Of a DNA stretch of 58,124 bases, positions 1-58,124 are shown one piece after another. The stretch lies in assembly GCA_000442015.1 (NCBI GenBank), contig KE561324.1:62001-120124 (forward strand). The letters run 5' to 3'. This stretch comes from Rozella allomycis CSF55. Lineage: Eukaryota. Positions within the stretch are counted from its first letter, which is position 1, and every line of letters begins with the position of its first letter. A program made the translations under genes and the position numbers. The notes below the pieces were generated by a model. That model was not told the origin of the DNA, made no database searches, and worked only from the letters and a program-made list of their open reading frames with translations.

Positions 1-253
1 ACAAAAAGGCGTAATATGTAAATAAATATACATTTAATCCGACCCATAAAGAGGCGATTATTGATTTTGGACCTTCATTGATAAACCAAACTTGAACATC
101 ATTTTTGAAAAGCTCGAGGGCCGAAAGCTGCGGTGGTGATATTTCATCAGCATGCAATGGATTTATGTCAAGAGTCTTTGATTTCTCTACAAAACTTTGG
201 CGTCTTTCGTTGCCTATCACTGTTGACGTCAACTCTGACTCTATTGTATCCAT
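1..253 (-). CDS. NADPH oxidase (NOX2/NoxB-like), 5' part only; runs off the window
   Basis: Hand translation from ATG 253 gives ...VQVWFINEGPKSIIASLWVGLNVYLFTYYAFL, matching the NOX N-terminal W..NEG...W.GLN..LF pattern, preceded by a ~50-aa extension. Confidence 0.7.
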   Translation of the reverse strand, partial: MDTIESELTSTVIGNERRQSFVEKSKTLDINPLHADEISPPQLSALELFKNDVQVWFINEGPKSIIASLWVGLNVYLFTYYAFL

Positions 254-525
254 TGTTTACTATTTTGTTTGTCACTTGCCTTAAATAACGATATTCATTT
301 TTACTATTAATTTGTGATTTTGATGTATGACAATTATGACATTATATATAAACTATTAAGTACTAACCCTTGTGCAAAGTGTAGACTTTTTGTGCTTTGG
401 ATTACATTAAAATTTAAAGTTCTTTGTTGCAAATGTGAAGATCTGAATCCTTAAAACCGCGAACCATAGTTGAATTGGGAAATCATAGATAATCTTCTAC
501 TAAGCCCCCACAACTTTCACACTAT

Positions 526-1265
526 ATGATTCTTAATGTCGTCAGTTGGAAGAATTTTTTTAAGTCATCAATTTTATACATATATTATACAATAGCTCTT
601 TCGTTCACAGGTTACATCATCTTGACATTCTTTTCCAAGCCTTGGACATCATGGAAAACAGTCTCTAACTATTCCTTGACATCTCATGGAGCCTCCTTCA
701 TGGCTTTGCACTGGATTGGTGGGTGCGTTCTTAATATATGCATGGTGCTACAGATTCATCCTTACATAAGGACGAAATCGTTAAAGATTCATCGCAATAT
801 TGGAAAAGTTTGTTGTTTTTTTGGTTTAATCACCAGTATTTTCGGCTGTCTATATATTTTCACTGTTGGAACTGTGGGTGGTATCGAAATGGACATTGCA
901 TTTGCGTTGTACGGTTTCCTCTTCTTCTTTTTCACCGTCAAAACATATATGGCTGCCAGAAAACACAAAAGATTTGTGCATGAAATCTGGGCAGTGAGAA
1001 TGTTCGCGATGAGTGTTGGTAGTCCTCTGTATAGGTAAAATTACCCAATTTTAGTAATATCAGACTTTACATCTCACCGTTGTTTATAAAAGCTGTATCA
1101 TCGAAATTAACAAGCGTAGATAAAATTAGATATCTTAATGTTGCTGGATGGCTCATGTTTGTACCTAATTTGATCATTGCCGAGATCTATATCTATCGAC
1201 AGCTGCATAAACGTGATGACCCTAAACCTTCTTCGACATCTGATCAAGCAATCTTGGACGAATAA
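526..1265 (+). CDS. Multi-pass membrane protein, DUF2306-like
   Basis: ORFs 526-1038 and 1080-1265 are joined in frame by a GT-AG intron at 1035-1063 (29 nt). His motifs LHWIGG, IHRNIGK and HEIW..RMFA. Confidence 0.6.
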
Positions 1266-1319
1266 GCTTATAATCTATAAATATAAATCATAAAATATTT
1301 TATTGTTAAAAGTTATCTA

Positions 1320-1760
1320 TCAAACTAAATTTAATGGATTTTCGTGAAAGTGACCAACAGGCTCAACTTTGTATCGTTTCATGTCAATTAATATCAGCAT
1401 TGATATTTTCATTCGTAGTCTACTGAGGAAACTGAAGTTCAGTCTCTGCATTTTAATGGTATCACCAGTTTCTATAATGTCCAGACCGAATTCACGCCCC
1501 AGTGCGAGAACGTCACATACAAAATTGTTTTCCGCATTCAAAAAGTATTCCATTGGTATTTCCCAGGAAGTTATTTGGCTATTAGTTGCAACTTTCCAGA
1601 GGCCCTTGACAAAAGGATAAAAATAAAGTCTCTGGGAGTTTCTCCAAAAAAATAATTCAAGGTATATTTTTTTCTTGCAATTTTCTATTTCGTTTATGAG
1701 AAATTCTGTCCTTTCTTGAGCGACTTGTTGATGAAAGGCTTGGCGGTCATTATTGGCCAT
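1320..1760 (-). CDS. Hypothetical protein, 146 aa
   Basis: Uninterrupted ATG-initiated ORF filling an intergenic space; no family recognised. Confidence 0.5.
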   Translation of the reverse strand: MANNDRQAFHQQVAQERTEFLINEIENCKKKIYLELFFWRNSQRLYFYPFVKGLWKVATNSQITSWEIPMEYFLNAENNFVCDVLALGREFGLDIIETGDTIKMQRLNFSFLSRLRMKISMLILIDMKRYKVEPVGHFHENPLNLV

Positions 1761-4005
1761 GCTAGGGTATTCATTATTTTACCGAGGGATTAAAACAAGT
1801 ATTAAGAATGTTCTTAATAGATTTGAGAATCAGTTTCTATGCCACGTGACCAACATTAGGACCCTTGCCTCAGTTGGAAAAATTATGACGACTAAAGAGG
1901 AACTTTCTAGTGAGATAACAGCTGTCGGCGACAGAATCCGAAATATGAAGCTTGAAAAGGCGAGCAAAGAAGCTCTTCAACCTCATATCGATCAGCTTGT
2001 CACTTTGAAGAAAAAGCTTGACGAAATTATTGTAGCGGAATCAAAGAAAGAGTTTGATAGAACCAAACTTGAAACGGTGTTGAGAAGACGATTTTTTTAT
2101 GCTCCAGCATTTGACATTTATGGTGGTGTGTCTGGTTTGTATGATTATGGTCCTCCTGGATGTGCACTTCAAGCCAACATTCTGCAATTATGGCGTTCCC
2201 ATTTTATTTTGGAAGAGCAAATGCTTGAAGTAGATACAACTATTTTGACGCCATATGATGTGTTGCACACTAGTGGACATGTAGATAGGTTTACTGATTT
2301 AATGGTTAAAGACAAGGGCAATGGTAATTTGTATAGAGCTGATCATTTGCTTGAAAACTGGCTATCAGCTCAAATTAAGGATGTCAAGACTGATGCTAAA
2401 CTTAAAGAAGAATATTCTTATGTTATGACCCAAGTAAGTTTTCATTAAATACATTAAAAGGTGGACAATTATGATGCCAAAGAATTGGGTGATATTTTGA
2501 GAAAATACAACGTAAAGGCGCCTGAAAGTGGCAACGATATTTCTGAGCCTGAGCCATTCAATTTAATGTTCAAGACACAAATTGGACCAGCTGAACATGA
2601 TTCCAAGGGACGTGGGTAAGTATGATAAATGGAATTTATGTAGATTCATGAGACCAGAAACTGCGCAAGGTCAATTTACCAACTTTAAGAAATTGTATGA
2701 ATACAATAATGAAAGAATGCCATTTGCTTCGGCACAGATTGGAAAGAGTTTTAGAAATGAGATTTCTCCACGTGCTGGATTGTTAAGGGTCAGAGAATTT
2801 ACGATGGCTGAAATTGAGCATTATGTGCATCCAAATAAAAAGGATCATCCACGTTTCAGGGAAGTAGAAAATGTGATAATGTCATTTTTACCTGCATCTG
2901 AACAAGAAAAGGGAGTGTCTAGTACGATTGACATGACGATTGGAGAAGCCGTCCGAAGTGGCATGGTCAACAATGAGACCCTTGGATATTTTCTTGCTCG
3001 CATTAGTTTGTTTTTAATAAAGATCGGAATAAAGAAAGAAAGATTGAGATTTAGACAGCATATGAGTAATGAGATGGCGCATTATGCGAGTGATTGTTGG
3101 GATGCTGAAATCCAGTCTTCTTATGGATGGATTGAATGTGTTGGATGTGCTGATAGATCTGCTTATGATTTATCAAATCACACAAAGAGAACTGGCGAAA
3201 GATTAGTTGCGCGTGAAAAGCTTGATACGCCAATCCAAAAGAATGTGATTAAGCCACAATTCAATAAGAAGGAAATTGGTGTTAAATTTAAAAAAGATGC
3301 AAAGGTGATCGTTGATGAAATTGAAAACATGAATGAATGTGAGTTGAAAGAATTGAAGAAGAGTTTGGAAACAAATCAACGTGCCAAGGTAGCTGGATTT
3401 GAAGTCAGCAGTGATATGGTTTCCATTGTAGAAACCGTTGAAACATGTTATGGTAAAAGGCAATGATGGATGAAATGTAGTCGATGAATACATTCCTTCT
3501 GTTATTGAACCATCATTTGGTATTGGAAGAATTATGTATTCTTTATTGGAACATTCTTACTATGTTCGTGAAAATGATGAAAATCGATGCGTAAACTCGC
3601 TTGTTTATTTTAGTGTAGGTTTTGTCTTTCCCACCTGTTGTTGCCCCAGTCAAATGTCTTGTTGTGCCTTTGAGTGGCCATCCGTCATTTCCTCCATTTA
3701 TTTATGAATTGTGCCAACTTTTGAGATCCAAAGATATTTCTTTTCAAAAAGATGATTCTAGCAGCTCTGTTGGAAAACGTTACGCTAGAAATGATGAGAT
3801 TGGTATTCCATTTGGCATCACAGTTGACTTTCAAACCGTCAAGGATAAAACTGTCACTTTAAGAGAAAGAGATTCAATGTCTCAAGTTCGCATTCATATG
3901 GATCAAGTAGCAAACATCGTTGCTTCACTCGCAAACGCTACTCTCTCTTGGAACAAAGTCACTGAAACATTTCCTGCTTTTGTTGAACAAGAAATTGATA
4001 ATTAA
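1759..4005 (+). CDS. GRS1: Glycyl-tRNA synthetase (alpha2 type) with WHEP-like domain; cytosolic start probably ATG 1885, upstream in-frame ATG 1759
   Basis: Motifs [31 protein letters not shown] and [10 protein letters not shown]. Introns at 2434-2460, 2616-2643, 3453-3480 and 3591-3618. Confidence 0.95.
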
Positions 4006-4093
4006 AGCATTAAATAAACATTAATATTAAAACTAATTATGTTATACTTACACTAATTATTACATTCATTCTTTTAATTTATTATTCTAACAA

Positions 4094-5269
4094 TTAATGG
4101 CTAAAACATTCAGTAAACAACACAACTAGAAACACAAGAAAAAATATCAACAGAAATGCTACTAGATACACATATTGAAGGGGGACAACATAGTTAAGTA
4201 CTACGCTGGATACCGCCAAGTAGATCAACACAAACCACTTGATATTCTTTCTTCTCAACACTCCATACAAATTAGACAATGATGGCACAAATTCAGCTGG
4301 GGCTACATCAGGCATTGGAACTGCAGTTTGGTCAGATGGGTATAACGTAAATAAAACATAATCATTCTCTTCCACAGACATTTGTTTAAAATACTCTCTA
4401 ATTGACGATTTCATTAAAAAATCATCATCGGTTGCGAAATATTCAAGATCAAAAGTCAATGGCTCTGGATCATTCTTAACCTTGACTGGCTTGGTTGATA
4501 TTTCATCGCTATAATATGGATTCGGTCTAATGTCAATCATAGACACTGCATGGACTTTGAGGAGCGATTGTCTTTCTTCCGTAAAATTACACTGTTTTTC
4601 AATAGATCGCGATCTTGTATGTCTCTTTTCCTTTCTCATTGTCCGTGCAGGGAACAAGTCAGAGAGAGCTGAATCCTTGCTGGATTTCAGCGTGGTTCGT
4701 GACACATCTAGAAGACTCTCCCAATCTCCCGATGAAAATCTCTTGCTTTTACATTTCACTTGATTTTCTGTTCTCACACTCGACTGTATAATTTCACCCA
4801 CACTGTCATTGTACTGCATGTTCCATGCTTGTTTTGCAAGATCAGATGGTATCTTATAGTAATGCACATCCCCAACAACAGTCATGTTATTCAATGGATT
4901 CCTTGCCTTCATGCGATGCAACAATCCTTCTTCAGGCTGCGTTCGAAATAAAACCTTATTTATGTGATGGGCCTGATAGATGGAATAGAACAACTTGCCC
5001 GATTCGTCTTGCGTAGTCACCCGCGCTAGAATGAAATCCTTGTTTGCTTTAATAGCCATCTGGAACAAACTCGTAAACGTCTCAAACGTAAATATATCTT
5101 CAATAGACCCATCAACACTCTCAACCACATCTCTCGTCCCTTCAACATCCGGTGTTTTCATCAATCGAAACTTCACAGGAACAGAGCTGGGTAGCTCCTT
5201 TATCCATGGCTCAGTATCTTTTGATCTAGTTTCAATAATCTTCTCATTCGTTGGTATCGGCATATACAT
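4094..5269 (-). CDS. Uncharacterised protein with two C-terminal TM helices (DUF5092-like)
   Basis: 391-aa intronless ORF. DFILARVTT...Y.AHHINKVLFR...KARNPLNN is recalled as the DUF5092 family of microsporidia and early fungi (not verified). Confidence 0.55.
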   Translation of the reverse strand: MYMPIPTNEKIIETRSKDTEPWIKELPSSVPVKFRLMKTPDVEGTRDVVESVDGSIEDIFTFETFTSLFQMAIKANKDFILARVTTQDESGKLFYSIYQAHHINKVLFRTQPEEGLLHRMKARNPLNNMTVVGDVHYYKIPSDLAKQAWNMQYNDSVGEIIQSSVRTENQVKCKSKRFSSGDWESLLDVSRTTLKSSKDSALSDLFPARTMRKEKRHTRSRSIEKQCNFTEERQSLLKVHAVSMIDIRPNPYYSDEISTKPVKVKNDPEPLTFDLEYFATDDDFLMKSSIREYFKQMSVEENDYVLFTLYPSDQTAVPMPDVAPAEFVPSLSNLYGVLRRKNIKWFVLIYLAVSSVVLNYVVPLQYVYLVAFLLIFFLVFLVVLFTECFSH

Positions 5270-5393
5270 GCGGCGCAGTTTGTTGTGGATTTCTGAGATT
5301 CATATATTGATTAATTTAGGCATAAAAATCTATTTAAATACTATCGTGGCTAATTTTAGCAGTTTTATTTATTTTAAATATAGAACCTATCAT

Positions 5394-6552
5394 CTATGTC
5401 AACGATGCCAGAGATCTCTTAAAAGATGATCTCTTTGTATTCAGCCATTTATACACATAAAAATCAGATAATTCTACGCCTTTTCTATCACGGATAATGT
5501 CATTAAACGCTTCGGGATTTTGGCAATACCCATGGTGTCCCTTGCCAGGAATGACAAAAAAATTAGCGTCTATCTTGTGTTGATGCATCGATTCTCGGAG
5601 TTCATTAGAGACATAATTCAAGTCAATCCAATCACGCTCTCCGCAAATTATGTCGACTTTCATAGGAAGCTGGTGACTGTGATTCAGCAGTTTAGTAACA
5701 GGTGAATGCCATCTTATCCCCCTTGTCATTTCAATGAGATTCATAAAAGCACTACCCCCTGAATTTGGCAAACAGTTTGATGATGCTAGGTAATCAGCAA
5801 ACAAGTCTTCTCTAAAAGGATAGTATTTCCCTATGTTTGGCTGCATCAATCTAATAAGGCTTTTATAAAAGAAAAAAGGCGTATTAAATTGATTTTGATT
5901 CATTATTCTAATGATGAGTTTTAGAGCCATGTCACTCATTAATGATGCTTCCTGTGGGTAGGTTAAATTCCTGAAACCAATAATCTAAAATAAATGAAAT
6001 TACCAACTGGTGAAGCTAATATTAATCTGTTTATATGTGATGATCCATTTTGTAATGCATATTGAGATGCGAAATAACTTCCTAAACTATGCCCAACTAG
6101 TGAAAAGTCTTGTAAACATAGACTTGCTCTCCATTTCTCAAAAACAGAATTGTAGAAATTTATAATTCGACCATGATCCATCCCGCTAAAATCCAGTCTA
6201 CTGCTGAGACCCCACCCAATCATGTCAATACAGTACACATCAGAAAAACCTATTCAACAAATATATTATCTTTACTTTGAGCATGCAATATTGTGTTTGT
6301 CCAATTTGCTATTCCTGATCCATATCCATGAAGCATTACTAAAGGAGGTGCCCGCGGATTATTTGATTTTACCAACAAAGTATTCACATATATATCTTGA
6401 TCATCAATATTAATCTTAATCCAAAATTTCTGTCGACGGGGAAAGTAACTTAAGATTTGGTTCTCGATCATCAATGCTTTCATAAATATATTGTATTTCA
6501 CATTTGGGCCTAAATCATGGCACCTGACATAATTAAGTCGTGATAAAGTCAT
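5394..6552 (-). CDS. Alpha/beta hydrolase, ABHD4/5 (ICT1/CLD1)-like lipase/acyltransferase; start uncertain
   Basis: Motifs LVMLHGYGSG, IDMIGWGLSSR, GHSLG, GERDWI and GHH. One 26-nt GT-AG intron plus an inferred GT-TG intron at 5978-6003. Confidence 0.8.
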
Positions 6553-6635
6553 AACATGTATCCAGGATATACATTAACAAGACAAAATAATTTCATAAAT
6601 AATGATAAGGAGCTGAAAAATACACATTCTAGGAT

Positions 6636-6885
6636 TTATTTTTTTCCTGATTTTTTGATACCTCCACTTAGTAAAGGACCTCCTTTTGATGCCTTTTCTT
6701 TCAATTGTTTTAAGGCGGCTTCTTGTTCTTTCTTCTTCTTCATAAACTCTAAATCGTCCTACATTTAAGAATAAACTAGATTTTACTTCATCAAGGTCTC
6801 TTTGATCTTTTTTTGGTTTCTTTAAAGGCTTTAGCTTTCCACCTTATCTTTTCTTAGAAAAAATGTTACCTTGACGAGAAGACAT
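6636..6885 (-). CDS. TMA7: Translation machinery-associated protein 7
   Basis: After removing two introns (27 and 28 nt): MSSRQGGKLKPLKKPKK...KGGPLLSGGIKKSGKK*. Not in the ORF track. Confidence 0.92.
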
Positions 6886-6997
6886 TTTTTTCTGAAATTT
6901 CTTTTTAACAGATTTCTATTTTTAAGTTTACTTGAAAGTTATTGGTGCAAATCATGGTCTAAAACTCATTACCCCTTTCGGAGACACAAAATTTCCG

Positions 6998-7363
6998 ATG
7001 AAATACTCTTTTCTCATATTTACGTTGTTAATAATTGCCCTTAAAGCCCAAGACATCGTCGATTCTTCAGGCAATGTTGCAACAGCAGCCGCTACTAACT
7101 TTGATCCTGAAATACCTGGAAACGAAGACCTGTCAAATTTTGATATTCCAGTGGTTACTTTAGATGGGGAAGTCTTAAAAGAATATGAAAGGAAATTTGA
7201 GTTGGCACAAAAGGCGGCACAGTTACAAGTTAATAATACCAATTCTAATTCGACTTCAAATAATCAATCGAAAAATTCAAATTCAGGCGGGCCAAGAATC
7301 ATTTCCATCGATACTTTACTTTTAATACTCGGTGTTCCAGCATTCTTCTTATTGCCATTATAA
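6998..7363 (+). CDS. Small secreted, probably GPI-anchored or membrane-tethered protein
   Basis: Signal peptide MKYSFLIFTLLIIALKA, an N/S-rich spacer and a hydrophobic C-terminal tail. Confidence 0.6.
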   Translation: MKYSFLIFTLLIIALKAQDIVDSSGNVATAAATNFDPEIPGNEDLSNFDIPVVTLDGEVLKEYERKFELAQKAAQLQVNNTNSNSTSNNQSKNSNSGGPRIISIDTLLLILGVPAFFLLPL

Positions 7364-7567
7364 TATAATTAATGCTGAATAAAAATTTTTGCGCATTCAA
7401 CATTCAATAACGAATTTAACTAAATTTCTTTCACTCTCCTGTGAATTTGTTCTTAAAGACTTGTCGCTTGGCTATGAAAAGCTCTACATCTTTTCAATTA
7501 TTAATTATTAAATAATTTATTGGTTTTTGGATTCAACCATTTGTCTTCGTAAATTTCAAATATCTTT

Positions 7568-8067
7568 ATGCGCAATTTAATTCTCCTCTCACGTAAATCA
7601 ATCATTGATGCACAATTAGATTTCCGTTTTACAGTTATTAATAAGAATTCTTTTCGAAATATAAAAACATTGGGTAAAATATAACCACTTCTTATAAATT
7701 AGCGAATGAGAGTAATTTAATATTTAAAATAATATATGCTTCGTCTCGTACACATGGTTCGTATCACTGGTTGGCTGAAAGAGGGTTAAGCTTGGCCCTA
7801 TTAATTGGTTTACCTGTAGGTTTGTATACGCCCAACGTGTACACAGACTTATTGCTGGCATTTACTATTCCCGTCCATCTTCATATGGGTTTAGGGCAAG
7901 TGATTATTGATTATCTACCATCAAGAAAAATGCCGTTGATAAATAAAGCAGCACGAGGCACCTTATATGGCTCAACTGCGCTTCTATTATATGTTCTTTT
8001 AAGTTGGAATGAATATGATATTGGGGTTGGTGAAGGTATCAAGCGTATTTGGAGTGGTAAGAAATAA
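7568..8067 (+). CDS. SDH4: Succinate dehydrogenase membrane anchor (CybS/SDH4/TIM18 family)
   Basis: Motifs HGSYHWLAER and HLHMGLGQVIIDYLP. Intron 7674-7702, probable in-frame intron 7593-7619, possible GT-TG intron 7712-7738. Confidence 0.85.
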
Positions 8068-8105
8068 AATGTGTTCAAATGGTGGTTTATTTTTTTGATT
8101 TCTTT

Positions 8106-10941
8106 TCAAGCAACGTGACTTTTTCCAATGGCTCCTTTTTCGGATCTATGTACCGTCTTATCTTTTCCTGGGTGAATTTTGTTTTTTACTCCTAGGCGTT
8201 TAGCAGCCTTTACTCCAACAATAAAGCCAATAAACAAGCATATTCCAATAAAGAAGTAGCATACCCAAAGAAGGTTCATTGTTTGACTAGACAAAGAAAT
8301 CAAAAGTAATTACGCCCAGTTTACAGACAGATAGTTAAGAATTTCAACAACCACATTTGCTATACCCTTGCATTCTCCTGCATGATTTAAAATAGATATC
8401 ATTTGGTCATATAAGTTAGCAACTGAATTCTTAACGCTTAATATAACAGCATTTTTGGCAGCTACTAATGTCACATTAAGCGCAGGAGACACTTATTGTG
8501 TATATATTGCAAATGTTACCTGCGCTTACAGTTGAATTAATAGAATTCAATATCGGCAAGGTATTATTAATGAAGTTAACCAGATCCGAGAGTCTTGTAG
8601 TTATGTTTGAAACATTAGAATCAACATTGTTCAAAGTATGATTGAGTAAAACCAAGTCCGTTTGTATTGTTCCAATGTTGTTTTTCGCTGCAGGTAAAAC
8701 AATAGATGCAGAATAGTTCACCCGAATCAAGCCATAAGCTGCGTAGAAAGTAACATTAAGAGCATTATTATTGGCATCACTGGAACTTCCGGTAATTTGA
8801 GAAGCCTAACAAATCAACTGCAATATTTTACGTCAAATGTACTTCCTCCATTAATATATGTGTTAACAATATAAGTTTCCGTGAATGGAACAAAGGAGCC
8901 ATTAACACTTTGAGCAAGAGTATTAAAGCTTGTGAGATTAGATGTTATTTGAGTGGGGTCCCAACCAGATATCAAAGTTGATAATGTCAAGTTATTGGAA
9001 ACACCTGTCAATGTATCTATAGTACTCTGAATGTCGATCGGCAAAGAAACGTTGACTGAGAAGGAGCTAATCGCACTTAAATTGACATCTTATCTCAAAT
9101 AAAACATTAATTTACTAGAAATTGAGTTTAATTCTGAGAGATCTGGTAAAGTGAAACTTACAGCATTATCCACGTTAATATTTGCAAATTGGCTGTCCAA
9201 GTTTAAAAATTCAATGAATGTTTCTCCTTTTGTCTTATTTAATTGATCGATAAAAAAGTTCTGTAGACCCAAATATGCAACAAGAGTGGTTCCATTGGAT
9301 ATTACAGACGCGTTAAAGATAGATTTGCCTGACAAACAAGAGTTTAACAAAGTAGCTGGACTTATGTTCATTTGACTTGCCGGTGTCGCATTGAATAGAT
9401 TCAAATTCGGAGCTGGTCCAAGACTATATTCCTTGGTTAAAATTGATGTTCTGTTTATAGCGATTGCGTTAAACACAAAAGCCATCAAGAAGAATAAGAT
9501 AAAACATAGCCAAATGCAAAAAGAAGAGATAATCGTAATAGGTTTCATAATTTCAGCAATAACTCCTTTTTGAAACAAAACAGCTAAGGTGCCAAACGCA
9601 AAACCTAAAAACACTAAGCCTACTAAGGCAATAAATCCGATGTCCCTTTCTTTGATTGTTTTGTATCTTACCTATATGTATCATAAGGCAGAACCAAATT
9701 ATTAATCATATCCAGAGCTAACGTTTTGTAGGTTGCTATTTGAGATGTTACGGGACTAGTGGCAGTGCGCAACTGATTTCCCAATCCACTAGTCATTGAA
9801 GACAGGCCTCCACCACTACTTATAGTGTCTGTGAGATTTCTAATCGTACTGTTGAGCATAGATGGCAAACTGCTTATTGTTCCCTCATATGTATTATTCA
9901 GGGTAGTTGTTAAATTGTTAATATTTGGCAAATTGTTGATAGGAGAAGATATCGCTGAAAAGTCAACAATTGCCGAAACGTTCGGTAAAGTAAAAGCAGA
10001 TATAGTTGGTACCCCAGATACGTTATAAGTTTGGGTATCTATTGTTATCGCACGTAGATTATCAAGTAGAGTAGTGATATCCCCAGTTATATTGGTTATG
10101 TTATTTAAGGTATTAGATAAATTTTGAATTGACATTTCAATAGTATTGATTTGACTTGTAATGTTTGAGACTCTGATGTTCATATTTCCTAATACGCCGA
10201 ATATGTTGTTGACGGTGGGCCCAAGATTCTGTCGAATAATTACGCCGAAATCAGTTGCCAAAACGGCATCTGCAAGACCCGAAATTCCAGTGTTTATAAC
10301 GCTTCCTAATTGGTCAGCTGATGTGACTAAACCGTCTGTAACTGAATTAATTTGATTTGTAGTGTCTTGAATTATCAATGAAGCGTCGCTCAAATTTGTA
10401 GTGAATTGCTTGCTGCCAATCAAAATGAAAGAGCCAAAGAAACTAATAATCTTATTAATAAAATATTACAAGACAACTCCAGACAGAATCAAAAGTAATA
10501 TACTCACTGATGCAACTTGATATGTTGTGTAACCACCCTTCCTTGGTTTCCTTCCTCCACAAGAGTTGCAACAACAACGGCAACAGCAAAACAATAGGCC
10601 AATTATGGGCATCATAATCATCATAATTACACCAAAAGCAAACAAAATTCCAAAACCCTAAACTACATCGATATGTGCTGCGTTACCAAGAAGTTTTTGG
10701 TGGCAAACGATATTGGGTCAGCAGTAATGATGGACATTATAGTTGTAATATCTTCAATACCCATTCCCGGTGCCAACAAAGACTGAATTTGCTGCCCGAA
10801 ATTGCTTAAAAAGGAACCCGCCGTGACCACAACATTAGAGTCGATCTTGGATTGTAAAAGTTGAGGTAGATTTGCGGAAACTGCGCATGAGAACAATATG
10901 ACTATTGTGAATGCAAATTTCCCATAGTCCTCGACGATCAT
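8106..10941 (-). CDS. Prominin-like 5-TM glycoprotein
   Basis: Seven introns of 26-29 nt join a signal peptide, TM1 followed by MPIIGLLFCCCRCCCNSCGG, two large N-glycosylatable loops, and a final N..W...VK.AK TM segment. Confidence 0.7.
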
Positions 10942-11185
10942 AATAACTCAATTCCTTGGTTACGTTCGGCTAATAAATGCTTGGATGTTAAATCAGTTTT
11001 AACAGATCCAGTTTCATAAATCACTCATTTTACAGTTTTTAAGCTTTGAAAGCACTAAATTAATCTAACACTGGCGATAATTATGAATAAAGGACAACTT
11101 AAACAATCTATGGACTGGAATCAGAATGAAAAATATCAACGTAAAATATTTAAAGTTAAATATGAAAACTAATGATTTGGTTTTA

Positions 11186-11593
11186 TTAAAATTTAATGGC
11201 TTCACCCTGAAATAAATAAATGGAGAATTTAGTACCTTAACTTTCTTCTCTCCACCAAGTTCAAAGTGTTTGCATCTCTTTAAAGCGATTTGATGCTTAT
11301 GTTTGCAGGAAGTACATTCTAAACGTAAAACAACTTTCTTGGTAGTTTTAGCCTAAATATTTTTAAACAAGCAAATCTACTTTTTTGTGAAACACGGGTT
11401 TTGTTTGACCACCATAACCAGCTTGTTTTCTGTCGTAACGACGTTTTCCCTGTGCGAAAAGAGAAGCCTTACCGGTCTTGTACTGGGTGACCTTGTGGAG
11501 AGTGTGCTTGCGGCATTTTGTTCCTTTGCAAAAGGTGTTGCGAGATTTTGGAACGTTCACCTAAACATATAGATAACTAGTATTTGGTACCAT
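11186..11593 (-). CDS. RPL44: 60S ribosomal protein eL42 (L44/L36a)
   Basis: [14 protein letters not shown]...[25 protein letters not shown]. Introns at 11561-11590, 11353-11380 and 11207-11235. Confidence 0.97.
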
Positions 11594-11810
11594 TTACGAT
11601 TTTTGGGTTAACCAGGGTGAAAAAAACCTAATATGAAATTTCGCAAAAAGTAGTATAAAAAATTCTACTGATCCTGATATTCCATTGTGAATTTTAATAA
11701 ATTATTTATCCATTTTTTATTGACGCGTTCATTAAAACGATTCTGAAGGTCAATTCTTTGGATCATAAAATTCGGATTTCCGTTGAGACCCCTGCAAAAA
11801 ATTTTTCAAA

Positions 11811-12294
11811 ATGGGTCGTATGCACAGCAAAGGGTAATAGAGAAAAAGTCATTTTAGTTAGAAAAGGTATCTCTGATTCAGCTTTACCATATCGTCGTAC
11901 TCCACCATCATGGTTGAAGACTACTCCTGAAGAAGTCTGTGAACTTATCTGCAAATACGCCAAGAAAGGTTTAACTCCATCTCAAATCGGTGTTCTCTTG
12001 CGTGATCAACATGGAATCGCTCAAACTAGATTCGTTACCGGAAACAAAGTCCTTCGTATCTTGAAAGCCAACGGTCTCGCACCAGAAATTCCTGAAGATC
12101 TTTACCAACTTATCAAGAAAGCTGTTGCTGTCCGTAAGCATTTGGAACGTTTTCGCAAGGACAAAGATTCTAAATTTCGTCTCATTTTGATCGAATCTAG
12201 AATCCACAGACTTGCTCGTTACTACAAGACCACTGGTCAATTGGCTCCAAACTTTAAGTACGAGTCTGCCACTGCGTCCACTCTTGTAGCTTAA
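11811..12294 (+). CDS. RPS13: 40S ribosomal protein uS15 (S13)
   Basis: [18 protein letters not shown]...[16 protein letters not shown], with one 28-nt intron. Confidence 0.97.
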
Positions 12295-12325
12295 ATTAAT
12301 AAACTCGAGAGACGAAAAGGGCATC

Positions 12326-13938
12326 TCATTTAAAAAATTTATTCTTTGCTTTTTTTATATATTTTAAACTAGTTATCATCAAAGGAGTTATTATTGGTAG
12401 GAAAAGGGGAAGGTATATTGCCATTTTGTGATCATCAGGGTAGTACATCATTGCCACCATCGAGGGATCAGAAAGAGCCATTCTGGATTCCAAGTAAGCT
12501 CTTCTTGAGTCTTTGTATGATGATTCCCACTTATTTGATTGCATATGTGCCAAAGCCTAATGGTCATAACTGCATTTGAATTACCCTTTTCAATCTAAAA
12601 ATTGATGATTGAATGACGAATCCAACCTGATCAGGAACAATAATATTACTTATTTTATTTAGCATTCTCTTAAAAGCGCCAAATGTTTCTAAAGTCCCTA
12701 TCACAGACTTTATGATGGATTCCTGCATGAAAAGGTCAACTTGAAGGGCAGAGAGGAGTTGGTCATTAGAATCTATTACATGGCCTAATTCAAAATTGAA
12801 TCCAAAAAGGGATAAGATTTGTTTTGAAAATAGTTTCATAATCGGTCTTAATTGCATTTCACTGATGGTGCTTTGTTCAAAAGATTGAAACACGATACCT
12901 CCCCATTGGGGATAAATAAACGATCTGAATTCTTTTTCTGTCTATATTACAAAAAAATTTTACCTTCTTCGTCTAACACTATAATATTGGACCGCTTTGG
13001 AACAAATAGGATCAAATATATATTTTGCTCAGAAGAAGTAGTAGACTCTGCTTTAATTAATCTTTTTAAATTACCTAAATTCCATGATGCTGAATTGAGC
13101 ACACGAGACAGATCATTTTGAGGTAACATATAGTGAGTTCCATTGGACTTTGGCTCAACTGCCAGTTTAGTATCAAATAGAATCTAGTCTAATTTTTAAC
13201 CAGTATATTTTACGTGTGATTCGATTTTAAAATCAACTAGCTCTGATAATTGATTGATAAATGGTCTAAGGTACTCTACTACCGGTCAAATACATATTTT
13301 ACTTTCAATAGCTAATGAAATCTCCCAATCTATTGCAGGTGAAGATTTCATGTCTTCAATTTGTAATGTAAACACCAAACGATAAGATTTCTTTATGTTG
13401 ATCGCTTTGTTCCCCTAAAATGATATTGATAATCATGTACTATTGTATTTGTTGCTGTAACAATTGATTCAAGTCTTTGTTCAATTGATTTTAAAAATCC
13501 AGCATCACATTTACTACTAGTTCGGTACAAAAAGACTCTGCTATTAGATTCAACAAATTTGTCTCCACTTCCTTCATTAGTTTCACAATCAAGCTTTATC
13601 AGATATCTTCCTGGACGAAGCTCTTTGGAAAACTTTTCCATTACTGAATTAAATTTTTTGTCGTTGCATTTGAAGTATTCATAATTGAATCGGCGGATAA
13701 CTGTATTATTGTTTAAAAATTGCATTGAACTGCGACTTGAATTAAAGATATTATCATTTGAGGAATTTATGCAAGTCATAAAATCAAATTGTAAATTTGT
13801 AGTGGGGTTAGCGATATCATCCAAAATCGATAGTTCCGCTCTATAAACTGATGTCATTATCCACCATATAGGTAAACCAATGGCAAAAAAGAACCAAAAC
13901 GACAATAAAATGTACCCCTTTTCTGAGAACGAATTCAT
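12326..13938 (-). CDS. GPI17: GPI transamidase subunit PIG-S/GPI17
   Basis: Motifs GLPIWWIMTSVYRAEL, F.YPQWGGI and DPSMVAMMYYPDDHKMAIYLPLFLP; about 6 short introns. Confidence 0.88.
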
Positions 13939-13971
13939 GGACTGAAAATTGAAAATTAGAAAACTGTAAAC

Positions 13972-14182
13972 ATGGTTGAGAAATAGTTTCCAACAGTAAC
14001 ATAATTATAAATCATAAAAAAGTAATATATCATCATCATGCTATCAATGTCTTCCTGGCAACAAAGATGCCTNTATGGTTGAGAAATAGTTTCCAACAGT
14101 AACATAATTATAAAATCATAAAAAAGTAATATTAATATATCATCATCATGCTATCAATGTCTTCCTGGCAACAAAGATGCCT
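13972..14182. repeat. ~100-nt near-perfect tandem duplication flanking a single N (probable scaffold-join artefact)
   Basis: 13972-14072 is repeated at 14075-14182 with small indels; the N lies at 14073. Confidence 0.85.
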
Positions 14183-14754
14183 TCTGCCAAGTTACAAAAC
14201 AATTCAAAATCATTTGCTTCAAAGTCGCAAGCTTCTAAATCTTTTCCAAGGCTTGGCTCATCAAAGCCATTCATGGAAGACGAAGAGGTTGTACCAGAAC
14301 ATGAGCCTGTTCATGTAACAGAGAAAGAAATTAAACTGGCATTCCAATGGCTTTCTAAAGATGGAAAAAGAATAACCAAAGATGATATAAAATCCAAATT
14401 GACAGAGATAGTGCCACAATTAAGTCTCAGAGATTACAAGTTGTTTGTTGGCAAAGAAAATGAGACAATGAGTTTAAAAGAAATTAACAGTCTGTTACTT
14501 AACCGAGATTTATATGAATTTAAACCAATTGAGGAAGCATTTCATGTAATTAGATTAGCAAAGTTATTAGATAGTTCTTTCCAAAGGATACTGATGGTAG
14601 TATAGATAATAGCTTTATAAAGAGACTATGTGTGTTGATGAATGACGATGGTTATATTAGAAAAAACGATTACAAAAATTTGATGGAGAAATTTGATACA
14701 GACAAGGATGGCAAGATTAGTATGAAAGATTTTGAACAAATCTTAAAAGAATAA
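14177..14754 (+). CDS. EF-hand calcium-binding protein
   Basis: One 29-nt intron; C-terminal FDTDKDGKISMKDF is a canonical EF-hand. Confidence 0.75.
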
Positions 14755-14795
14755 ACATTTTAATATCTTAAATATCTTTAAAATAAAAAGTTTTA

Positions 14796-17700
14796 TTATC
14801 TTAAATAAATTCTTGACAAATCTGACCAATTATTTTGATATCCTTCATCAAATTCAACGAACGCAATGTCACCAGTTATGGAGACCAGCCCATATGCTTT
14901 ATTCTTTACGCTCCCATCAAAAGAATTTTGATTCATTCTGAAAGACAAGAGTGCGTTACCTCCAAATGCTGAAACATGCGATCTTATCATTGCATGAATT
15001 TCCAACATCATGTTGTGTACAAAAGTTCCAGTTCCAGTCTCAACAAAATTGTCTTCTTTAACAAAATGAAGGGATAGATGCCCGATGTAATTAATTGTTT
15101 TCATATCCGGAAGAAATGACAATGGTGAAATTTCAACATTTGCGAAGCTTGAATTGTTCTGTATTGCACTCGTTTGATCGTTTTCAATTGAAGCGCTGTA
15201 AACAGAGTTTTCATCAACCAAATCTTCATCATATTCTTTTTCGTTATTCTCTGAAGTTGAATGGGATTCTTTTGGGTTAGATTCTGGTTGTTGCTGTTCC
15301 AGAGCTTTGGTTATCATTTCATCAATAGAATCTGTTCTAGCCATTTGACCAACAGAGAAAGGCACAGTAGAGAACGAAAGTGTGTTGACGCGGGGTATTA
15401 TTTGAGAAACTGATTTTTCAATATCTTCAGTCTTATCCAACACACCCATAACGTAGGCTGACAATCTAATAAAAATGATGTCTTCAGTAGGATGATGAAC
15501 GTCTAGATTTAAACTTGAAATTAAACTAGATTTAAAATGAAATGTATTGAACATTAATTCAAGAAACAAATCATTAAAAACCATCGTAATTTTTGAGTTT
15601 GGTTCTCTTTGGAAATCCTCAACTTCAACTTGTTTGACCATTGTGAAAAATTGGGTATGCACCTTGTTGAAACATGAATACAGTCTGGGCATGCTTTCAA
15701 CATTACAAATAAGACAATCCGGTAAGTATTCTGTTAACAACAAACAATGAAGAATATCTCTATCTGAATGATCATCAATTTGAATCACAACTGTATCCTT
15801 TAACGTTGTTTCGTCCTCTGAAAATAAAGAACTCGTGTCTGGCTCACTATCACTTGAATCTTCATGATCCATTGAATTAGATTTGCCAAGAAATGTCAGT
15901 TTGTCTAAACCTTCCTTTCGGGCTTCACAATTCTTTGTTGACTTTTCTGTCACTAATTGCACCAATTCATCCAGAGACGAATCCATAATATTTGAAGATA
16001 TACTTAATGGTGTTGGTAGTGGTAATGCTAACAGATATAATGCTGTGCCAGTGGCGCCTAAATTTTATACCCTGGTCATTTTTACTGACTGAAATGGCTG
16101 TTTCACCAATGCTCACTTGAAATCTCAGGCCAAAGATTGAATTATATCCCAAAAGCTTCAGTTTGTAAACTAATTGTCTGTGCATATCATATTCTAAAAA
16201 TGGAATGACATCACCAACATTGGCCGCATTTAGTTCCCCTTCTTGATGTTTTTTTAAACGAAATACATGAGACGATATCAATTGTCCACTTCCATCAACC
16301 ATTAGGTCTTCTGGGGGTTCAATAGTAGTTAATAATATTTCAGGAACATGATGACGACCACACACTTGGCACAGGGAAAAATTCATTGGGAATGGAGTTT
16401 GTTTTCTAGTGTACGGGATATGAGTCATAAAACAGCCTGTTATGAGCAAACATTGCAAGCTTACCTGTTGTAGCCTTTTTCTTTCTTCTTTTCATATTTG
16501 GTGAAAATAGAGTTTCTTTGATATCCAAAGACTTTGTGAACTGTGATAAATCTAATATGGCAGCTGTTCCAACTGCAGAAAAAACACAAAGATCATTTTC
16601 AATTGTTGTCTTTTCTGAATATCCAATCACATGTGGACAGCCAAGTGCCCTAGCGTGAGATTTTATTTCATCTCTCAATTCAGTCCACCATGTGTCTCTA
16701 ATGTCACTGTCGCCCCCTTGAAGTATTTTTATTGATTTCGCGGAAACGACACCACCAATTTTAAGAATCGCTCCAACAGGAAATGATTTTATTGTCAAAA
16801 AGAGTAACTCTGGAACTTTGACAACTCTTGATTCACTTGAAGATTCAGAATTGACTTGATTTTCGTTTGTGGGAAAATCGTGAGTTGCATCATCATTAGT
16901 GAATGGGGAGTCTGGATCCACAAAACTAGGCTGCAGTTTGGGTGAGCTTGGAATGTCAACGTGGATAAACCTTGGAGTTGAAATCACTGAATTGCTACGT
17001 TGTCTCACACTCTCAGGTGTAATAATTTTGCAAGCAGTGCCAATAGCTTTCATATGTTAATAAACTATAATTTACCTCTTGCTGTTATGTATCTATCTTC
17101 ATTTTCAATATCAAACGATGGTGTGTAACCAATCACTGCATTCCCACCCATTTCAACAACCTTCTTCGCAACTTCATTTCTTAAATATCCAGACAATCGG
17201 AAAAGCAACTTTTGTCGAGCTTCATTTGAAAACCGCGGTGTTCTAAAATTATCACTCCAGTGACTCTTTTCAGGATCGTCTTCACTTGTTATAACGTCTA
17301 CCAGACCAATAATTGAGCCAGCCTAATCCTTAAACATCATTAAAGTTACTTTATCAAACGGAAGGGATGAACACGCAAAAAATTGAACACCGAGTGCACT
17401 TTCTTTAAATGGATTCACGTCACCAAAGTATTGCCATCGGATTAAAATATTCAATTCCCCTCTTATTCCCTTTAAAGTATCATGAATCGGAAACCAGCCT
17501 GTTATTTGTTGATTTTCTGCCAACATTGGATTCAAGTCTATATTTACCAACCCAACAATATCTGTCATAAAAACTCAAATAATATACCATTGGCCGAATA
17601 TGCGTCATAATCTAAAACTCTCAATTCCAAATGCTCCTTTTGAAGTTCATCATCGTTTGATATTTCAAATCGAAAATCTTCATTCCAAACCTTTCCTTGA

Positions 17701-17893
17701 CTTTTAAAATTATTACTGGACTAAGAGTTTTCTTACAAACTTGCGTTCTCAACGGCTCATAGTCTGCAAATCTAATTTCTACAAAAGCGTCGGTTAATTC
17801 CGATGTCCTGTCCATTACAGGTAAATCCCTCGCTCCTATTACTCTAACCTCGTGTATTCACTTATTTTTTGTTACTTTAAGAATACATGGCAT
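14796..17893 (-). CDS. C2CD5: C2 domain-containing protein 5 homolog
   Basis: Spliced N-terminus MPCILKVRVIGARDLPVMDRTSELTDAFVEIRF; RDTWWTELRDEIKSHARALGC; 7 introns of 26-29 nt. Confidence 0.88.
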
Positions 17894-17913
17894 TGGAATT
17901 GGAAATTTTGGAA

Positions 17914-18603
17914 ATGAAGCGCGACACAGAATTTGAATTTGAGCTTCCTAAAAGGACTAAAAAGACCGATGAAAGTGACGACGAAGATTTAGATTTAGAT
18001 ATTCTTGGAGGAAGAGGTCAGAGGCACGGTGCAGTCACCAACGCGTATTCCGATGAAGAGGACGACGACGAAGAAGAAAAGGAAAGCAAGACAGTTGAAG
18101 AACATAAATTTTCAATTCACAGAGAATACGAAGAATCCAAAGGCGTTGATGAATATGACGAAAATGGGACAAAGATTGACGCGTTTAATTTGGACGAGGA
18201 GATGGAACAAGGATATTTTGATGACGCTGGAATGTACGTGGAAAAGAAAGATCAGAATAAAGATAAAGATAATTGGCTGCAAGGAATTACTAGGGAAGAT
18301 ATTCAAAAGGCCAAACTCGCTAAAGAAAAGAGAGAAAAAAAGAATAAAGAAACTGAAGCTCCCAAAATTTCGATTGAAGAACTTTATAAAAAATTGTTCG
18401 AACTTGTTGAACCAGGTCAAAGTATACCCAAGGTATAGAGATAAAAGAATTGTCAAATGTAGGCAATGAAAGAATTTAAAAAGAAAAAGAAAAAAGAAAA
18501 ACTGGATTTAATGACTGACATATGTTCTCAATTTATAGACAAAGGAATTTACTCTATTTACGAAGAGACATATGAAAGTTTAGAAGAGAAAGTGAATTCC
18601 TAA
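17914..18603 (+). CDS. LIN1: LIN1/CD2BP2 (U5-52K) homolog lacking the C-terminal GYF domain
   Basis: Motifs IDAFNLDEEMEQGYFDDAGMYV, KDNWLQGI and GIYSIYEETYE; one 30-nt intron. Alternative start at 17887. Confidence 0.75.
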
Positions 18604-18624
18604 ATTTCATAAATTATTTCAAAC

Positions 18625-18813
18625 ATGAATGACGAATTTTTACAGTTTAATCCTTCTTATGTATACTTATTTTCAATCGCACAGTTAAAACATCCGAATA
18701 AAGTGAGGCTTGAGCACTTTAAGAAAACAAAGCCCACCAAAACTCATTTTGAAAGTGATCACGATCGAAACCGAACCAACGAAACCAACTATGATACTGT
18801 AGATGAAAATTGA
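18625..18813 (+). CDS. Small hypothetical protein
   Basis: 62-codon ORF with a possible in-frame 24-nt intron at 18661-18684; AATAAA follows the stop. Confidence 0.4.
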   Translation: MNDEFLQFNPSYVYLFSIAQLKHPNKVRLEHFKKTKPTKTHFESDHDRNRTNETNYDTVDEN

Positions 18814-18888
18814 ATAAATTTTTAAGTAATGAATGGTGTGCTTTTACTGTCATTTTTAATCTTTCCTTGTTAAAATAGTGGCTTATAT

Positions 18889-19959
18889 ATGGACACCAAA
18901 ATTTTAGAATTTCCTCCAGTAAAACGAAAGACTGGAGGAAAGCATTCATATCTATACGAAGAAATAGACTTTTTTGAAAATCTCAATATTAAAAGGGCAG
19001 TAAAATCTCTAAAAGAGGGTTCTGTGGTTGCCATTCCCACCGAGACGGTTTACGGTCTCGCTGCAGATGCATTTCAACCCGAAGCAGTCAAGAAGATTTT
19101 TCAAGTGAAAAACAGACCCCAAGACAACCCATTAATTGTTCATATATCTTCATTCGAGATGCTTGAAACTTTAATAGCGAAACCATTACTAGAAAAAGAC
19201 AGAAATATTCTGGAGCATTTTTGGCCGGGTCCATTGACTGTACTGTTTGAAAAGAGTCAAAATGTTGATGATATTGTGACATGTGGCCAATCACGAGTTG
19301 CTGTTAGAATGCCATCACATCCCATCGCTCGAAGTTTAATTTCTCAGCTTGGCTCACCATTAGCGGCACCATCAGCCAACTTGAGTGGAAGACCAAGCCC
19401 AACTACAGCAGCACATGTATTGAAGGATTTAAATGGAAGGATTGAGTATATTTTAGATGGAGGCAGTTGTCTTTCTGGATTGGAATCCACAGTTTTAGAT
19501 ATTGATAGTGAGACTATTTTGAGGCCTGGTGGAATTACGTTGGAAGATTTAAAAGAGGTGCTACCGAATGTAAAAGTTTATGTTAAAGGGACGGATGAAA
19601 ATATGGAAAATCGGCCTGCTACTCCAGGGATGAAATATAGACATTATGCACCAAATGCAAAAGTATTAATTTTTGAAAACAAAAGAGATTTAATTGAGCA
19701 CGCTGTGACATTGAAGAATGAAGATGGTGGAGTGAGAATTGGTTTGATGTATTCTGATGAAGATTTGTTGGCGAAGAGGGAGTTGTGGCATGAGATTCAT
19801 TATCTGGGAAAGACTGTAGATGATGTTGCATTTAACTTGTTTGATGGGTTAAGAAGTTTGGATTCATTTGAATCGGATGTAATTTTGGTGGTTAAAGTTC
19901 CGGCGATTGGGACTGGATTAGCGGTGATGAATCGTTTAGAAAAAGCAGCAAGTTCTTGA
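18889..19959 (+). CDS. SUA5: Threonylcarbamoyl-AMP synthase
   Basis: Motifs PTETVYGLAA, KNRPQDNPLIVH, APSANLSGRPSPT and PGMKYRHYAP. Confidence 0.96.
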   Translation: MDTKILEFPPVKRKTGGKHSYLYEEIDFFENLNIKRAVKSLKEGSVVAIPTETVYGLAADAFQPEAVKKIFQVKNRPQDNPLIVHISSFEMLETLIAKPLLEKDRNILEHFWPGPLTVLFEKSQNVDDIVTCGQSRVAVRMPSHPIARSLISQLGSPLAAPSANLSGRPSPTTAAHVLKDLNGRIEYILDGGSCLSGLESTVLDIDSETILRPGGITLEDLKEVLPNVKVYVKGTDENMENRPATPGMKYRHYAPNAKVLIFENKRDLIEHAVTLKNEDGGVRIGLMYSDEDLLAKRELWHEIHYLGKTVDDVAFNLFDGLRSLDSFESDVILVVKVPAIGTGLAVMNRLEKAASS

Positions 19960-19998
19960 ATCTAAATAAAACGATTAAATAAAGGCTTAAATTTGAAT

Positions 19999-22350
19999 TT
20001 ATTTTTCTTCTTGTTTTTCTTCATCGTCACTCTCAGGAAAAACTTCGCCGTATTCTTTTAATTTTGATTTGTAAAATTTCACTTCTTGTTCTTGTTCACC
20101 AACGCAGGCTAAAAGATCGTTGAATTGTTCCTTTTCGTTTAAAAGTTCTGTTTCTTTAGTCTTTAATTGAACTAGAAGCTTTTCAACATTTTCTGAAAGG
20201 CTTTTTATTGTATTTTCAAGCTCTTCAATCTTTTTGGTGAATTGAACTTCTTTTTCTTGTTTTTCTGATTCTAATTTTTCAATTTTAAGTTTTAATGATT
20301 GAATTTCTTTATCTTGATTAGATTGTGGCTTGGAACTCTTCTTTTTAGAAAAAGCGTCATGGACGACAATTGAAGCTCGTTTAAAAAAATCTACAAATGA
20401 ATTATCAAAATAAATTTCTGAATTTTCAGGCATTTCCAAAGTTTTCGATACTTGAAAGAATGGGCTGTCTGAAATCCTTTTAAGTCTTGAAAAGAACAAA
20501 TCTAGTCCAATCCTTGTGGTAACAATTGGCAGCAAGTCACTCTTTTTTATTTTAGAGTCATCTGTGAACTCATATGAAATTCCTAACAACAAGGCAGCTA
20601 AACCCTGCACAATATTGTCAACCCCTGTAGATTGACTAATCAACTCGATAAAGAATTGAAGTCTATAAGATTCATTAAACACCAAAGAAATTGATTTTGG
20701 AGATTCAAATGCTAAATAGCAGAGTAGTTCCAAGTAAGCAATCGGAATTCTTTGATTAACGTTATTTTCTCTTGATGAGGCTATTAATTGTTCTGTTATA
20801 CTCTCAATTAATGAAATTTCTGTCTTTTCTCCATATTTAACTCTTTAACTTCAAACTCCAGTCTTACCTGTTGGAATCATAAATTCTGGTGCATAACTCT
20901 TGTGTTCTTCGTTAAACAAAGATCTAATAAAGAAAGACGAGAATAAAACTCTGTAAGAATCTTTTCTAGAATTTTGCCAATCGAGCAAAGTATGAAGAAT
21001 CAGATTTGGCAAAGTCTCTTGATTATCAAGATTCTTTAGCTGTTCAAATAAAGCGCCCGACAATTTATTATTTCTGCACATTAAACACAAAATTAAAAAC
21101 ATATATGATAACTTACTTCTATTAAGTAAACTGAAGCTAAACGAATTGGTAGATGATCAACCCTGGTATACAAGTTGCGACCAAAAAACAACAATGCAGA
21201 CTCATTCTCAGTGTTTAAATTAAAAATATATTCTTGATTTTTTTCAAAACCACGAATCATATCGGCTACAGTGTAAATGGCACTGGTTTTGACAGACTCA
21301 TCAAAGTCAGTTTGGCTCAAAAGAAAATGTGTAATTTTAAATAATGCCTGACTAGAATAGAGACAATTCTACTTAAATTCAAGAGTTTAAAAATACTTGA
21401 TTGAGATTGGTAGATTGTGAATCTGGAAATACCAAAATTCTAATCAGTTGGAGCGCCTTTTTAAAATTGTTAATCATCTGTCTAGTCTTTTTTTCTTCCG
21501 TTTCTAGATTGTCAAACAAATGCACCAGTTTATTGATACAAGCAGTTTCTCTAAAATAATTCTGTAACATGCGATTAACTATTTTACTTGATTTGATACA
21601 TTATAATGAAGAAGATTAATCATCAATTGCAAACAATCTTGAACTACTATATCCCCCTTCAGTGACCCTTGCTCAAAAATAATCTCAAGACATCGTTCAA
21701 ATGTATTTTCAAACGCAATAATTTTCTGTATCTCGGCATTAGACTCCGTCAATGAGATTAATAAAAGAATTCCCTCTGTTCAAGAACCATATTTAAACCA
21801 TACCATTCCTCAACACTTCATTCTCCGCATCAAGCAAATCAACTAGCTTTGAAACACCCATAGGCGCAATAATTAATCCTTCTTGCAACTCTTCCGGTTT
21901 TTGCTTTAACAGCAACGACATGAATTGTATGGTATCATACCGCACATGAAAATCAGCAGCATCCAGCATATTAACAATCAAGCTAACATTACTAGCATCC
22001 TATCACACACAAATAACTATTTTTACCTTTACTACCATCTCTGAAAACTGAAGGCCTTGGTCAGTATCCGAACAAACATAGTTTAATGCTTCTATTACAG
22101 CCTTGGACATGTCCAAATCTTCCATATCGCTTGACTGCAGTGCTTTAATAAATAAATCTAATCCTTTGGTTCCTACAAGTAATGGGTAATCCTTGGAAAG
22201 CCCTTTCAATGCCTTTAATGCACCTCTGCGATCATCAAGAAGGGTAGCATGTCGAAATCGATCACAGAGTTTGTCAATAGTAATATCTACAGAGGGTTGT
22301 TCTGCTTTATCGCCTAAAAGTGCGTTGTAACTGTTTGCCAGAAAATTCAT
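19999..22350 (-). CDS. USO1: Vesicle tethering factor USO1/p115
   Basis: Motifs ATLLDDRR, DFHVRYDTIQ, IQKIIAFEN and IVQGLAALLLGI; short coiled coil; 6 introns, including GT-TG at 21088-21116. Confidence 0.9.
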
Positions 22351-22695
22351 ATGCAGCGATCAGAAATTTCAGATTGCATATCGGCAAATGTAGAATGAGA
22401 ATCATAAAAATTAGATAAATATTGATAAACTAACGAATCCAATTTATTTAGATCTTTAATTAACAGCTGACATCTGTTGCTTTAAAATGGACTTTTAATA
22501 GGCCATGCAATAAACATACTTTTAATAAGCAAAAGAAATAATGAGGTGTTAAATTTATCGCCAAACCTTTGTAGCACCCGTTTCCCGTAAAAATCCTGGT
22601 GATTTTTTCTGGTAATTTCCAAAACTTANTTGTAGCCTTTAAAAAGATATTTCCTAAATTTCCAGTCAAAATCCAGAATTGGCGCGCAACTTAAA

Positions 22696-24571
22696 ATGTC
22701 CAGTTCTTTTCTTTGTGGCGCTACAGAAAGCGTATTATTTTTTGACGATGGAAGGCGATTCGAGATTAACAAAATAAGCGACATGTCAATATCGTCCGAC
22801 AGTAAAAAACATACATTAAAAGTATAGACACTGATCTTGCTGCGTGTTCTGGCAATAAATTGTACTTTTTGAATAGCGGGCTATGTGAGATTTTAAAAGT
22901 AAGGATGATGGATGGAGGGAACGTAGGATTGTACTTGCAGCAAATTTTCGAGGAAGAATGAAAACTGTGTGTTTGTTGGGACAAGTAGTGGGAAGATTGT
23001 AATGTATAATAAAAGTTCCAAGAGTGTTTTGACAGAATACAGTGTAATGAATTTATGTGTGATTGATGATAGGTTAGCAAACATCCCATCGTGATGATGG
23101 CCGTGAATATGGATGATTCGTATATTGCAGCTGTTAGTTCTTTGAAGCAAGTGATAATCTTATCAGTGACTAATGGACACACGTCGTTTCTGCCATTTGA
23201 CTTTACAGTAAGATTGAAATAGATGGTTTAAAAGGAAATCACAAGTATTAATTTCTCCAATTTTAAAAAATCAATGATGGTTGTTTCTGAAGTGACAGGG
23301 GAATGTCATCTTGTGGATATTATTAGCCAAACAAAGGGTACAATGAAAGGCCACAAGGGGAGGATAACAGGAACGGCGTTTTCTCCGTTTAATAGATTTC
23401 TTTTGAGTTCAGCTGGGATGGATGCGGCTATTTGTTTGTATGACGTTGAAAAGAAAATGTAATAGACTTTGAATAGAAAGAAATAGATTGGTAAAGACGA
23501 TTCACTATTCTGTTCCATTTTCTTCGATTGCTTTCAAGCATGATGGGTATACCATCGCAGGTGGATGTTTGAACGGCTATTGTGTGTTTTTTGATTTGAA
23601 AGTTGGATCAAAGCCAACTGAGACGATAAAAGTTGATGAAAAGTCAATCTTGCATTTAGCATTCAGCGTAAACATATAGAAGAAATAAAATTAGAATAAA
23701 GTTAAATCTGGGCAAATGATTGCATCAATGGCAGCCCCTGTCCAAATGAAAGAAAACAGCGATAGGCCATTAACTAGGGGATCTTATTCAGCTGGCAATC
23801 TATTTTCACCTATAAAGAACGAACCAATCAAACTAAGCAAATCTACAACTGATTTCTCACCCCTGAAGAAAGAAAGAACAATGATGCCAGAAACAACATT
23901 TTCACCATTGCGAGTAGAAAAGAAGATTGAATTGAAGAGGGAAATTCAAGAACAAGAAAATCCAGCTTCAAAGTCGCAGAAAATGGCTGAAGAAATATTC
24001 CCCAAAAAGTTTAGTCTGAAACTTGATAATGAACCATTGAAAATGGAAGATTTAAACGTTATCAAGAGACAACATTCTCTCACTAACGAGAATGTTATGA
24101 AAGAGAATGTTGAGAATTTTAGGAAAGAGAATGAAATACATTCACATACAGATGATAATAAAATGAAGTTAGATTATAAAACTAGTCTAAATCAAAAAAT
24201 AAATGAAGCAAAATTGACAGAAAGTGTCAATCCAATAAAGGAAATTTCAGAAACTGTAAATAATGAAACATTCTTGAATAAACAGCGATTGAATAGTTTT
24301 GCATCACAAATGGAAACAATTGATGATACCAAAAGTTTATTAAGAGAAGTGAAATCATCGATTGTAGCCAAAGGAACTGAATATGATTCTAGTCAAGTTT
24401 TAATTGATAAGCTAGACAAGATAGAGTCTATTGTAACAGAAGGAATGAGAAACATGCATATAGACATGGTCAGATTATTTACTCAAGTTAATGTAAACAT
24501 TCACTATTAATTTGAAATAGATCAATTTGAGTAAATTAGGGGAGAGAATGAAGGGTCTTGAAAAGAAGTAA
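22696..24571 (+). CDS. NEDD1: NEDD1/GCP-WD gamma-tubulin targeting factor
   Basis: N-terminal WD40 repeats (FSPFNRFLLSSAGMD), an S/P-rich linker and C-terminal RNMHIDMVRLF; 7 introns. Confidence 0.7.
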
Positions 24572-24645
24572 TCTTTTGATAAAATATTTTTTAAAGTTAT
24601 GTTTTTAAAATGAATAATGTTAAACTTTTAATTTTTAAACTTTTA

Positions 24646-26282
<1,637 letters not shown>

Positions 26283-26361
26283 TGCTCTAAACGACCAGGG
26301 TAATATCGCGTAATCACAAATTCTTAAAAATACATAAAATAAAATAATGCACATTTATTAA

Positions 26362-28110
26362 CTATTCATACTCTTCAATATCAAAATCAGAATCGTCTAT
26401 TAGCTCAGATTCTTCATAGTCATTCAATTCAACGCGCGACAAGTTCGTTGGTAAAGTAGGGTTATTCATATTTTCTGTGGGATTCGCCTTTTCTGCATCT
26501 GTTGAAATATTTGGCTTTGAGTTTTCCGCATTATCGTCTTCTCCTTTAGCTACTTCAGGTTCTTTTCCCTCGTTGATTTGGCTTGCATTAGTATTATCTT
26601 CCACTGCCTTTTTATCTTGATTCTTTTTTTCCATAATATTTGCTAACTTTAGCAAGACAGATTGTCGATCAATAATATCCATAATCTTGTCCGACGCTTG
26701 GAACGTGAATATGCTAAACATTGTTATAACTCAAACATTACCTTTGTTTTAAAATTTCTATTTTGCCGTTTAGCTTTTCAATTTCTTGGGCATGAATTAA
26801 ATTTATTTCTCTAATTTTGCGTTCGTATTCAAAAGACAATCGTTTAATTCGATCATCCAGCATGCGTGAAAAGCTTACAAGTTTGGACTCCAAGTCTTTA
26901 TTTTCTTTATCCTTCTTTAAGAGCTTCTTTTTGGTGGTGGCTTTTTCTTCCTTTACAGTTTTCAATTTGACTTCCAATTTGGCCAGGGTTAACTTCATTT
27001 GTTCAAATCTTTGATTGTAACTTGATTTTAGGTTCCTAATTGCGGTATTTAATTGGGCCTTTGACGTGTATCAACCAAGCCTTACTTGATCTGTTGGGGC
27101 TTCATTATTAACGTCTTGTTGGGATGTGGGGGAGTTTAAATTGGCTTTAGATGAAACCACACTATTGTTTGATGGAATTTTATCAGGAATTTCTGGAAGT
27201 TGTAAGCTTGTTTCCTGTCTTGAAACACTTCTAGAATTTCCATTTGGAACTTCCAAAGTATTAAATCCGGGTTGAAATTCATCTATTTCTTTCATTAATT
27301 CTGTTGCAAGTGGTGAAGCATTTAAAACGTCGTCTACCTCTGCCTGGTTGTTAGTCGATGAATTTCTTGACAACCCTCTATCGTCAACCCTAAAGCCTTT
27401 CTTTGCAAATGGATTTCTCATCACAGTTTTTCTTAGGTTTTCTATTTCCAGATCTTTTTCTTCCATTTTTTGAATCAAACTATACCAAAGATTTGGATCA
27501 TTTAAATCTTGCACACTGGCACTGTTCGAGTGGGGATCGACAATCTCCTCTGAATTTTTTCGTCTCAGAAGCGAAGGTAATTCTCCCTTGTTTGATTTTT
27601 CATATGCCGCTCTTAAAATTCGGTTCTCGGCCTTTAGTTTAGCCATTTCCTTTTTCATGGAAATTGTTTGATCTGCGGATAATCTAGTAGCATTCTCTTT
27701 TTCAATTTCTTCTAAAATTTTCTTTCATTACATTTGTAACAAATTACCATATAGTGTCTGTCTAATGCTATTAAACAGTTCCTCGTTTTTAATCGATACG
27801 CTTCCCGCATTCTTGTTAACGATTGTGTAACATGCATGTCAATCTGCTTAACTTTCTCGACGTACCCTTCCTTTATCTGTAAAGACTTTTTCGATATATC
27901 TGCTTTATATGTGACATCTATATAGTCCCTCGCCTTCATTAAATCCTTTTCATCATACAAACGTTTTTATACTTGATTAAGCCCATCTAGCTGTATAACT
28001 AATTGCTTAATTTCCATATAGTCATTCCTTTTAGTTTGCGATGAAGAATCTTTCTTCATCAGCATTGGGAAAAGTTGAGTTTCTGTTTCTTGACTTTTCA
28101 ATTTTTGCAT
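26362..28110 (-). CDS. Coiled-coil protein (possibly C10orf67/DUF4709-like)
   Basis: ORF pieces joined by 4 introns of 26-28 nt; the family call is a weak recollection. Confidence 0.55.
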
Positions 28111-28214
28111 CGGAAAATTTATACGACTTCTTCATAATTTGTAGACAACGAAATTTCGAAAATAAATTTTAAAATCCTTAAAAATAATACCAGGGTCCTA
28201 GGAAAAAAACTCAA

Positions 28215-28580
28215 ATGGTAAGTATTTTATAATTATTCCGACTCTTTTACTCTCCCATATCATTTTTTACATCTTAGAACAAATTTAACATTTAGGGTGC
28301 GTCACAAAAGAAGAAAAAATGGTCCAAAGGAAAGGTTAAGGAAAAGTCCAACAACGCTGTTACTTTTGACAAGAACACCTACGACCGTCTTTTCAAAGAA
28401 GTTCCTACCTATAAACTCATCACTCCAGCAGTCTTGATGGATCGTTTGAAGATCACCGGATCTCTTGCTCGTCGTGCTTTAAGAGAATTCGAAGAAAAAG
28501 GTCTTATTCGCCCAGTTGTTAGCCATTCCACTTTGAAAGCTTATACTCGTGCCACTGCTGCTGTTGCTGAAGCTAAATAA
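28215..28580 (+). CDS. RPS25: 40S ribosomal protein eS25
   Basis: [18 protein letters not shown]...[11 protein letters not shown]...[10 protein letters not shown], with a 78-nt intron at 28218-28295. Confidence 0.95.
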
Positions 28581-28625
28581 ATTGTAGCACTTTTCACATT
28601 TACACTGACACGTTTTTAAAAACAA

Positions 28626-29384
<759 letters not shown>

Positions 29385-29448
29385 AATTCAATTTTTTCTT
29401 CATTATCTAGTTATTTGAATGATATAAAGCCCCTGGTTCCAAATTCGA

Positions 29449-30177
29449 ATGGATATTCTTGACATCGTTAGAGAAACTTTAGGGATTCGCTGCTTTGATA
29501 GCATATTTCTAAATAAGAATTTAATGGACTTTGAATGCAATAAGTTGTTAATTTCCAAAGCACTTGGGATTGGTATTATTCTCGGTTCGTCAATTGTTAA
29601 AATTCCTCAAATATTAACCATAGTCAATTCATTGTCCGTGGAAGGGTTAAGTTTACTTTCATATTCTCTTGAGTCTTGGTGTTCTGTGATATCATCTGTG
29701 TACAATATTAAAAATGGTTATCCATTTTCTACGTACGGGGAAAGTGTTTTCATAAGTGTGCAAAATCTTGTTATAGTTGCTTTAATATTTCTCATTAGAA
29801 AAAAAGTTAAATCGTTTTTGGTTTTTTCGATCCTCTTTCTTTGGTTTTCCTACCAATGCCTCTATTTGGCCAAACCTGGCGATTTGAACTTGGGTTATCT
29901 TCAGCAGGCTACTATCCCAATAATTGTTCTTAGTAGGATACCACAAATTTATAGCATTTATAAAAACAAGAGTACGGGGAAACTTTCAGCGATAACAATC
30001 TTTCTCATGTTTGGAGGTTCAATGGCTAGAATATTTACAACATTAACTGAAGTTAATGATTTGATCGTTTTATGCAGTTTTATTTTGGGTGCTGCGACGA
30101 ATTCAATTCTCGCTTTTCAAATGATTTACTACTGGAATTCAAAGAAAAAGATATCAGACCAAAAAAAGAAACAATAA
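29449..30177 (+). CDS. MPDU1: Mannose-P-dolichol utilization defect 1 (PQ-loop)
   Basis: Motifs SKALGIGIILGSSIVKIPQI, PFSTYGE and SRIPQI...STGKLS. Confidence 0.9.
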   Translation: MDILDIVRETLGIRCFDSIFLNKNLMDFECNKLLISKALGIGIILGSSIVKIPQILTIVNSLSVEGLSLLSYSLESWCSVISSVYNIKNGYPFSTYGESVFISVQNLVIVALIFLIRKKVKSFLVFSILFLWFSYQCLYLAKPGDLNLGYLQQATIPIIVLSRIPQIYSIYKNKSTGKLSAITIFLMFGGSMARIFTTLTEVNDLIVLCSFILGAATNSILAFQMIYYWNSKKKISDQKKKQ

Positions 30178-30198
30178 ATATTGCTTTTATAAATTTAT

Positions 30199-30931
30199 TT
30201 ACAGCTGCACAATGTAAGCCATCAAAATAACGATCAATCCGCCAAAAATTGAAATTGTCAAAAATCTCTTGGTAGAAATTGTGTCCTGAGAATTGTTATT
30301 TTTAATTGTATTAGACTTACATTGATCTTCTTGAAAAGGATACTTTTTACGGACTAGTTCAGGAAACATTTCTACTTTTGTTACATGCTAACAATTACCT
30401 TTAAAAATCAGAGACTTTGAATTGTGCTCGTAGGAATTTATCGCTAATAATCGCTTCTGATTTGCTGTTGATATTATGGAACCTGTTGTGGGTGTATCTT
30501 CAAGCTATGGAAGTACTTGAGAATTTTGTACCATGAAAGATAAAAGACCTGTTAAGATAGTTGAAACAGACCATGCGGGATTCCAAGTGTCGGCTACTTA
30601 TTTATAGATGATATTCATACGATGAAAGTCACTCATTGACAGACACAAGGGTTTATCCGTTTCAAACCTGCCATTAGGTGTCAGCATTCTGATTTGACCT
30701 GGTTTAAAAGGATAATCTTTGGGAAATATTAGTTTTCCGTGATATTGACCGCCATCGTATGGACTATCAGGGGGGCCCAAAATTACATAATGCCTAGAAA
30801 TAAAAATATTTCGTCTTCTACCATTCAAGGATATTTTTCTCGCTTGGTTTAGCAACTATAAAAGGCACGGGATTCTTCATAATTGCAGCGTATTCTTTTT
30901 TCAGTCTTTTTATAGCCTGAGGTGTAGCCAT
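30199..30931 (-). CDS. UBC6: ER ubiquitin-conjugating enzyme UBC6/UBE2J2
   Basis: LCLSMSDFH/PDTWNPAWSVSTILTGLLSFM plus a C-terminal TM; 4 introns. Confidence 0.93.
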
Positions 30932-31026
30932 CTATTTTGTAAATTTCAAGAACCAATGAGACAAAAGTGTTTCCAAATTTAGCTAACCTTTGGGTCTCAT
31001 TTATCTACTCCTGTCAGAAAGCTAAC

Positions 31027-31650
31027 ATGATAGTTACGGAAATTCTTGCTGCTATTTTCTTTGGAATTACAGGACTACTGTTTCTCTTTTGCGGTAAAAG
31101 ACTATTTAAACCATCGCTCTTTATTGCTGGTTTCTTGTTGCTCTCCATTCTTATCACTGAACCAATAGCTGAAAGCAAAATCGGTCGTGAATTATCAGAT
31201 GGAGCGTTCATTGGAATGTTCATAGGAATCGGGTTACTAGGTGGCTTTCTTGCATTTACGTTTTGGAGAATAGGCCTGGCATGTTTTGGTGGTTTGGCTG
31301 GTTTCGCAGTTGCTGTTAACATTCAAAATTGGCAGGTTGGCGGTGTTATACCTAACGTGGAGGGTAGAATAGGGCTGATAGCATCCTTTGTTTTGCTGGG
31401 CATAGTTCTTTCGTATTTCTTTGAAGAGCTAGTCATAATTGTGGGTACATCTCTTACTGGAAGCTTTTTGGTCCTGTTTAGTGCCGATCTCTTTGCGGAT
31501 ACAAAATATGGTGACAATCTAAGAGCAATCACTAATGTTAACGGAACTACTATCACTCAAGGTACTCTCCTTGGGTTCCAAATTTCTTTTTGGATAATTG
31601 CGTTAATAGGATTTTTAGCTCAATACTTTAGCACCAGAAATATGAAATAG
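31027..31650 (+). CDS. TMEM198/TM7S3 (DUF4203) membrane protein
   Basis: G.RLFKPSLFIAGF, GGLAGF and I.GTSLTGS; paralogous to 48015-48775. Confidence 0.75.
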   Translation: MIVTEILAAIFFGITGLLFLFCGKRLFKPSLFIAGFLLLSILITEPIAESKIGRELSDGAFIGMFIGIGLLGGFLAFTFWRIGLACFGGLAGFAVAVNIQNWQVGGVIPNVEGRIGLIASFVLLGIVLSYFFEELVIIVGTSLTGSFLVLFSADLFADTKYGDNLRAITNVNGTTITQGTLLGFQISFWIIALIGFLAQYFSTRNMK

Positions 31651-31806
31651 TTAAATAAACCAATTTGATTAAAACTGTTATCTCACTGCCAATAATACAC
31701 TATACTTAATACTAATCCACTTTAATAGAAAGTAAAATAATGTGTTACTCCAAACATTAGCTTTCCTGGGTATAGATCTACAATCACATTTTTGTAAATT
31801 TTACAA

Positions 31807-32979
31807 ATGAGTACTTTTTGCATTGATTTATTAATCAAGGAATGTGGTATATCATTTCTTTTCTTTAAACTTAGGCTTGGATAACGTTAGCCAGCCTACG
31901 TTAGCATTCTTTGGTTGTAACATGCCAAATCCAATTGATGTTAATTACGATATTTTACTTAGGTATGTACACGTAAACTCAGGAAATCAGTGATATTTTA
32001 CAAAAGCTTGATGAATATGTAGAAAATGATTATGTTTTAATCATGTTCAATGCTGAAACTCGTCACAGGCCAGCAATTTCATGGTTATTTAAAGCCTACA
32101 AATCACTTGATAGGAAATATAGAAAGAACTTGAAACAACTTATTGTTGTTCATCCTTCCAGTATGGTCATTTTTCTTATGAACGCCATGAAAAAGATAAT
32201 TAGGTAGAAATTTGCCGTTACCGTTAAATTAGTCCAAAGTTTGGAAAGAAGCTCTTTTATGTTAATGCCATAGCAGATTTACAACCTTTCATTGATATAA
32301 AGCAAATTCCTGTACCGAATGAAGTCATGGAATATGATTTTAGAATTCATGGAATTGAGAGGCACGCGGCTTCATTAACTGACTTGAAACAGCCAGGTTC
32401 CTTTTTTAAGCTTAATCTTTCGCTCATAATGCCTGAAGACAATTTACCCAGAGGTTGGTCAATACTAGTTGAATACATAAGGGACAATGGTAAAAGATGT
32501 TTGTCGTTTAAAGATCAGGAAAGGATATCCAGGGAATCTTTCGAAAGTCCCCCGCGTCATCCGAAATTTTGAAGTTAAAGAATGGTTTTGACAGAGCTGA
32601 AATGAATTTAGAAGGAGTTGACGTTATGGTTGCTGCATCATTGTTAAAAATATTTTTGCGGGAGCTGCCACGGCCAATTTTTAACGATCAAGCTATAAAG
32701 TTTGCAATTGAATGGACTGAGGAAATACCACTTGAGAATTTTTTTGATTTAATTGAAAAGAGAGAGAGGATTCTATTCTTATCTCTGTTGAGCCTTTTGC
32801 ATGATATTTCTGTGAATAGCAAAGACAATTTTATGACTAGCCATAATTTAGCGATAGTTTTCAGCCCCAACTTGACTGATGTGATTGATTACTCGACAAT
32901 ATCGTCGATAACAAACATTTTGACCTCATGTATAGAAAATTATGAGAAAATGATTAAAGATGTACAAGTAAATAAATAA
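31807..32979 (+). CDS. BCH/CRAL-TRIO + RhoGAP protein (ARHGAP1/p50RhoGAP-like)
   Basis: LDEYVENDY, RKYRKNLKQLIVVHP, QGIFRKS, ASLLKIFLRELP and NLAIVFSPNL; 4 introns. Confidence 0.85.
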
Positions 32980-32996
32980 AAATTTTAGCAATAAAT

Positions 32997-34815
32997 TTAT
33001 TGAATTGAGTATTCATCTGGTATAATTTGAATTTGTTTAGAAAAGGTTATCGGTTCTCCAGAGTTAACTTGTGCCACTGAAATAATCTTTTTAAATCATT
33101 AAAGCATTATTACCTCTAAATTTGACATTAATGTTTCAGATTTGAAATAGGCGTCTACGGGAAAGAAGTCGTTGGAGGAAGAAATATCGTCTACCGAAAA
33201 CTCTAAAATTCCATTGGATGTATTTTTGTCGATAACTGGAATAATCCAAGAGAGAGTTCTATTTAACCGATCGTATCTGTGTTCTCCTACTATTTCTTGT
33301 ACGATTGGTTGTTGATTAGAACTATTTATTAAATCGATTGAGAATTAATACGGGATGTGAATTTGAATCATGACGTCAGTTAAAATCAGGTCGTTTCTTA
33401 AGAGTTCATATTCAACATTGACGTCAGCATGACCCTTGTCGCAAGTGGGCCAGCAAGTAACTTTAAAAAAAATAGGAAAGACATACTTGATAAAGGAATT
33501 TGATCTTCATCTTGAGAAGTAAATCTCCATTTTAATAAGCCTAAGGATTGATTAAGTGGCAATGGTCTATTAGGATCTCTGAGTACCAAAACCTTTTCAT
33601 TTGCGAAACTCTTCTTATCAACGTTTGGATGAGTCATTTAATGTAAAAAGAAGAGATTACTTTAAATTGATAATTTTTATCGTCTGAATGAGAACATTGA
33701 ATCTTTAGACAAGTTTTGTCATTGTCTGACACCAAAATGGATAGTTCGCCTTTAACTTCGAAATGATGAATACCTCCATCTCGTGATACAGCCATTTCAA
33801 TTCTCTCTTCAGCAGTTATATGAACCCTTGTAACATTTAGAAGGGAAATTTACGAGTCTTTTTGAATGGAATCTATTGGGGCAATAGAGGCAGACTCAAT
33901 TGGATAACTTTCTGACGATGGACTAGTGAATACAGATTCTGAAAACCCAGTTTCTTTCTTTACAATATCCATCAACTCTGCGCCCTTTTCTTTCCTTCCA
34001 AGTTTCATCCCACGGCTTGGATTGGCAATAATCCTACAGTTGAGATTTAAATAAAGCACTACGTTGAGGGCTCTTTAGGCTTTGGTTGTTCATACTGCCT
34101 AACGTAGTTAGTCTCCACAGGCATGGAAGAATACTCCATCCCACTTTTCATACCACCCATGCCTGTCGCAAAGCTTGCTCTTTTTTGTTCTCTTCTTTGC
34201 ATTTCAAGTTGCTTAGCTTTTAATTTAGCAGCTTCGCGCGCTTCTCTCTCTTTCATCCTTGCTAGAGCTTCTTGGACTCGTTCATCGTGTGAATCCATTT
34301 CAATAATTGTCTTTAGCTGAGAAACACTTAAACTTTCTCTATATCCCATATTCACTATTTCATCAAATGCAAAAATTAATTCAAAGGCATTCTTTTTAAC
34401 CTTTTCATCTAAATGCCTTCAATTTACTTGCTCTTCGTTGACTGTTTTGCAATACTCGGGAACTATCCTTGCAAATAAATGTAACGTCTCTAAATCCTAT
34501 ACTTAAATGCACAATTTTTTACCAAAAGTATATTAGACGTCTTTGTAGTAAGCATCACCAAATAGAGGCTCTCCATAGGTTGATATACAAACCTAAGATC
34601 GTCACTCTCCACAAAAGTATGCTCTTGTCCTTCATCTATTAATCTTGGAAATGATGCTAAGAGCCCTTCAACTTTACTACGAGACATTTCGACAAATTGA
34701 CGAGACACCAGAGCTAAATTTGTTGCAATAAATTAAATATTTACCATTTCCATTTTTATTACATAACGCAACTGCTAAAACAGACTAGCTTTCATACACT
34801 TATTTTACTTACCAT
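32997..34815 (-). CDS. RET2: Coatomer subunit delta
   Basis: [26 protein letters not shown] and QFK/THPNVDK; 10 introns, including GT-TG at 33635-33660. Confidence 0.95.
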
Positions 34816-34838
34816 CTGTTGTCGAGTAATGCCAGGGT

Positions 34839-35163
34839 ATGAATGAATCAAACGCCTACAACATTGCTGAAAATAATGAATTAGATGATACTTATTCAAA
34901 TGAAGAAAGTGATGTTACCTCAAGTGTTCAAATAAATCGATACAAATTAGTGAAAGAAGAAAATCATGAGCAACCTGTAACAATTTCAATCAATTACGTA
35001 ATATTAGACAAAGCAAGCAGACTCCGAGATAGATATATCATTTTTAACCAGTGTTTTACAAAATGGAGTGGAATCCGAAACTGTGGTAATCGTATTGATA
35101 AACGAAAGAAAGTGGACGTTTGATTACCTCATGCAATCCTTGAAACAAAACCTAGTAAAATAA
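34839..35163 (+). CDS. IFT43: Intraflagellar transport protein 43-like (short)
   Basis: The spliced C-terminus DSEIDISFLTSVLQNGVESETVWTFDYLMQSL resembles the IFT43 EIDL..LT.VL...W..D.L motif; 2-3 introns. Confidence 0.6.
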
Positions 35164-35190
35164 AAGGCATTGTAAAGATGATGATTTATT

Positions 35191-35933
35191 CTATTCACGC
35201 TTTGATTTAACATTTTCCACTGAAGAATTATGCCATTCATATAATGGAACAAATGATTCAAAGAATCCAACATCTTCAAACAAATTTGGAAAGAGCCTGT
35301 TTAATCATTTCAAGAATTTTACCAAATGCCAGGTGGAAGCGCGAAGAACGTAATCACAAACAAAATTAAACGAACCACACCCAAAAACATGATAAAGACT
35401 ATGAAGCCTACTGCTAACATACCTATTCAAGTCATAAAATCATGCATACCCAAATACCACACTCCATTGCGGACAGTATATGGCCATAAAGGAAACATAA
35501 CAAATGTCATCGCTAACAAGAGCAAAAGGACTCCACCAAGAATGGTCATCCATTGCGATCCTTCATAAACCCAGGCTTATCAATCATATGGCGAAAATTT
35601 ACTATAAAAACCCTCCTTGGTAAACTCTCTGCTCACATCTGGCTCAAAATAGCGGGTATTTCCAGATCTCTTACATTTGACATAGAATCCTTCTTCCAAT
35701 AAATTTGAAAGTACTTCCAAAGCTTCCTTTTCATTTGTAATTGGAACTCCCTTTTTGCACTTTTGCAAATAAAGTGGCGAACACAAAGCTTCAACAGCTA
35801 ATTTCCCTGGAAAGAAAAACGATTTATTCTTACCAGAGAAGACTTTTACGCGCTTTTCATTTATTACTCCATCTCCTATAGGAATATTGGAAAGCAAAAA
35901 ATTGGCAATCCTTTTCAACTGTGTTTCTTCCAT
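35191..35933 (-). CDS. SEC62: ER translocon subunit SEC62
   Basis: Y.WVYEG, MFPLWP...GVWYL and PGIWLFPNLFEDVGFFESFVPLYEW; 4 introns. Confidence 0.92.
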
Positions 35934-36076
35934 GCGTGACACTTCTCGAAATTTCAAAAATCATTGGGTTTTGGCAGATACAGGCAATAATGCTTTAATC
36001 AATTTAGTCGTCATGTAATTGATGAAAGACTATTTATTTACACTTTGGAAGCAAATAGCAACATTATTTTTTAAGA

Positions 36077-36883
36077 ATGTCTATCGTACTTCAAAATTTT
36101 GATATAGTGCCTAATATTTTAATTCACCTTTGTTGGAAGGATATTTCAAATTTGATTCGCTTAATACCGGATATTCAACATTGCATTGACATTCCCGAAT
36201 TTTGGACTAGTCGGGTGACAACTTGCGATGATCTTAAAATAATTTCAGCTATAGAATCGAAACATCCAAAAGTTCCATTAAGAGTAAAGAAGCTCTTCAT
36301 TGATATTGGAATTGATTTGAGACAACAAAATTTTGTCAAGCAATTTGAAAACGTAACCGAATTGTCCTTGCATTCTTGTCCTTTAACCAATATTATTGTC
36401 TATTTTAGAAACTTAAAACACTTGACGTTAAAGTTTGTTGATATAAGCGGTGTGGACTTACTTGACTGGACTGATCAATTGATTTCACTAAACCTTTGTG
36501 GTTGCATACGCTTAGATGACGATATTTTGAAATTCCTAATTGTAAATAACAAAAATTTAAAGAATCTGTCTTTGGAAAGTCTCCATTATTTGAATGACTG
36601 GTCTCATATTAGTGAAACTCTTTCGTTACACCGTAGCATGGAAAAATTGACGATTTCGGGAATCGATAATTTAGAAAACGCTCATATATTAAAGATTTTG
36701 GAATGCGAATCACTTAGGGATTTGAAAATATTGAATTGCATTGAGATTACAACCGATGATTTAGACATATGCCAGGAGAAGAGACGAGATGTGGTGATTC
36801 AAGGTAACGCATTGCTTAGAAATCACGAATTTGAAGCTGTTTCTGAATACATTAAAGCTTTATGTGGGTTATATGTTAAATAA
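36077..36883 (+). CDS. Leucine-rich repeat protein, possibly F-box/LRR
   Basis: Repeats of L..L.L..C (LISLNLCGC, LKNLSLESL, LRDLKILNC). Confidence 0.65.
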   Translation: MSIVLQNFDIVPNILIHLCWKDISNLIRLIPDIQHCIDIPEFWTSRVTTCDDLKIISAIESKHPKVPLRVKKLFIDIGIDLRQQNFVKQFENVTELSLHSCPLTNIIVYFRNLKHLTLKFVDISGVDLLDWTDQLISLNLCGCIRLDDDILKFLIVNNKNLKNLSLESLHYLNDWSHISETLSLHRSMEKLTISGIDNLENAHILKILECESLRDLKILNCIEITTDDLDICQEKRRDVVIQGNALLRNHEFEAVSEYIKALCGLYVK

Positions 36884-36991
36884 ATAATTTCATTTTGCCA
36901 TTCCTCCAATTTTGGACTGGCCACTAACTTCAGCCACTGTGTTCTTTTTAAATTAATTAATCACGCGCCACTACACGTGACTAAATATACA

Positions 36992-38671
36992 ATGTGGCAA
37001 TTGAAATACTACTTTGGTATACTATCATTACTTTCAGGAGTACTGACGAGTTGGGTTCCATTGAATGTAAGCAGTCCCTTAAGATTGAACTACACAAATT
37101 ATGAACTACGCTATTTCGATGTTCCAATGTACTATACTGACACTTGTGAGCCTAAAGGAAATAGAACCATTAATATTGCTTTAAGAAGAGCGTATCAAAA
37201 CCATACAAACCCACTACAATCACGATCTCTTTGGTGTCTCTCAGGTGGGCCGGGGCAAGCAGGTGTACACGGCCCAGCTTTAATTAGGATGCTTACAAAA
37301 ACGGCACTAGAGAATACCATTGTTGCGTATTTGCCTGATTTCCGGGGTACAGGATTTTCAACTCCGTATGAATTACTAAAATGAAAAAATAGGTTTCCAC
37401 CAGTGGAAAATGAAAATACCACCTTATATTTCAATAAAACGTATGGGATTGATTTTGAAGCTGTAACAACAACTTTTGGAGCATGTGACGTTCTCCTTCT
37501 GAAGAAGCAAATTATGCTGGAGCAAAAAAGTTACAAGAGGCAACTTTTGTACGGATCTAAAGCGTTTAATGTTGATAAACTCCATTTCGTGTATGGGATT
37601 TCTTACGGGACACTACTAGCTCAGAGAATTATGCTCATCGACAACAATGCGGTAAATTCATGTTATAAATTTAATTAGTTTTTATCTGCAATATTGGAGG
37701 GAGTTGTAAGCCCCAATTTAAACCTTTTCGATTTATTTTCCCTTGCCACGGATGTTATTCAAAACATAGCCAATGAATGCTCTCTGAATGAAAACTGCTC
37801 TTCAGGTTTACCTTTTATCACACGCGAATTTCTTCTAGGAAATGAAAATGTCATTCCTGATCAATGTCGTCAAATTTTCAATGAAAGCTTCGAAGGCTAC
37901 ACTCTTTTCAATCGAGGGTTATTTGTAATTGAGCATCGTCTAGTTCAATCTGAAGATTACATTGACAAACGAGTGCTAGCTTTGGGACTCATCAACAAAC
38001 TTGCAGAATGCTCTTCTGCAGAATCTGTTCTCCGATTGTTTCGAAAAGCAAGATTGTATATGCTGTACAGATCTACAGTGCCCTCTTTAAGCGCTTCAGT
38101 TGAACATTGCAATTCTAATTCTATAATTCCTTGTGGTCTCAGCGACCCTAGCTTAGAACTTAATCAGGCCGTATATTTTCTAATTTCAACTTTGGATATG
38201 TATGATGGTACTAATTTTAATACTAACGATGTCCCTTCAAATTGGCTATTTCCAAAGCATATATTACTATCTCACTTAAGTCCATTAATTGAAAATCTTG
38301 ACATGAAACTAAACAGGACAAAAGACAAATATTTTCAGAAAATGGTTCATGATATTGGAAATACAAATGTATTCATACTCCAAGGAATGTATGACATTAA
38401 TACACCGGCAGTAAGTTCTCATGATGTGATTCACAACATTTATGAAAACCAGCAAGACCAAATCTACACATACTTTTTCAGAAATGGTGGCCATAATGTT
38501 CTTCTTGATGAAACCAACCACTGTACGACCAGAATACTTTATGATGCCCATGTCGGTGGAAAAAAATCCAAGGTATCAGAATCGTGTATGGATCGAATTA
38601 ATAGACAAGGTATCAACTGGAATATGACTGCCTATAAAATGGAAGGATTCGATATTGAAACCAAATTATAA
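36992..38671 (+). CDS. Secreted alpha/beta-hydrolase (peptidase S33/TAP-like)
   Basis: Signal peptide; motifs LSGGPG, DFRGTG.S, GISYG, G.YDINTP and GGH; two 27-nt introns. Confidence 0.8.
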
Positions 38672-38724
38672 TTACAATCCAAAATAAATTAAGCTTACCA
38701 ATATCACTTTACTAAATTCCAGAA

Positions 38725-39408
38725 ATGAACTTTAGATTCTTTTCTACCGAATTGTTCAACAAAGTTCTCAAAAACACACCGAAACCAACCTCCCATAAAT
38801 ATTACTTGGAGCTCCTACAAGTTCCATCTCATTTTACCAAGAGCGATCTTTTCCATATTTACAAGCTTCCTCTACGATATCTGCCACATTTTCAATGTAA
38901 AATGAAGTTTTAGATATATTAAAGTCTCTAATACCCGATATAACACGTCCAATAACCGTTCCTGGATAATGGTTTTCGACGATCTCGAAAAGATGCGCTA
39001 TCTCAAGGAAAAGATGAATGAAGCTTTCAACAAACGCCCTCTAGAAGACCGCATAAAGATACGAGAAGGAGAAAGTGTACAAGCGGATGACTACATTGTA
39101 ATTGAAAAGGTTGGTTCACCTTTGATGCTTCGAAATCTACCGCTTGATACTAGTATAGGAGATTTACAAGAAATTACAGCGGATTATTTAAAGGTTAGTG
39201 TGGAAGAAGCGGATCCATACATTATCATAGAGTCAAAAAAGTAATTGTTGGTTGAATTGGAGACAGGGATAATGAGGAATCAAGCGAAAAGTGTGTAAAT
39301 GCTATAGTTCGATTTGCCAATGAAAAGGAAGCGGCCAAGGCAATGTTGGATTTACATAAACAGGAATACAAAGGTAGACTTATATTTTCTAGATATTTTG
39401 ACCAATAA
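38725..39408 (+). CDS. RRM-containing protein, possibly mitochondrial
   Basis: LMLRNLP...NAIVRFANEKEAAKAM..LHKQEYKGR; 2 introns; presequence-like N-terminus. Confidence 0.55.
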
Positions 39409-39923
39409 AATGATAAAGACTAAAAACATTATGTTGGCGATTTGCCAGATGTGGTAGATTCTCAATACGTTTTTCAATTTCATTTTCGCACTCGCTTCTG
39501 ATCTACATCGTGCACGAAATCAGATGGTTCGCGGTATATGTTGCAAGTTCACGTGTTTTGGCTTGCAGGTGCATTTCTCTTTCAGATAAATCCATTAAAA
39601 TGAGGAGCAGCTCAGTTTTCTCCAATAACTTGCAAAGAATAGAAATCCTATATTGGTTATTTAATGTGCCGGTGAACATATGCTCTCTTTTTGAAATATA
39701 GGATCTAATGAGCGTATTTTACACGTGGATTCACCTTCTGTCAAAGACAAACTTTTGTGGTTACTCTTTATTTAAAACGTCAAAGGTAAGTAAAGGAGTA
39801 GACTTTGAAGTATTTTGAGGTCTTAAAAATTGGACTAACACTCATTTGAACTAAAATATACTATTAATGTGGAGAATATATGCGATTTATATAATATGTT
39901 ACAAGTCATCAAATCAAGTAAAA

Positions 39924-40314
39924 TTAAATCCAAAATAACTTGGCCAAGCATCCACCTTCCTGATAGGGCTATTTAAACATAATTGATATATTTACTTTAA
40001 CTTCAATTAAATCTTCATCCTCTAATCCCAACTAATTTTAAAGTCAATAAATATAACTACAGACTCTGGAGTGGATTGTGCATCTATTGCAGTTCCGTCA
40101 AACACGAAGCGAAGTTTGTGAATATTTTGAGATGTCCTGTCGCAAAAGGATTCCATAACTTTTCTCATTTTTGTTGTCTTTTTGACTCTGAAGGAATATG
40201 ATTCACCGCTTGACTAGATGTGTTGATTTGAAATAAATTACTGTGTGTACTAGTCTTTTTAAAATCTGATGAATATTTTACTTGACGAGGAGAGTATTTG
40301 ATTCTTTTTCCATT
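39924..40314 (-). CDS. Divergent SUMO-family protein
   Basis: Five exons give MEKESNTLLVKLVHTSSGESYSFRVKKTTKMRKVMESFC...LRFVFDG...TPESLGLEDEDLIEVKPYQEGG/CLAKLFWI*. Confidence 0.75.
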
Positions 40315-40491
40315 CGTTGTTACCAAGTGGCTGGGTGATAAAGTAACGTTAATCAAAAGTGAAGTAATCAACTTTAATCATTTCAAAAATCTAATTAATT
40401 ACAATTGAGTAATCACTCAATGATCGCTGGTTTACTCATAACTCAAGTCATAAATAAAATAAAACATTTAAATTTTAAAAGTGCCGTTTAT

Positions 40492-43400
40492 TTAAATGTC
40501 AAAGTCGTCGTCTTCGGAATCAGAGACAGCAATACCTTGCTTCTTTTTCAATTTCTTTGCCTTTTCTTTAGCCTTTAATTCCTTGCGAGATAATTTCTTA
40601 GTTGACTTGACTTTGGTGACGTTTCCGAAAGCATCGATAGTTTCTTCTTGTTCCTTTTGTTCAATCTTTTCACCCTTCCCAGCATCAGTAACACCGTCGA
40701 TTGAGAGAACACCCTTGTCAACGTTCCAAGTGGTTGGGCAGAGAGAAGAAGTGAATTCAGAGTTGTGAGAGATCATAATGACACCACCTTGAAATTCGTT
40801 GATAGCATGAGCAAGAGCACCTAAAGAGTCACGATCCAAATAGTTGGTAGGTTCATCTAAAACAACAATGTGAGGATTCATCCACATAGCAGCACCAATG
40901 ACAACTTTAACCTTTTGACCACCAGAGAGACCACGAATACGAGAGTGAGTAGCGAATTCAGGATCAAGACCAAAATCAATTAAATGTTTTTCAATGTTCT
41001 TTTGAGTTAAAGGTTTAGCATAGAGACCTTGTCTAGCAGCTTCAGCATCATCAAAAGCTTGAACTAATTTTTGGAATCCCCAAGTGTCTAATTTTTCACG
41101 AGTAATCCAAGCGTTCTCTTCCATTGGCATGTTGACCCATTTGACTTCGTATTCATAAGAATTCTTCAACTTTCTTCTACCAAGCAAAGCATCAATGACA
41201 CGCTTAGTTCCTTCATACTTGACTTCCTTTTTCAATTCAGCTTCTTCTTCAGGAGTCATCTTACGAGTAGCCTTTGATAATAATTCTTTATCTTCACCAT
41301 ATTGAAAACGCCATTGGATGTATTCGTTTGGAGTCATGTCTAAATGTTGTTCTAAATGATGGAAAGCGTGTTGAGCAACATAGGCAAAACGCAAGTTGGG
41401 GTGTTTCCATACTTCACCTTCAGTTGGAATGGTTTCACCAGTCAAGAGCTTAATGATGGTAGACTTACCAGCACCGTTAGGTCCAATAACAGCAATACGA
41501 GAAGCAAGAGAACATTGAACAGTGATGTTAGAAATAGTATTCTTTTCAGCATTTGGATATTTGTAAGCACACTTCATCATCTTTAAAATAGCCTTGTCTC
41601 TAGATTTAACTCCATCAAGAAAACCAGGTTCAGGGAACTTAAATTTGATTTGAGAAGCAGAAAGTTCAAAATATGCTTTAGCTTCAGGCTTAACAGAAAC
41701 GAAATGGGTCAAGTTTCCATGGTAGATCTTCAACTTGCGAGATTCATAGTGAATGATATCAGTACAGACAGTGTTCAAGAATTTAGATTCGTGAGAGACA
41801 ATCATGCAAGTAACATCATCTAAACCATTCAAGTAGTTTTCTAACCAAGCAACATTCTTAACATCCAAGTGATTGGTTGGTTCATCAAGCAAAAGAATAT
41901 CAGCCTTCAAAAGCATAGCTCTTGCCAATTGAGTCTTCATCTTCCAACCTCCAGATAAACTGCCAACTCCCTTGTGGCAAATTTCATGTGTAAAGTTCAT
42001 TGAAAGCAAAAATTCTTCAACTTCTTTTGCTGTTGATCCCTTCATAAATTCATCTTCCAAAATGTATTCAACAACAGTCATATCAGAATCAGAAGCTTGA
42101 AGTTCGTGAGCAACGTAAACAGATCTCAATTCATCCTTTGATGGAAACCCTTCCAATTGTCCATTAGCAATAGCTCTCATCAATGTAGATTTACCACAAC
42201 CGTTATGTCCCAATAAACCATATCTACGGCCTCTCTTCATTCTCAATTTTGTATTATTCAACAAAATCATACCACCATAAGCCAATGAAAACTCACAGTT
42301 ACACAAATCAACTCCACCAATATCTTCTTCTACTTTCATATTCTCCATCTTTCTTGAAATATCTAAATCAACACTCTTCTTCAAAAACTCTTTAGTAACT
42401 TTTTCGTTCTCTTCAGTCAACAACTTGACAAATGGTCCAATAGACTTGACCCACTCAGCTTCTTCAAAGTTCTTCAATCCAATAAATGTGGAAGCCAAAT
42501 TACAAACAAAGTTGATGCACAAATCTTCAACATTTCCATTCTTGGCTCCTTTCAATCCACTCTTAATAAATCCTGTCAATGATTCAATTTCCTTCTCAAT
42601 AGCTGCTTCATCTCTAACAAACTCATTTCCTTCAGCTCCAACTTCAATCAAAACATTCTTTGCTTTGGTTGCTACCTCTCTCAACTCTGGATTAGATGCA
42701 TTCTCTATAATAGCATTCAACCCTGGCATCAACTTTGGCAAAAAGTGTTGCGCATCTTCTGGATTAGTAACCAACTTGCACATGTTTCCAATAATAATAG
42801 ATGTTTGACGCAATACAACAGTAGCTCTTTCCTTCAAACCTCTTTCCAACAATGGAACCATCACAGCTAAGGTTGGTTGATCAACTGGTCTAATAAAAGT
42901 AGTAGAAGACAACTTGTAGATAGTTTCTGGAACTTCTTCTGGCTTGGCAATGCAGCTGATGATGTCGTTCATAAATTGCTCAATATCTCCATTCTCAACA
43001 GTCTTGAAAATCTCCTTAATAGCAGCAAAGGCAGCAGTTTGCACTTGAGTCTTGGTAGACCACATGTTTTCAGTCAAGTGTGTAATGATCTCTGGCAAAT
43101 GTTGTGCAACTTCCTTTGGTCCAATAGACACAAATGATCCAAGAATATTCAAAGCTTTTTCCTTTCCTTGCCATTTCTTGCTGTTAGACATGGCTTCAAA
43201 CAAGATTGGCAACATGAATTGAACGTCTACTCCCTCAACATGCTTCAACACTGCTTCACATGCCTTCTTGGCAGCTTCTTGAACAACAGATTGCTTATCA
43301 GAATATGCATCCAAAACAGCTCCCAACATTGGCAAAACGTATGGGCAGCTAACACGCCCCTTCTTATTAGCAACAGCCTCAACAAATGCACAGGCTCCTT

Positions 43401-43620
43401 GTCTAACGGTCACAGATGTCTTGTCAACAGCAGCCTCAGAAATAGCCGAAACAACAGAAACTTCCTTTTGAAGGTTAGCTAGACCAATAGCATCGGTGAC
43501 ACTAACCATCTCCGAAATAACTTGCTCAATATTCTCCGCGGTTTTTAAACTAACTAGCAATTCACTGAAACGCTTGGATTGCGCTGAAACGGTGGCAGAA
43601 GGTTCAGTCGTTTTCGACAT
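40492..43620 (-). CDS. YEF3: Translation elongation factor 3
   Basis: HEAT region, two ABC cassettes (GHNGCGKST, GPNGAGKST), chromodomain insertion and K-rich tail; intronless. Confidence 0.95.
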   Translation of the reverse strand: MSKTTEPSATVSAQSKRFSELLVSLKTAENIEQVISEMVSVTDAIGLANLQKEVSVVSAISEAAVDKTSVTVRQGACAFVEAVANKKGRVSCPYVLPMLGAVLDAYSDKQSVVQEAAKKACEAVLKHVEGVDVQFMLPILFEAMSNSKKWQGKEKALNILGSFVSIGPKEVAQHLPEIITHLTENMWSTKTQVQTAAFAAIKEIFKTVENGDIEQFMNDIISCIAKPEEVPETIYKLSSTTFIRPVDQPTLAVMVPLLERGLKERATVVLRQTSIIIGNMCKLVTNPEDAQHFLPKLMPGLNAIIENASNPELREVATKAKNVLIEVGAEGNEFVRDEAAIEKEIESLTGFIKSGLKGAKNGNVEDLCINFVCNLASTFIGLKNFEEAEWVKSIGPFVKLLTEENEKVTKEFLKKSVDLDISRKMENMKVEEDIGGVDLCNCEFSLAYGGMILLNNTKLRMKRGRRYGLLGHNGCGKSTLMRAIANGQLEGFPSKDELRSVYVAHELQASDSDMTVVEYILEDEFMKGSTAKEVEEFLLSMNFTHEICHKGVGSLSGGWKMKTQLARAMLLKADILLLDEPTNHLDVKNVAWLENYLNGLDDVTCMIVSHESKFLNTVCTDIIHYESRKLKIYHGNLTHFVSVKPEAKAYFELSASQIKFKFPEPGFLDGVKSRDKAILKMMKCAYKYPNAEKNTISNITVQCSLASRIAVIGPNGAGKSTIIKLLTGETIPTEGEVWKHPNLRFAYVAQHAFHHLEQHLDMTPNEYIQWRFQYGEDKELLSKATRKMTPEEEAELKKEVKYEGTKRVIDALLGRRKLKNSYEYEVKWVNMPMEENAWITREKLDTWGFQKLVQAFDDAEAARQGLYAKPLTQKNIEKHLIDFGLDPEFATHSRIRGLSGGQKVKVVIGAAMWMNPHIVVLDEPTNYLDRDSLGALAHAINEFQGGVIMISHNSEFTSSLCPTTWNVDKGVLSIDGVTDAGKGEKIEQKEQEETIDAFGNVTKVKSTKKLSRKELKAKEKAKKLKKKQGIAVSDSEDDDFDI

Positions 43621-43632
43621 TTTTTCTTTTTA

Positions 43633-43639
43633 CCAGGGT
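43633..43639 (-). promoter_or_regulatory. ACCCTGG start-proximal motif (representative copy, 12 nt before the eEF3 ATG)
   Basis: The same heptamer lies 9-18 nt upstream of the ATP2, RPL44, RET2 and DUF4203 starts. Confidence 0.65.
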
Positions 43640-44061
43640 TACCGGAAGTGGCTGGTTATTTATAGGCCAACTGGTTCTTTTTATGACATCATTTTACTAT
43701 TTTTTCTTAATCGATAAGGTTTTCCTTTTATAATAATTGCTACCTTAAATATCAAAGGCCTTGGAAAGTTGAAGTAGCTTTATCAGATCATTTTTTAATG
43801 ATGTCTATTACATTTGATTAATTCAAGCAATTTAATTATTTTTACAATAAAATTGAGATTTCAAGCACAAAATACTAAGAAATAAGGTACCATTGAGTGT
43901 CCATTACTATATACGCTAGAATATGATATCAGATATATCATATATAATTGGCATATCTAATTAATATTTCATGCGGATTTCATGATCTATATTGGCGACC
44001 ACCTTTGAATAATAATACATCACACTGATTCATTAAGAATTGTAACTCGATAAAATATAGT

Positions 44062-45299
44062 TTATTTCAATTTACGAAGTCTTGCGATGAAGAATCCACT
44101 AATCCCGGAACACAAAGGATCAAATCTTATGCACTTTGGCAAGGTCACTTTTCCCGGCTGAACTTTTGATGGTAAAAATGTATTAATGTCTTCTAAAACT
44201 GCATTAGGGGTGGCTCTCAAAAATTTTCTAATTATATTTTCATTTTGAGATTGAGTTAAACTAAATCTCATGTAAATGTTGATTACCTGCAAGTCGAATA
44301 GACCAACACGCCGTCTGGTTTTAACAACTTGTATCCATTTTCTAATAGTCGATACTTTTACTTATTAAAAGTATATTTACTTGTAAATCATATAACCCTT
44401 CAAGGGCAGCTTGATCCTGGATCCTCTTAAGAAAATTATCCCACTGATTAAATTCGACACACGACTTTAGATAAAAACGTAGTTTTACTTTGAGAATATG
44501 CCTTAAGGAACCATCATGTGTACATTCTGCATCAACCAAAACCTTATCATACAATGAGTTGCAAGAAATATTCGCTCGCCTCTTAAAAATATAGGATTCA
44601 TGGAATAGCGTTGGATCATCCGACTTTTGGAGCTTTGTTTTTCTTTTCTTTTGAAATGGTTCAAAAATGTTCGGAAGTTCATCTGGCGCCAGTTTGTCAA
44701 AAGTTGTCCCGTCCGTGCAATAGACTCTAGCCTTGTTGACTTTCATCCGCTTCATTATCGAGCGGCAATTATTTAATCTGGATAATGAAATATCAACGCC
44801 AGTCACACTTCCAATTCCAGAGTCACCAAGTTTGGATGCAATTACTGACAACTTTGTTCCTACTCCAACAAAAAATCCATTATTACCAGGAGCACAGCAC
44901 AAATCTAAAACTTTATCATTTGGGTTAATATCTAATGTTTCAACAGCCACTAGAGAACTTAGATCTATTCCAATAATCTAGACAAGAAAATGAAACAATC
45001 AATACCTTCCGTTCTTTATACCTAGATGTTATCAGAATCTTTAATCATTACAGAGAAGATGAGGCAATTTTGGTCGTTCCACTTATCTGGAATACATAAT
45101 CGTAGGGTGGTTCTAATTTCAGTACGCCCGGAAATTCTTTTTCTATTGTATCTGTTTCCAAAGGGTAAAGAGTGTTCCATATAAAATATCTAGGTGTTTC
45201 AACTGAATAAACTTTTGGATCCACACCTTCTTTATTAAGAAAGTCTATGAAAGCATCAGGAAAATTCATCTCAAAAGTTGAAAAATCTTGAAGCCACAT
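44062..45299 (-). CDS. RNA m5C methyltransferase (RsmB/NOP2/NSUN family)
   Basis: VLDLCCAPG/TK, DKVLVDAECTHDGS, LVYSTCS...QNE and SGFFIARLRK; about 6 introns. Confidence 0.88.
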
Positions 45300-45384
45300 T
45301 CATGAAAGCCATTTAATAAAAAATATGTTCTCGTGTCTCAATGTTTATTTCTGGATTAAAAATTCAATGCAGTAAATTTACAAA

Positions 45385-47205
45385 ATGGCAGATGTCTCGG
45401 GACTGTATAACCTTGGAAATTCATGTTACATGAATGCAGCCTTACAGTGCTTGCTCAACTGGTATTTAATTTTCTATTTTTCGCAATATAGCCAACCAAT
45501 AAAAGCTTATTTTTCCCTCCTTAATTTTCAATCAAGATTATACCCAGTGATAGTGAAAGAGTTTGAGAAACTTGTGAAACTTTATGGAAAAGAGTAAACC
45601 CGTAAATAATATTGGATCAGAGAAATTATCAATCCAAATAAATTCGTGAATCGAGTGCGAAATGAAAATGCCTTGTTCTCTGACTATTCGCAACAAGATA
45701 CTATGGAATTTTTAAGATATATTTTGGATTCTCTGCATGAAGGATTAGCAGAAAATGACAGGTCAATTATTTCAGATGTTTTCAGAGGCAAATTGATGAG
45801 CATTCTAACATGCACTAGTTGTCTTCATGTAAGACCTTGTAATTGCAAAGAAAGGTATCTAAAAAGATTGATCCATTTTTTGATCTTGCTCTACCAGTGC
45901 GTAAAGATACAAATCATTCAAATTTTGTTCAAAATTTCATTAACGAACTGACGGAGTAATTATGAATATAAATCTACAAAGGTTGGTATCTTTCAAAGTA
46001 GAAATGCTTCAAGATTGCCTTTCCCGGTTGATGTCTAAAGAAATTTTGCGCGATGAAAATGCAGTTTATTGTGAAACTTGCAAAAAGAAACAGACATTTA
46101 AAAAGGAATTAAAATTATTAGAGCTACCAGAAGTAAAAAAGTGAAGTGTTTATAACAGGTCCTTATCATTCAATTAAAAAGGTTCAGCTTTGATTCACTT
46201 TTCGGACATAAAATTACGAATTATGTGTCCTCACCTTTGACAGATTTTGATGTTTCCTCTATATGCCATAAGAGTGTTGGGTTAAATACAAGATACTCTT
46301 TGATTTCTTCGATAAGGCACCATGGATCGTATCACGTATGGCGATGGTCGAATTATAATGTAGGGAGGTCATTATACGGCAAAAAGCTTATGCAGCAATG
46401 GCAAATGGTTCAAATTCGATGATTCACATTTCAGAGAAATTTCTTCAGAAGTCGTAGAAAATGAGGAATCATATATTCTATTTTACCAAAGGCAAATGCC
46501 TGGAAAAACCGAAGAAAGAAAGATAATCGATTCTTTCAAATTAGTAGCTCATCATAATTATCTGTAATTAGGAAAGTATTGGCAAGGTTAGCTTGATCAG
46601 CAAAATATGGATGAATCGATTTTTGACATTTGGAAATCCAGGTCCTGTATCAAATAATGATATTTTATGTCCTCACAAGAGTAATAAATTAAATGCATTA
46701 TTTAAAAGAACTTAATCCGTCTTTGCAAGAAGGTCTTGTTGATAGAATACCCAGAAATGTATTTGAATATTTTGTTCGAACTTACGGAAGCGATGATCCT
46801 AATTCGTACGAAGAGTTGGAGAAATGCGAAATTTGCCGCGATATTGAAATAAAATTGGATGAAAAGAGGAAGAAGATGACTGATGAGATTAAGAATGCCA
46901 AAGCGGAAGAATCGGACACATATTTTCATGTCAACATCAATTGGTTAAAAAAATACGAGAAATTTCTTTTGGGAGATAAAGAGCCTGGAACGATAAGCAA
47001 TGCATCTATTGTCGACAATGGACGCATCAGAAAAAATCTCACCAGAGGAATACACTATCGATCTCTTACAAAATCTGTTTGGGATTTACTGTATAATGAA
47101 TATGGAGCCGATTATTTTATTACAGGAACGGATCTCAGTATTTATAACTCAAAATTGGATAACTTAAAACCATCTAAGGATTGTACAATCGAAATAAAAG
47201 AATAG
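45385..47205 (+). CDS. Ubiquitin-specific protease (USP20/33-like, C-terminal DUSP domains)
   Basis: [38 protein letters not shown] and [13 protein letters not shown]; about 8 introns. Confidence 0.88.
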
Positions 47206-47228
47206 ATTAAATGCTTTACTATAATATA

Positions 47229-47432
47229 TTATTCAACATCATCTTCATTGGAGCTGTCAGTTTCTTTTTGTTCCTTGGATTCACCAATTTTCTCCATGCA
47301 GATTGTCAAGTATTGATTAATTAGATGCTGTGATTTAAGCAAAGATGAACGCAAGTCTTCTTTTCCTTTAACTTCTATTTCCGCCTTGAAAGGTTCCTCT
47401 AATATTTTGCATTCAATTTTTATTTTTTCCAT
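47229..47432 (-). CDS. Small acidic-tailed protein, KEOPS subunit GON7-like
   Basis: LRSSL...Q..INQYLT..ME plus an acidic tail resembles the Gon7 core helix. Confidence 0.45.
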   Translation of the reverse strand: MEKIKIECKILEEPFKAEIEVKGKEDLRSSLLKSQHLINQYLTICMEKIGESKEQKETDSSNEDDVE

Positions 47433-47455
47433 TCTGGAATTTCCAAGTCCAAAAA

Positions 47456-47896
47456 ATGGTTCGTTTCAAGAATAGATATATACTTTATGAAATCACTTTT
47501 AAAGACGGAAAAATAGATTCAACCTTGTCTGATCAAATGATACTGAAACATTTAAAGGATGTGGTTCAGCTATACTTTGGAAACTACGGAATGTGCTGTT
47601 TGAGCAGCTCTCTTTCTTCCAAATACTTTAATCCTTATACTTTAATGGGATTAATACGAGCTCCCAGAGAGTTTTTTCGACTGGCTTGGTTCGGATTATC
47701 TATGTTGTCATCTATTTACGGGAGGACATGTTCTATCAGAGTGATTCATGTTGGCGGCACTATAAGATCTTGTCAAAAAGAACTACTTGCAAAGAATAAA
47801 GAATTTTTAAAAGTCGCTTGCTTCGATAAAGAAGAATCTTACATCAAAGCCATGGACAGTATTATAAACAAGGGAATCGACCAAATTACAGCCTAA
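47456..47896 (+). CDS. POP5: RNase P/MRP subunit POP5
   Basis: MVRFKNRYIL...FGNYG...IHVGGTIRSCQ. Confidence 0.93.
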   Translation: MVRFKNRYILYEITFKDGKIDSTLSDQMILKHLKDVVQLYFGNYGMCCLSSSLSSKYFNPYTLMGLIRAPREFFRLAWFGLSMLSSIYGRTCSIRVIHVGGTIRSCQKELLAKNKEFLKVACFDKEESYIKAMDSIINKGIDQITA

Positions 47897-48014
47897 ATCA
47901 TTGTAAAAAGTAGATTTTGGGATATTATGATTGTACTTTTGTTTCAGTACGAATAAACTCTTTTAAATCACTCTTAAAATCACAATTCACAAAAACTAAC
48001 TAAATTTATTGATA

Positions 48015-48775
48015 TTATCTTGAAAAGTGTTTCTTATTCTTTTCGGTAACTTTAAATTGGATCAATATTGCAAACAGTGTCAACGCTGCAAAGCTTCCCA
48101 ACATTATGTAAGTTTTTTGGTCAAAATTATAGGGGCTGGTTTGGCTCATGAAAGCGGTAACGACCTGATAGAACCCTAATTTAACAAAAACATCGATACC
48201 AGTGAGTAAACCAAATGATCCAATCAAGCTGGTTGCAATGATGATGACTTGTTTTTCAAAGAATAGTGGAAGTATAAACCCGATGAGTGTGATTACTCCA
48301 ATAAAGATAAATCTTGGGTTTTGTTCCTGAAAATACGAGATATTAAAGGACAGGATGAACAATGCTAGACAGAGTCCACCAAGACCGCCGCACAGGGCTA
48401 ATCCAAGTCGCCAAAGGAAAATGGATAATAAAGCACCGACGATACCGGCCGCGATGCATATGCCAAAGTATGCAAGCTGTGTTTGGTCACCAAAAGTGAC
48501 ATTGTAGTTGCCCAACAGTGCATATGCTATTATAGCAAAGGAAAAGAATCCGGACATTCCTAGAATCGGTTTGAATAGTTTGATTCCAAAGAACAAAAAG
48601 AGCAATCCGGATGCAATGAGGGCGGCGCCTGAAAAGGCACTGTAGCCATTAAACTCGAGGTTTGGCACTATTAGAGTTGGAATGAAGATTTACATGTTAT
48701 GTTATCAATAATATTAGTATCTGCAGCGACAAAATTTGAGGCGATTATCAATAAACATGATAGGAAATAGATCAT
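48015..48775 (-). CDS. TMEM198/TM7S3 (DUF4203) membrane protein with signal peptide
   Basis: FFGIKLFKPILGMSGF, GGLGG and IIATSLIGS; one 26-nt intron. Confidence 0.78.
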
Positions 48776-48925
48776 TGAAAATAACCAGGGTCTGGTTAAT
48801 AAGATTGAAAAGTAGGTTTATTAAAGTGACTGGAAATAGGCGCATTAGACCAAGGAATGTATTATATCAAGAACCATCACGTGATTAAACCATTTAAGAA
48901 TTTTCACAAAGCCACCCTTGCAAAA

Positions 48926-51900
48926 ATGTCTAGTGCACCGAAAAGTGTAAGTGGTAGTAATTTTGGTTAGAGTAGACGGCGCGACGTGATCGTTTGGTAG
49001 CTATTGAGCGGGAGATACAAGAGTATTGGGACAAGGAGAAGATATTTGAGACTGAGGCACCAGGCAAGGATGAGCCTTTTGTAGAAAAGTTTATGGGGAC
49101 GTTTCCGTTTCCGTATATGAATGGGAGACTGCATTTGGGACATTCATTTTCGCTATCTAAACTGGAGTTTGCAACAGGATATGAGCGTTTGAGGGGGAAG
49201 AGGGCGTTGTTGCCGTTTGGGTTTCATTGTACTGGGATGCCGATCAAGGCGTGTGCGGACAAGTTGAAGAGAGAGATTGAAGAGTATGGAAACCCACCGG
49301 TGTTTCCTAAAGAGGTTGTGGAAGAGGAAGAGGAAGTGAATGAGAATGTAGACCCAACGAAGATTAAGAAGAAGCATGGGAAAGCGTTGGCCAAGAGCAG
49401 TGGAGCAAAGTATCAATGGGATATAATGTTGTCGCTTGGGATACCAGAGAGTGAGATTCCCAAGTTTGCTGAGAGTGAGTATTGGTTACAGTATTTTCCA
49501 CCGATGGCAATTGAAGATTTGAAGAGATTTGGATTGAAAGCTGATTGGCGTAGATCATTTATAACGACTGATGTGAATCCATACTTTGATAGTTTTGTTA
49601 GATGGCAGTTTAATAAGTTGAAGGAGGCTGGGAAGATTAAGTTTGGCAAGAGATATACGATCTACTCTGAAAAGGATGGACAGCCATGTATGGACCATGA
49701 TAGACAGAGTGGAGAGGGAGTTGGACCGCAGGAGTATACGATAATATTGATTAAAGTTGTTGGGGGTGGAAATGAAAAGATGAAAAAGTTGATGCAAGGA
49801 AACAAAGTGTATTTGGCCGCAGCAACGTTGAGACCTGAGACGATGTATGGACAAACTAATTGTTGGATTGGGCCTGATATTGAATATGGAGCATACAGAG
49901 CAGCAGATGGGAGTGTTTATGTGTGTACTGAAAGATCAGCCAAGAACATGTCATTTCAAGGGTTGAGTAGAGAAGTTGGCAAAGTAGAATTAATTGAGAC
50001 TTTTAATGGAAAAGAATTGTTGGGATTAGAATTGGAAGCACCACTTGCAGAGCATAAGATTATTTATTCATTGCCGATGATGAGTGTTAGTGCCAAGAAG
50101 GGAACGGGGGTGGTTACATGTGTTCCAAGTGATTCACCAGACGATTATGCAGCGTTGAGAGATTTGAAGCAGAAAGAGGCGTTGAGAGAAAAGTTTGGAA
50201 TTAAAGCTGAATGGGTGATTCCATTTGAGCCAATCCCAATAATAGAAACACCAACTTATGGGAATGTGTGTGCAAAGGTGATAGTTGAAGAATTGAAGAT
50301 TACGAGTCAAAATGATAGACCAAAGTTGGATTTAGCTAAAGAATTGGCATACAAGGAAGGGTTTTATAAAGGAAAGATTATTATTGGAGAATACAAGGGA
50401 GAGATGGTTTCAGAAGTGAAAGTGAAGATTAGACAAGAGTTGATTAATAAAGGAACAGCATTGATTTATTATGAGCCAGAAAAGGTAGTCATGTCGAGAT
50501 CTGGAGATGAATGTGTTGTAGCGCTAGTTGATCAATGGTATGTTGATTATGGCGAAGAAGAATGGAGAAAACAAACAGAAGAGTAAAAAGGATGATTTAA
50601 TTTAAGGTAGATGTTTGAGGGGTATGAATTGTTATCATGAAGAAACAAGAAATAAGTTTATTTCAACGTTGGGATGGTTGAATCAATGGGCCTGTTCTAG
50701 ATCTTATGGGTTGGGTTCTAGACTTCCATGGGATGAGCAATATTTGATAGAATCACTTTCAGATTCCACTATTTACATGGCATTTTATACAATATCGCAT
50801 TATCTTCAATCTAATGTGAATGGAAGTGAAATGGGAATTGGAAAGATAAAGCCAGAGCAAATGACTGATAAAGTTTGGGATTATATTTTCTGTAATAAAG
50901 AATGTCCAGAAACTGACATTAATAAAGAAGTGTTGGAAAAGATGAAGAGAGAGTTTGAGTATTTTTATCCATTGGATTTGAGAGTTTCAGGCAAGGATTT
51001 AGTTCCAAATCATTTAACATTTTTTCTTTATAACCATACAGCGATATTTGAAGACAAGTATTGGCCAAAGGCAGTTAGAGCGAATGGACATTTGAAATTG
51101 AATGGAGAGAAAATGTCAAAATCAACTGGAAACTTTTTAACGTTGAAAGATGCGATTGATAAATTTTCAGCTGATGCTTGTCGTTTAGCTTTGGCTGTTG
51201 GTGATCAAGTGGAAGATGCCAACTTTGAAGAAAGCAACGCAAACGCTGCCATCCTTCGTTTGTACACTTTTATGGAATTCTCTCAAGAAGTTTATGAAAA
51301 ACCAGAATTGTTTAGAAGTGAATCTGAAGAATTTAATTTTCATGATCGTGTTTTTGAAAATGAAATAAACAAATCAATAAAATTAACAAACGAAGCGTTT
51401 GAACAAATGACGTTTGCTGAAGCTATGAAACATGGGCTATATGAACTAGCAAACGCTAAAGATCGTTACAAGGATTACGTTGGTGGGAAAATGCATTATA
51501 AATTAGCTAAAAGATTTGTTCTTGTTCAATGTCTTTTATTATCTCCAATCTCTTCTCACATTACTGAATACATTTACAGAAATGTTATGGGTTATTCTTC
51601 AAGTATTCTAAACGCTTCTTTTCCTGAAATTTCTCAAATTGATGATTCTATTTTAATCGCCAATGAATTTCTTCAATCTACAATCACCAAAATTAGACAA
51701 TCTTTAGAAAAAGAATTAAAGAAAACAAAGAAATCTATCCCTGTAATAAATTCTCTAACTATTCTTGTTGCCAAAGATTTTCCAATCTGGCAAAAATCAA
51801 TCTTTGATATTCTTTCTTCCTTTTATGACAAGAATTCAAATTTATTCACTGCTGAAATGGACGTTATCGTTAAAACTATCATGAAATCTGAAAATGCTAA

Positions 51901-52141
51901 AAAGGGTGGAAAATTGGCCGTTCCTTTTACAAGCAAAATGAAGAAATTAGTTGACCAGCATGGCGATATTTCCATCCTCTACAAACCTCTTCCTTTCAAT
52001 GAAATGAACACTCTTGTTGAAAATATCGAATTTATTAAATCTAAAATGGATTCCAGAATCGTCAATGTTTCAATTGAATTTGCTAAAGATGATGCAACAA
52101 CCGTACCTGGTGAACCAGATCTATCTTGGTCATTCAAATAA
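48926..52141 (+). CDS. CDC60: Cytosolic leucyl-tRNA synthetase
   Basis: [24 protein letters not shown] and KMSKS; introns of 29 and 28 nt. Confidence 0.97.
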
Positions 52142-52267
52142 ATCATTTAAATAAAATATTCATTTTAAAAATTAAACCATCTTCTTTTATAAAATTAAAA
52201 CTATTTTCTTTTATAGTTGAATAACTAAATTTATCGTTTATTTAATACTTCAATACTTCCATCATTC

Positions 52268-52699
52268 TCAGTATATTCTTCCTCCTCCAAGTGGCGGTAT
52301 TATAATTCCAGGCGGCAAAAGAGTATCAGGCGACAACGCTCCAGCAGCCGCTACACTAAACGTAGGCGCTCTAGGATATCTAGGCGGAGGTGGCAATATC
52401 GGCTCTACATCCATCTCCCTCAAATCTCTTACGTGCATTTTCTCTAGCAGGCGGAAACGGATACCCTCTATCGCCTGGCCTATTCACTCGGTCAATCATA
52501 AACTGCAGTTTCGCTAAATCCAACGCTATTTTATCTTCTCTTATACTCCCTTACATGCATAATACGCTCTGATTTGTTCAGCATGCTTCCACCCCTTGCT
52601 GTGGTCGCGGCGAACGCGAGGTGCGTCGTGTGTTAGGTATACGTCGCAATAGTCTTGTCAGGATTTTGTTTGTCTATTACCGCAATAATATTTGGGCAT
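52268..52699 (-). CDS. YHC1: U1 snRNP protein C
   Basis: Spliced [30 protein letters not shown] with a Pro-rich tail; 3 introns (27, 29, 28 nt). Not in the ORF track. Confidence 0.9.
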
Positions 52700-52849
52700 T
52701 TTTATTTATGAATTTTACAAGTTGAAATTCCTAGAAAATAGTGACTGTTCGTACGGTAAAATACACGCTTTAAGATTAAGATGAATTAACAAGATAACTT
52801 TTAGTAGTCAATAGGCAAATATGTTTATTGAATGGTTCAAATAAGTTAT

Positions 52850-54313
52850 TTACAAATACCCCTTGTGATATTTAGTTTCCGGCAAAAATACATAAAAGAA
52901 TACAAACGCAATAAATAACAGAACACCGTATGGCAAAAAGAATAAATTTTCGAGTGACTCTACAAGATATTCAAAAGTAAAACCAACAATAAAATTGGAA
53001 ATCCAATTGATTCCAACGAGGAGAGAGGCTGCCAATGGAACAAGATCGCCAGGAAATAGTTCGCAAATAATAAGCCATGGAATAGGACCGAGACCAACAG
53101 CAAAGGCAAATACATACAAGAAGATCGAAATCACTCTGATGGCGGTAAATTCAAATACCATCGACAGTACAAGCAATCCAGCAAATAAGGACATTGTTCC
53201 CGTTGATATCAGTGTGAGTTTACGTCGACCAGATACATCAATAAGATTTAATGACACAATTGTAGCAACTATATTTACAACCCCAATAGCCATTGTAATT
53301 AAAGTTGCGTAGCCTTCCGTTCCACCAGAACTGAAAATCCGGGTGCTGAAATAAAACACTGCATTTATTCCTGAAAACTGTTGGATTAAATGCATAATGA
53401 CCCCAATCGTCATTGATTTACGTGCTTCTTTGCTGAATAGACTTGTTAAAAAGTATTTTTTAGGTTGTTCTTGTTTTTTGTTGATTTGATACGATTGAAT
53501 TTCTTCCTCCACTTCGTCAGTTCCTCTTAAAAGAGATAGCACTTTAAAGCATTCATCTTTCCTACCAGAATCAAATAGATATCGAGGACTTTCAGGAAGT
53601 TTCAGAGCAAGTATCAACTGAGGGATTAGAAACACGATTCCACTGGCAAACAAATATCTCCAATTCGCTGTAGTTGACAAGAATACGCCGGCGAGCTGAG
53701 CTAAAAAGATTCCAATAACAATTCCTAATTGATGAATAGTGCCTAACTTCCCCTTTAAAACGTCACATGAATATTCTCCCAACGACAGTGGTACAATCAC
53801 AGTGGTTGCTCCCTTGGATCAAAATTTCAAGACATATATTACGCTAGCAAGGCCAATGACAAATCTTGCCATTATGAGCATCCATGTTTCCATTGAAAGT
53901 GAAAGAATTATGTGTCCCAAAAGAAAAAGAACGTTGACTATAAAGAAACTGTTTCTTCTTCCAATTCGATTAGCTATCGGACCAAATAACAATGAGCCAA
54001 TCAAACCAGATACACAAATCATTGAAACAACTATTCCCCATGTCTTGATGGGCACGTAAATGCAGTTCTTTAATGCGCTGTCTATTGAAATATCATACCG
54101 GCATTCAGTAAAAATGGATTGAGGAGCATTCAGAAGAGATATATTGTATCCAAAAGTTACAGAGGATAATGCTATTGTTATAACTGCTAAAAGTAACGAA
54201 TTCGTCATTTTGCTTATTGGGACTTGTTTTCCAATTAATCCATTTGTGTTATCATTGGTAGAATTAATTTGAATAAATGGCTGACTTTCATCAGTAAAGC
54301 TAATATCATTCAT
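52850..54313 (-). CDS. MFS sugar porter (GLUT-like)
   Basis: PESPRYL, QQFSGINAVFYFS and GLGPIPWLIICELF; one 30-nt intron. Confidence 0.93.
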
Positions 54314-54620
54314 TGACTATTTTCGAGGCGAATATTCAAATTGGCCGGGGTTAGTCGGTTAGGTGGCTTTCGGATTATTTGGAATTTATTGAAGGCATTA
54401 GGCTCTATTCCCACAGAAAATAAGGCAAAATTTCGACGCAAATTTATTGAGAAGTAGGGTTGTCCTTTTTCAGATCACGATAATACTACTTTTGCCACAA
54501 GATGATTTTTTGCCTGTCTTGATGACATCCACTTTATTAATTCTTCTTTCAAAACTGTTTACAAAACTATAATATGCGCTAAATTATAAAAATTGAAAAT
54601 GATTGCGAAGACGATTTTTA

Positions 54621-55625
54621 TTACTCTTCATCATCAAGTTCTAATTCTTGACCAGCCAACTTCGAATAATGGGATGCTTTAGAATAAAAGTTCTTTCTAT
54701 CAGATTCATTTGGTTGCATGCAACCCAAATTGGCACAGATTTCAGCGAGCAAAAGTAGGTCATCTTCATCCAAGTCTTCATCACAGACATATTTAAAGCA
54801 ATCAAACGCTTCATGTAGACAATAAATCGTGATTACCTTTCTCAAAATTATCAATAATTAATTTTGTCTCCTTATCTTCATTTTCTCCAGCTTCCGCGTA
54901 GTCTTGCAGGTATGTTCCGATCATCAAGTGCGCGTTCGCCAGCCCAAATCTATCTTTTTCACTTGATTCTTCCAAATATTCAATTGCTAAATTTAAACAT
55001 GACATATAAGAATCATTTGGTAAATCTAAATCATTTTCACAAGTCTTAATCAAGAAACTTGATGCCCTAGACTTGTCACTCAACTTGGACCATATTTCCT
55101 TGATTTTGGATAAATCTATTTGATTCATCAACACCTTATTATAAATTATTCAAGAAGATACCATTTTTCTTAATATTGCAGCACCAAGGTAAAATGTTGA
55201 ATCATCGTCGATTTCTTTTACACTAATCAATTTCTCAACAGCCAAATCCAAAAAGCCTACATGCTCTTCTTTAATAGACGGTTCAGTATTTGCGTAGTAT
55301 TCATATACTGATGGCACGTCAAATGTCACTAAGCAGAAAAGGGCCTGTCCGTATGTCTTATCCAACATTTCCGTGTCAAGTCGATTACATTCATGTATCA
55401 CTGCCCTGACGTAATTTAAAGCATTCTCAATGTCTTGCTCATCTATCACCTTTCAATCTTGAAATTACCGTAATACGCCAATGCCGTTTCCAATAATGCC
55501 TCGACAGTTTCGATTTCATTTTCTTCTTCTTCAACTGGTTCAGGCTTTAATTTTTTATTTTCAGATTCCTGATCCTTTTTCTTTTTTAAACCCATAGGCT
55601 TCTTTCTTTTTGCATCTTCAACCAT
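54621..55625 (-). CDS. ETT1: ETT1/NRO1-like protein
   Basis: N-terminal KKPMGL and RAVIHECNRL motifs; 3 introns. Confidence 0.65.
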
Positions 55626-55666
55626 ATAAAAAATGTAATCTGCTAAGCCACCGTATTAAGAGTGAT

Positions 55667-56722
55667 ATGATTCCTTCAGATAATGGCGAAGACAAAGAAA
55701 GGGAAAAGATTGACAAATACAAAACAAAGGCCATGAAGTCATGGAATGATTTATCGCTAGCTGTTAAAGAAAAGGGAAATGTTTGGAAGCAACGAGCTTT
55801 GGACAAGAAGAATGAACTGATACGTTCTCAATTCTGGAAGCCATCACAGTCTGAAAATGTTGATACTAAAGAAGTTATAGGGAATGATCAAATTCGAAAG
55901 GGTATAGATATTTTTTGTAGACAATTAGCGTCATTTTGTCCTATAGGAATATCCTTGGCAGAAGCTCTGATCAACTATGGAGAGGATAAAAATTTTCCAG
56001 GTGTTCCATTGTTAATAACGCGATGCGTATCCCATATTGAGACTAAAGGGATCAATGAAACCGGAATTGTAAGTGTGCCAATTTTAATATAATAGTATAG
56101 GATATCCGGATCTACTTCCAAAATTCATCTATTAAAACAATCTCTATGCCGTAACAATGTAGTCGGTTTTGAAATAGCTCAATTTGAATATGATATTAGT
56201 ACAGTTGATCCTCATGACGTTGCCGGATTTTTAAAGTTATTTCTACGAGAATTAAGAGATCCTCTGTTGTCAAGAGAAGAGCAATGCTTAATGGCAGATA
56301 TTATTCCTGTTCGAAAAGAAGGTGTTCTAACAACTGCAGGACAAAATTCATTCGACAAGTTGAATGAACTTTTCTCTCAGCTTAACATGATTCACGTTAA
56401 TACGTTAATTTTCCTGATGCTTCATTTGAGCAATATAGCAAAAAACGATCAGGTTAATAAGATGACAGTGGGGAACCTTATCATCATTTTTTCCCCTTGT
56501 TTGCAAATAGCACCTGCGATTTTATCGTTTTTGATATCCAATGCAGATAAGCTAAGTGTTAGGAAGGATAAAGTTGAGTATGGGATTTTTGATGCGATAA
56601 AGGAAAACGATGCGTCTAATATGATAGAGGCTCGATGGGCTTCAGACAATATCCTTGAAATAAACAAAGAAGTACCAAAATTGAATGACGAAGATCCATT
56701 TTCGGATTCTCATGCAATGTGA
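55667..56722 (+). CDS. RhoGAP-domain protein
   Basis: GINETGI/YRISGS, VAGFLKLFLRELRDPL and NKMTVGNLIIIFSP; about three 27-nt introns. Confidence 0.88.
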
Positions 56723-56849
56723 TGATGGGGTATATCAAGTTTTGTAACAAATAGAGCAATAAAATACTGGTTTTAAATCGAAAACTAGTAACTAGTCTAT
56801 TAAACTTGCTCCCTTTTAGTTTTATTTTTCGCAAAACTATTTCTTATAA

Positions 56850-57420
56850 ACGCATTACCTTCATTAAAAGGTGAGTCTTGCGGGTTTGCGACAGGGGTAA
56901 GACATACACATTAATGCTTTAGCCATAAACCCGCAGGACTTTGCATGCAAATAGGTATCAATCCGTAATATGATACTAATTTGGTTAAGTGCGGCTGTCT
57001 AGAGAATCATATAGTCCCTTTTTCTGCCAATCAATCAGGCGCTACAGATATGGTAATCCCCATGTGAAATCTTGGTACCGTGCAAATTTAAATGAGTGGA
57101 AGAATTAGGGAATGGCTGATGGGTTATCATTCTGGTTTAGATTAAATTGCTTACAGTGAATACGCTGACAAGAATGGTCTTGATATGGTGAGTTTCTTGA
57201 CACAAGATCATCAATCGGGTATCGACTTGACACAAATGACTTGGTTTTGATTAATCCTCACATTCCTCCTGCCGCTAATACTCTGACTCATGTATTTGTT
57301 TGTTATCATAAATTGCTTGAGGTGTACAAAGGATTTGCTGTTAGGTTGATAAAGTAAGAGTCTCGGATTTTTTTTCTATATTGCACATAAATCTCAATCA
57401 CAAGTCATTAAACGCTTTTT
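56850..57420 (+). ncRNA. Putative unidentified structured non-coding RNA
   Basis: No ORF; at least five stems, several with G-U pairs valid only on the + strand (e.g. 56874-56888/56926-56940, 15 bp). Confidence 0.45.
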
Positions 57421-57785
57421 TTATATTTTAAATATATACAGTTATTTGAATAATCGTATTTATTAAGGATGAGGGATCCACATCGTCAAAATCACCAAGG
57501 AGTAATTAATTTAGACGAAGGTGGAAATCCTCGAAGTTAGTAAGACTTTAGAGGTGCTATAGTTGTTTGGGAATTATAATTTGTAGTGAATGCTAAATTT
57601 GACGGTTGATGACGGTAATTTGAAGAAATTATGGTTTGCATTGGTATTTACTATTTGGTTTTGATTGGCAAGATAGAAGTGCTTGCAACTTGCAAGAGGA
57701 AATTTAATAAATATACCACCAGCTATGAGCTAATGACAAAATTTTGAGTTTTTATACTTTCTGAGATTTCAATATTAAATATTTA

Positions 57786-58124
57786 TTATTGTTGTAATTC
57801 CTCGCCATCAACATCATCGTCTACAAGAACCACTTCACGCACAAGAGGCTTTGTACAGATGAATGCCAATCCTGTTCTCCCAGTGGAAAATATATTCCCA
57901 AACTCATCATCTATTTGATTGATGACATCAGTGAGAAGTTTCTTGGTGTGTCGCTTAATGTAGAGATCGGTGAAGGCATTGTTCGAGTGGTAATAGGCTG
58001 AGCTCTTGCTAGCAGTGGATTTCCAAGTAACAGTAACAGGCAAATCATTTATTGTCTTGGTGATAGGCTTACCCTTGATGATGCTTGTCGCTCCATGCGC
58101 TCATAGAATCTTAATCCTCGTAAA
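57786..58124 (-). CDS. 3' end of an unidentified gene entering from the window edge
   Basis: Open frame ending at TAA 57786 with AATAAA just downstream; upstream exon structure unresolved. Confidence 0.4.

Follow-up and report, generated by a model that had tools for sequence, protein, structure and literature searches.

Introns of 26–31 nt in Rozella allomycis whose ends are probably positioned from the 5' splice site

It has long been asked how the branch point and the 3' splice site are chosen where splice motifs are weak, and organisms with tiny introns are natural experiments on this question. The window, the whole stretch of 58,124 nt analyzed here, is nuclear DNA of the parasitic fungus Rozella allomycis CSF55. 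A preliminary description of its sequence had proposed very short introns measured off from the 5' splice site. This description was partly confirmed and, judged from the sequence, holds largely.

Introns were taken from Codon/PWM Viterbi gene models and then curated. Since the finder was restricted to GT donors, with the third and fourth intron bases left free, it is by construction that all introns start with GT. Between positions 1035 and 56095, 104 curated introns were obtained (39 on the plus and 65 on the minus strand) in about 40 genes, i.e., about 2.3 introns per kb of coding sequence in the 58-kb window. All but one (103/104) fell into a narrow range close to the smallest intron sizes: 23 introns of 26 nt, 29 of 27 nt, 28 of 28 nt, 13 of 29 nt, 5 of 30 nt and 5 of 31 nt, besides a single outlier of 78 nt. 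A length prior was used in the final finder pass, but the length peak was already present with a flat prior of 15–150 nt; in that run, 57 of 86 predicted GT..AG introns were 26–31 nt long, one was 17 nt, and none was 18–25 or 32–36 nt. Thus, the narrow tiny class announced earlier was recovered, with 104 members instead of about 120 introns of 24–31 nt and none at 24–25 nt. The examples quoted for it (22899-22926 and 1035-1063 on the plus strand, the U1C intron 52405-52432 and the GAG-acceptor intron 17849-17875 on the minus strand) were reproduced exactly. The introns are model-based and come from one 58-kb window; the finder made at least one wrong call, and more may persist:

14597..14622, plus strand: not an intron but an exonic decoy that shows GTA, an A at +23 and AAG at +26

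The segment was rejected as an intron because a Pfam EF-hand pair runs through it uninterrupted (14575-14751, profile positions 14-66 of 67). The real intron beside it is 14546-14574 (29 nt).

Homologous proteins were used to examine the junctions. For delta-COP, 9 of 10 junctions are exact to the residue in a gap-free homolog alignment, as are four Uso1 junctions that lie in conserved blocks. The public annotation misses two N-terminal delta-COP exons that are supported by homologs and is therefore not authoritative. Two further genes were resolved as follows:

25222..26035, minus strand: ATP synthase beta exon 2 with its flanking AAG-acceptor introns, compared with solved homologs
52268..52699, minus strand: putative U1C (zf-U1 type) gene, three-frame translation with exons joined manually

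The ATP synthase beta introns 26008-26035 (28 nt) and 25222-25247 (26 nt) leave junctions that abut exactly, at residues 57|58 of 8h9e_E and 301|302 of 8f2k_D. The gene at 52268..52699 is probably U1C, on the reading of its N-terminal zinc-finger sequence; its purine-rich introns 52654-52680, 52526-52554 and 52405-52432 (27, 29 and 28 nt) all carry A at +23. The presence of a putative U1C gene in the window was counted in favor of a spliceosomal explanation. No snRNA genes were found within the 58 kb, no sequencing run was found to contain the stretch as RNA, and a search of one metatranscriptome returned no RNA from the window.

All 103 short introns begin with GTA, as had been described (GT itself being imposed by the finder), and 79 with GTAA, resembling the U2-type 5' splice site GTAAGT/GTRAGT. 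At +4 to +8, A and T prevail, but no consensus can be recognized. U12-type introns have a highly conserved RTATCCTT 5' site and a TCCTTAAC branch site, and assignment to this minor class fails at the missing +4 to +8 consensus. The 3' end is AG in 100 of the 103 short introns and in the 78-nt intron; the other three end in TG. The base before AG is relaxed, as the preliminary description had it, with T in 57, A in 27, C in 14 and G in 2 of the 100 introns. GAG acceptors are used twice:

17849..17875, minus strand: GAG-acceptor intron of 27 nt in a C2-domain (C2CD5-like) gene, from the gene model
20841..20867, minus strand: GAG-acceptor intron of 27 nt in Uso1, gene model identical to the public annotation

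The former follows a first exon of six codons; the match to the C2 profile starts together with the exon, and the next in-frame Met of the gene falls within the C2 domain. The flanks of the latter are too variable among homologs for a homology test. A fungal CTRAY or TACTAAC-like branch motif of the U2 type was absent from the 97 introns searched: CTAA was depleted (3 introns vs. 8.2 in shuffles), CTAAC did not occur, and [CT]T[AG]A[CT] was found in 24 introns vs. 23.4 in shuffles. The pyrimidine tract of U2-type introns was likewise absent from the 103 short introns, in line with the earlier account; the pyrimidine fraction at −15 to −4 was 0.47 (0.25 or less in 14/103), and the longest pyrimidine run was 3.9 vs. 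3.75 in shuffles.

The same account had seen no branch point. This stands as regards a motif, but an adenine at a fixed position had been overlooked. Exactly 23 nt from the first base of the intron, A was present in 78 of 100 AG-ending and in all three TG-ending introns (81/103; p = 2e-17 against 36% A across intron interiors). The proportion was alike in every length class, e.g., 20/23 at 26 nt, 24/29 at 27 nt, 20/28 at 28 nt and 11/13 at 29 nt, whereas no column exceeded about half A when the introns were aligned from the 3' end. Variation of a few bases in intron length allows a 5' anchor to be distinguished from a 3' anchor, and it is from the 5' end that the candidate branch A keeps its distance. 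It has no conserved neighbors, as the interior positions, including the flanks of +23, each hold 0.06 bits or less. The +23 A was absent from every model used for intron finding. Among exonic GTA..AG decoys, A stood at +23 in 36 of 93 (39%), and such pairs of GTA and AG at 26–31 were themselves depleted in exons (93 vs. 158 in triplet-shuffled exons, with a shuffle minimum of 137). The combination of GTAA, A at +23 and AG occurred in 56 real introns vs. 7 exonic decoys. Of the 100 AG introns, 22 lack the +23 A, and among all 103 short introns there are 9 without any A at 22–24. The sequence pattern makes the +23 A the obvious branch candidate. It may have another role, since only one base lies between it and AG in the 26-nt class; we know of no documented branch-to-3' spacing as short as that.

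In 99 of the 100 AG introns, the acceptor used was the earliest AG to end at +26 or later; the exception is as follows:

48947..48975, plus strand: LeuRS gene, AG at +26 bypassed and AG at +29 used

Use of the +26 AG there would start the exon with an in-frame TAG. No short intron exceeded 31 nt. The earlier statement that nearer AGs are skipped was borne out: an internal AG is present in 68 of 100 introns, and among the skipped AGs ending at or beyond +12 (in a set of 97 introns) 49 of 56 would give a frameshift or a stop, the other seven being viable in-frame alternatives. The example chosen for it, 1035-1063, proves nothing on its own, because splicing at its AG at +20 would keep the frame and give no stop. 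Of 20 downstream AGs that end no later than +34, 19 were out of frame or stop-giving. G appeared to be avoided between +26 and the 3' end (3 observed vs. 13.3 expected, P = 4e-4); without position −3 the difference shrank to 3 vs. 5.7 (P = 0.16), so that most of it is accounted for by the usual avoidance of G at −3. The suggestion that little more than a terminal G is needed is opposed by AG in 100 of 103 introns and by a TG at +27 that is bypassed in intron 18433-18462 for an AG at +30. The proposed ruler from the 5' splice site was partly supported, as the +23 A, the first-AG rule and the limit of 31 nt are all anchored at the 5' end.

TG acceptors had been suspected in three or four cases. 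Two are supported by homology, and a third is probable:

33635..33660, minus strand: GT..TG intron of 26 nt in delta-COP, A at +23, no internal AG, residue-exact homology
21088..21116, minus strand: GT..TG intron of 29 nt in Uso1/p115, A at +23, residue-exact homology
5978..6003, minus strand: probable GT..TG intron of 26 nt starting with GTAA, alpha/beta-hydrolase gene, A at +23

Where no AG lies at 26–31, frame and homology require a cut after TG at +26 or +29. In delta-COP, the upstream exon ends at residue 62 of 4o8q_A (328 of 5a1u_H), and the downstream exon opens at residue 63 (329) with THPNVDKK, a motif found in 12 of 12 delta-COP homologs; THPNVD(K) is identical to the mammalian protein. 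The public model (P0271/P0332) has an intron of 47 or 50 nt and lacks seven residues at this junction. In Uso1, the earliest AG, which ends at +43, would shift the frame, and the 16 residues past the TG junction align to a block conserved in 27 of 27 homologs; a cut at 26 nt would leave one residue too many against the same 27. The public model (P0121) has a 77-nt GT-AG intron and deletes 17 residues. In both genes the conserved residues are kept by the TG form only. For the hydrolase intron, homology support was sought and none was obtained; its rival, a GTT..CAG intron at 5952-5977, scores −39.6, below the minimum among all real introns (−30.6), and the likelihood favors TG by 11.3 nats before a TG penalty. 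Two other suspected sites were rejected. The TG intron at 36868..36897 on the plus strand is replaced by two separate genes, with a stop at 36881 and the next gene, which has a signal-peptide-like N-terminus, starting at 36992. The site near 8324 resolves as the canonical 27-nt intron 8287-8313.

In human TG-AG tandems, TG is a non-AG dinucleotide of U2-type introns with an AG within 28 nt (PMC2374985). The Rozella sites resemble them, with AG 7, 14 and 21 nt downstream of the three TGs, each within that distance; by analogy, TG use may depend on the downstream AG, with the AG form also made. According to the accessible part of the human study, which calls TG "never the sole 3' splice site", no splicing takes place at the TG in AG-to-TG mutants (PMC2374985, Szafranski et al. 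2007). In Rozella, unlike in the human tandems, the conserved protein would, by homology, result from the TG cut only. The TG bases could also be assembly errors or alleles.

The only long intron behaves differently:

28218..28295, plus strand: 78-nt intron immediately following the ATG in the gene for ribosomal protein S25

It has no short solution, because no GT lies 26–31 nt upstream of its acceptor. An AG ending at +60 is skipped, and a TTTAAC-like stretch lies 7 nt before the AG used. The skipping of this AG suggests that a second, classical splicing mode exists.

The tiny introns of Paramecium measure about 20–34 nt. Introns of 16–17 nt in mikrocytids and of 18–21 nt in chlorarachniophyte nucleomorphs have been reported (PMC10245619). 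Rozella shares with these three the many introns in a window of a few bases in compact or unusual genomes; it differs in length class and, with interiors of 0.06 bits or less, from the mikrocytid introns, which the consulted portion of that paper gives as highly conserved in sequence (PMC10245619). In the heterotrich ciliate Stentor coeruleus, introns are 15–16 nt with a strictly conserved GTA and AG ends; the sections available to us report no strong branch consensus and a branch A at the 10th base of 15-nt introns in 90.9% (PMC9505925). The narrow length class, the GTA start and a putative branch A at a near-fixed position without a strong motif (+23 in 81/103) are common to both as far as those sections go. 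Rozella differs from Stentor in its fungal lineage, in the variable length of 26–31 nt, in some TG ends and in that the A tracks the 5' and not the 3' end, so that one anchor can be distinguished from the other. In the parts seen of two studies, Rozella is the sister lineage of Microsporidia (PMC6349667, PMC8476143). For Encephalitozoon cuniculi, the available text gives only 37 introns of 22–76 nt, every one of them GT-AG, whose 5' and branch motifs are called "relatively strict" (PMC3629993). A short class beside a rare long one is found in both, at about 76 nt in ribosomal-protein and similar genes there (PMC3629993) and at 78 nt in S25 here. Unlike E. cuniculi, Rozella has about 100 introns within the 58-kb window, some of them with TG ends, and lacks a branch motif; the microsporidian type of few introns, strict motifs and exclusively GT-AG ends does not accommodate 104 introns with three TG ends.

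On the sequence evidence, the short introns are a real, 5'-anchored variant of the known ultra-short introns. We consider it rather probable, though far from certain, that they are minimal spliceosomal introns of 26–31 nt with ends determined by their distance from the 5' splice site. The +23 A would be the branch nucleotide, placed by minimal-loop geometry of the spliceosome and not by pairing of a motif to U2. Exon ligation would occur at the first suitable dinucleotide 3–8 nt past this A, with AG strongly preferred; where 26–31 offers no AG, a TG there would be the only productive 3' splice site (3/103). The classical mode, with a distal branch site and a longer intron, would be retained for at least one ribosomal-protein intron. 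A bolder version, to which we give somewhat less than even chances, is that both chemical steps are measured from the 5' splice site: branching at the nucleotide 23 nt in, normally A, would read no branch sequence, ligation would take the first AG, else TG, 3–8 nt on, and TG could be the sole constitutive 3' site of essential genes.

Classical scanning predicts use of the first AG after a minimal distance, and the observed first-AG rule fits it. The introns may be ordinary minimal ones with no measuring device, shrunk by deletion bias in a compact parasite genome to the smallest size that a normal spliceosome sterically allows; U2/SF1 would still read a degenerate branch site, which would lie near +23 since nothing shorter fits, the 3' site would be found by scanning from the branch to the first AG, and the TGs would be assembly errors, alleles or inefficient sites. 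AG ends in 100 of 103 introns, the classical behavior of the 78-nt intron, the loss of G avoidance beyond +26 once −3 is removed, and the narrow tiny-intron classes described for several lineages in the available part of one survey (PMC10245619) all agree with it. A branch found by sequence is hard to reconcile with uninformative flanks of +23, depleted CTAA and a sharp 5'-anchored A over six length classes; moreover, two independent TGs exactly at the required AG positions (+26 and +29), each with a conserved protein, are improbable as random assembly errors in 58 kb. We hold this explanation to be a minority one, at about one chance in four. Considerably less probable is splicing of the TG introns at the next downstream AG (47/50 nt in delta-COP, 77 nt in Uso1), yielding proteins without the residues concerned. 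The longer GT-AG forms are in frame, public annotations give a 483-aa delta-COP and a 712-aa Uso1, and the human AG-to-TG mutants are stated, in the part consulted, to activate neighboring AGs (PMC2374985). Yet intronic sequence would not keep the block found in every Uso1 homolog, the skipped delta-COP codons are those of the mammalian-identical motif, every other short-class intron in the window is at most 31 nt, and in the same annotation both N-terminal exons of delta-COP are missing. It is hardly credible that the short introns are mere products of sequencing frameshifts, a variant genetic code or gene-finder over-fitting; the length prior of the last pass, the wrong call and two N bases in the window speak for it, but the length peak appears under the flat prior, the removed segments contain all three stop codons, at more than 15 junctions their removal makes the protein continuous with its homologs to the exact residue, and the +23 A played no part in the intron-finding models.

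If branching at +23 is true, Rozella would be a clean example of position-defined branching, and U2-type splicing would have a natural 'molecular ruler' form in a lineage adjoining Microsporidia. To our knowledge, TG as the only productive 3' splice site has no earlier case, and Rozella would be the first. Since the annotation insisted on AG, conserved residues are missing from at least two public gene models; if the proposed reading is true, the public Rozella gene models would be systematically wrong wherever the 26–31 window has no AG. Genome-wide re-annotation could easily be based on the rule of GTA, an A at +23 and the earliest AG from +26 onward. As Rozella is sister to Microsporidia, these introns bear on the origin of the microsporidian state of few, strict and poorly spliced short introns.

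Introns in the window (58,124 bases, 33-37% G+C, dense in eukaryotic genes) were located with a Viterbi gene finder that combined codon log-odds from long ORFs, imposed GT donors and explicit intron lengths. The first pass was restricted to GT..AG under a flat prior on lengths from 15 to 150 nt; of the 92 introns it returned, 38 were 26-29 nt long. When splice-site weight matrices were added and the prior was kept flat, 86 introns were obtained: 57 at 26-31 nt, one of 17 nt, none at 18-25 or 32-36 nt, and 28 scattered over 37-149 nt. These 28 turned out to be low-scoring exon stretches skipped by the finder. A third pass, with a length prior and any 3' dinucleotide allowed at a penalty, yielded 107 introns. 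During curation, antisense and false genes were taken out together with three artefacts, in which UBC6 and TMA7 had been extended at the 5' end, while three U1C introns and 1035-1063 were put in. The segment 14597-14622 was rejected as an exonic decoy, i.e., an exonic GTA..AG stretch resembling a short intron, because an EF-hand pair continues through it; the actual intron is 14546-14574. The curated set comprises 104 introns, 103 short ones and one of 78 nt; the list is model-based, and a few errors may remain.

Curated introns (window positions, followed by strand)
1035-1063+ 2434-2460+ 2616-2643+ 3453-3480+ 3591-3618+ 5978-6003- 6250-6275- 6759-6786- 6843-6869- 7674-7702+
8287-8313- 8492-8519- 8806-8831- 9089-9115- 9646-9671- 10443-10469- 10658-10686- 11834-11861+ 12557-12584- 12938-12963-
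13184-13213- 13276-13302- 13415-13440- 14546-14574+ 16058-16085- 16437-16464- 17047-17075- 17323-17349- 17562-17587- 17691-17716-
17849-17875- 18433-18462+ 20841-20867- 21088-21116- 21369-21396- 21562-21587- 21776-21803- 22000-22026- 22802-22827+ 22899-22926+
23044-23072+ 23208-23234+ 23459-23486+ 23668-23694+ 24493-24520+ 24812-24840- 25222-25247- 26008-26035- 26714-26741- 27059-27085-
27722-27747- 27946-27972- 28218-28295+ 28737-28767+ 29026-29056+ 29174-29204+ 30372-30398- 30505-30531- 30594-30620- 30794-30821-
31847-31874+ 31963-31990+ 32204-32232+ 32490-32518+ 33087-33113- 33322-33351- 33461-33486- 33635-33660- 33827-33853- 34034-34062-
34401-34427- 34497-34522- 34714-34744- 34785-34812- 34977-35007+ 35297-35322- 35423-35449- 35576-35602- 35807-35833- 37366-37392+
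37652-37678+ 39241-39266+ 44261-44286- 44355-44380- 44978-45005- 45022-45051- 45594-45620+ 45829-45854+ 45956-45981+ 46133-46158+
46336-46363+ 46544-46571+ 46681-46708+ 48812-48839+ 48947-48975+ 50583-50610+ 52405-52432- 52526-52554- 52654-52680- 53813-53842-
54809-54836- 55135-55161- 55443-55468- 56069-56095+

Pfam matches in the window included EF3, GlyRS, LeuRS, Sua5, Uso1/p115 and a sugar transporter, among others. Uso1 and delta-COP were 100% identical to named proteins of Rozella allomycis CSF55, encoded on one 120,124-base contig in the 2013 assembly, with second copies from a single-cell assembly. In a tree, EF3 formed a long branch close to an aphelid, basal in the fungi; its closest other sequences were 52-59% identical. 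EF3 (40492-43620, minus strand; 1042 aa with a chromodomain insert) and Sua5 (18889-19959, plus strand; 356 aa), among the longest genes, are intron-free, and their neighbours carry 4-10 introns each. Intergenic distances are often below 100 bases. The 5' end of the UBC6-like gene (minus strand) abuts or overlaps a plus-strand membrane-protein gene (31027-31650; region 30917-31650), into whose antisense frame the finder had run on. The mini-gene at 6636-6880 (minus strand), which we take to be TMA7-like from its translation, has two introns (6843-6869 and 6759-6786) and had been wrongly extended upstream. Two isolated N bases, at 14073 and 22629, lie outside gene models and may be ambiguity calls of the assembly. 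Rfam and tRNA scans of the window gave no match.

Several junctions could be compared with homologous proteins. In ATP synthase beta, exons 1 and 2 meet at residues 57|58 of chain 8h9e_E and exons 2 and 3 at residues 301|302 of 8f2k_D; both introns use an AAG acceptor. The 10-intron model of delta-COP (32997-34815, minus strand) was gap-free at nine junctions against 12 homologs, the tenth lying in a variable linker. It also recovered the N-terminus missing from the public protein (EPZ31028.1 / RKP21384.1, 483 aa), in which two homolog-supported N-terminal exons (introns 34785-34812 and 34714-34744) are absent. The model of Uso1 (19999-22350, minus strand) equalled the public protein (EPZ31021.1 / RKP22202.1, 712 aa) at five junctions, four of them in strongly conserved blocks that are indel-free among 27 homologs. 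All homology-validated introns were 26-31 nt long. Searching metagenomes with delta-COP returned two loci of 37% identity, both without introns, and a metatranscriptome labelled as the same species matched the window only by chance, over 18-30 nt, with no joints.

The short introns carry few sequence signals. All 103 start with GTA, GT being imposed by the finder, and 79 with GTAA; 100 end in AG and three in TG. Their interior is A36 T39 C10 G15, with neither a pyrimidine tract nor a CTRAY-type branch motif. Motif discovery returned only an enrichment of TGA/TTGA (25 versus 12.4 in shuffles), which may partly reflect the shuffles' treatment of AG and has no fixed position, save for TGA ending at +23 in 10 introns (+n being the nth base from the first G of the intron). 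The base before AG was T57 A27 C14 G2 (n = 100). In introns of up to 27 nt it was A20 T20 C8 G2 and in those of at least 28 nt T37 A7 C6 G0; thus, AAG and GAG acceptors largely belong to the shortest introns. Introns of 3n length were not depleted, the modulo-3 classes being even (34/33/36). In-frame stops in 32 of 33 3n introns were left out of the argument, since this figure is biased by the detection method.

A single interior position stood out. Adenine occupied +23 in 78 of the 100 AG introns and in all three TG introns, against an interior background of 36% (p = 2e-17), although this position was part of no model used in intron finding. The preference was seen at all lengths.

Short introns by length, with those carrying A at +23
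26 nt: 23 introns, A in 20
27 nt: 29 introns, A in 24
28 nt: 28 introns, A in 20
29 nt: 13 introns, A in 11
30 nt: 5 introns, A in 3
31 nt: 5 introns, A in 3

In an earlier version of the list (97 introns), positions +5 to +22 each held at most 0.06 bits, and columns near the 3' end were at most about half A. Exonic GTA..AG decoys had A at +23 in 36 of 93 cases, and the combination of GTAA, A at +23 and AG occurred in 56 real introns versus 7 decoys. Within 45,063 nt of exon, GTA followed by AG at 26-31 was found 93 times versus 158 in triplet-shuffled exons (lowest shuffle 137), suggesting selection against cryptic tiny introns.

If AGs whose G lies before +26 are disregarded, the acceptor was the first AG in 99 of 100 introns. 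At the exception, 48947-48975, use of the AG at +26 would create a TAG in frame. The introns of the 97-intron set pass over 56 upstream AGs whose G lies at +12 or later; 49 of these would cause a frame shift or stop and 7 were viable in frame. Another 20 AGs follow downstream with their G no later than +34, and 19 of them were out of frame. The preliminary description had proposed a ruler from the 5' splice site, no visible branch point and the need for little more than a terminal G. The ruler gains partial support from the A at +23 at all lengths and the first-AG rule. The second claim holds insofar as no CTRAY-type motif exists, but is overstated in view of the putative branch A at +23. The third also went too far: AG ends 100 of 103 introns, and a rule of the first G at or beyond +26, which holds in 100 of 103, cannot be told apart from the first-AG rule combined with a lack of G at -3 (the base preceding AG).

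These observations suggest a mechanism in which the +23 A would serve as branch nucleotide, its position dictated by the smallest loop that fits the catalytic core. The acceptor would then be the first AG within 3-8 nt of this A, with TG standing in where no AG is within reach. Eleven introns with A at +24 and none at +23 were all at least 27 nt long, which agrees weakly with a lower limit of three bases from A to terminal G. That 26-nt introns with A at +23 have only one base between A and AG counts as a doubt on its branch role.

All three introns ending in TG carry A at +23, and an AG follows them at a distance of 7-21 nt:
33635-33660, minus strand, delta-COP
21088-21116, minus strand, Uso1
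5978-6003, minus strand, alpha/beta-hydrolase gene (probable)

In delta-COP, the upstream exon ends with YQFK (residue 62 of 4o8q_A) and the next opens with THPNVDKK (residue 63). The 26 bases between contain no AG, and the exons can be joined only by the GT..TG cut or by a 23-nt cut ending in AA with an extra Met. The intron of the public model is 47 nt long and costs the protein 7 residues present in 12/12 homologs. In Uso1, the first AG ends at +43, out of frame, and the public model has a 77-nt intron, at the cost of 17 residues that align with a block conserved in 27/27 homologs. The 29-nt GT..TG cut is exact, while a 26-nt cut gives one surplus residue relative to all 27 homologs; a PDB/Pfam comparison did not resolve this junction (17.1 vs. 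15.6 bits), and the 27 homologs decided it. Thus, both public models appear to be wrong, conserved residues being deleted at the TG introns. In the hydrolase gene, either of two adjacent 26-nt segments could be the intron. The GTAA..TG segment scored -22.1, better than the average real intron, and the GTT..CAG segment -39.6, far below the worst real intron (-30.6), a net 11.3 nats for the TG model before a TG penalty of about 4; PDB and NCBIfam gave no homology support for it. Of the TG acceptors examined, those of delta-COP and Uso1 are supported by homology and that of the hydrolase is probable on its score, while the candidates at 36868 (two separate genes) and near 8324 (a canonical 27-nt intron) failed.

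Base errors in delta-COP and Uso1 would take two independent miscalls, each at just the required position, within 58 kb, which seems unlikely. The TG sites might depend on the nearby AG, as in human tandems. In human, a TG 3' site has an AG no more than 28 nt away and never serves as the only site (PMC2374985).

The ribosomal protein S25 gene (28215-28580, plus strand) has a single intron of 78 nt (28218-28295) directly after the ATG, the only one outside the 26-31 class. No short solution exists, an AG at +60 is skipped, and a TTTAAC-like stretch lies 7 nt before its AG. Therefore, a distal, classical branch site must still be usable. It is reminiscent of the long introns, few in number, known from microsporidian ribosomal-protein genes.

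Heterotrich ciliates have a narrow tiny-intron class in which the branch A keeps a fixed position but lacks a motif (PMC9505925), and narrow tiny-intron classes occur in mikrocytids, nucleomorphs and Paramecium (PMC10245619). Microsporidia, relatives of Rozella, have a small number of short introns, all of them GT-AG and strict in their motifs, and rare long ones (PMC3629993, PMC6349667). Fungal intron medians are given as 29-197 bp, and the 29-bp median may belong to R. allomycis (PMC8042348). The literature searched on Rozella introns and splicing, the 2013 genome paper aside, describes neither the +23 A nor the first-AG rule nor TG ends. The tiny-intron feature is real and a member of the length-constrained ultra-short introns. 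What appears new relative to the known ones, as read from the sequence, is a candidate branch A anchored to the 5' end together with TG as the apparent sole acceptor of some introns.

Follow-up and report, generated by a model that had tools for sequence, protein, structure and literature searches.

A predicted GT-TG mini-intron in a lipase gene of Rozella allomycis and a candidate class of introns with non-AG acceptors

Can TG be the only productive 3' end of an intron? The question is raised by a lipase gene of three exons and two introns (about 6552-5394, minus strand) in a 58,124-nt stretch of contig KE561324.1, here called the window, of the fungus-like parasite Rozella allomycis CSF55. 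The minus strand from 6003 to 5978, GTAATTTCATTTATTTTAGATTATTG, contains 4 G+C out of 26, starts with GTA and has no AG acceptor, its end being TG. Its removal yields the peptide LILASPVGF and leaves the frame open for 368 aa, counted from ATG 6552; on direct reading, sequence and frame were both as described in the initial annotation, which had proposed a GT-TG intron at this place. From the DNA we consider it likely that this predicted second intron (5978-6003) is a U2-type mini-intron and that TG is its only productive 3' end.

The gene itself appeared intact. Exon 1 (6276-6552), for which the start is uncertain between ATG 6552 and ATG 6483, carries the HGYG oxyanion motif and is followed by intron 1 (6250-6275), a canonical 26-nt intron of the form GTA...A23...TAG that provides a control within the same gene. 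Exon 2 (6004-6249) contains the GHSLG nucleophile motif, with the Ser codon at 6088-6086, and ends in LILASPV-G. Exon 3 (5394-5977) contributes the Asp of GERD (codon 5633-5631) and GHH (His codons 5537-5532) and closes with the stop codon at 5396-5394. A GXSXG nucleophile, an Asp and a His were thus all found, in a gene that is single copy in the genome (11.86 Mb, 1059 contigs) and whose product matches Pfam Abhydrolase_1. On a profile of the 98 nearest full-length matches, taken from the best 150 of 1025 matches and kept if 250 to 480 aa long, the product of TG splicing scored 238 bits.

We provisionally take the family to be the ABHD4/ABHD5/Cld1/Ict1 group, with which the lipase shares the Abhydrolase_1 match, HGYG, GHSLG, L-x-L-x-S-P-x-G, GERD and GH. 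It differs from the group in two positions. ABHD5 has Asn in place of the nucleophile Ser, and the presence of this Ser in the lipase argues against ABHD5 identity. The motif of the acyltransferase-type ABHD4/ABHD5 is HX4D, and the lipase, with Gln at its Asp position (motif at 5537-5520, minus strand), does not fit the acyltransferase type. Among the 63 homologs with the motif, this position is occupied by Asp in 27, Glu in 21 and Gln in 4. From its motifs and from a profile of unnamed matches the product looks like an ABHD4-like serine hydrolase. Exon 2 was present in none of 69 longer candidate public proteins, a search that yielded no full-length public protein for the gene, and the sole match of exon 3 among public proteins was a 116-aa downstream fragment. 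In metagenomes, 138 pattern matches included two distant, bacterial-level ones that were not useful as an orthologous locus.

The unspliced frame runs into a stop after 14 further codons, and some intron is therefore obligatory after exon 2. Counted from ATG 6483, TG splicing gives 345 aa, the AG at +19 gives 168 aa, retention 164 aa and the AG at +33 153 aa, and the last three products all lack the catalytic Asp and His. The AG at +19 (5985-5986, minus strand) lies upstream of the putative branch A and shifts the frame from donor 6003, the AG at +33 (5971-5972, minus strand) is followed by a stop two codons on, and the first in-frame AG is found at +56 (5948-5949, minus strand), 30 nt beyond the TG, with the loss of ten residues including a conserved Gly. 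For donor 6003 these earlier statements on the AGs were therefore borne out. What had been missed are two in-frame canonical introns on the same strand: a 23-nt one at 6007-5985, which is AT-rich, uses the +19 AG as acceptor and gives the product PIIGF, and a 26-nt one at 5977-5952, with a GTT donor, A23, a CAG end and 11 G+C out of 26, which we judged to be exon. The ends of intron 2 share the 5-nt direct repeat TTGGT, and the junction can slide from -3 to +2 with no change to the mRNA. Of these registers, GT-TG alone has GT at its start.

Several other explanations of the unusual end were examined and set aside. U12-type introns have an RTATCCTT donor and an extended branch motif, and the donor GTAATTTC does not fit RTATCCTT. 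An RNA structure hiding the AGs is not indicated by the fold of 6030-5940, which was no better than that of shuffled sequences (z -0.29). A human-type TG-AG tandem does not apply, both near AGs giving stops. One RNA run compared with window positions 1-20000 at 80% likeness returned 28 short pieces, 21 of them less than 90% alike and none with a joint, and was uninformative either way.

The weight of each candidate end depends on what is usual in this genome. Introns were called with a self-written gene finder whose coding model came from 170 long ORFs; its length prior was flat from 15 to 80 nt, and it had no donor model. A first, AG-only pass with flat priors over 679 kb yielded 1063 introns flanked by exons of at least 46 nt, of which 692 were 26 to 32 nt long and 654 of these 692 began with GTA. 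The combined sets cover about 880 kb of the 11.86 Mb and contain 1553 introns with flanking exons of at least 60 nt (introns next to shorter exons were dropped uncounted), 1386 of them canonical. Among the canonical donors GTA accounted for 1336 and GTT for 20, and the donor GTAAT of intron 2 fits this consensus; GTTG was seen in none of the 1065 introns of a second pass with trained priors. At every intron length from 26 to 30 nt an A at position 23 from the 5' end was prominent, and 297 of the 346 canonical introns of 26 nt carried it (about 880 kb). The A at 5981 (minus strand) occupies this position in intron 2 and is its putative branch point.

In the second pass, 1057 of the 1065 introns used the first AG that ends at position 26 or beyond. 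AGs ending at 15 to 25 were bypassed in 434/1386 canonical introns, in 53 of them at exactly 19. Such routine skipping means that the +19 AG of intron 2 carries no information, and the earlier statement that TG is chosen over AGs on both sides was overstated: the +19 AG merely comes too early, and only TG at 26 versus AG at 33 is a true contest. By eye, a small upstream gene (about 6870-6844, minus strand) offers an unremarkable case of this behavior: its apparent 27-nt intron, ending in AAG, skips two earlier AGs. As for the lengths among the 1553 introns, one was of 23 nt, 22 were shorter than 26 nt, six were canonical 33-nt introns and 14 were of 50 to 60 nt. A G+C content of 11 out of 26 was reached by 3/268 of the 26-nt introns.

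For non-AG ends, one equal penalty was applied to all 15 dinucleotides, which were allowed only at 26 to 32 nt, and as a null the true AG of canonical introns was forbidden and the finder left to pick another end. In the first set 34 of 68 non-AG picks ended in G (TG 18, CG 9, GG 7) versus 161/1031 in the null (P=3e-10), and a held-out 200 kb replicated the excess (11/28, P=0.003). Over both sets (about 880 kb), BG ends (TG, CG or GG) made up 45 of 96 non-AG picks against 16% in the null. No excess was found for AA, AC and AT ends (15/96 versus 249/1031 in the null), nor for CA and TT. The 51 non-G picks of the 96 are probably noise; taking them as such gives about 9 chance BG picks and leaves about 36 BG introns in 1553. 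About 2% of Rozella introns thus look like real BG introns, as judged from DNA data alone by a finder trained on the same genome, and since non-AG ends were permitted at 26 to 32 only, BG intron length is partly built in.

In 32 of the 36 BG introns the end used was the first G from position 26 onward. Considering GTA introns with a BG at 26 to 32 ahead of the first AG, AG was called in 41/41 cases when it lay at 28 to 30; 28 of these calls sit at 29, mostly in frame and favored by the penalty, but those at 28 were forced by frame. Where the first AG came at 36 or beyond, 30/46 calls were BG; where it came at 33, they were split (two BG, one AG, three other). The sequence data therefore support a rule in which the range of lengths comes first, AG is preferred inside it and the first G serves as fallback. 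The earlier proposal that length overrides acceptor sequence holds only for the fallback, when the first AG comes late, and not as a general rule. Independently of the finder, an out-of-frame G was depleted in the acceptor range of canonical introns of the first set (7/159 versus 12%, P=0.001), and this depletion was not replicated in the held-out set (7/53, P=0.84).

Another BG intron of the window, in the delta-COP gene (33660-33635, minus strand), is 26 nt long and of the form GTA...ATG, with the first AG at +47; aligned with yeast delta-COP, the flanking exons meet without a gap, one ending at residue 72 and the other beginning at 73. On the sequence, it is a cleaner example of the class than intron 2 of the lipase, for which the junction borders a variable region and two canonical rivals exist. 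The lipase intron, which had been presented as the clearest case, is on its own one more BG instance and not the strongest proof.

With this background the possible cuts of the lipase transcript could be compared. The TG form, the 23-nt form and the rival 26-nt form stand about equal before genome statistics are considered. The finder that allows non-AG ends chose 6003-5978 unaided. Intrinsic weights (scores plus acceptor prior) among seven cuts were 0.94 for the TG form, 0.0009 for the rival 26-nt form and 0.0002 for the 23-nt form, values that are model-dependent and too sharp. On the homolog profile the TG form scored 238.6 bits, the 23-nt form 231.5, the rival 26-nt form 228.4, and the remaining forms, including the 56-nt one, 221.8 and 219.1. 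Compared pairwise with each of the 98 homologs, the TG form was better than the rival 26-nt form in 77, with 12 worse and 9 ties, and better than the remaining two forms in 88 and 92. A Gly two residues past the Pro column is present in 92/98 homologs and P-x-x-G in one, with a mild bias toward P-x-G matches, as the search query itself held the Gly; the residues just past this Gly are poorly conserved in the family. By the finder and by homolog fit, the GT-TG intron is thus the best-supported productive form.

The alternative that survives best, although we hold it to be improbable, is that base 5979, read as T, reflects an assembly error, a heterozygous allele or a recent gene-breaking mutation, and that the working intron ends in AG. 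One substitution would turn TATTG into a perfect 26-nt acceptor, the lipase may be dispensable, and the assembly is imperfect, with a likely 11-nt micro-inversion in Prp18 and a duplicated stretch with N in Prp8. Base errors, however, should strike position -1 as often as -2, and the ends with A at -2 gave the counts below the null reported above while the BG ends did not. Micro-inversion in a hairpin could explain only 2 of the 36 BG introns, the lipase intron not among them; as an origin of its TG it was rejected, the mechanism being unable to produce it. The delta-COP intron, moreover, shows the same pattern. These counterpoints bear on the BG class and not on base 5979 itself.

Considerably less probable is that the real intron is the canonical one at 5977-5952 and that 6003-5978 is coding, giving PVGNFIYFRLL. 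This intron has canonical ends, the modal length and A23, lies in frame and keeps P-x-G, and its product is the better one in the 12 pairwise comparisons mentioned. Its GTT donor and its G+C content, on the other hand, are both rare (20/1386 and 3/268, see above), it is 16 bits worse intrinsically even before the acceptor prior and 10 bits worse on the profile, and its use would require that a strong GTAAT donor lying 26 nt upstream be passed over. Its product would place Asn after the Gly, found in none of the 92 homologs with this Gly; of the seven residues that follow, six would be hydrophobic, against four at most in those homologs.

Slightly less credible still is the use of the 56-nt AG, or of an in-frame end at +29 or +32, in a protein that tolerates the deletion. 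The 56-nt form would combine the GTA donor with a canonical AG, and the CA at +32 scores only 3.7 bits below the TG form on the profile. Against these stand the scarcity of 50-60 nt introns (14/1553), the AGs at +33 and +52 that would have to be skipped, the loss of the conserved Gly at a cost of about 17 bits, and CA and TT ends that show no excess over the null. The least credible of all, the canonical 23-nt intron at 6007-5985, was the choice of the AG-only flat-prior finder and is in frame and AT-rich, but it would need a GTTG donor (0/1065) and a length seen once in 1553 introns (22/1553 below 26 nt), and its P-x-x-G product fits worse than that of the TG form in 96/98 homologs.

Returning to the GT-TG intron, the +33 AG remains its real competitor: canonical 33-nt introns exist (6/1553) and the calls at 33 are split, so this AG may take much of the flux. 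The intact single-copy gene implies only that enough splicing passes through the TG at 26.

A mechanism that would account for these observations is one in which intron definition in Rozella proceeds from the 5' end, with a GTA donor, then a branch A at a distance of about 23 nt and a short acceptor range behind it. Within 26 to about 32 nt the first AG would be taken; with no AG in this range, the first G would be accepted, because the second-step pair G(-1):G(+1) is kept and only the pair of A(-2) with the branch A is lost. According to bioRxiv 2025.06.16.659908, recognition of the 3' site involves pairing of G(-1) with G(+1) and of A(-2) with the branch A, together with Prp8 Q1594 at -3. 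In intron 2, with A23 as the presumed branch point, the +19 AG would lie upstream of the branch A and be unusable. The +33 AG, at the edge of the acceptor range, would give a stop, and its mRNA would probably be cleared by NMD; UPF2 is present in the genome, so NMD could remove this remainder. Splicing at the TG at +26 would give the full enzyme.

The major spliceosome is present in the genome, with U2, U6 carrying ACAGAGA, Prp8, Prp18, Slu7 and Fyv6, and the Prp8 alpha-finger has Gln at the position of yeast 1594. Loss of Prp18, Slu7, Fyv6 or Prp8 Q1594 as the cause of BG use was therefore rejected. Elsewhere in the Prp8 gene a stretch of about 50 nt is present twice with N between (L129:1365-1475), likely an assembly artefact. 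The conserved loop of Prp18 (L101:1561-1752, plus strand) differs from the yeast loop by a one-residue insertion and by substitutions, which are also found in the named R. allomycis protein P0152; of the only two comparators, yeast and the solved homolog 9if7, the latter matches Rozella in loop length. The Prp18 exon is 97% identical to P0152. Two residues differ from P0152 at L101:1633-1643 (plus strand), where the reverse complement of an 11-nt stretch with GCG/CGC arms restores the P0152 reading, and a micro-inversion probably separates the two records.

In PMC10711555, Prp18 is likened to a ruler that sets the minimum distance from branch to intron end, and yeast with mutations in its loop makes greater use of sites deviating at -2 and -1. 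One may speculate that the divergent Rozella loop, remodelled for a branch-to-end distance of 3 nt, relaxes position -2; as a cause of BG use we treat it as a lead only. The complete picture, namely a wild-type spliceosome that measures from the 5' end and routinely ligates at the first G in range, about 2% of introns with BG as sole efficient acceptor, a remodelled Prp18 loop as the cause and TG at +26 beating the YAG at +33 in vivo, is put forward tentatively, as somewhat short of probable.

Related behavior is known from other systems. In the accessible sections of Szafranski et al. 2007 (PMC2374985), human TG 3' splice sites are reported for 36 genes, as alternatives to an AG and never as sole acceptor. 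These human U2-type sites resemble intron 2 in their GT-TG ends and in an AG a short distance off; they are alternatives only, whereas the Rozella TG is apparently the only productive end and belongs to a class of about 2% of introns. That human TG was never the sole acceptor counts against the sole-TG reading of intron 2. S. cerevisiae without Prp18 or with Prp8 Q1594A is similar in that G(-1) is kept, position -2 is relaxed and sites near the branch are used. The available parts of the sources (PMC10711555; bioRxiv 2025.06.16.659908) describe BG there as giving minor products, at least 7 nt from the branch, in contrast to Rozella, which keeps Prp18 and the Q1594 equivalent and has a putative distance of 3 nt.

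Myxobolid myxozoans and Dicyema japonicum have comparably short introns, with medians of about 22 to 27 nt, GTa donors and AG acceptors, and a weak A stretch that lies farther from the AG the longer the intron is, a 5'-anchored A like that of Rozella (PMC13644364). The difference is that non-AG acceptors do not appear in the available text of that study. Nor are they mentioned in the accessible portions of PMC13393502 and PMC8476143, and a literature search that covered few subscription papers returned no paper on non-AG acceptors in Rozella. TG is known in human as an alternative to AG, and BG from yeast mutants; the TG of intron 2 is probably a sole acceptor, going by its sequence context.

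If this is true, about one intron in 50 is removed by a natural spliceosome with a non-AG end as its sole productive acceptor, and the two contacts of the 3' site are separated in a wild-type cell, with G-1 essential and A-2 dispensable. It would further show a fidelity cost of shrinking introns to 26 nt, and AG-only gene models of an early-diverging fungal lineage would be wrong at a predictable share of genes. Intron 2 makes a useful test substrate because six outcomes (ends at +19, +26, +33 and +56 and the two canonical rivals) give distinct mRNAs, and a canonical 26-nt control intron lies in the same gene.

Further non-AG predictions were noted in and near the window. A 29-nt intron of the form GTA...TTG was predicted at 21116-21088 (minus strand), with the first AG at +43, in a gene that we presume to be USO1/p115-like. 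The 26-nt GTC...CTG intron predicted at 54317-54292 (minus strand) is probably noise, as the finder seems to fuse two genes there. Finally, on the same contig as the window, one gene in L004 (minus strand) contains two predicted 26-nt GTA...TG introns, at about 5155-5130 and 4844-4819.

Follow-up and report, generated by a model that had tools for sequence, protein, structure and literature searches.

Where does the fifth intron of the USO1 gene of Rozella allomycis end? Introns of U2 type end almost universally with AG, one of the most constant signals of eukaryotic genes. In USO1 of this fungal parasite, a candidate intron of 29 nt starts with GTAAGT and stops with TTG. The gene lies in a stretch of 58,124 nt from contig KE561324.1 of R. 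allomycis CSF55, which is called the window below and whose positions are used throughout. This eukaryotic DNA is rich in AT (GC content about 0.35). Judging from homology and from intron length, we estimate a probability of about 0.7 that the segment 21116-21088 on the minus strand is a spliceosomal mini-intron, removed at a UG 3' end and not at an AG.

Structure of the USO1 gene

The minus-strand gene at 22350-19999 is USO1/p115, which encodes a vesicle-tethering protein. The earlier note had given it this name, and the Pfam, public protein and PDB matches agree. The Uso1_p115_head domain of Pfam (PF04869) was found on exon 7 with an E value of 8.3e-37 (profile positions 147-306), and more weakly on exon 6 (profile positions 81-131). 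Uso1_p115_C (PF04871), which covers the C-terminal coiled coil and the acidic region, was found on the last exon with an E value of 5.7e-08. The public protein matches the solved p115/Uso1 heads 3gq2 (E 4e-79), 2w3c (E 2e-65) and 6lst (E 1.7e-53) in PDB, and the mammalian p115 segment that the note had compared is indeed contained in the 3gq2 chain. As many as 1556 library proteins match USO1 at E<=0.001. The last exon is 100% identical to the corresponding part of EPZ31021.1, annotated as 'Vesicle tethering protein Uso1/P115-like' of R. allomycis CSF55.

When the seven exons are joined by coordinate, with 77 nt removed at the fifth intron, they reproduce EPZ31021.1 exactly. Therefore five of the six introns are fixed, with lengths of 27, 28, 26, 28 and 27 nt, and all of them are GT-AG. 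On the minus strand, exon 1 (22027-22350) starts with the ATG at 22350 and is followed by intron 1 (22000-22026, 27 nt), exon 2 (21804-21999), intron 2 (21776-21803, 28 nt), exon 3 (21588-21775), intron 3 (21562-21587, 26 nt), exon 4 (21397-21561), intron 4 (21369-21396, 28 nt) and exon 5 (21117-21368). Beyond the fifth intron, exon 6 would occupy 20868-21087 if the TG is used; then come intron 6 (20841-20867, 27 nt) and exon 7 with the stop codon (19999-20840), which encodes the last part of the head as well as the coiled coil at the C-terminus. On the plus strand, an intronless open frame of 361 codons (18874-19959), which looks of Sua5/YrdC type by eye, faces USO1 tail to tail at a distance of some 40 nt from the USO1 stop codon. 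Single N bases occur in the window at 14073 and 22629; the latter lies upstream of USO1, about 280 nt ahead of its ATG.

What are the possible 3' ends for the fifth intron? Exon 5 ends with ATA GAA, and the proposed intron at 21088-21116 (29 nt, GC 0.17) runs from GTAAGT to TTG and is followed by TGT TTA ATG TGC AGA AAT, just as the earlier note had quoted it. The account of the reading frame in that note was also correct. Removal of the 29 nt keeps the frame and predicts a product of 728 aa with no stop, and removal of 43 nt up to the first AG past the donor (21074-21075) puts the downstream codons out of frame, with a stop two codons past the joint (index 376). The note's view of the splice choice needs to be amended in one respect: the GT-TG joint is supported, but an alternative with a canonical end was missed. 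Removal of 77 nt (21116-21040), up to the AG at 21040-21041, is GT-AG and in frame too. It costs 16 codons (21040-21087, CLMC...FEQ), which are intron in the public models and coding if the TG is used.

Both public annotations, EPZ31021.1 and RKP22202.1 from a single-cell assembly, have chosen the 77-nt intron. If they are right, the protein is a p115 minus 16 residues, and the open 48 nt together with their likeness to p115 are left over from an acceptor that was lost recently, or are due to chance. We consider this unlikely. That the intron is GT-AG, in frame and taken by two annotations speaks for it; the evidence from the protein family and from intron lengths is given below. Nor are the 77 nt a stack of mini-introns, as AG is absent between positions 6 and 42 and no internal AG lies ahead of position 43. 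Two other readings were set aside. Donors other than GTAAGT do not help the 43-nt AG, for exon 5 has no phase-compatible GT. U12-type introns are marked by an ATATCC or GTATCC donor and a TCCTTAAC branch site; the donor here is GTAAGTTA, and TCCTTAAC is absent from the 29 nt.

Homology at the USO1 joint

Which of these joints fits the protein family? A profile was built from 104 orthologues of 600-1300 aa, taken from the 151 best non-self library matches and two others, with each member cut to its first 760 residues. Against this profile, the product of the 29-nt removal matched as a single unbroken domain with 649.4 bits. The product of the 77-nt removal scored 619.5 bits and was split into two domains at the joint, so that the TG joint is ahead by 30 bits, which tells against the public model. 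The 16 extra residues sit on conserved profile columns without any gap. The gapless fit to p115 put forward in the note, for which an alignment with orthologues was the suggested check, is thus borne out by the 104-orthologue profile.

Is such a fit expected by chance? When the 16 residues were shuffled 200 times, the scores were 635.1 +/- 3.0 with a maximum of 644.6, and none of the 200 reached 649.4. All 32 in-frame removal lengths from the USO1 donor, from 2 to 95 nt, were also scanned. The scan gave a sharp peak at 29 nt. The runner-up was 26 nt with 641.6 bits, a second TG at 38 nt from the donor gave 638.3 bits, and a removal of 44 nt, which corresponds to the 43-nt AG plus an indel error of 1 nt, gave 633.7 bits. 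Since no shuffle reached the score of the 29-nt product and the maximum of the scan falls exactly at 29 nt, the fit is beyond chance. In addition, the frame that these 16 codons use is the sole stop-free one out of three in the 48 nt at 21087-21040.

There are also observations against the TG joint. Both MAFFT and phmmer could place the shortened product on the orthologues with a gap of only 3 residues, putting KNLDNQ on their KN.D.Q. In codon usage the 48 nt score poorly, with a value of 0.09 that ranks at the 4th percentile among 16-codon windows taken in frame from USO1, which fits the 77-nt intron. When exon 6 alone was searched against PDB, there was no match at E<=10, and this also points against the TG reading. 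A position-weight score of the intron ends did not separate the candidates, with 5.2 for the TG at 29 nt, 5.2 for the AG at 43 nt and 3.5 for the AG at 77 nt; the 45 introns used for its training have a mean of 2.4 +/- 2.3.

Other data sets were searched for USO1 as well. A metagenome scan with the USO1 protein gave 46 pattern matches, with no relative among them. A single metatranscriptome run labelled as this species gave one contig of 243 nt, with two short pieces of low likeness at the 3' end of USO1, away from the joint.

A second TG-ended candidate in the delta-COP gene

Is USO1 an isolated case? The survey of introns in the window brought up a second candidate, which is stronger than the first and lies 12 kb away, in the gene of coatomer delta (about 34732-33100, minus strand). 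It is a mini-intron of 26 nt at 33635-33660, GTAATC...ATG, and its removal would join ...YQFK to THPNVDKK.... The public models RKP21384.1 and EPZ31028.1 have a 47-nt GT-AG intron here, by which THPNVDK is lost. The motif HPN[VIFL]DK was found in 28 of the 50 delta-COP orthologues, and the logic of the public USO1 model, if applied to delta-COP, would remove this conserved segment, which speaks against that logic in USO1 too.

On a profile of the 50 orthologues, the product of the 26-nt removal scored 164.8 bits versus 129.7 bits for the annotated 47-nt intron. Shuffling of the 7 residues (n=200) gave 141.0 +/- 3.9 with a maximum of 155.6. Among the removal lengths scanned, 26 nt gave the highest score, and stops arise with any removal of 2-20 nt. 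The Pfam domain Adap_comp_sub matches the upstream exon with its positions 15-72 and the downstream exon with positions 73-112, so the two matches abut exactly at the joint.

Do relatives have an intron at this place? Two metagenome loci (L068:3490-3600 and L070, which are identical to each other over the part compared and have a GC of 0.35 and 64% identity in the best segment) contain a GT-AG intron of 51 nt at this very codon boundary, reading ...LQ/THPNIDKK. Since a GT-AG intron occupies the same delta-COP codon boundary, the position is shared with this environmental relative, in which the 3' end is canonical. Four other metagenome loci with the motif have no intron there, and in a further one, L050, the motif was not found. 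It is likely, as far as sequence comparison can tell, that Rozella splices some of its mini-introns at TG, and the public models of USO1 and delta-COP are probably wrong.

Then might these genes simply be broken? In such a scenario the first AG of the USO1 intron, at 43 nt, is used, or splicing is poor, so that most USO1 transcripts are frameshifted and the copy is decaying or is kept at a low productive level. The first-AG rule is common in fungi, and the 43-nt AG is preceded by a TTAAT element similar to that ahead of the TG. Yet the remaining USO1 gene is intact, with 728 codons and 649 bits against its orthologues, and it would be unlikely for two such genes to be broken within 58 kb. As both USO1 and delta-COP otherwise keep intact and conserved reading frames, decay is not credible, and we regard the whole scenario as quite improbable. 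In yeast, moreover, neither USO1 nor the delta-COP gene (RET2) is dispensable, which also speaks against decay.

Could the TG be an error of assembly or base calling? One T-to-A change at 21089 would be enough to give a true end of TAG and a canonical 29-nt GT-AG intron; alternatively, an indel of 1 nt would put the 43-nt AG in frame. Two Ns are indeed present in the window, and 5 of the 712 residues of USO1 are not the same in the two assemblies. However, delta-COP has the same TG end. Because this would need two identical errors at position -2, in two introns within 58 kb and among about 47 mini-introns, base-call noise is not credible; the version with an indel scores 15.7 bits below the 29-nt product. 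Weaker arguments against an error are that the USO1 model of the single-cell assembly has the same 712-aa structure and that the delta-COP model structure is also common to both assemblies; in either case the second annotation may have taken the first as its starting point. An error is therefore very improbable. In delta-COP, 1 of 483 residues differs between the two assemblies. For both genes the window has the EPZ sequence: the joined USO1 exons equal EPZ31021.1, and the delta-COP open frame has the P of EPZ31028.1.

Other candidates from the surveys of the window, which were made by ORF pairs and around donors and are noisy, were rejected. Among 18 candidates ending in TG, 10 shadow a GT-AG intron that starts from the same donor, and the remaining ones, except for delta-COP at 33660, are GC-rich or in doubtful frames. 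Further places with non-AG candidates were discarded: at 17886 the ORF on the upstream side runs antisense to a gene of the plus strand, at 38897 and at 4340/4347 the plus strand appears to be antisense to coding sequence, and at 31351 a 39-nt GT-AG intron is possible.

Intron length and the choice of the 3' splice site

Does the length of Rozella introns help to decide between 29 and 77 nt? Candidates were counted around each donor; they had to start with GTA, to be flanked on either side by a coding-like open frame, and to have their read-through blocked. For lengths of 26, 27, 28, 29, 30 and 31 nt, there are 9, 19, 15, 4, 3 and 2 GT-AG candidates in the window. Elsewhere within 15-200 nt there are about 2 GT-AG candidates per length, and AG does not outnumber TG, AA or AT, therefore the counts outside 26-31 nt are background. 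From 35 to 200 nt, GT-AG introns show no excess over this background in the window, and the lack of any excess beyond 31 nt argues against a 77-nt intron. As the peak is at 26-31 nt, with its mode at 26-28 nt, the 29-nt intron falls inside the lengths of the window and the 77-nt intron far outside.

A heuristic set of 45 GT-AG mini-introns has a similar distribution, with 9 of 26 nt, 14 of 27, 15 of 28, 2 of 29, 2 of 30 and 3 of 31; all of them were picked on a GTA donor and some may be false given the background. The candidate intron of USO1 resembles this set in its GTA donor (GTAAGT), its length within the 26-31-nt peak, its A/T-rich 3' part and its low GC (0.17 versus a mean of 0.27). Its removal restores the frame and a conserved protein. 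Unlike the GT-AG mini-introns, it has no terminal AG and ends with TTG.

How frequent are TG ends? At 26-30 nt, 12 TG ends were found by a crude ORF-based count, which is about the background; there is no overall excess, and this counts against the TG reading. With USO1 and delta-COP taken as the two cases, TG ends make up 2 of about 47 mini-introns of the window (4%, 95% interval 0.5-14.5%). USO1 has a T at -3 and delta-COP an A; from the TG to the end of the following AG it is 14 nt in USO1 and 21 nt in delta-COP.

One possible mechanism is that the 3' cut in the tiny introns of Rozella is set mainly by the distance from the 5' splice site and the branch region. The terminal G would be retained, and a U would be tolerated at -2 in place of the usual A. 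The AG 14 nt further downstream in USO1 might be ignored, or might aid early recognition as in the TG-AG tandems of human, or might yield unproductive frameshifted RNA. Public models restricted to GT-AG would then end up with the 77-nt intron in USO1 and lose 16 residues from a helix pair of the armadillo repeats. More generally, introns of 26-31 nt in Rozella might have their 3' end picked mainly by distance, with the final G alone needed, and a few per cent of them might be TG-ended and constitutively spliced there. We see about even odds for this general form. If it holds, Rozella would be the first eukaryote known with frequent, non-alternative and non-AG 3' splice sites of U2 type, and many public Rozella models with 'long' GT-AG introns would be wrong.

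Length-measured splicing has parallels in other ultra-short introns, such as those of Paramecium (about 25 nt) and of the Bigelowiella nucleomorph (18-21 nt). The very narrow length range of Rozella introns is like theirs, and suggests that splice sites are paired by measured length. A difference is that, to our knowledge, the introns of Paramecium and of the Bigelowiella nucleomorph are strictly GT-AG.

TG 3' sites have been described in human. According to the parts of Szafranski et al. (2007; PMC2374985) drawn on here, they occur in 36 genes, where they are always alternative to a nearby AG and never the sole site; about 0.01% of candidate TGs are used, and in the TG-AG tandems the AG is within 28 nt. 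The same parts of PMC2374985 describe human mutants with AG changed to TG, in which no splicing at the TG was seen, a result that counts against the TG reading. Such mutants switch on neighbouring AGs instead (PMC2374985, same parts), which speaks for the 77-nt intron of the public model. Compared with the human U2-type tandems as portrayed there, USO1 and delta-COP share a GT donor, a TG 3' end and an AG at most 28 nt away, although such an AG is expected by chance in most sequences, and USO1 also shares a pyrimidine at -3. In contrast to those human tandems, the TG of Rozella would have to be productive and would probably be the main site, since the AG alternative frameshifts USO1 or drops the conserved motif of delta-COP. 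The rate of about 2 in 47 introns and the intron length of 26-29 nt, not an ordinary length, also set Rozella apart from the human cases given in these parts of the study.

In the literature on Rozella splice sites, short introns and RNA-seq gene models, we found no paper on non-AG sites. A 2026 paper presents Rozella GTPase models curated by unpublished RNA-seq (PMC13393502), for which it thanks T. Y. James, and non-AG sites are not mentioned in those passages and the one supplement of it that we drew on.

What would follow for other studies? If a few per cent of these introns depend on TG as their only productive site, Rozella would offer a natural system for site choice in the second step of splicing at a fixed intron length. 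If the TG reading is true, EPZ31021.1 and RKP22202.1 for USO1, as well as EPZ31028.1 and RKP21384.1 for delta-COP, have internal deletions of conserved residues, and comparative work that uses Rozella as the sister lineage of Microsporidia would inherit such errors of the models.

Two minor observations concern canonical mini-introns. Some of those in the window end with ...TGTAG, that is, with a TG three bases ahead of the AG (donors 2616, 3453, 3591, 18433, 52432 and 34062, among others), and they may have a bearing on the competition between TG and AG. At 44978-45051 on the minus strand, a 30-nt GT...AG unit is directly followed by a unit starting with GTA (44 nt, or 16+28). The arrangement resembles abutting mini-introns between two coding blocks, for which a plain removal of 74 nt is out of frame.

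What the first reader, a model, noticed from the sequence alone, without database searches (positions are those of the whole stretch)
33635..33660. GT-TG intron in delta-COP restores the conserved QFK-THPNVDK motif
The minus strand reads CAA TTT AAA | gtaatctcttctttttacattaaatg | ACT CAT CCA AAC GTT GAT AAG. The 26-nt segment contains no AG and shifts the frame if retained. The first AG (47 nt) is in frame but would delete the conserved THPNVDK of an essential coatomer subunit.
Basis: partly seen in the sequence, partly recalled or inferred. Interest (0 to 1): 0.8.

Follow-up and report, generated by a model that had tools for sequence, protein, structure and literature searches.

The report
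TG-ended mini-intron in delta-COP gene
In the fungal parasite Rozella allomycis, one of ten tiny introns in a vesicle-coat gene ends in TG instead of the near-universal AG, and only cutting at that TG keeps a seven-residue motif that virtually all relatives have and that the public gene models delete.

Summary
The window is Rozella allomycis CSF55. On the minus strand, 33660..33635 reads GTAATC...AAATG: 26 nt, no AG inside, with an in-frame TGA if it is retained.

It lies in a delta-COP gene with ten mini-introns. The other nine are GTA..AG, 26-31 nt long.

Removing exactly these 26 nt joins QFK to THPNVDK.
- 152 of 153 homologs carry a block here, 149 of them exactly 7 residues long.
- A profile built from those homologs scores the TG model 33.5 bits above the AG model.

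Both public proteins (EPZ31028.1, RKP21384.1) use the AG 21 nt downstream. They lack THPNVDK and also 23 N-terminal residues.

Contigs from three DNA runs reproduce the TG with no variant, so a base error is unlikely.

No RNA data could be obtained, so use of the TG is inferred and not shown. In humans, TG acceptors are known only as alternatives within 28 nt of an AG, and AG>TG mutants switch to neighbouring AGs. That fact keeps the rival reading alive.

Two further candidate GT..TG introns lie in the same window, but both are ambiguous.

Verdict: probably a genuine GT-TG intron (about 0.5). It would be a new member of a known kind.

The parts
32997..34815 (-). delta-COP (coatomer delta) coding region, 11 exons. 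It gives 513 aa with the 26-nt model and 506 aa with the 47-nt model.
   Evidence: 100% identity to 'coatomer subunit delta [Rozella allomycis CSF55]'; both spliced models are open, with a single terminal stop; homologs.
33635..33660 (-). Intron 7, the finding: 26 nt, GTAATC...AAATG, ends in TG, has no internal AG, and has an in-frame TGA if retained.
   Evidence: Donor and upstream-acceptor context scores fall at the 25th percentile of the 95 predicted short introns, and the length lies inside the 26-31 nt window.
33655..33660 (-). 5' splice site GTAATC.
   Evidence: GTA is the donor in 95 of 95 predicted short introns.
33635..33636 (-). Terminal dinucleotide TG, the proposed non-canonical 3' splice site.
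   Evidence: It is reproduced without any variant in contigs of X1, X2 and X4.
33614..33634 (-). 21 nt encoding THPNVDK. This stretch is exon under the TG model and intron under the public annotation.
   Evidence: Codon log-odds is 1.72, a value reached by only 7% of stop-free windows drawn from intron sequence; GC is 0.38 against a mean of 0.26 for introns.
33614..33615 (-). Competing AG, 21 nt downstream of the TG. It is the acceptor of the 47-nt intron used in both public protein models.
34785..34812 (-). Intron 1 (28 nt, GT-AG). It follows a one-codon first exon, ATG at 34813-34815.
   Evidence: The exon it joins supplies N-terminal residues that the homologs have.
34714..34744 (-). Intron 2 (31 nt, GT-AG).
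34497..34522 (-). Intron 3 (26 nt, GT-AG).
   Evidence: agrees with P0001.
34401..34427 (-). Intron 4 (27 nt, GT-AG). It skips an internal AG at 19 nt and has an in-frame TGA.
   Evidence: agrees with P0001.
34034..34062 (-). Intron 5 (29 nt, GTAGTG..AG).
   Evidence: agrees with P0001. My gene finder missed it.
33827..33853 (-). Intron 6 (27 nt, GT-AG).
   Evidence: agrees with P0001.
33461..33486 (-). Intron 8 (26 nt, GT-AG).
   Evidence: agrees with P0001.
33322..33351 (-). Intron 9 (30 nt, GT-AG).
   Evidence: agrees with P0001.
33087..33113 (-). Intron 10 (27 nt, GT-AG).
   Evidence: agrees with P0001.

Best explanation
Segment 33660..33635 (minus strand) is a genuine major-type (U2) spliceosomal mini-intron of the Rozella allomycis delta-COP gene whose last two bases are UG instead of AG. 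In this genome the 3' cut appears to be placed mainly by distance, 26-31 nt from a GUA donor, and closer AGs are routinely passed over. At the second catalytic step the spliceosome ligates at UG|A. This gives an in-frame mRNA that keeps [11 protein letters not shown]. The AG 21 nt downstream may help early intron recognition, and it may compete to give a minor isoform lacking 7 residues, as in human TG-AG tandem acceptors. Shown here: the anatomy, the conservation of the motif, the correctness of the DNA, and the error in the public models. Inferred: that UG is actually used, the distance rule, and any role for the downstream AG.
For: (1) Homology. 152 of 153 homologs have the block, 149 of them with exactly 7 residues. 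The first 8 residues of the exon are identical to bovine THPNVDKK. Pfam positions 72 and 73 abut across the junction. The homolog profile prefers the TG model by 33.5 bits.
(2) The 21 nt behind the TG look coding. Their codon log-odds is 1.72, reached by 7% of stop-free intron-derived windows, and GC is 0.38 against an intron mean of 0.26. A stretch that had long been intronic would not still spell the family consensus.
(3) Apart from TG, the segment is a typical local intron. It has a GTA donor (95 of 95). At 26 nt it is one of the commonest lengths (the 95 short introns run 26:21, 27:29, 28:26, 29:11, 30:5, 31:3). The other nine introns of this gene are 26-31 nt. A 47-nt intron would be an outlier: in the AG-only model only 4 of 99 introns exceed 31 nt, and 2 of those 4 are this case and the p115 case.
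(4) AG is not chosen as 'first AG'. 62 of 95 predicted short introns skip an internal AG.
(5) The DNA is right in three runs.
(6) When any acceptor dinucleotide is allowed at equal penalty, 3 of the 5 non-AG introns chosen end in TG: this one, one in the p115/Uso1 gene and one in an alpha/beta-hydrolase gene. In single-dinucleotide runs at penalty -4, TG gives 3 and every other dinucleotide gives at most 1.
(7) In an AlphaFold model of the closest homolog (P0007; pLDDT about 98 in this stretch), the block spans the end of a strand, a tight HPN turn and the start of a short helix. It is therefore an ordered core element.
(8) TG is the documented functional non-AG acceptor in humans, always with an AG within 28 nt. 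Here the AG is 21 nt away.
Against: No RNA evidence of any kind. Human AG>TG mutants activated neighbouring AGs, not the TG, and human TG sites are never the sole acceptor. In a fungus with a transcript-based annotation, GT-TG made up only 22 splice sites, or 0.024% (Ganoderma table), so the prior is low. The -3 base is A, whereas human TG sites prefer a pyrimidine there, and A is the minority choice locally (27 of 95). The AG at 47 nt is in frame and has an ordinary acceptor context (36th percentile). Two public annotations chose it, though they may not be independent of each other. Deleting the whole mu-homology domain was tolerated in yeast, as cited, so a 7-residue loss might be viable. 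The two other TG candidates are ambiguous. The extra 48 nt in p115 score like intron (codon log-odds 0.02). The hydrolase has canonical GT-AG alternatives, though with GTT donors. My length and donor statistics come from a self-trained gene finder. It favours what it has already learned, and it also calls some spurious antisense genes.
Confidence: 0.5

Rival explanations
1. The public annotation is right. After an AG-to-TG substitution at the old acceptor, the spliceosome uses the next AG (47-nt intron, 33660..33614). The protein then lacks THPNVDK. The change is recent enough that the now-intronic 21 nt have not yet decayed.
For: The 47-nt GT-AG intron is in frame and is the only canonical solution. 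Its acceptor context is ordinary (36th percentile). Human AG>TG mutants always switched to neighbouring AGs. Loss of the entire mu-homology domain did not affect yeast growth, as cited. Both public proteins use this junction. At least one longer intron appears to exist in the window, the roughly 78-nt first intron of the RPS25-like gene.
Against: It removes a block present in 152 of 153 homologs and costs 33.5 bits. The block is an ordered strand-turn-helix element in the homolog model. The rest of the Rozella mu-homology domain is well conserved (40% identity to a Bifiguratus protein over residues 240-483), so the domain is not decaying. The 21 nt are still perfect consensus and look coding. 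A 47-nt intron lies outside the 26-31 nt window that holds 95 of 99 predicted introns. The same annotations also miss 23 conserved N-terminal residues, so they are not transcript-accurate.
Confidence: 0.3
2. The gene is damaged. The acceptor mutation causes intron retention or mis-splicing, and delta-COP, or at least its mu-homology domain, is on its way to becoming a pseudogene in this reduced parasite.
For: Retention gives an immediate TGA stop. The organism is a reduced intracellular parasite (general knowledge). The domain is dispensable in yeast, as cited.
Against: There is no other lesion. Both spliced models are open over 506-513 codons, and the full model scores 632 bits against the family profile. 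The downstream exons remain conserved. Coatomer delta is otherwise universal in the 153 homologs gathered.
Confidence: 0.07
3. Sequence artefact: the true base at 33636 (minus strand) is A, and the intron is an ordinary GT-AG intron.
For: A single A-to-T change would explain everything. The restored end AAAAG would resemble neighbouring introns.
Against: Contigs of three runs at depths 289, 599 and 79 span the site with no other letter, while the same table does report minor variants elsewhere in the 20 kb laid.
Confidence: 0.02

Closest known systems
Human TG-AG tandem 3' splice sites in U2-type introns (Szafranski et al. 2007, PMC2374985; abstract and section 12 read)
   Same: A GT donor with a normal consensus, TG as the terminal dinucleotide, an AG within 28 nt (21 nt here), and a purine at +1 (A here).
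   Different: Human TG sites are never the sole or productive-only acceptor, and they favour a pyrimidine at -3. Here the TG junction is the only one that yields the conserved protein, -3 is A, the intron is only 26 nt, and no transcript evidence exists yet.
Single-gene GT-TG junctions (GNAS, TSPYL2) listed in the human non-canonical splice-site survey (Parada et al. 2014, PMC4176328; passages read)
   Same: U2-like introns removed at a TG acceptor.
   Different: Those are alternative, tissue-specific events in long mammalian introns, backed by RNA-seq. The Rozella case rests on homology alone.
Transcript-based census of fungal non-canonical splice sites (Ganoderma lingzhi, PMC11590231; passage with table 1 read)
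   Same: It shows that GT-TG junctions do occur in fungi.
   Different: There GT-TG is 22 sites (0.024%), no commoner than other rare classes. In this window there would be 1 to 3 in about 100 predicted introns.
Length-constrained ultra-short introns, such as the roughly 25-nt introns of Paramecium (recalled from memory; no call)
   Same: A very narrow length distribution and a GTA donor. 31 of 34 predicted introns whose length is a multiple of three carry an in-frame stop, though my finder is biased towards such cases.
   Different: This is a different lineage (a fungal relative), the genetic code is standard, and as far as I recall those systems keep a strict AG.

Membership tests
U2-type (major) spliceosomal intron of this genome | 5' end GT with the local consensus GTA(A/T) | tested here: met
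   GTAATC. 95 of 95 predicted short introns start with GTA and 79 of 95 with GTAA.
U2-type (major) spliceosomal intron of this genome | Length within the local window | tested here: met
   26 nt. 95 of 99 predicted introns are 26-31 nt, and the other nine introns of the same gene are 26-31 nt.
U2-type (major) spliceosomal intron of this genome | 3' terminal dinucleotide AG | tested here: not met
   It ends in TG and has no AG anywhere in the 26 nt.
U2-type (major) spliceosomal intron of this genome | Removal restores the reading frame and the conserved protein | tested here: met
   QFK|THPNVDK, a gain of 33.5 bits, and abutting Pfam positions 72/73.
U2-type (major) spliceosomal intron of this genome | The spliced junction is seen in RNA | not testable with these tools
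   No RNA holder was listed. The RNA run X11 gave only 34-50 nt mismatched pieces and none in this gene's central bins.
TG-AG tandem acceptor (Szafranski 2007) | A TG acceptor with an AG acceptor no more than 28 nt away | tested here: met
   There are AGs 21 nt and 24 nt downstream, both in frame.
TG-AG tandem acceptor (Szafranski 2007) | Both junctions are used, and TG is never the sole site | not testable with these tools
   This needs transcripts, and none were available.
TG-AG tandem acceptor (Szafranski 2007) | Pyrimidine preferred at -3 and purine at +1 | tested here: inconclusive
   -3 is A, which does not fit. +1 is A, which fits. Both are preferences, not rules.
U12-type (minor) intron | Extended 5' consensus (A/G)TATCCTT (recalled) and a TCCTTAAC-like branch site (recalled) | tested here: not met
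   The donor is GTAATC and no such branch motif occurs in the 26 nt. The consensus strings are recalled from memory and come from no call.
Coatomer delta subunit (delta-COP) | An N-terminal longin-type domain (PF01217) plus a C-terminal mu-homology domain (PF00928) | tested here: met
   Precomputed Pfam domains of P0001; exon hits to Adap_comp_sub; 521 library proteins at E<=1e-30; matches to PDB delta-COP chains.

The most novel reading that the evidence does not exclude
Rozella allomycis places the 3' cut of its 26-31 nt introns chiefly by distance from the GUA donor and accepts UG as a constitutive terminal dinucleotide in roughly 1-3% of introns. The window offers three such cases: delta-COP, p115/Uso1 and an ABHD4/5-like hydrolase. 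If so, TG would be a regular and sometimes sole productive acceptor, something not seen in humans, and AG-only gene models of this genome would be systematically wrong at such sites.
Probability: 0.25. Interest if true: 0.7.

Novelty: new member of a known kind. Interest (0 to 1): 0.5.

Why it matters
If the TG is used, this would be a case where the only protein-preserving junction of an intron in a core trafficking gene has a non-AG acceptor, and it would occur in a lineage that branches next to Microsporidia and has extremely short introns. That would bear on how the second splicing step picks its site when the intron is barely longer than the spliceosome's minimum. It would also test whether the human rule that TG works only beside an AG is general.

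There is a practical result whatever the RNA outcome. Both public delta-COP entries for this model cryptomycete lack a near-universal 7-residue block and 23 conserved N-terminal residues. At least two more genes in the same 58 kb may be mis-modelled for the same reason, because AG-only gene finders cannot see such introns.

Tried and rejected
RNA evidence. No RNA holder was listed for the gene. The only RNA run offered, X11, gave 13 short, partly fitting, mismatched pieces and nothing usable.

Whole genome. None is held for this window, so I could not make a genome-wide count of TG introns or check the splicing-factor genes.

Relatives with the same intron. One scan of metagenome contigs gave two loci (L001, L002). 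They are only 36-37% identical and have a continuous match, so they say nothing about this intron. The word-index homolog searches returned few hits.

p115 candidate.
- The flanking exons are too divergent for PDB or Pfam to fix the junction.
- The alignment of the annotated protein to bovine p115 puts a 3-residue gap at the junction.
- By eye, the 16 skipped residues resemble the bovine stretch there. I did not compute this, because the PDB sequence is not a stored protein.
- The yeast alignment does not cover the site.

Hydrolase candidate. PDB and Atlas searches could not resolve a one-residue difference between the competing models.

RNA folding. Around the intron the z-score is -0.15. An 8-bp helix between the intron's CUCUUCUU and the AAGAAGAG at the downstream AGs is no better than in shuffled sequences.

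AT-AC solutions. Five frame-restoring AT..AC pairs exist, but none has a minor-intron consensus, so I rejected them.

Other non-AG calls by my finder. The call at +52977 (AT or CA) lies in a doubtful antisense model. The call at -53842 (CC) is a tie with a canonical 30-nt intron. I rejected both.

Other checks.
- No tRNA or Rfam family was found in the window.
- Earlier-findings look-ups returned nothing relevant.
- A literature search for Rozella + splice site + non-canonical found 0 papers. The Rozella + spliceosome and Rozella + intron listings showed nothing on acceptor dinucleotides. No supplements were consulted.

Full report
**What is there.** The window is AT-rich (about 35% GC). Its exons match 'coatomer subunit delta [Rozella allomycis CSF55]' at 100% identity, so the source is the cryptomycete Rozella allomycis.

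The delta-COP gene lies on the minus strand at 34815..32997. It is broken by ten very short introns. Nine of them are GTA...AG, with lengths 28, 31, 26, 27, 29, 27, 26, 30 and 27 nt.

The seventh intron, 33660..33635, is the finding: GTAATCTCTTCTTTTTACATTAAATG. It is 26 nt long, contains no AG and ends in TG. If it is retained, the frame stops at a TGA that straddles the junction.

**Is the motif argument sound?** Yes.
- I collected 153 delta-COP homologs (5, 148) and aligned them with the annotated Rozella protein.
- Where that protein reads [12 protein letters not shown] it has a gap. 152 of the 153 homologs have residues in that gap, and 149 have exactly seven. The exception is a truncated 361-aa entry.
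- 134 read xHP, and position 3 is P in 148 of the 149 seven-residue blocks. The commonest residues spell T-H-P-N-I/V-D-K.
- The DNA directly behind the TG encodes THPNVDK. The exon aligns from its very first residue to bovine THPNVDKK in solved delta-COP structures.
- Pfam's Adap_comp_sub profile runs 15-72 in the upstream exon and 73-112 in the downstream exon.
- A profile built from the 153 homologs scores the full ten-intron model at 632.4 bits with the 26-nt intron, 598.9 bits with the 47-nt intron and 596.3 bits with the 50-nt intron.
- In an AlphaFold model of the closest homolog (P0007; mean pLDDT 85.6, about 98 in this stretch), the block covers the end of a beta strand, a tight HPN turn, a bridge residue and the start of a short helix. 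It is an ordered core element of the mu-homology domain.

**Is the base right?** I laid contigs of three DNA runs on 20 kb around the gene. Each has one long piece across the site: X1 (6809 nt, depth 289), X2 (7417 nt, depth 599) and X4 (9720 nt, depth 79). No other letter is listed between 32617 and 39259, although minor variants at about a third of the depth are reported elsewhere in X1 and X2. These runs may be the source of the assembly and probably represent one strain. They rule out an assembly error but not a strain-specific mutation.

**What the public record says.** Two database proteins of 483 aa exist, EPZ31028.1 and RKP21384.1. They differ by one residue. Both read [12 protein letters not shown], which means they splice from the same GT to the AG 21 nt further on (a 47-nt intron) and drop THPNVDK.

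Both also start at MSRSKVEG. Homologs match from their residue 24. The window encodes the missing 23 residues through two more mini-introns and a one-codon first exon, which adds about 48 bits. These models are therefore not transcript-accurate, and their choice of the AG carries little weight.

**How local introns look.** No genome is held for this window. I therefore wrote a small Viterbi gene finder and trained it on the window itself.

With AG acceptors only, it predicts 99 introns on both strands. 95 of them are 26-31 nt long. All 95 start with GTA, and 62 of the 95 skip at least one internal AG. The four longer predictions are:
- this intron, at 47 nt;
- a 77-nt intron in the p115/Uso1 gene;
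- a 94-nt call that is really 30 nt + a 16-nt micro-exon + 28 nt;
- a 117-nt call that seems to be a 78-nt first intron of an RPS25 gene.

Three caveats apply. The finder reinforces the lengths and donors it has already learned. It calls some antisense 'genes'. It also missed intron 5 of delta-COP. With a flat length prior and fixed penalties, 36 of 44 introns still fell between 25 and 31 nt.

The TG intron is ordinary in donor, upstream context and length (25th percentile for both scores). The 21 nt behind it look coding: codon log-odds 1.72, reached by 7% of stop-free intron-derived windows, and GC 0.38 against an intron mean of 0.26.

**Is TG special here?** I allowed every acceptor dinucleotide at the same penalty (-4). 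The finder then chose five non-AG introns, and three of them end in TG:
- delta-COP;
- 21116..21088 in p115 (29 nt);
- 6003..5978 (26 nt), which joins the two halves of an ABHD4/5-like alpha/beta hydrolase.

In runs that allow one extra dinucleotide at a time, TG gave 3 introns and every other dinucleotide gave at most 1. Two of those other hits simply reuse the delta-COP and p115 donors. At penalty -2 the counts are TG 6, AT 5, TT 5, so the lead is modest.

Neither extra case is settled.
- **p115.** The 16 additional residues are stop-free, and by eye they resemble the bovine stretch at the junction. However, their codon score is intron-like (0.02), and they would make Rozella about 13 residues longer than bovine p115 at that point.
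- **Hydrolase.** Using the AGs at 19 or 33 nt leads to early stops, and the TG gives ...LILASPVG|FRNL.... Two GT-AG solutions with GTT donors also restore the frame, although GTT donors occur in 0 of 95 predicted introns.

**Comparison with what is known.** TG is the known functional non-AG acceptor in human U2-type introns. It was found in 36 genes, always as an alternative to an AG no more than 28 nt away. AG>TG patient mutations activated neighbouring AGs rather than the TG (PMC2374985, abstract and section 12). GT-TG junctions in GNAS and TSPYL2 are cited in PMC4176328 (passages). In Ganoderma lingzhi, GT-TG made up 22 splice sites, or 0.024% (PMC11590231, table 1 passage).

Here the AG lies 21 nt from the TG, inside the human limit. 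The case therefore fits the known kind. What would differ is that the TG junction is the protein-preserving one, and that the intron is only 26 nt long.

From memory, not from any call: in post-catalytic spliceosome structures the last G of the intron pairs with the first G, and the A at -2 contacts the branch adenosine. A U at -2 would therefore keep the G-G contact.

I found no paper on Rozella acceptor dinucleotides. The search for Rozella + splice site + non-canonical returned 0 papers, and the listings showed nothing on the subject.

**Weighing.** The homology evidence shows that the 21 nt are coding now, or were until very recently. Two live readings remain: the spliceosome ligates at TG, possibly alongside the AG, or a recent AG-to-TG change moved splicing to the AG and the protein lost seven residues.

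- the intact consensus motif and its coding look;
- the typical intron anatomy;
- the narrow length window and the habit of skipping AGs;
- the TG bias among frame-restoring non-AG candidates;
- the ordered structural position of the block.

For the second reading:
- the human mutant data;
- the low prior for GT-TG in fungi;
- the A at -3;
- the report that yeast grows without the whole delta-COP mu-homology domain (Arakel 2016, as cited in PMC6737914, passage).

I put the first at about 0.5, the second at about 0.3, gene decay at 0.07 and a base error at 0.02. A single RT-PCR across the junction would decide between them.

Noticed in passing
34713-34815 (minus strand): Both public delta-COP proteins start at MSRSKVEG, but the window encodes 23 more N-terminal residues through a one-codon first exon (ATG at 34813-34815), a 28-nt intron, a 40-nt exon and a 31-nt intron. 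Homologs match from their residue 24, and the extension adds about 48 bits against the family profile.
   Followed up: yes
21088-21116 (minus strand), in the p115/Uso1 gene at 19999-22350: Second candidate GT..TG intron: 29 nt, GTAAGT...AATTTTG. The public protein (712 aa) uses a 77-nt GT-AG intron instead. The TG model keeps 16 stop-free codons that by eye resemble the bovine p115 stretch at the junction, but their codon score is intron-like.
   Followed up: partly
5978-6003 (minus strand), between ORFs 5963-6483 and 5394-5846: Third candidate GT..TG intron: 26 nt, GTAATT...ATTATTG. It joins the nucleophile half and the C-terminal half of an ABHD4/5-like alpha/beta hydrolase (...LILASPVG|FRNL...). 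AGs at 19 and 33 nt give early stops. The canonical alternatives need GTT donors, which none of the 95 predicted introns has.
   Followed up: partly
44958-45051 (minus strand): What my finder called a 94-nt intron in an RsmB/F-type methyltransferase gene looks like a 30-nt intron, a 16-nt micro-exon and a 28-nt intron, followed by exon sequence.
   Followed up: partly
28215-28580 (plus strand): An RPS25 gene (Pfam Ribosomal_S25, E 1.9e-38) seems to have a 78-nt intron directly after its ATG. That is about three times the usual intron length in this window.
   Followed up: partly
whole window: Predicted introns are remarkably uniform. 95 of 99 are 26-31 nt, all 95 have GTA donors, there is no clear branch-site motif, and 62 of 95 skip an internal AG. 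31 of 34 introns whose length is a multiple of three carry an in-frame stop, though the finder is biased towards such cases.
   Followed up: partly
24806; 26173-26238; 32566-32617; 39715-39833; 40387-40429; 40678-40738: Clusters of minor variants at about a third of the depth appear in contigs of X1 and partly X2. This suggests a second haplotype or subpopulation in the sequenced material. There are none in the delta-COP gene.
   Followed up: no
about 34650 (minus strand), codon 14 of the annotated protein: The two public delta-COP proteins differ at one residue, P versus T. The window encodes P, and the contigs laid show no variant there.
   Followed up: no
33607-33655 (minus strand): The intron's CUCUUCUU can pair with the AAGAAGAG that holds the two downstream AGs, giving an 8-bp helix. 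The fold is no better than in shuffled sequences (z = -0.15), so this is probably chance.
   Followed up: yes
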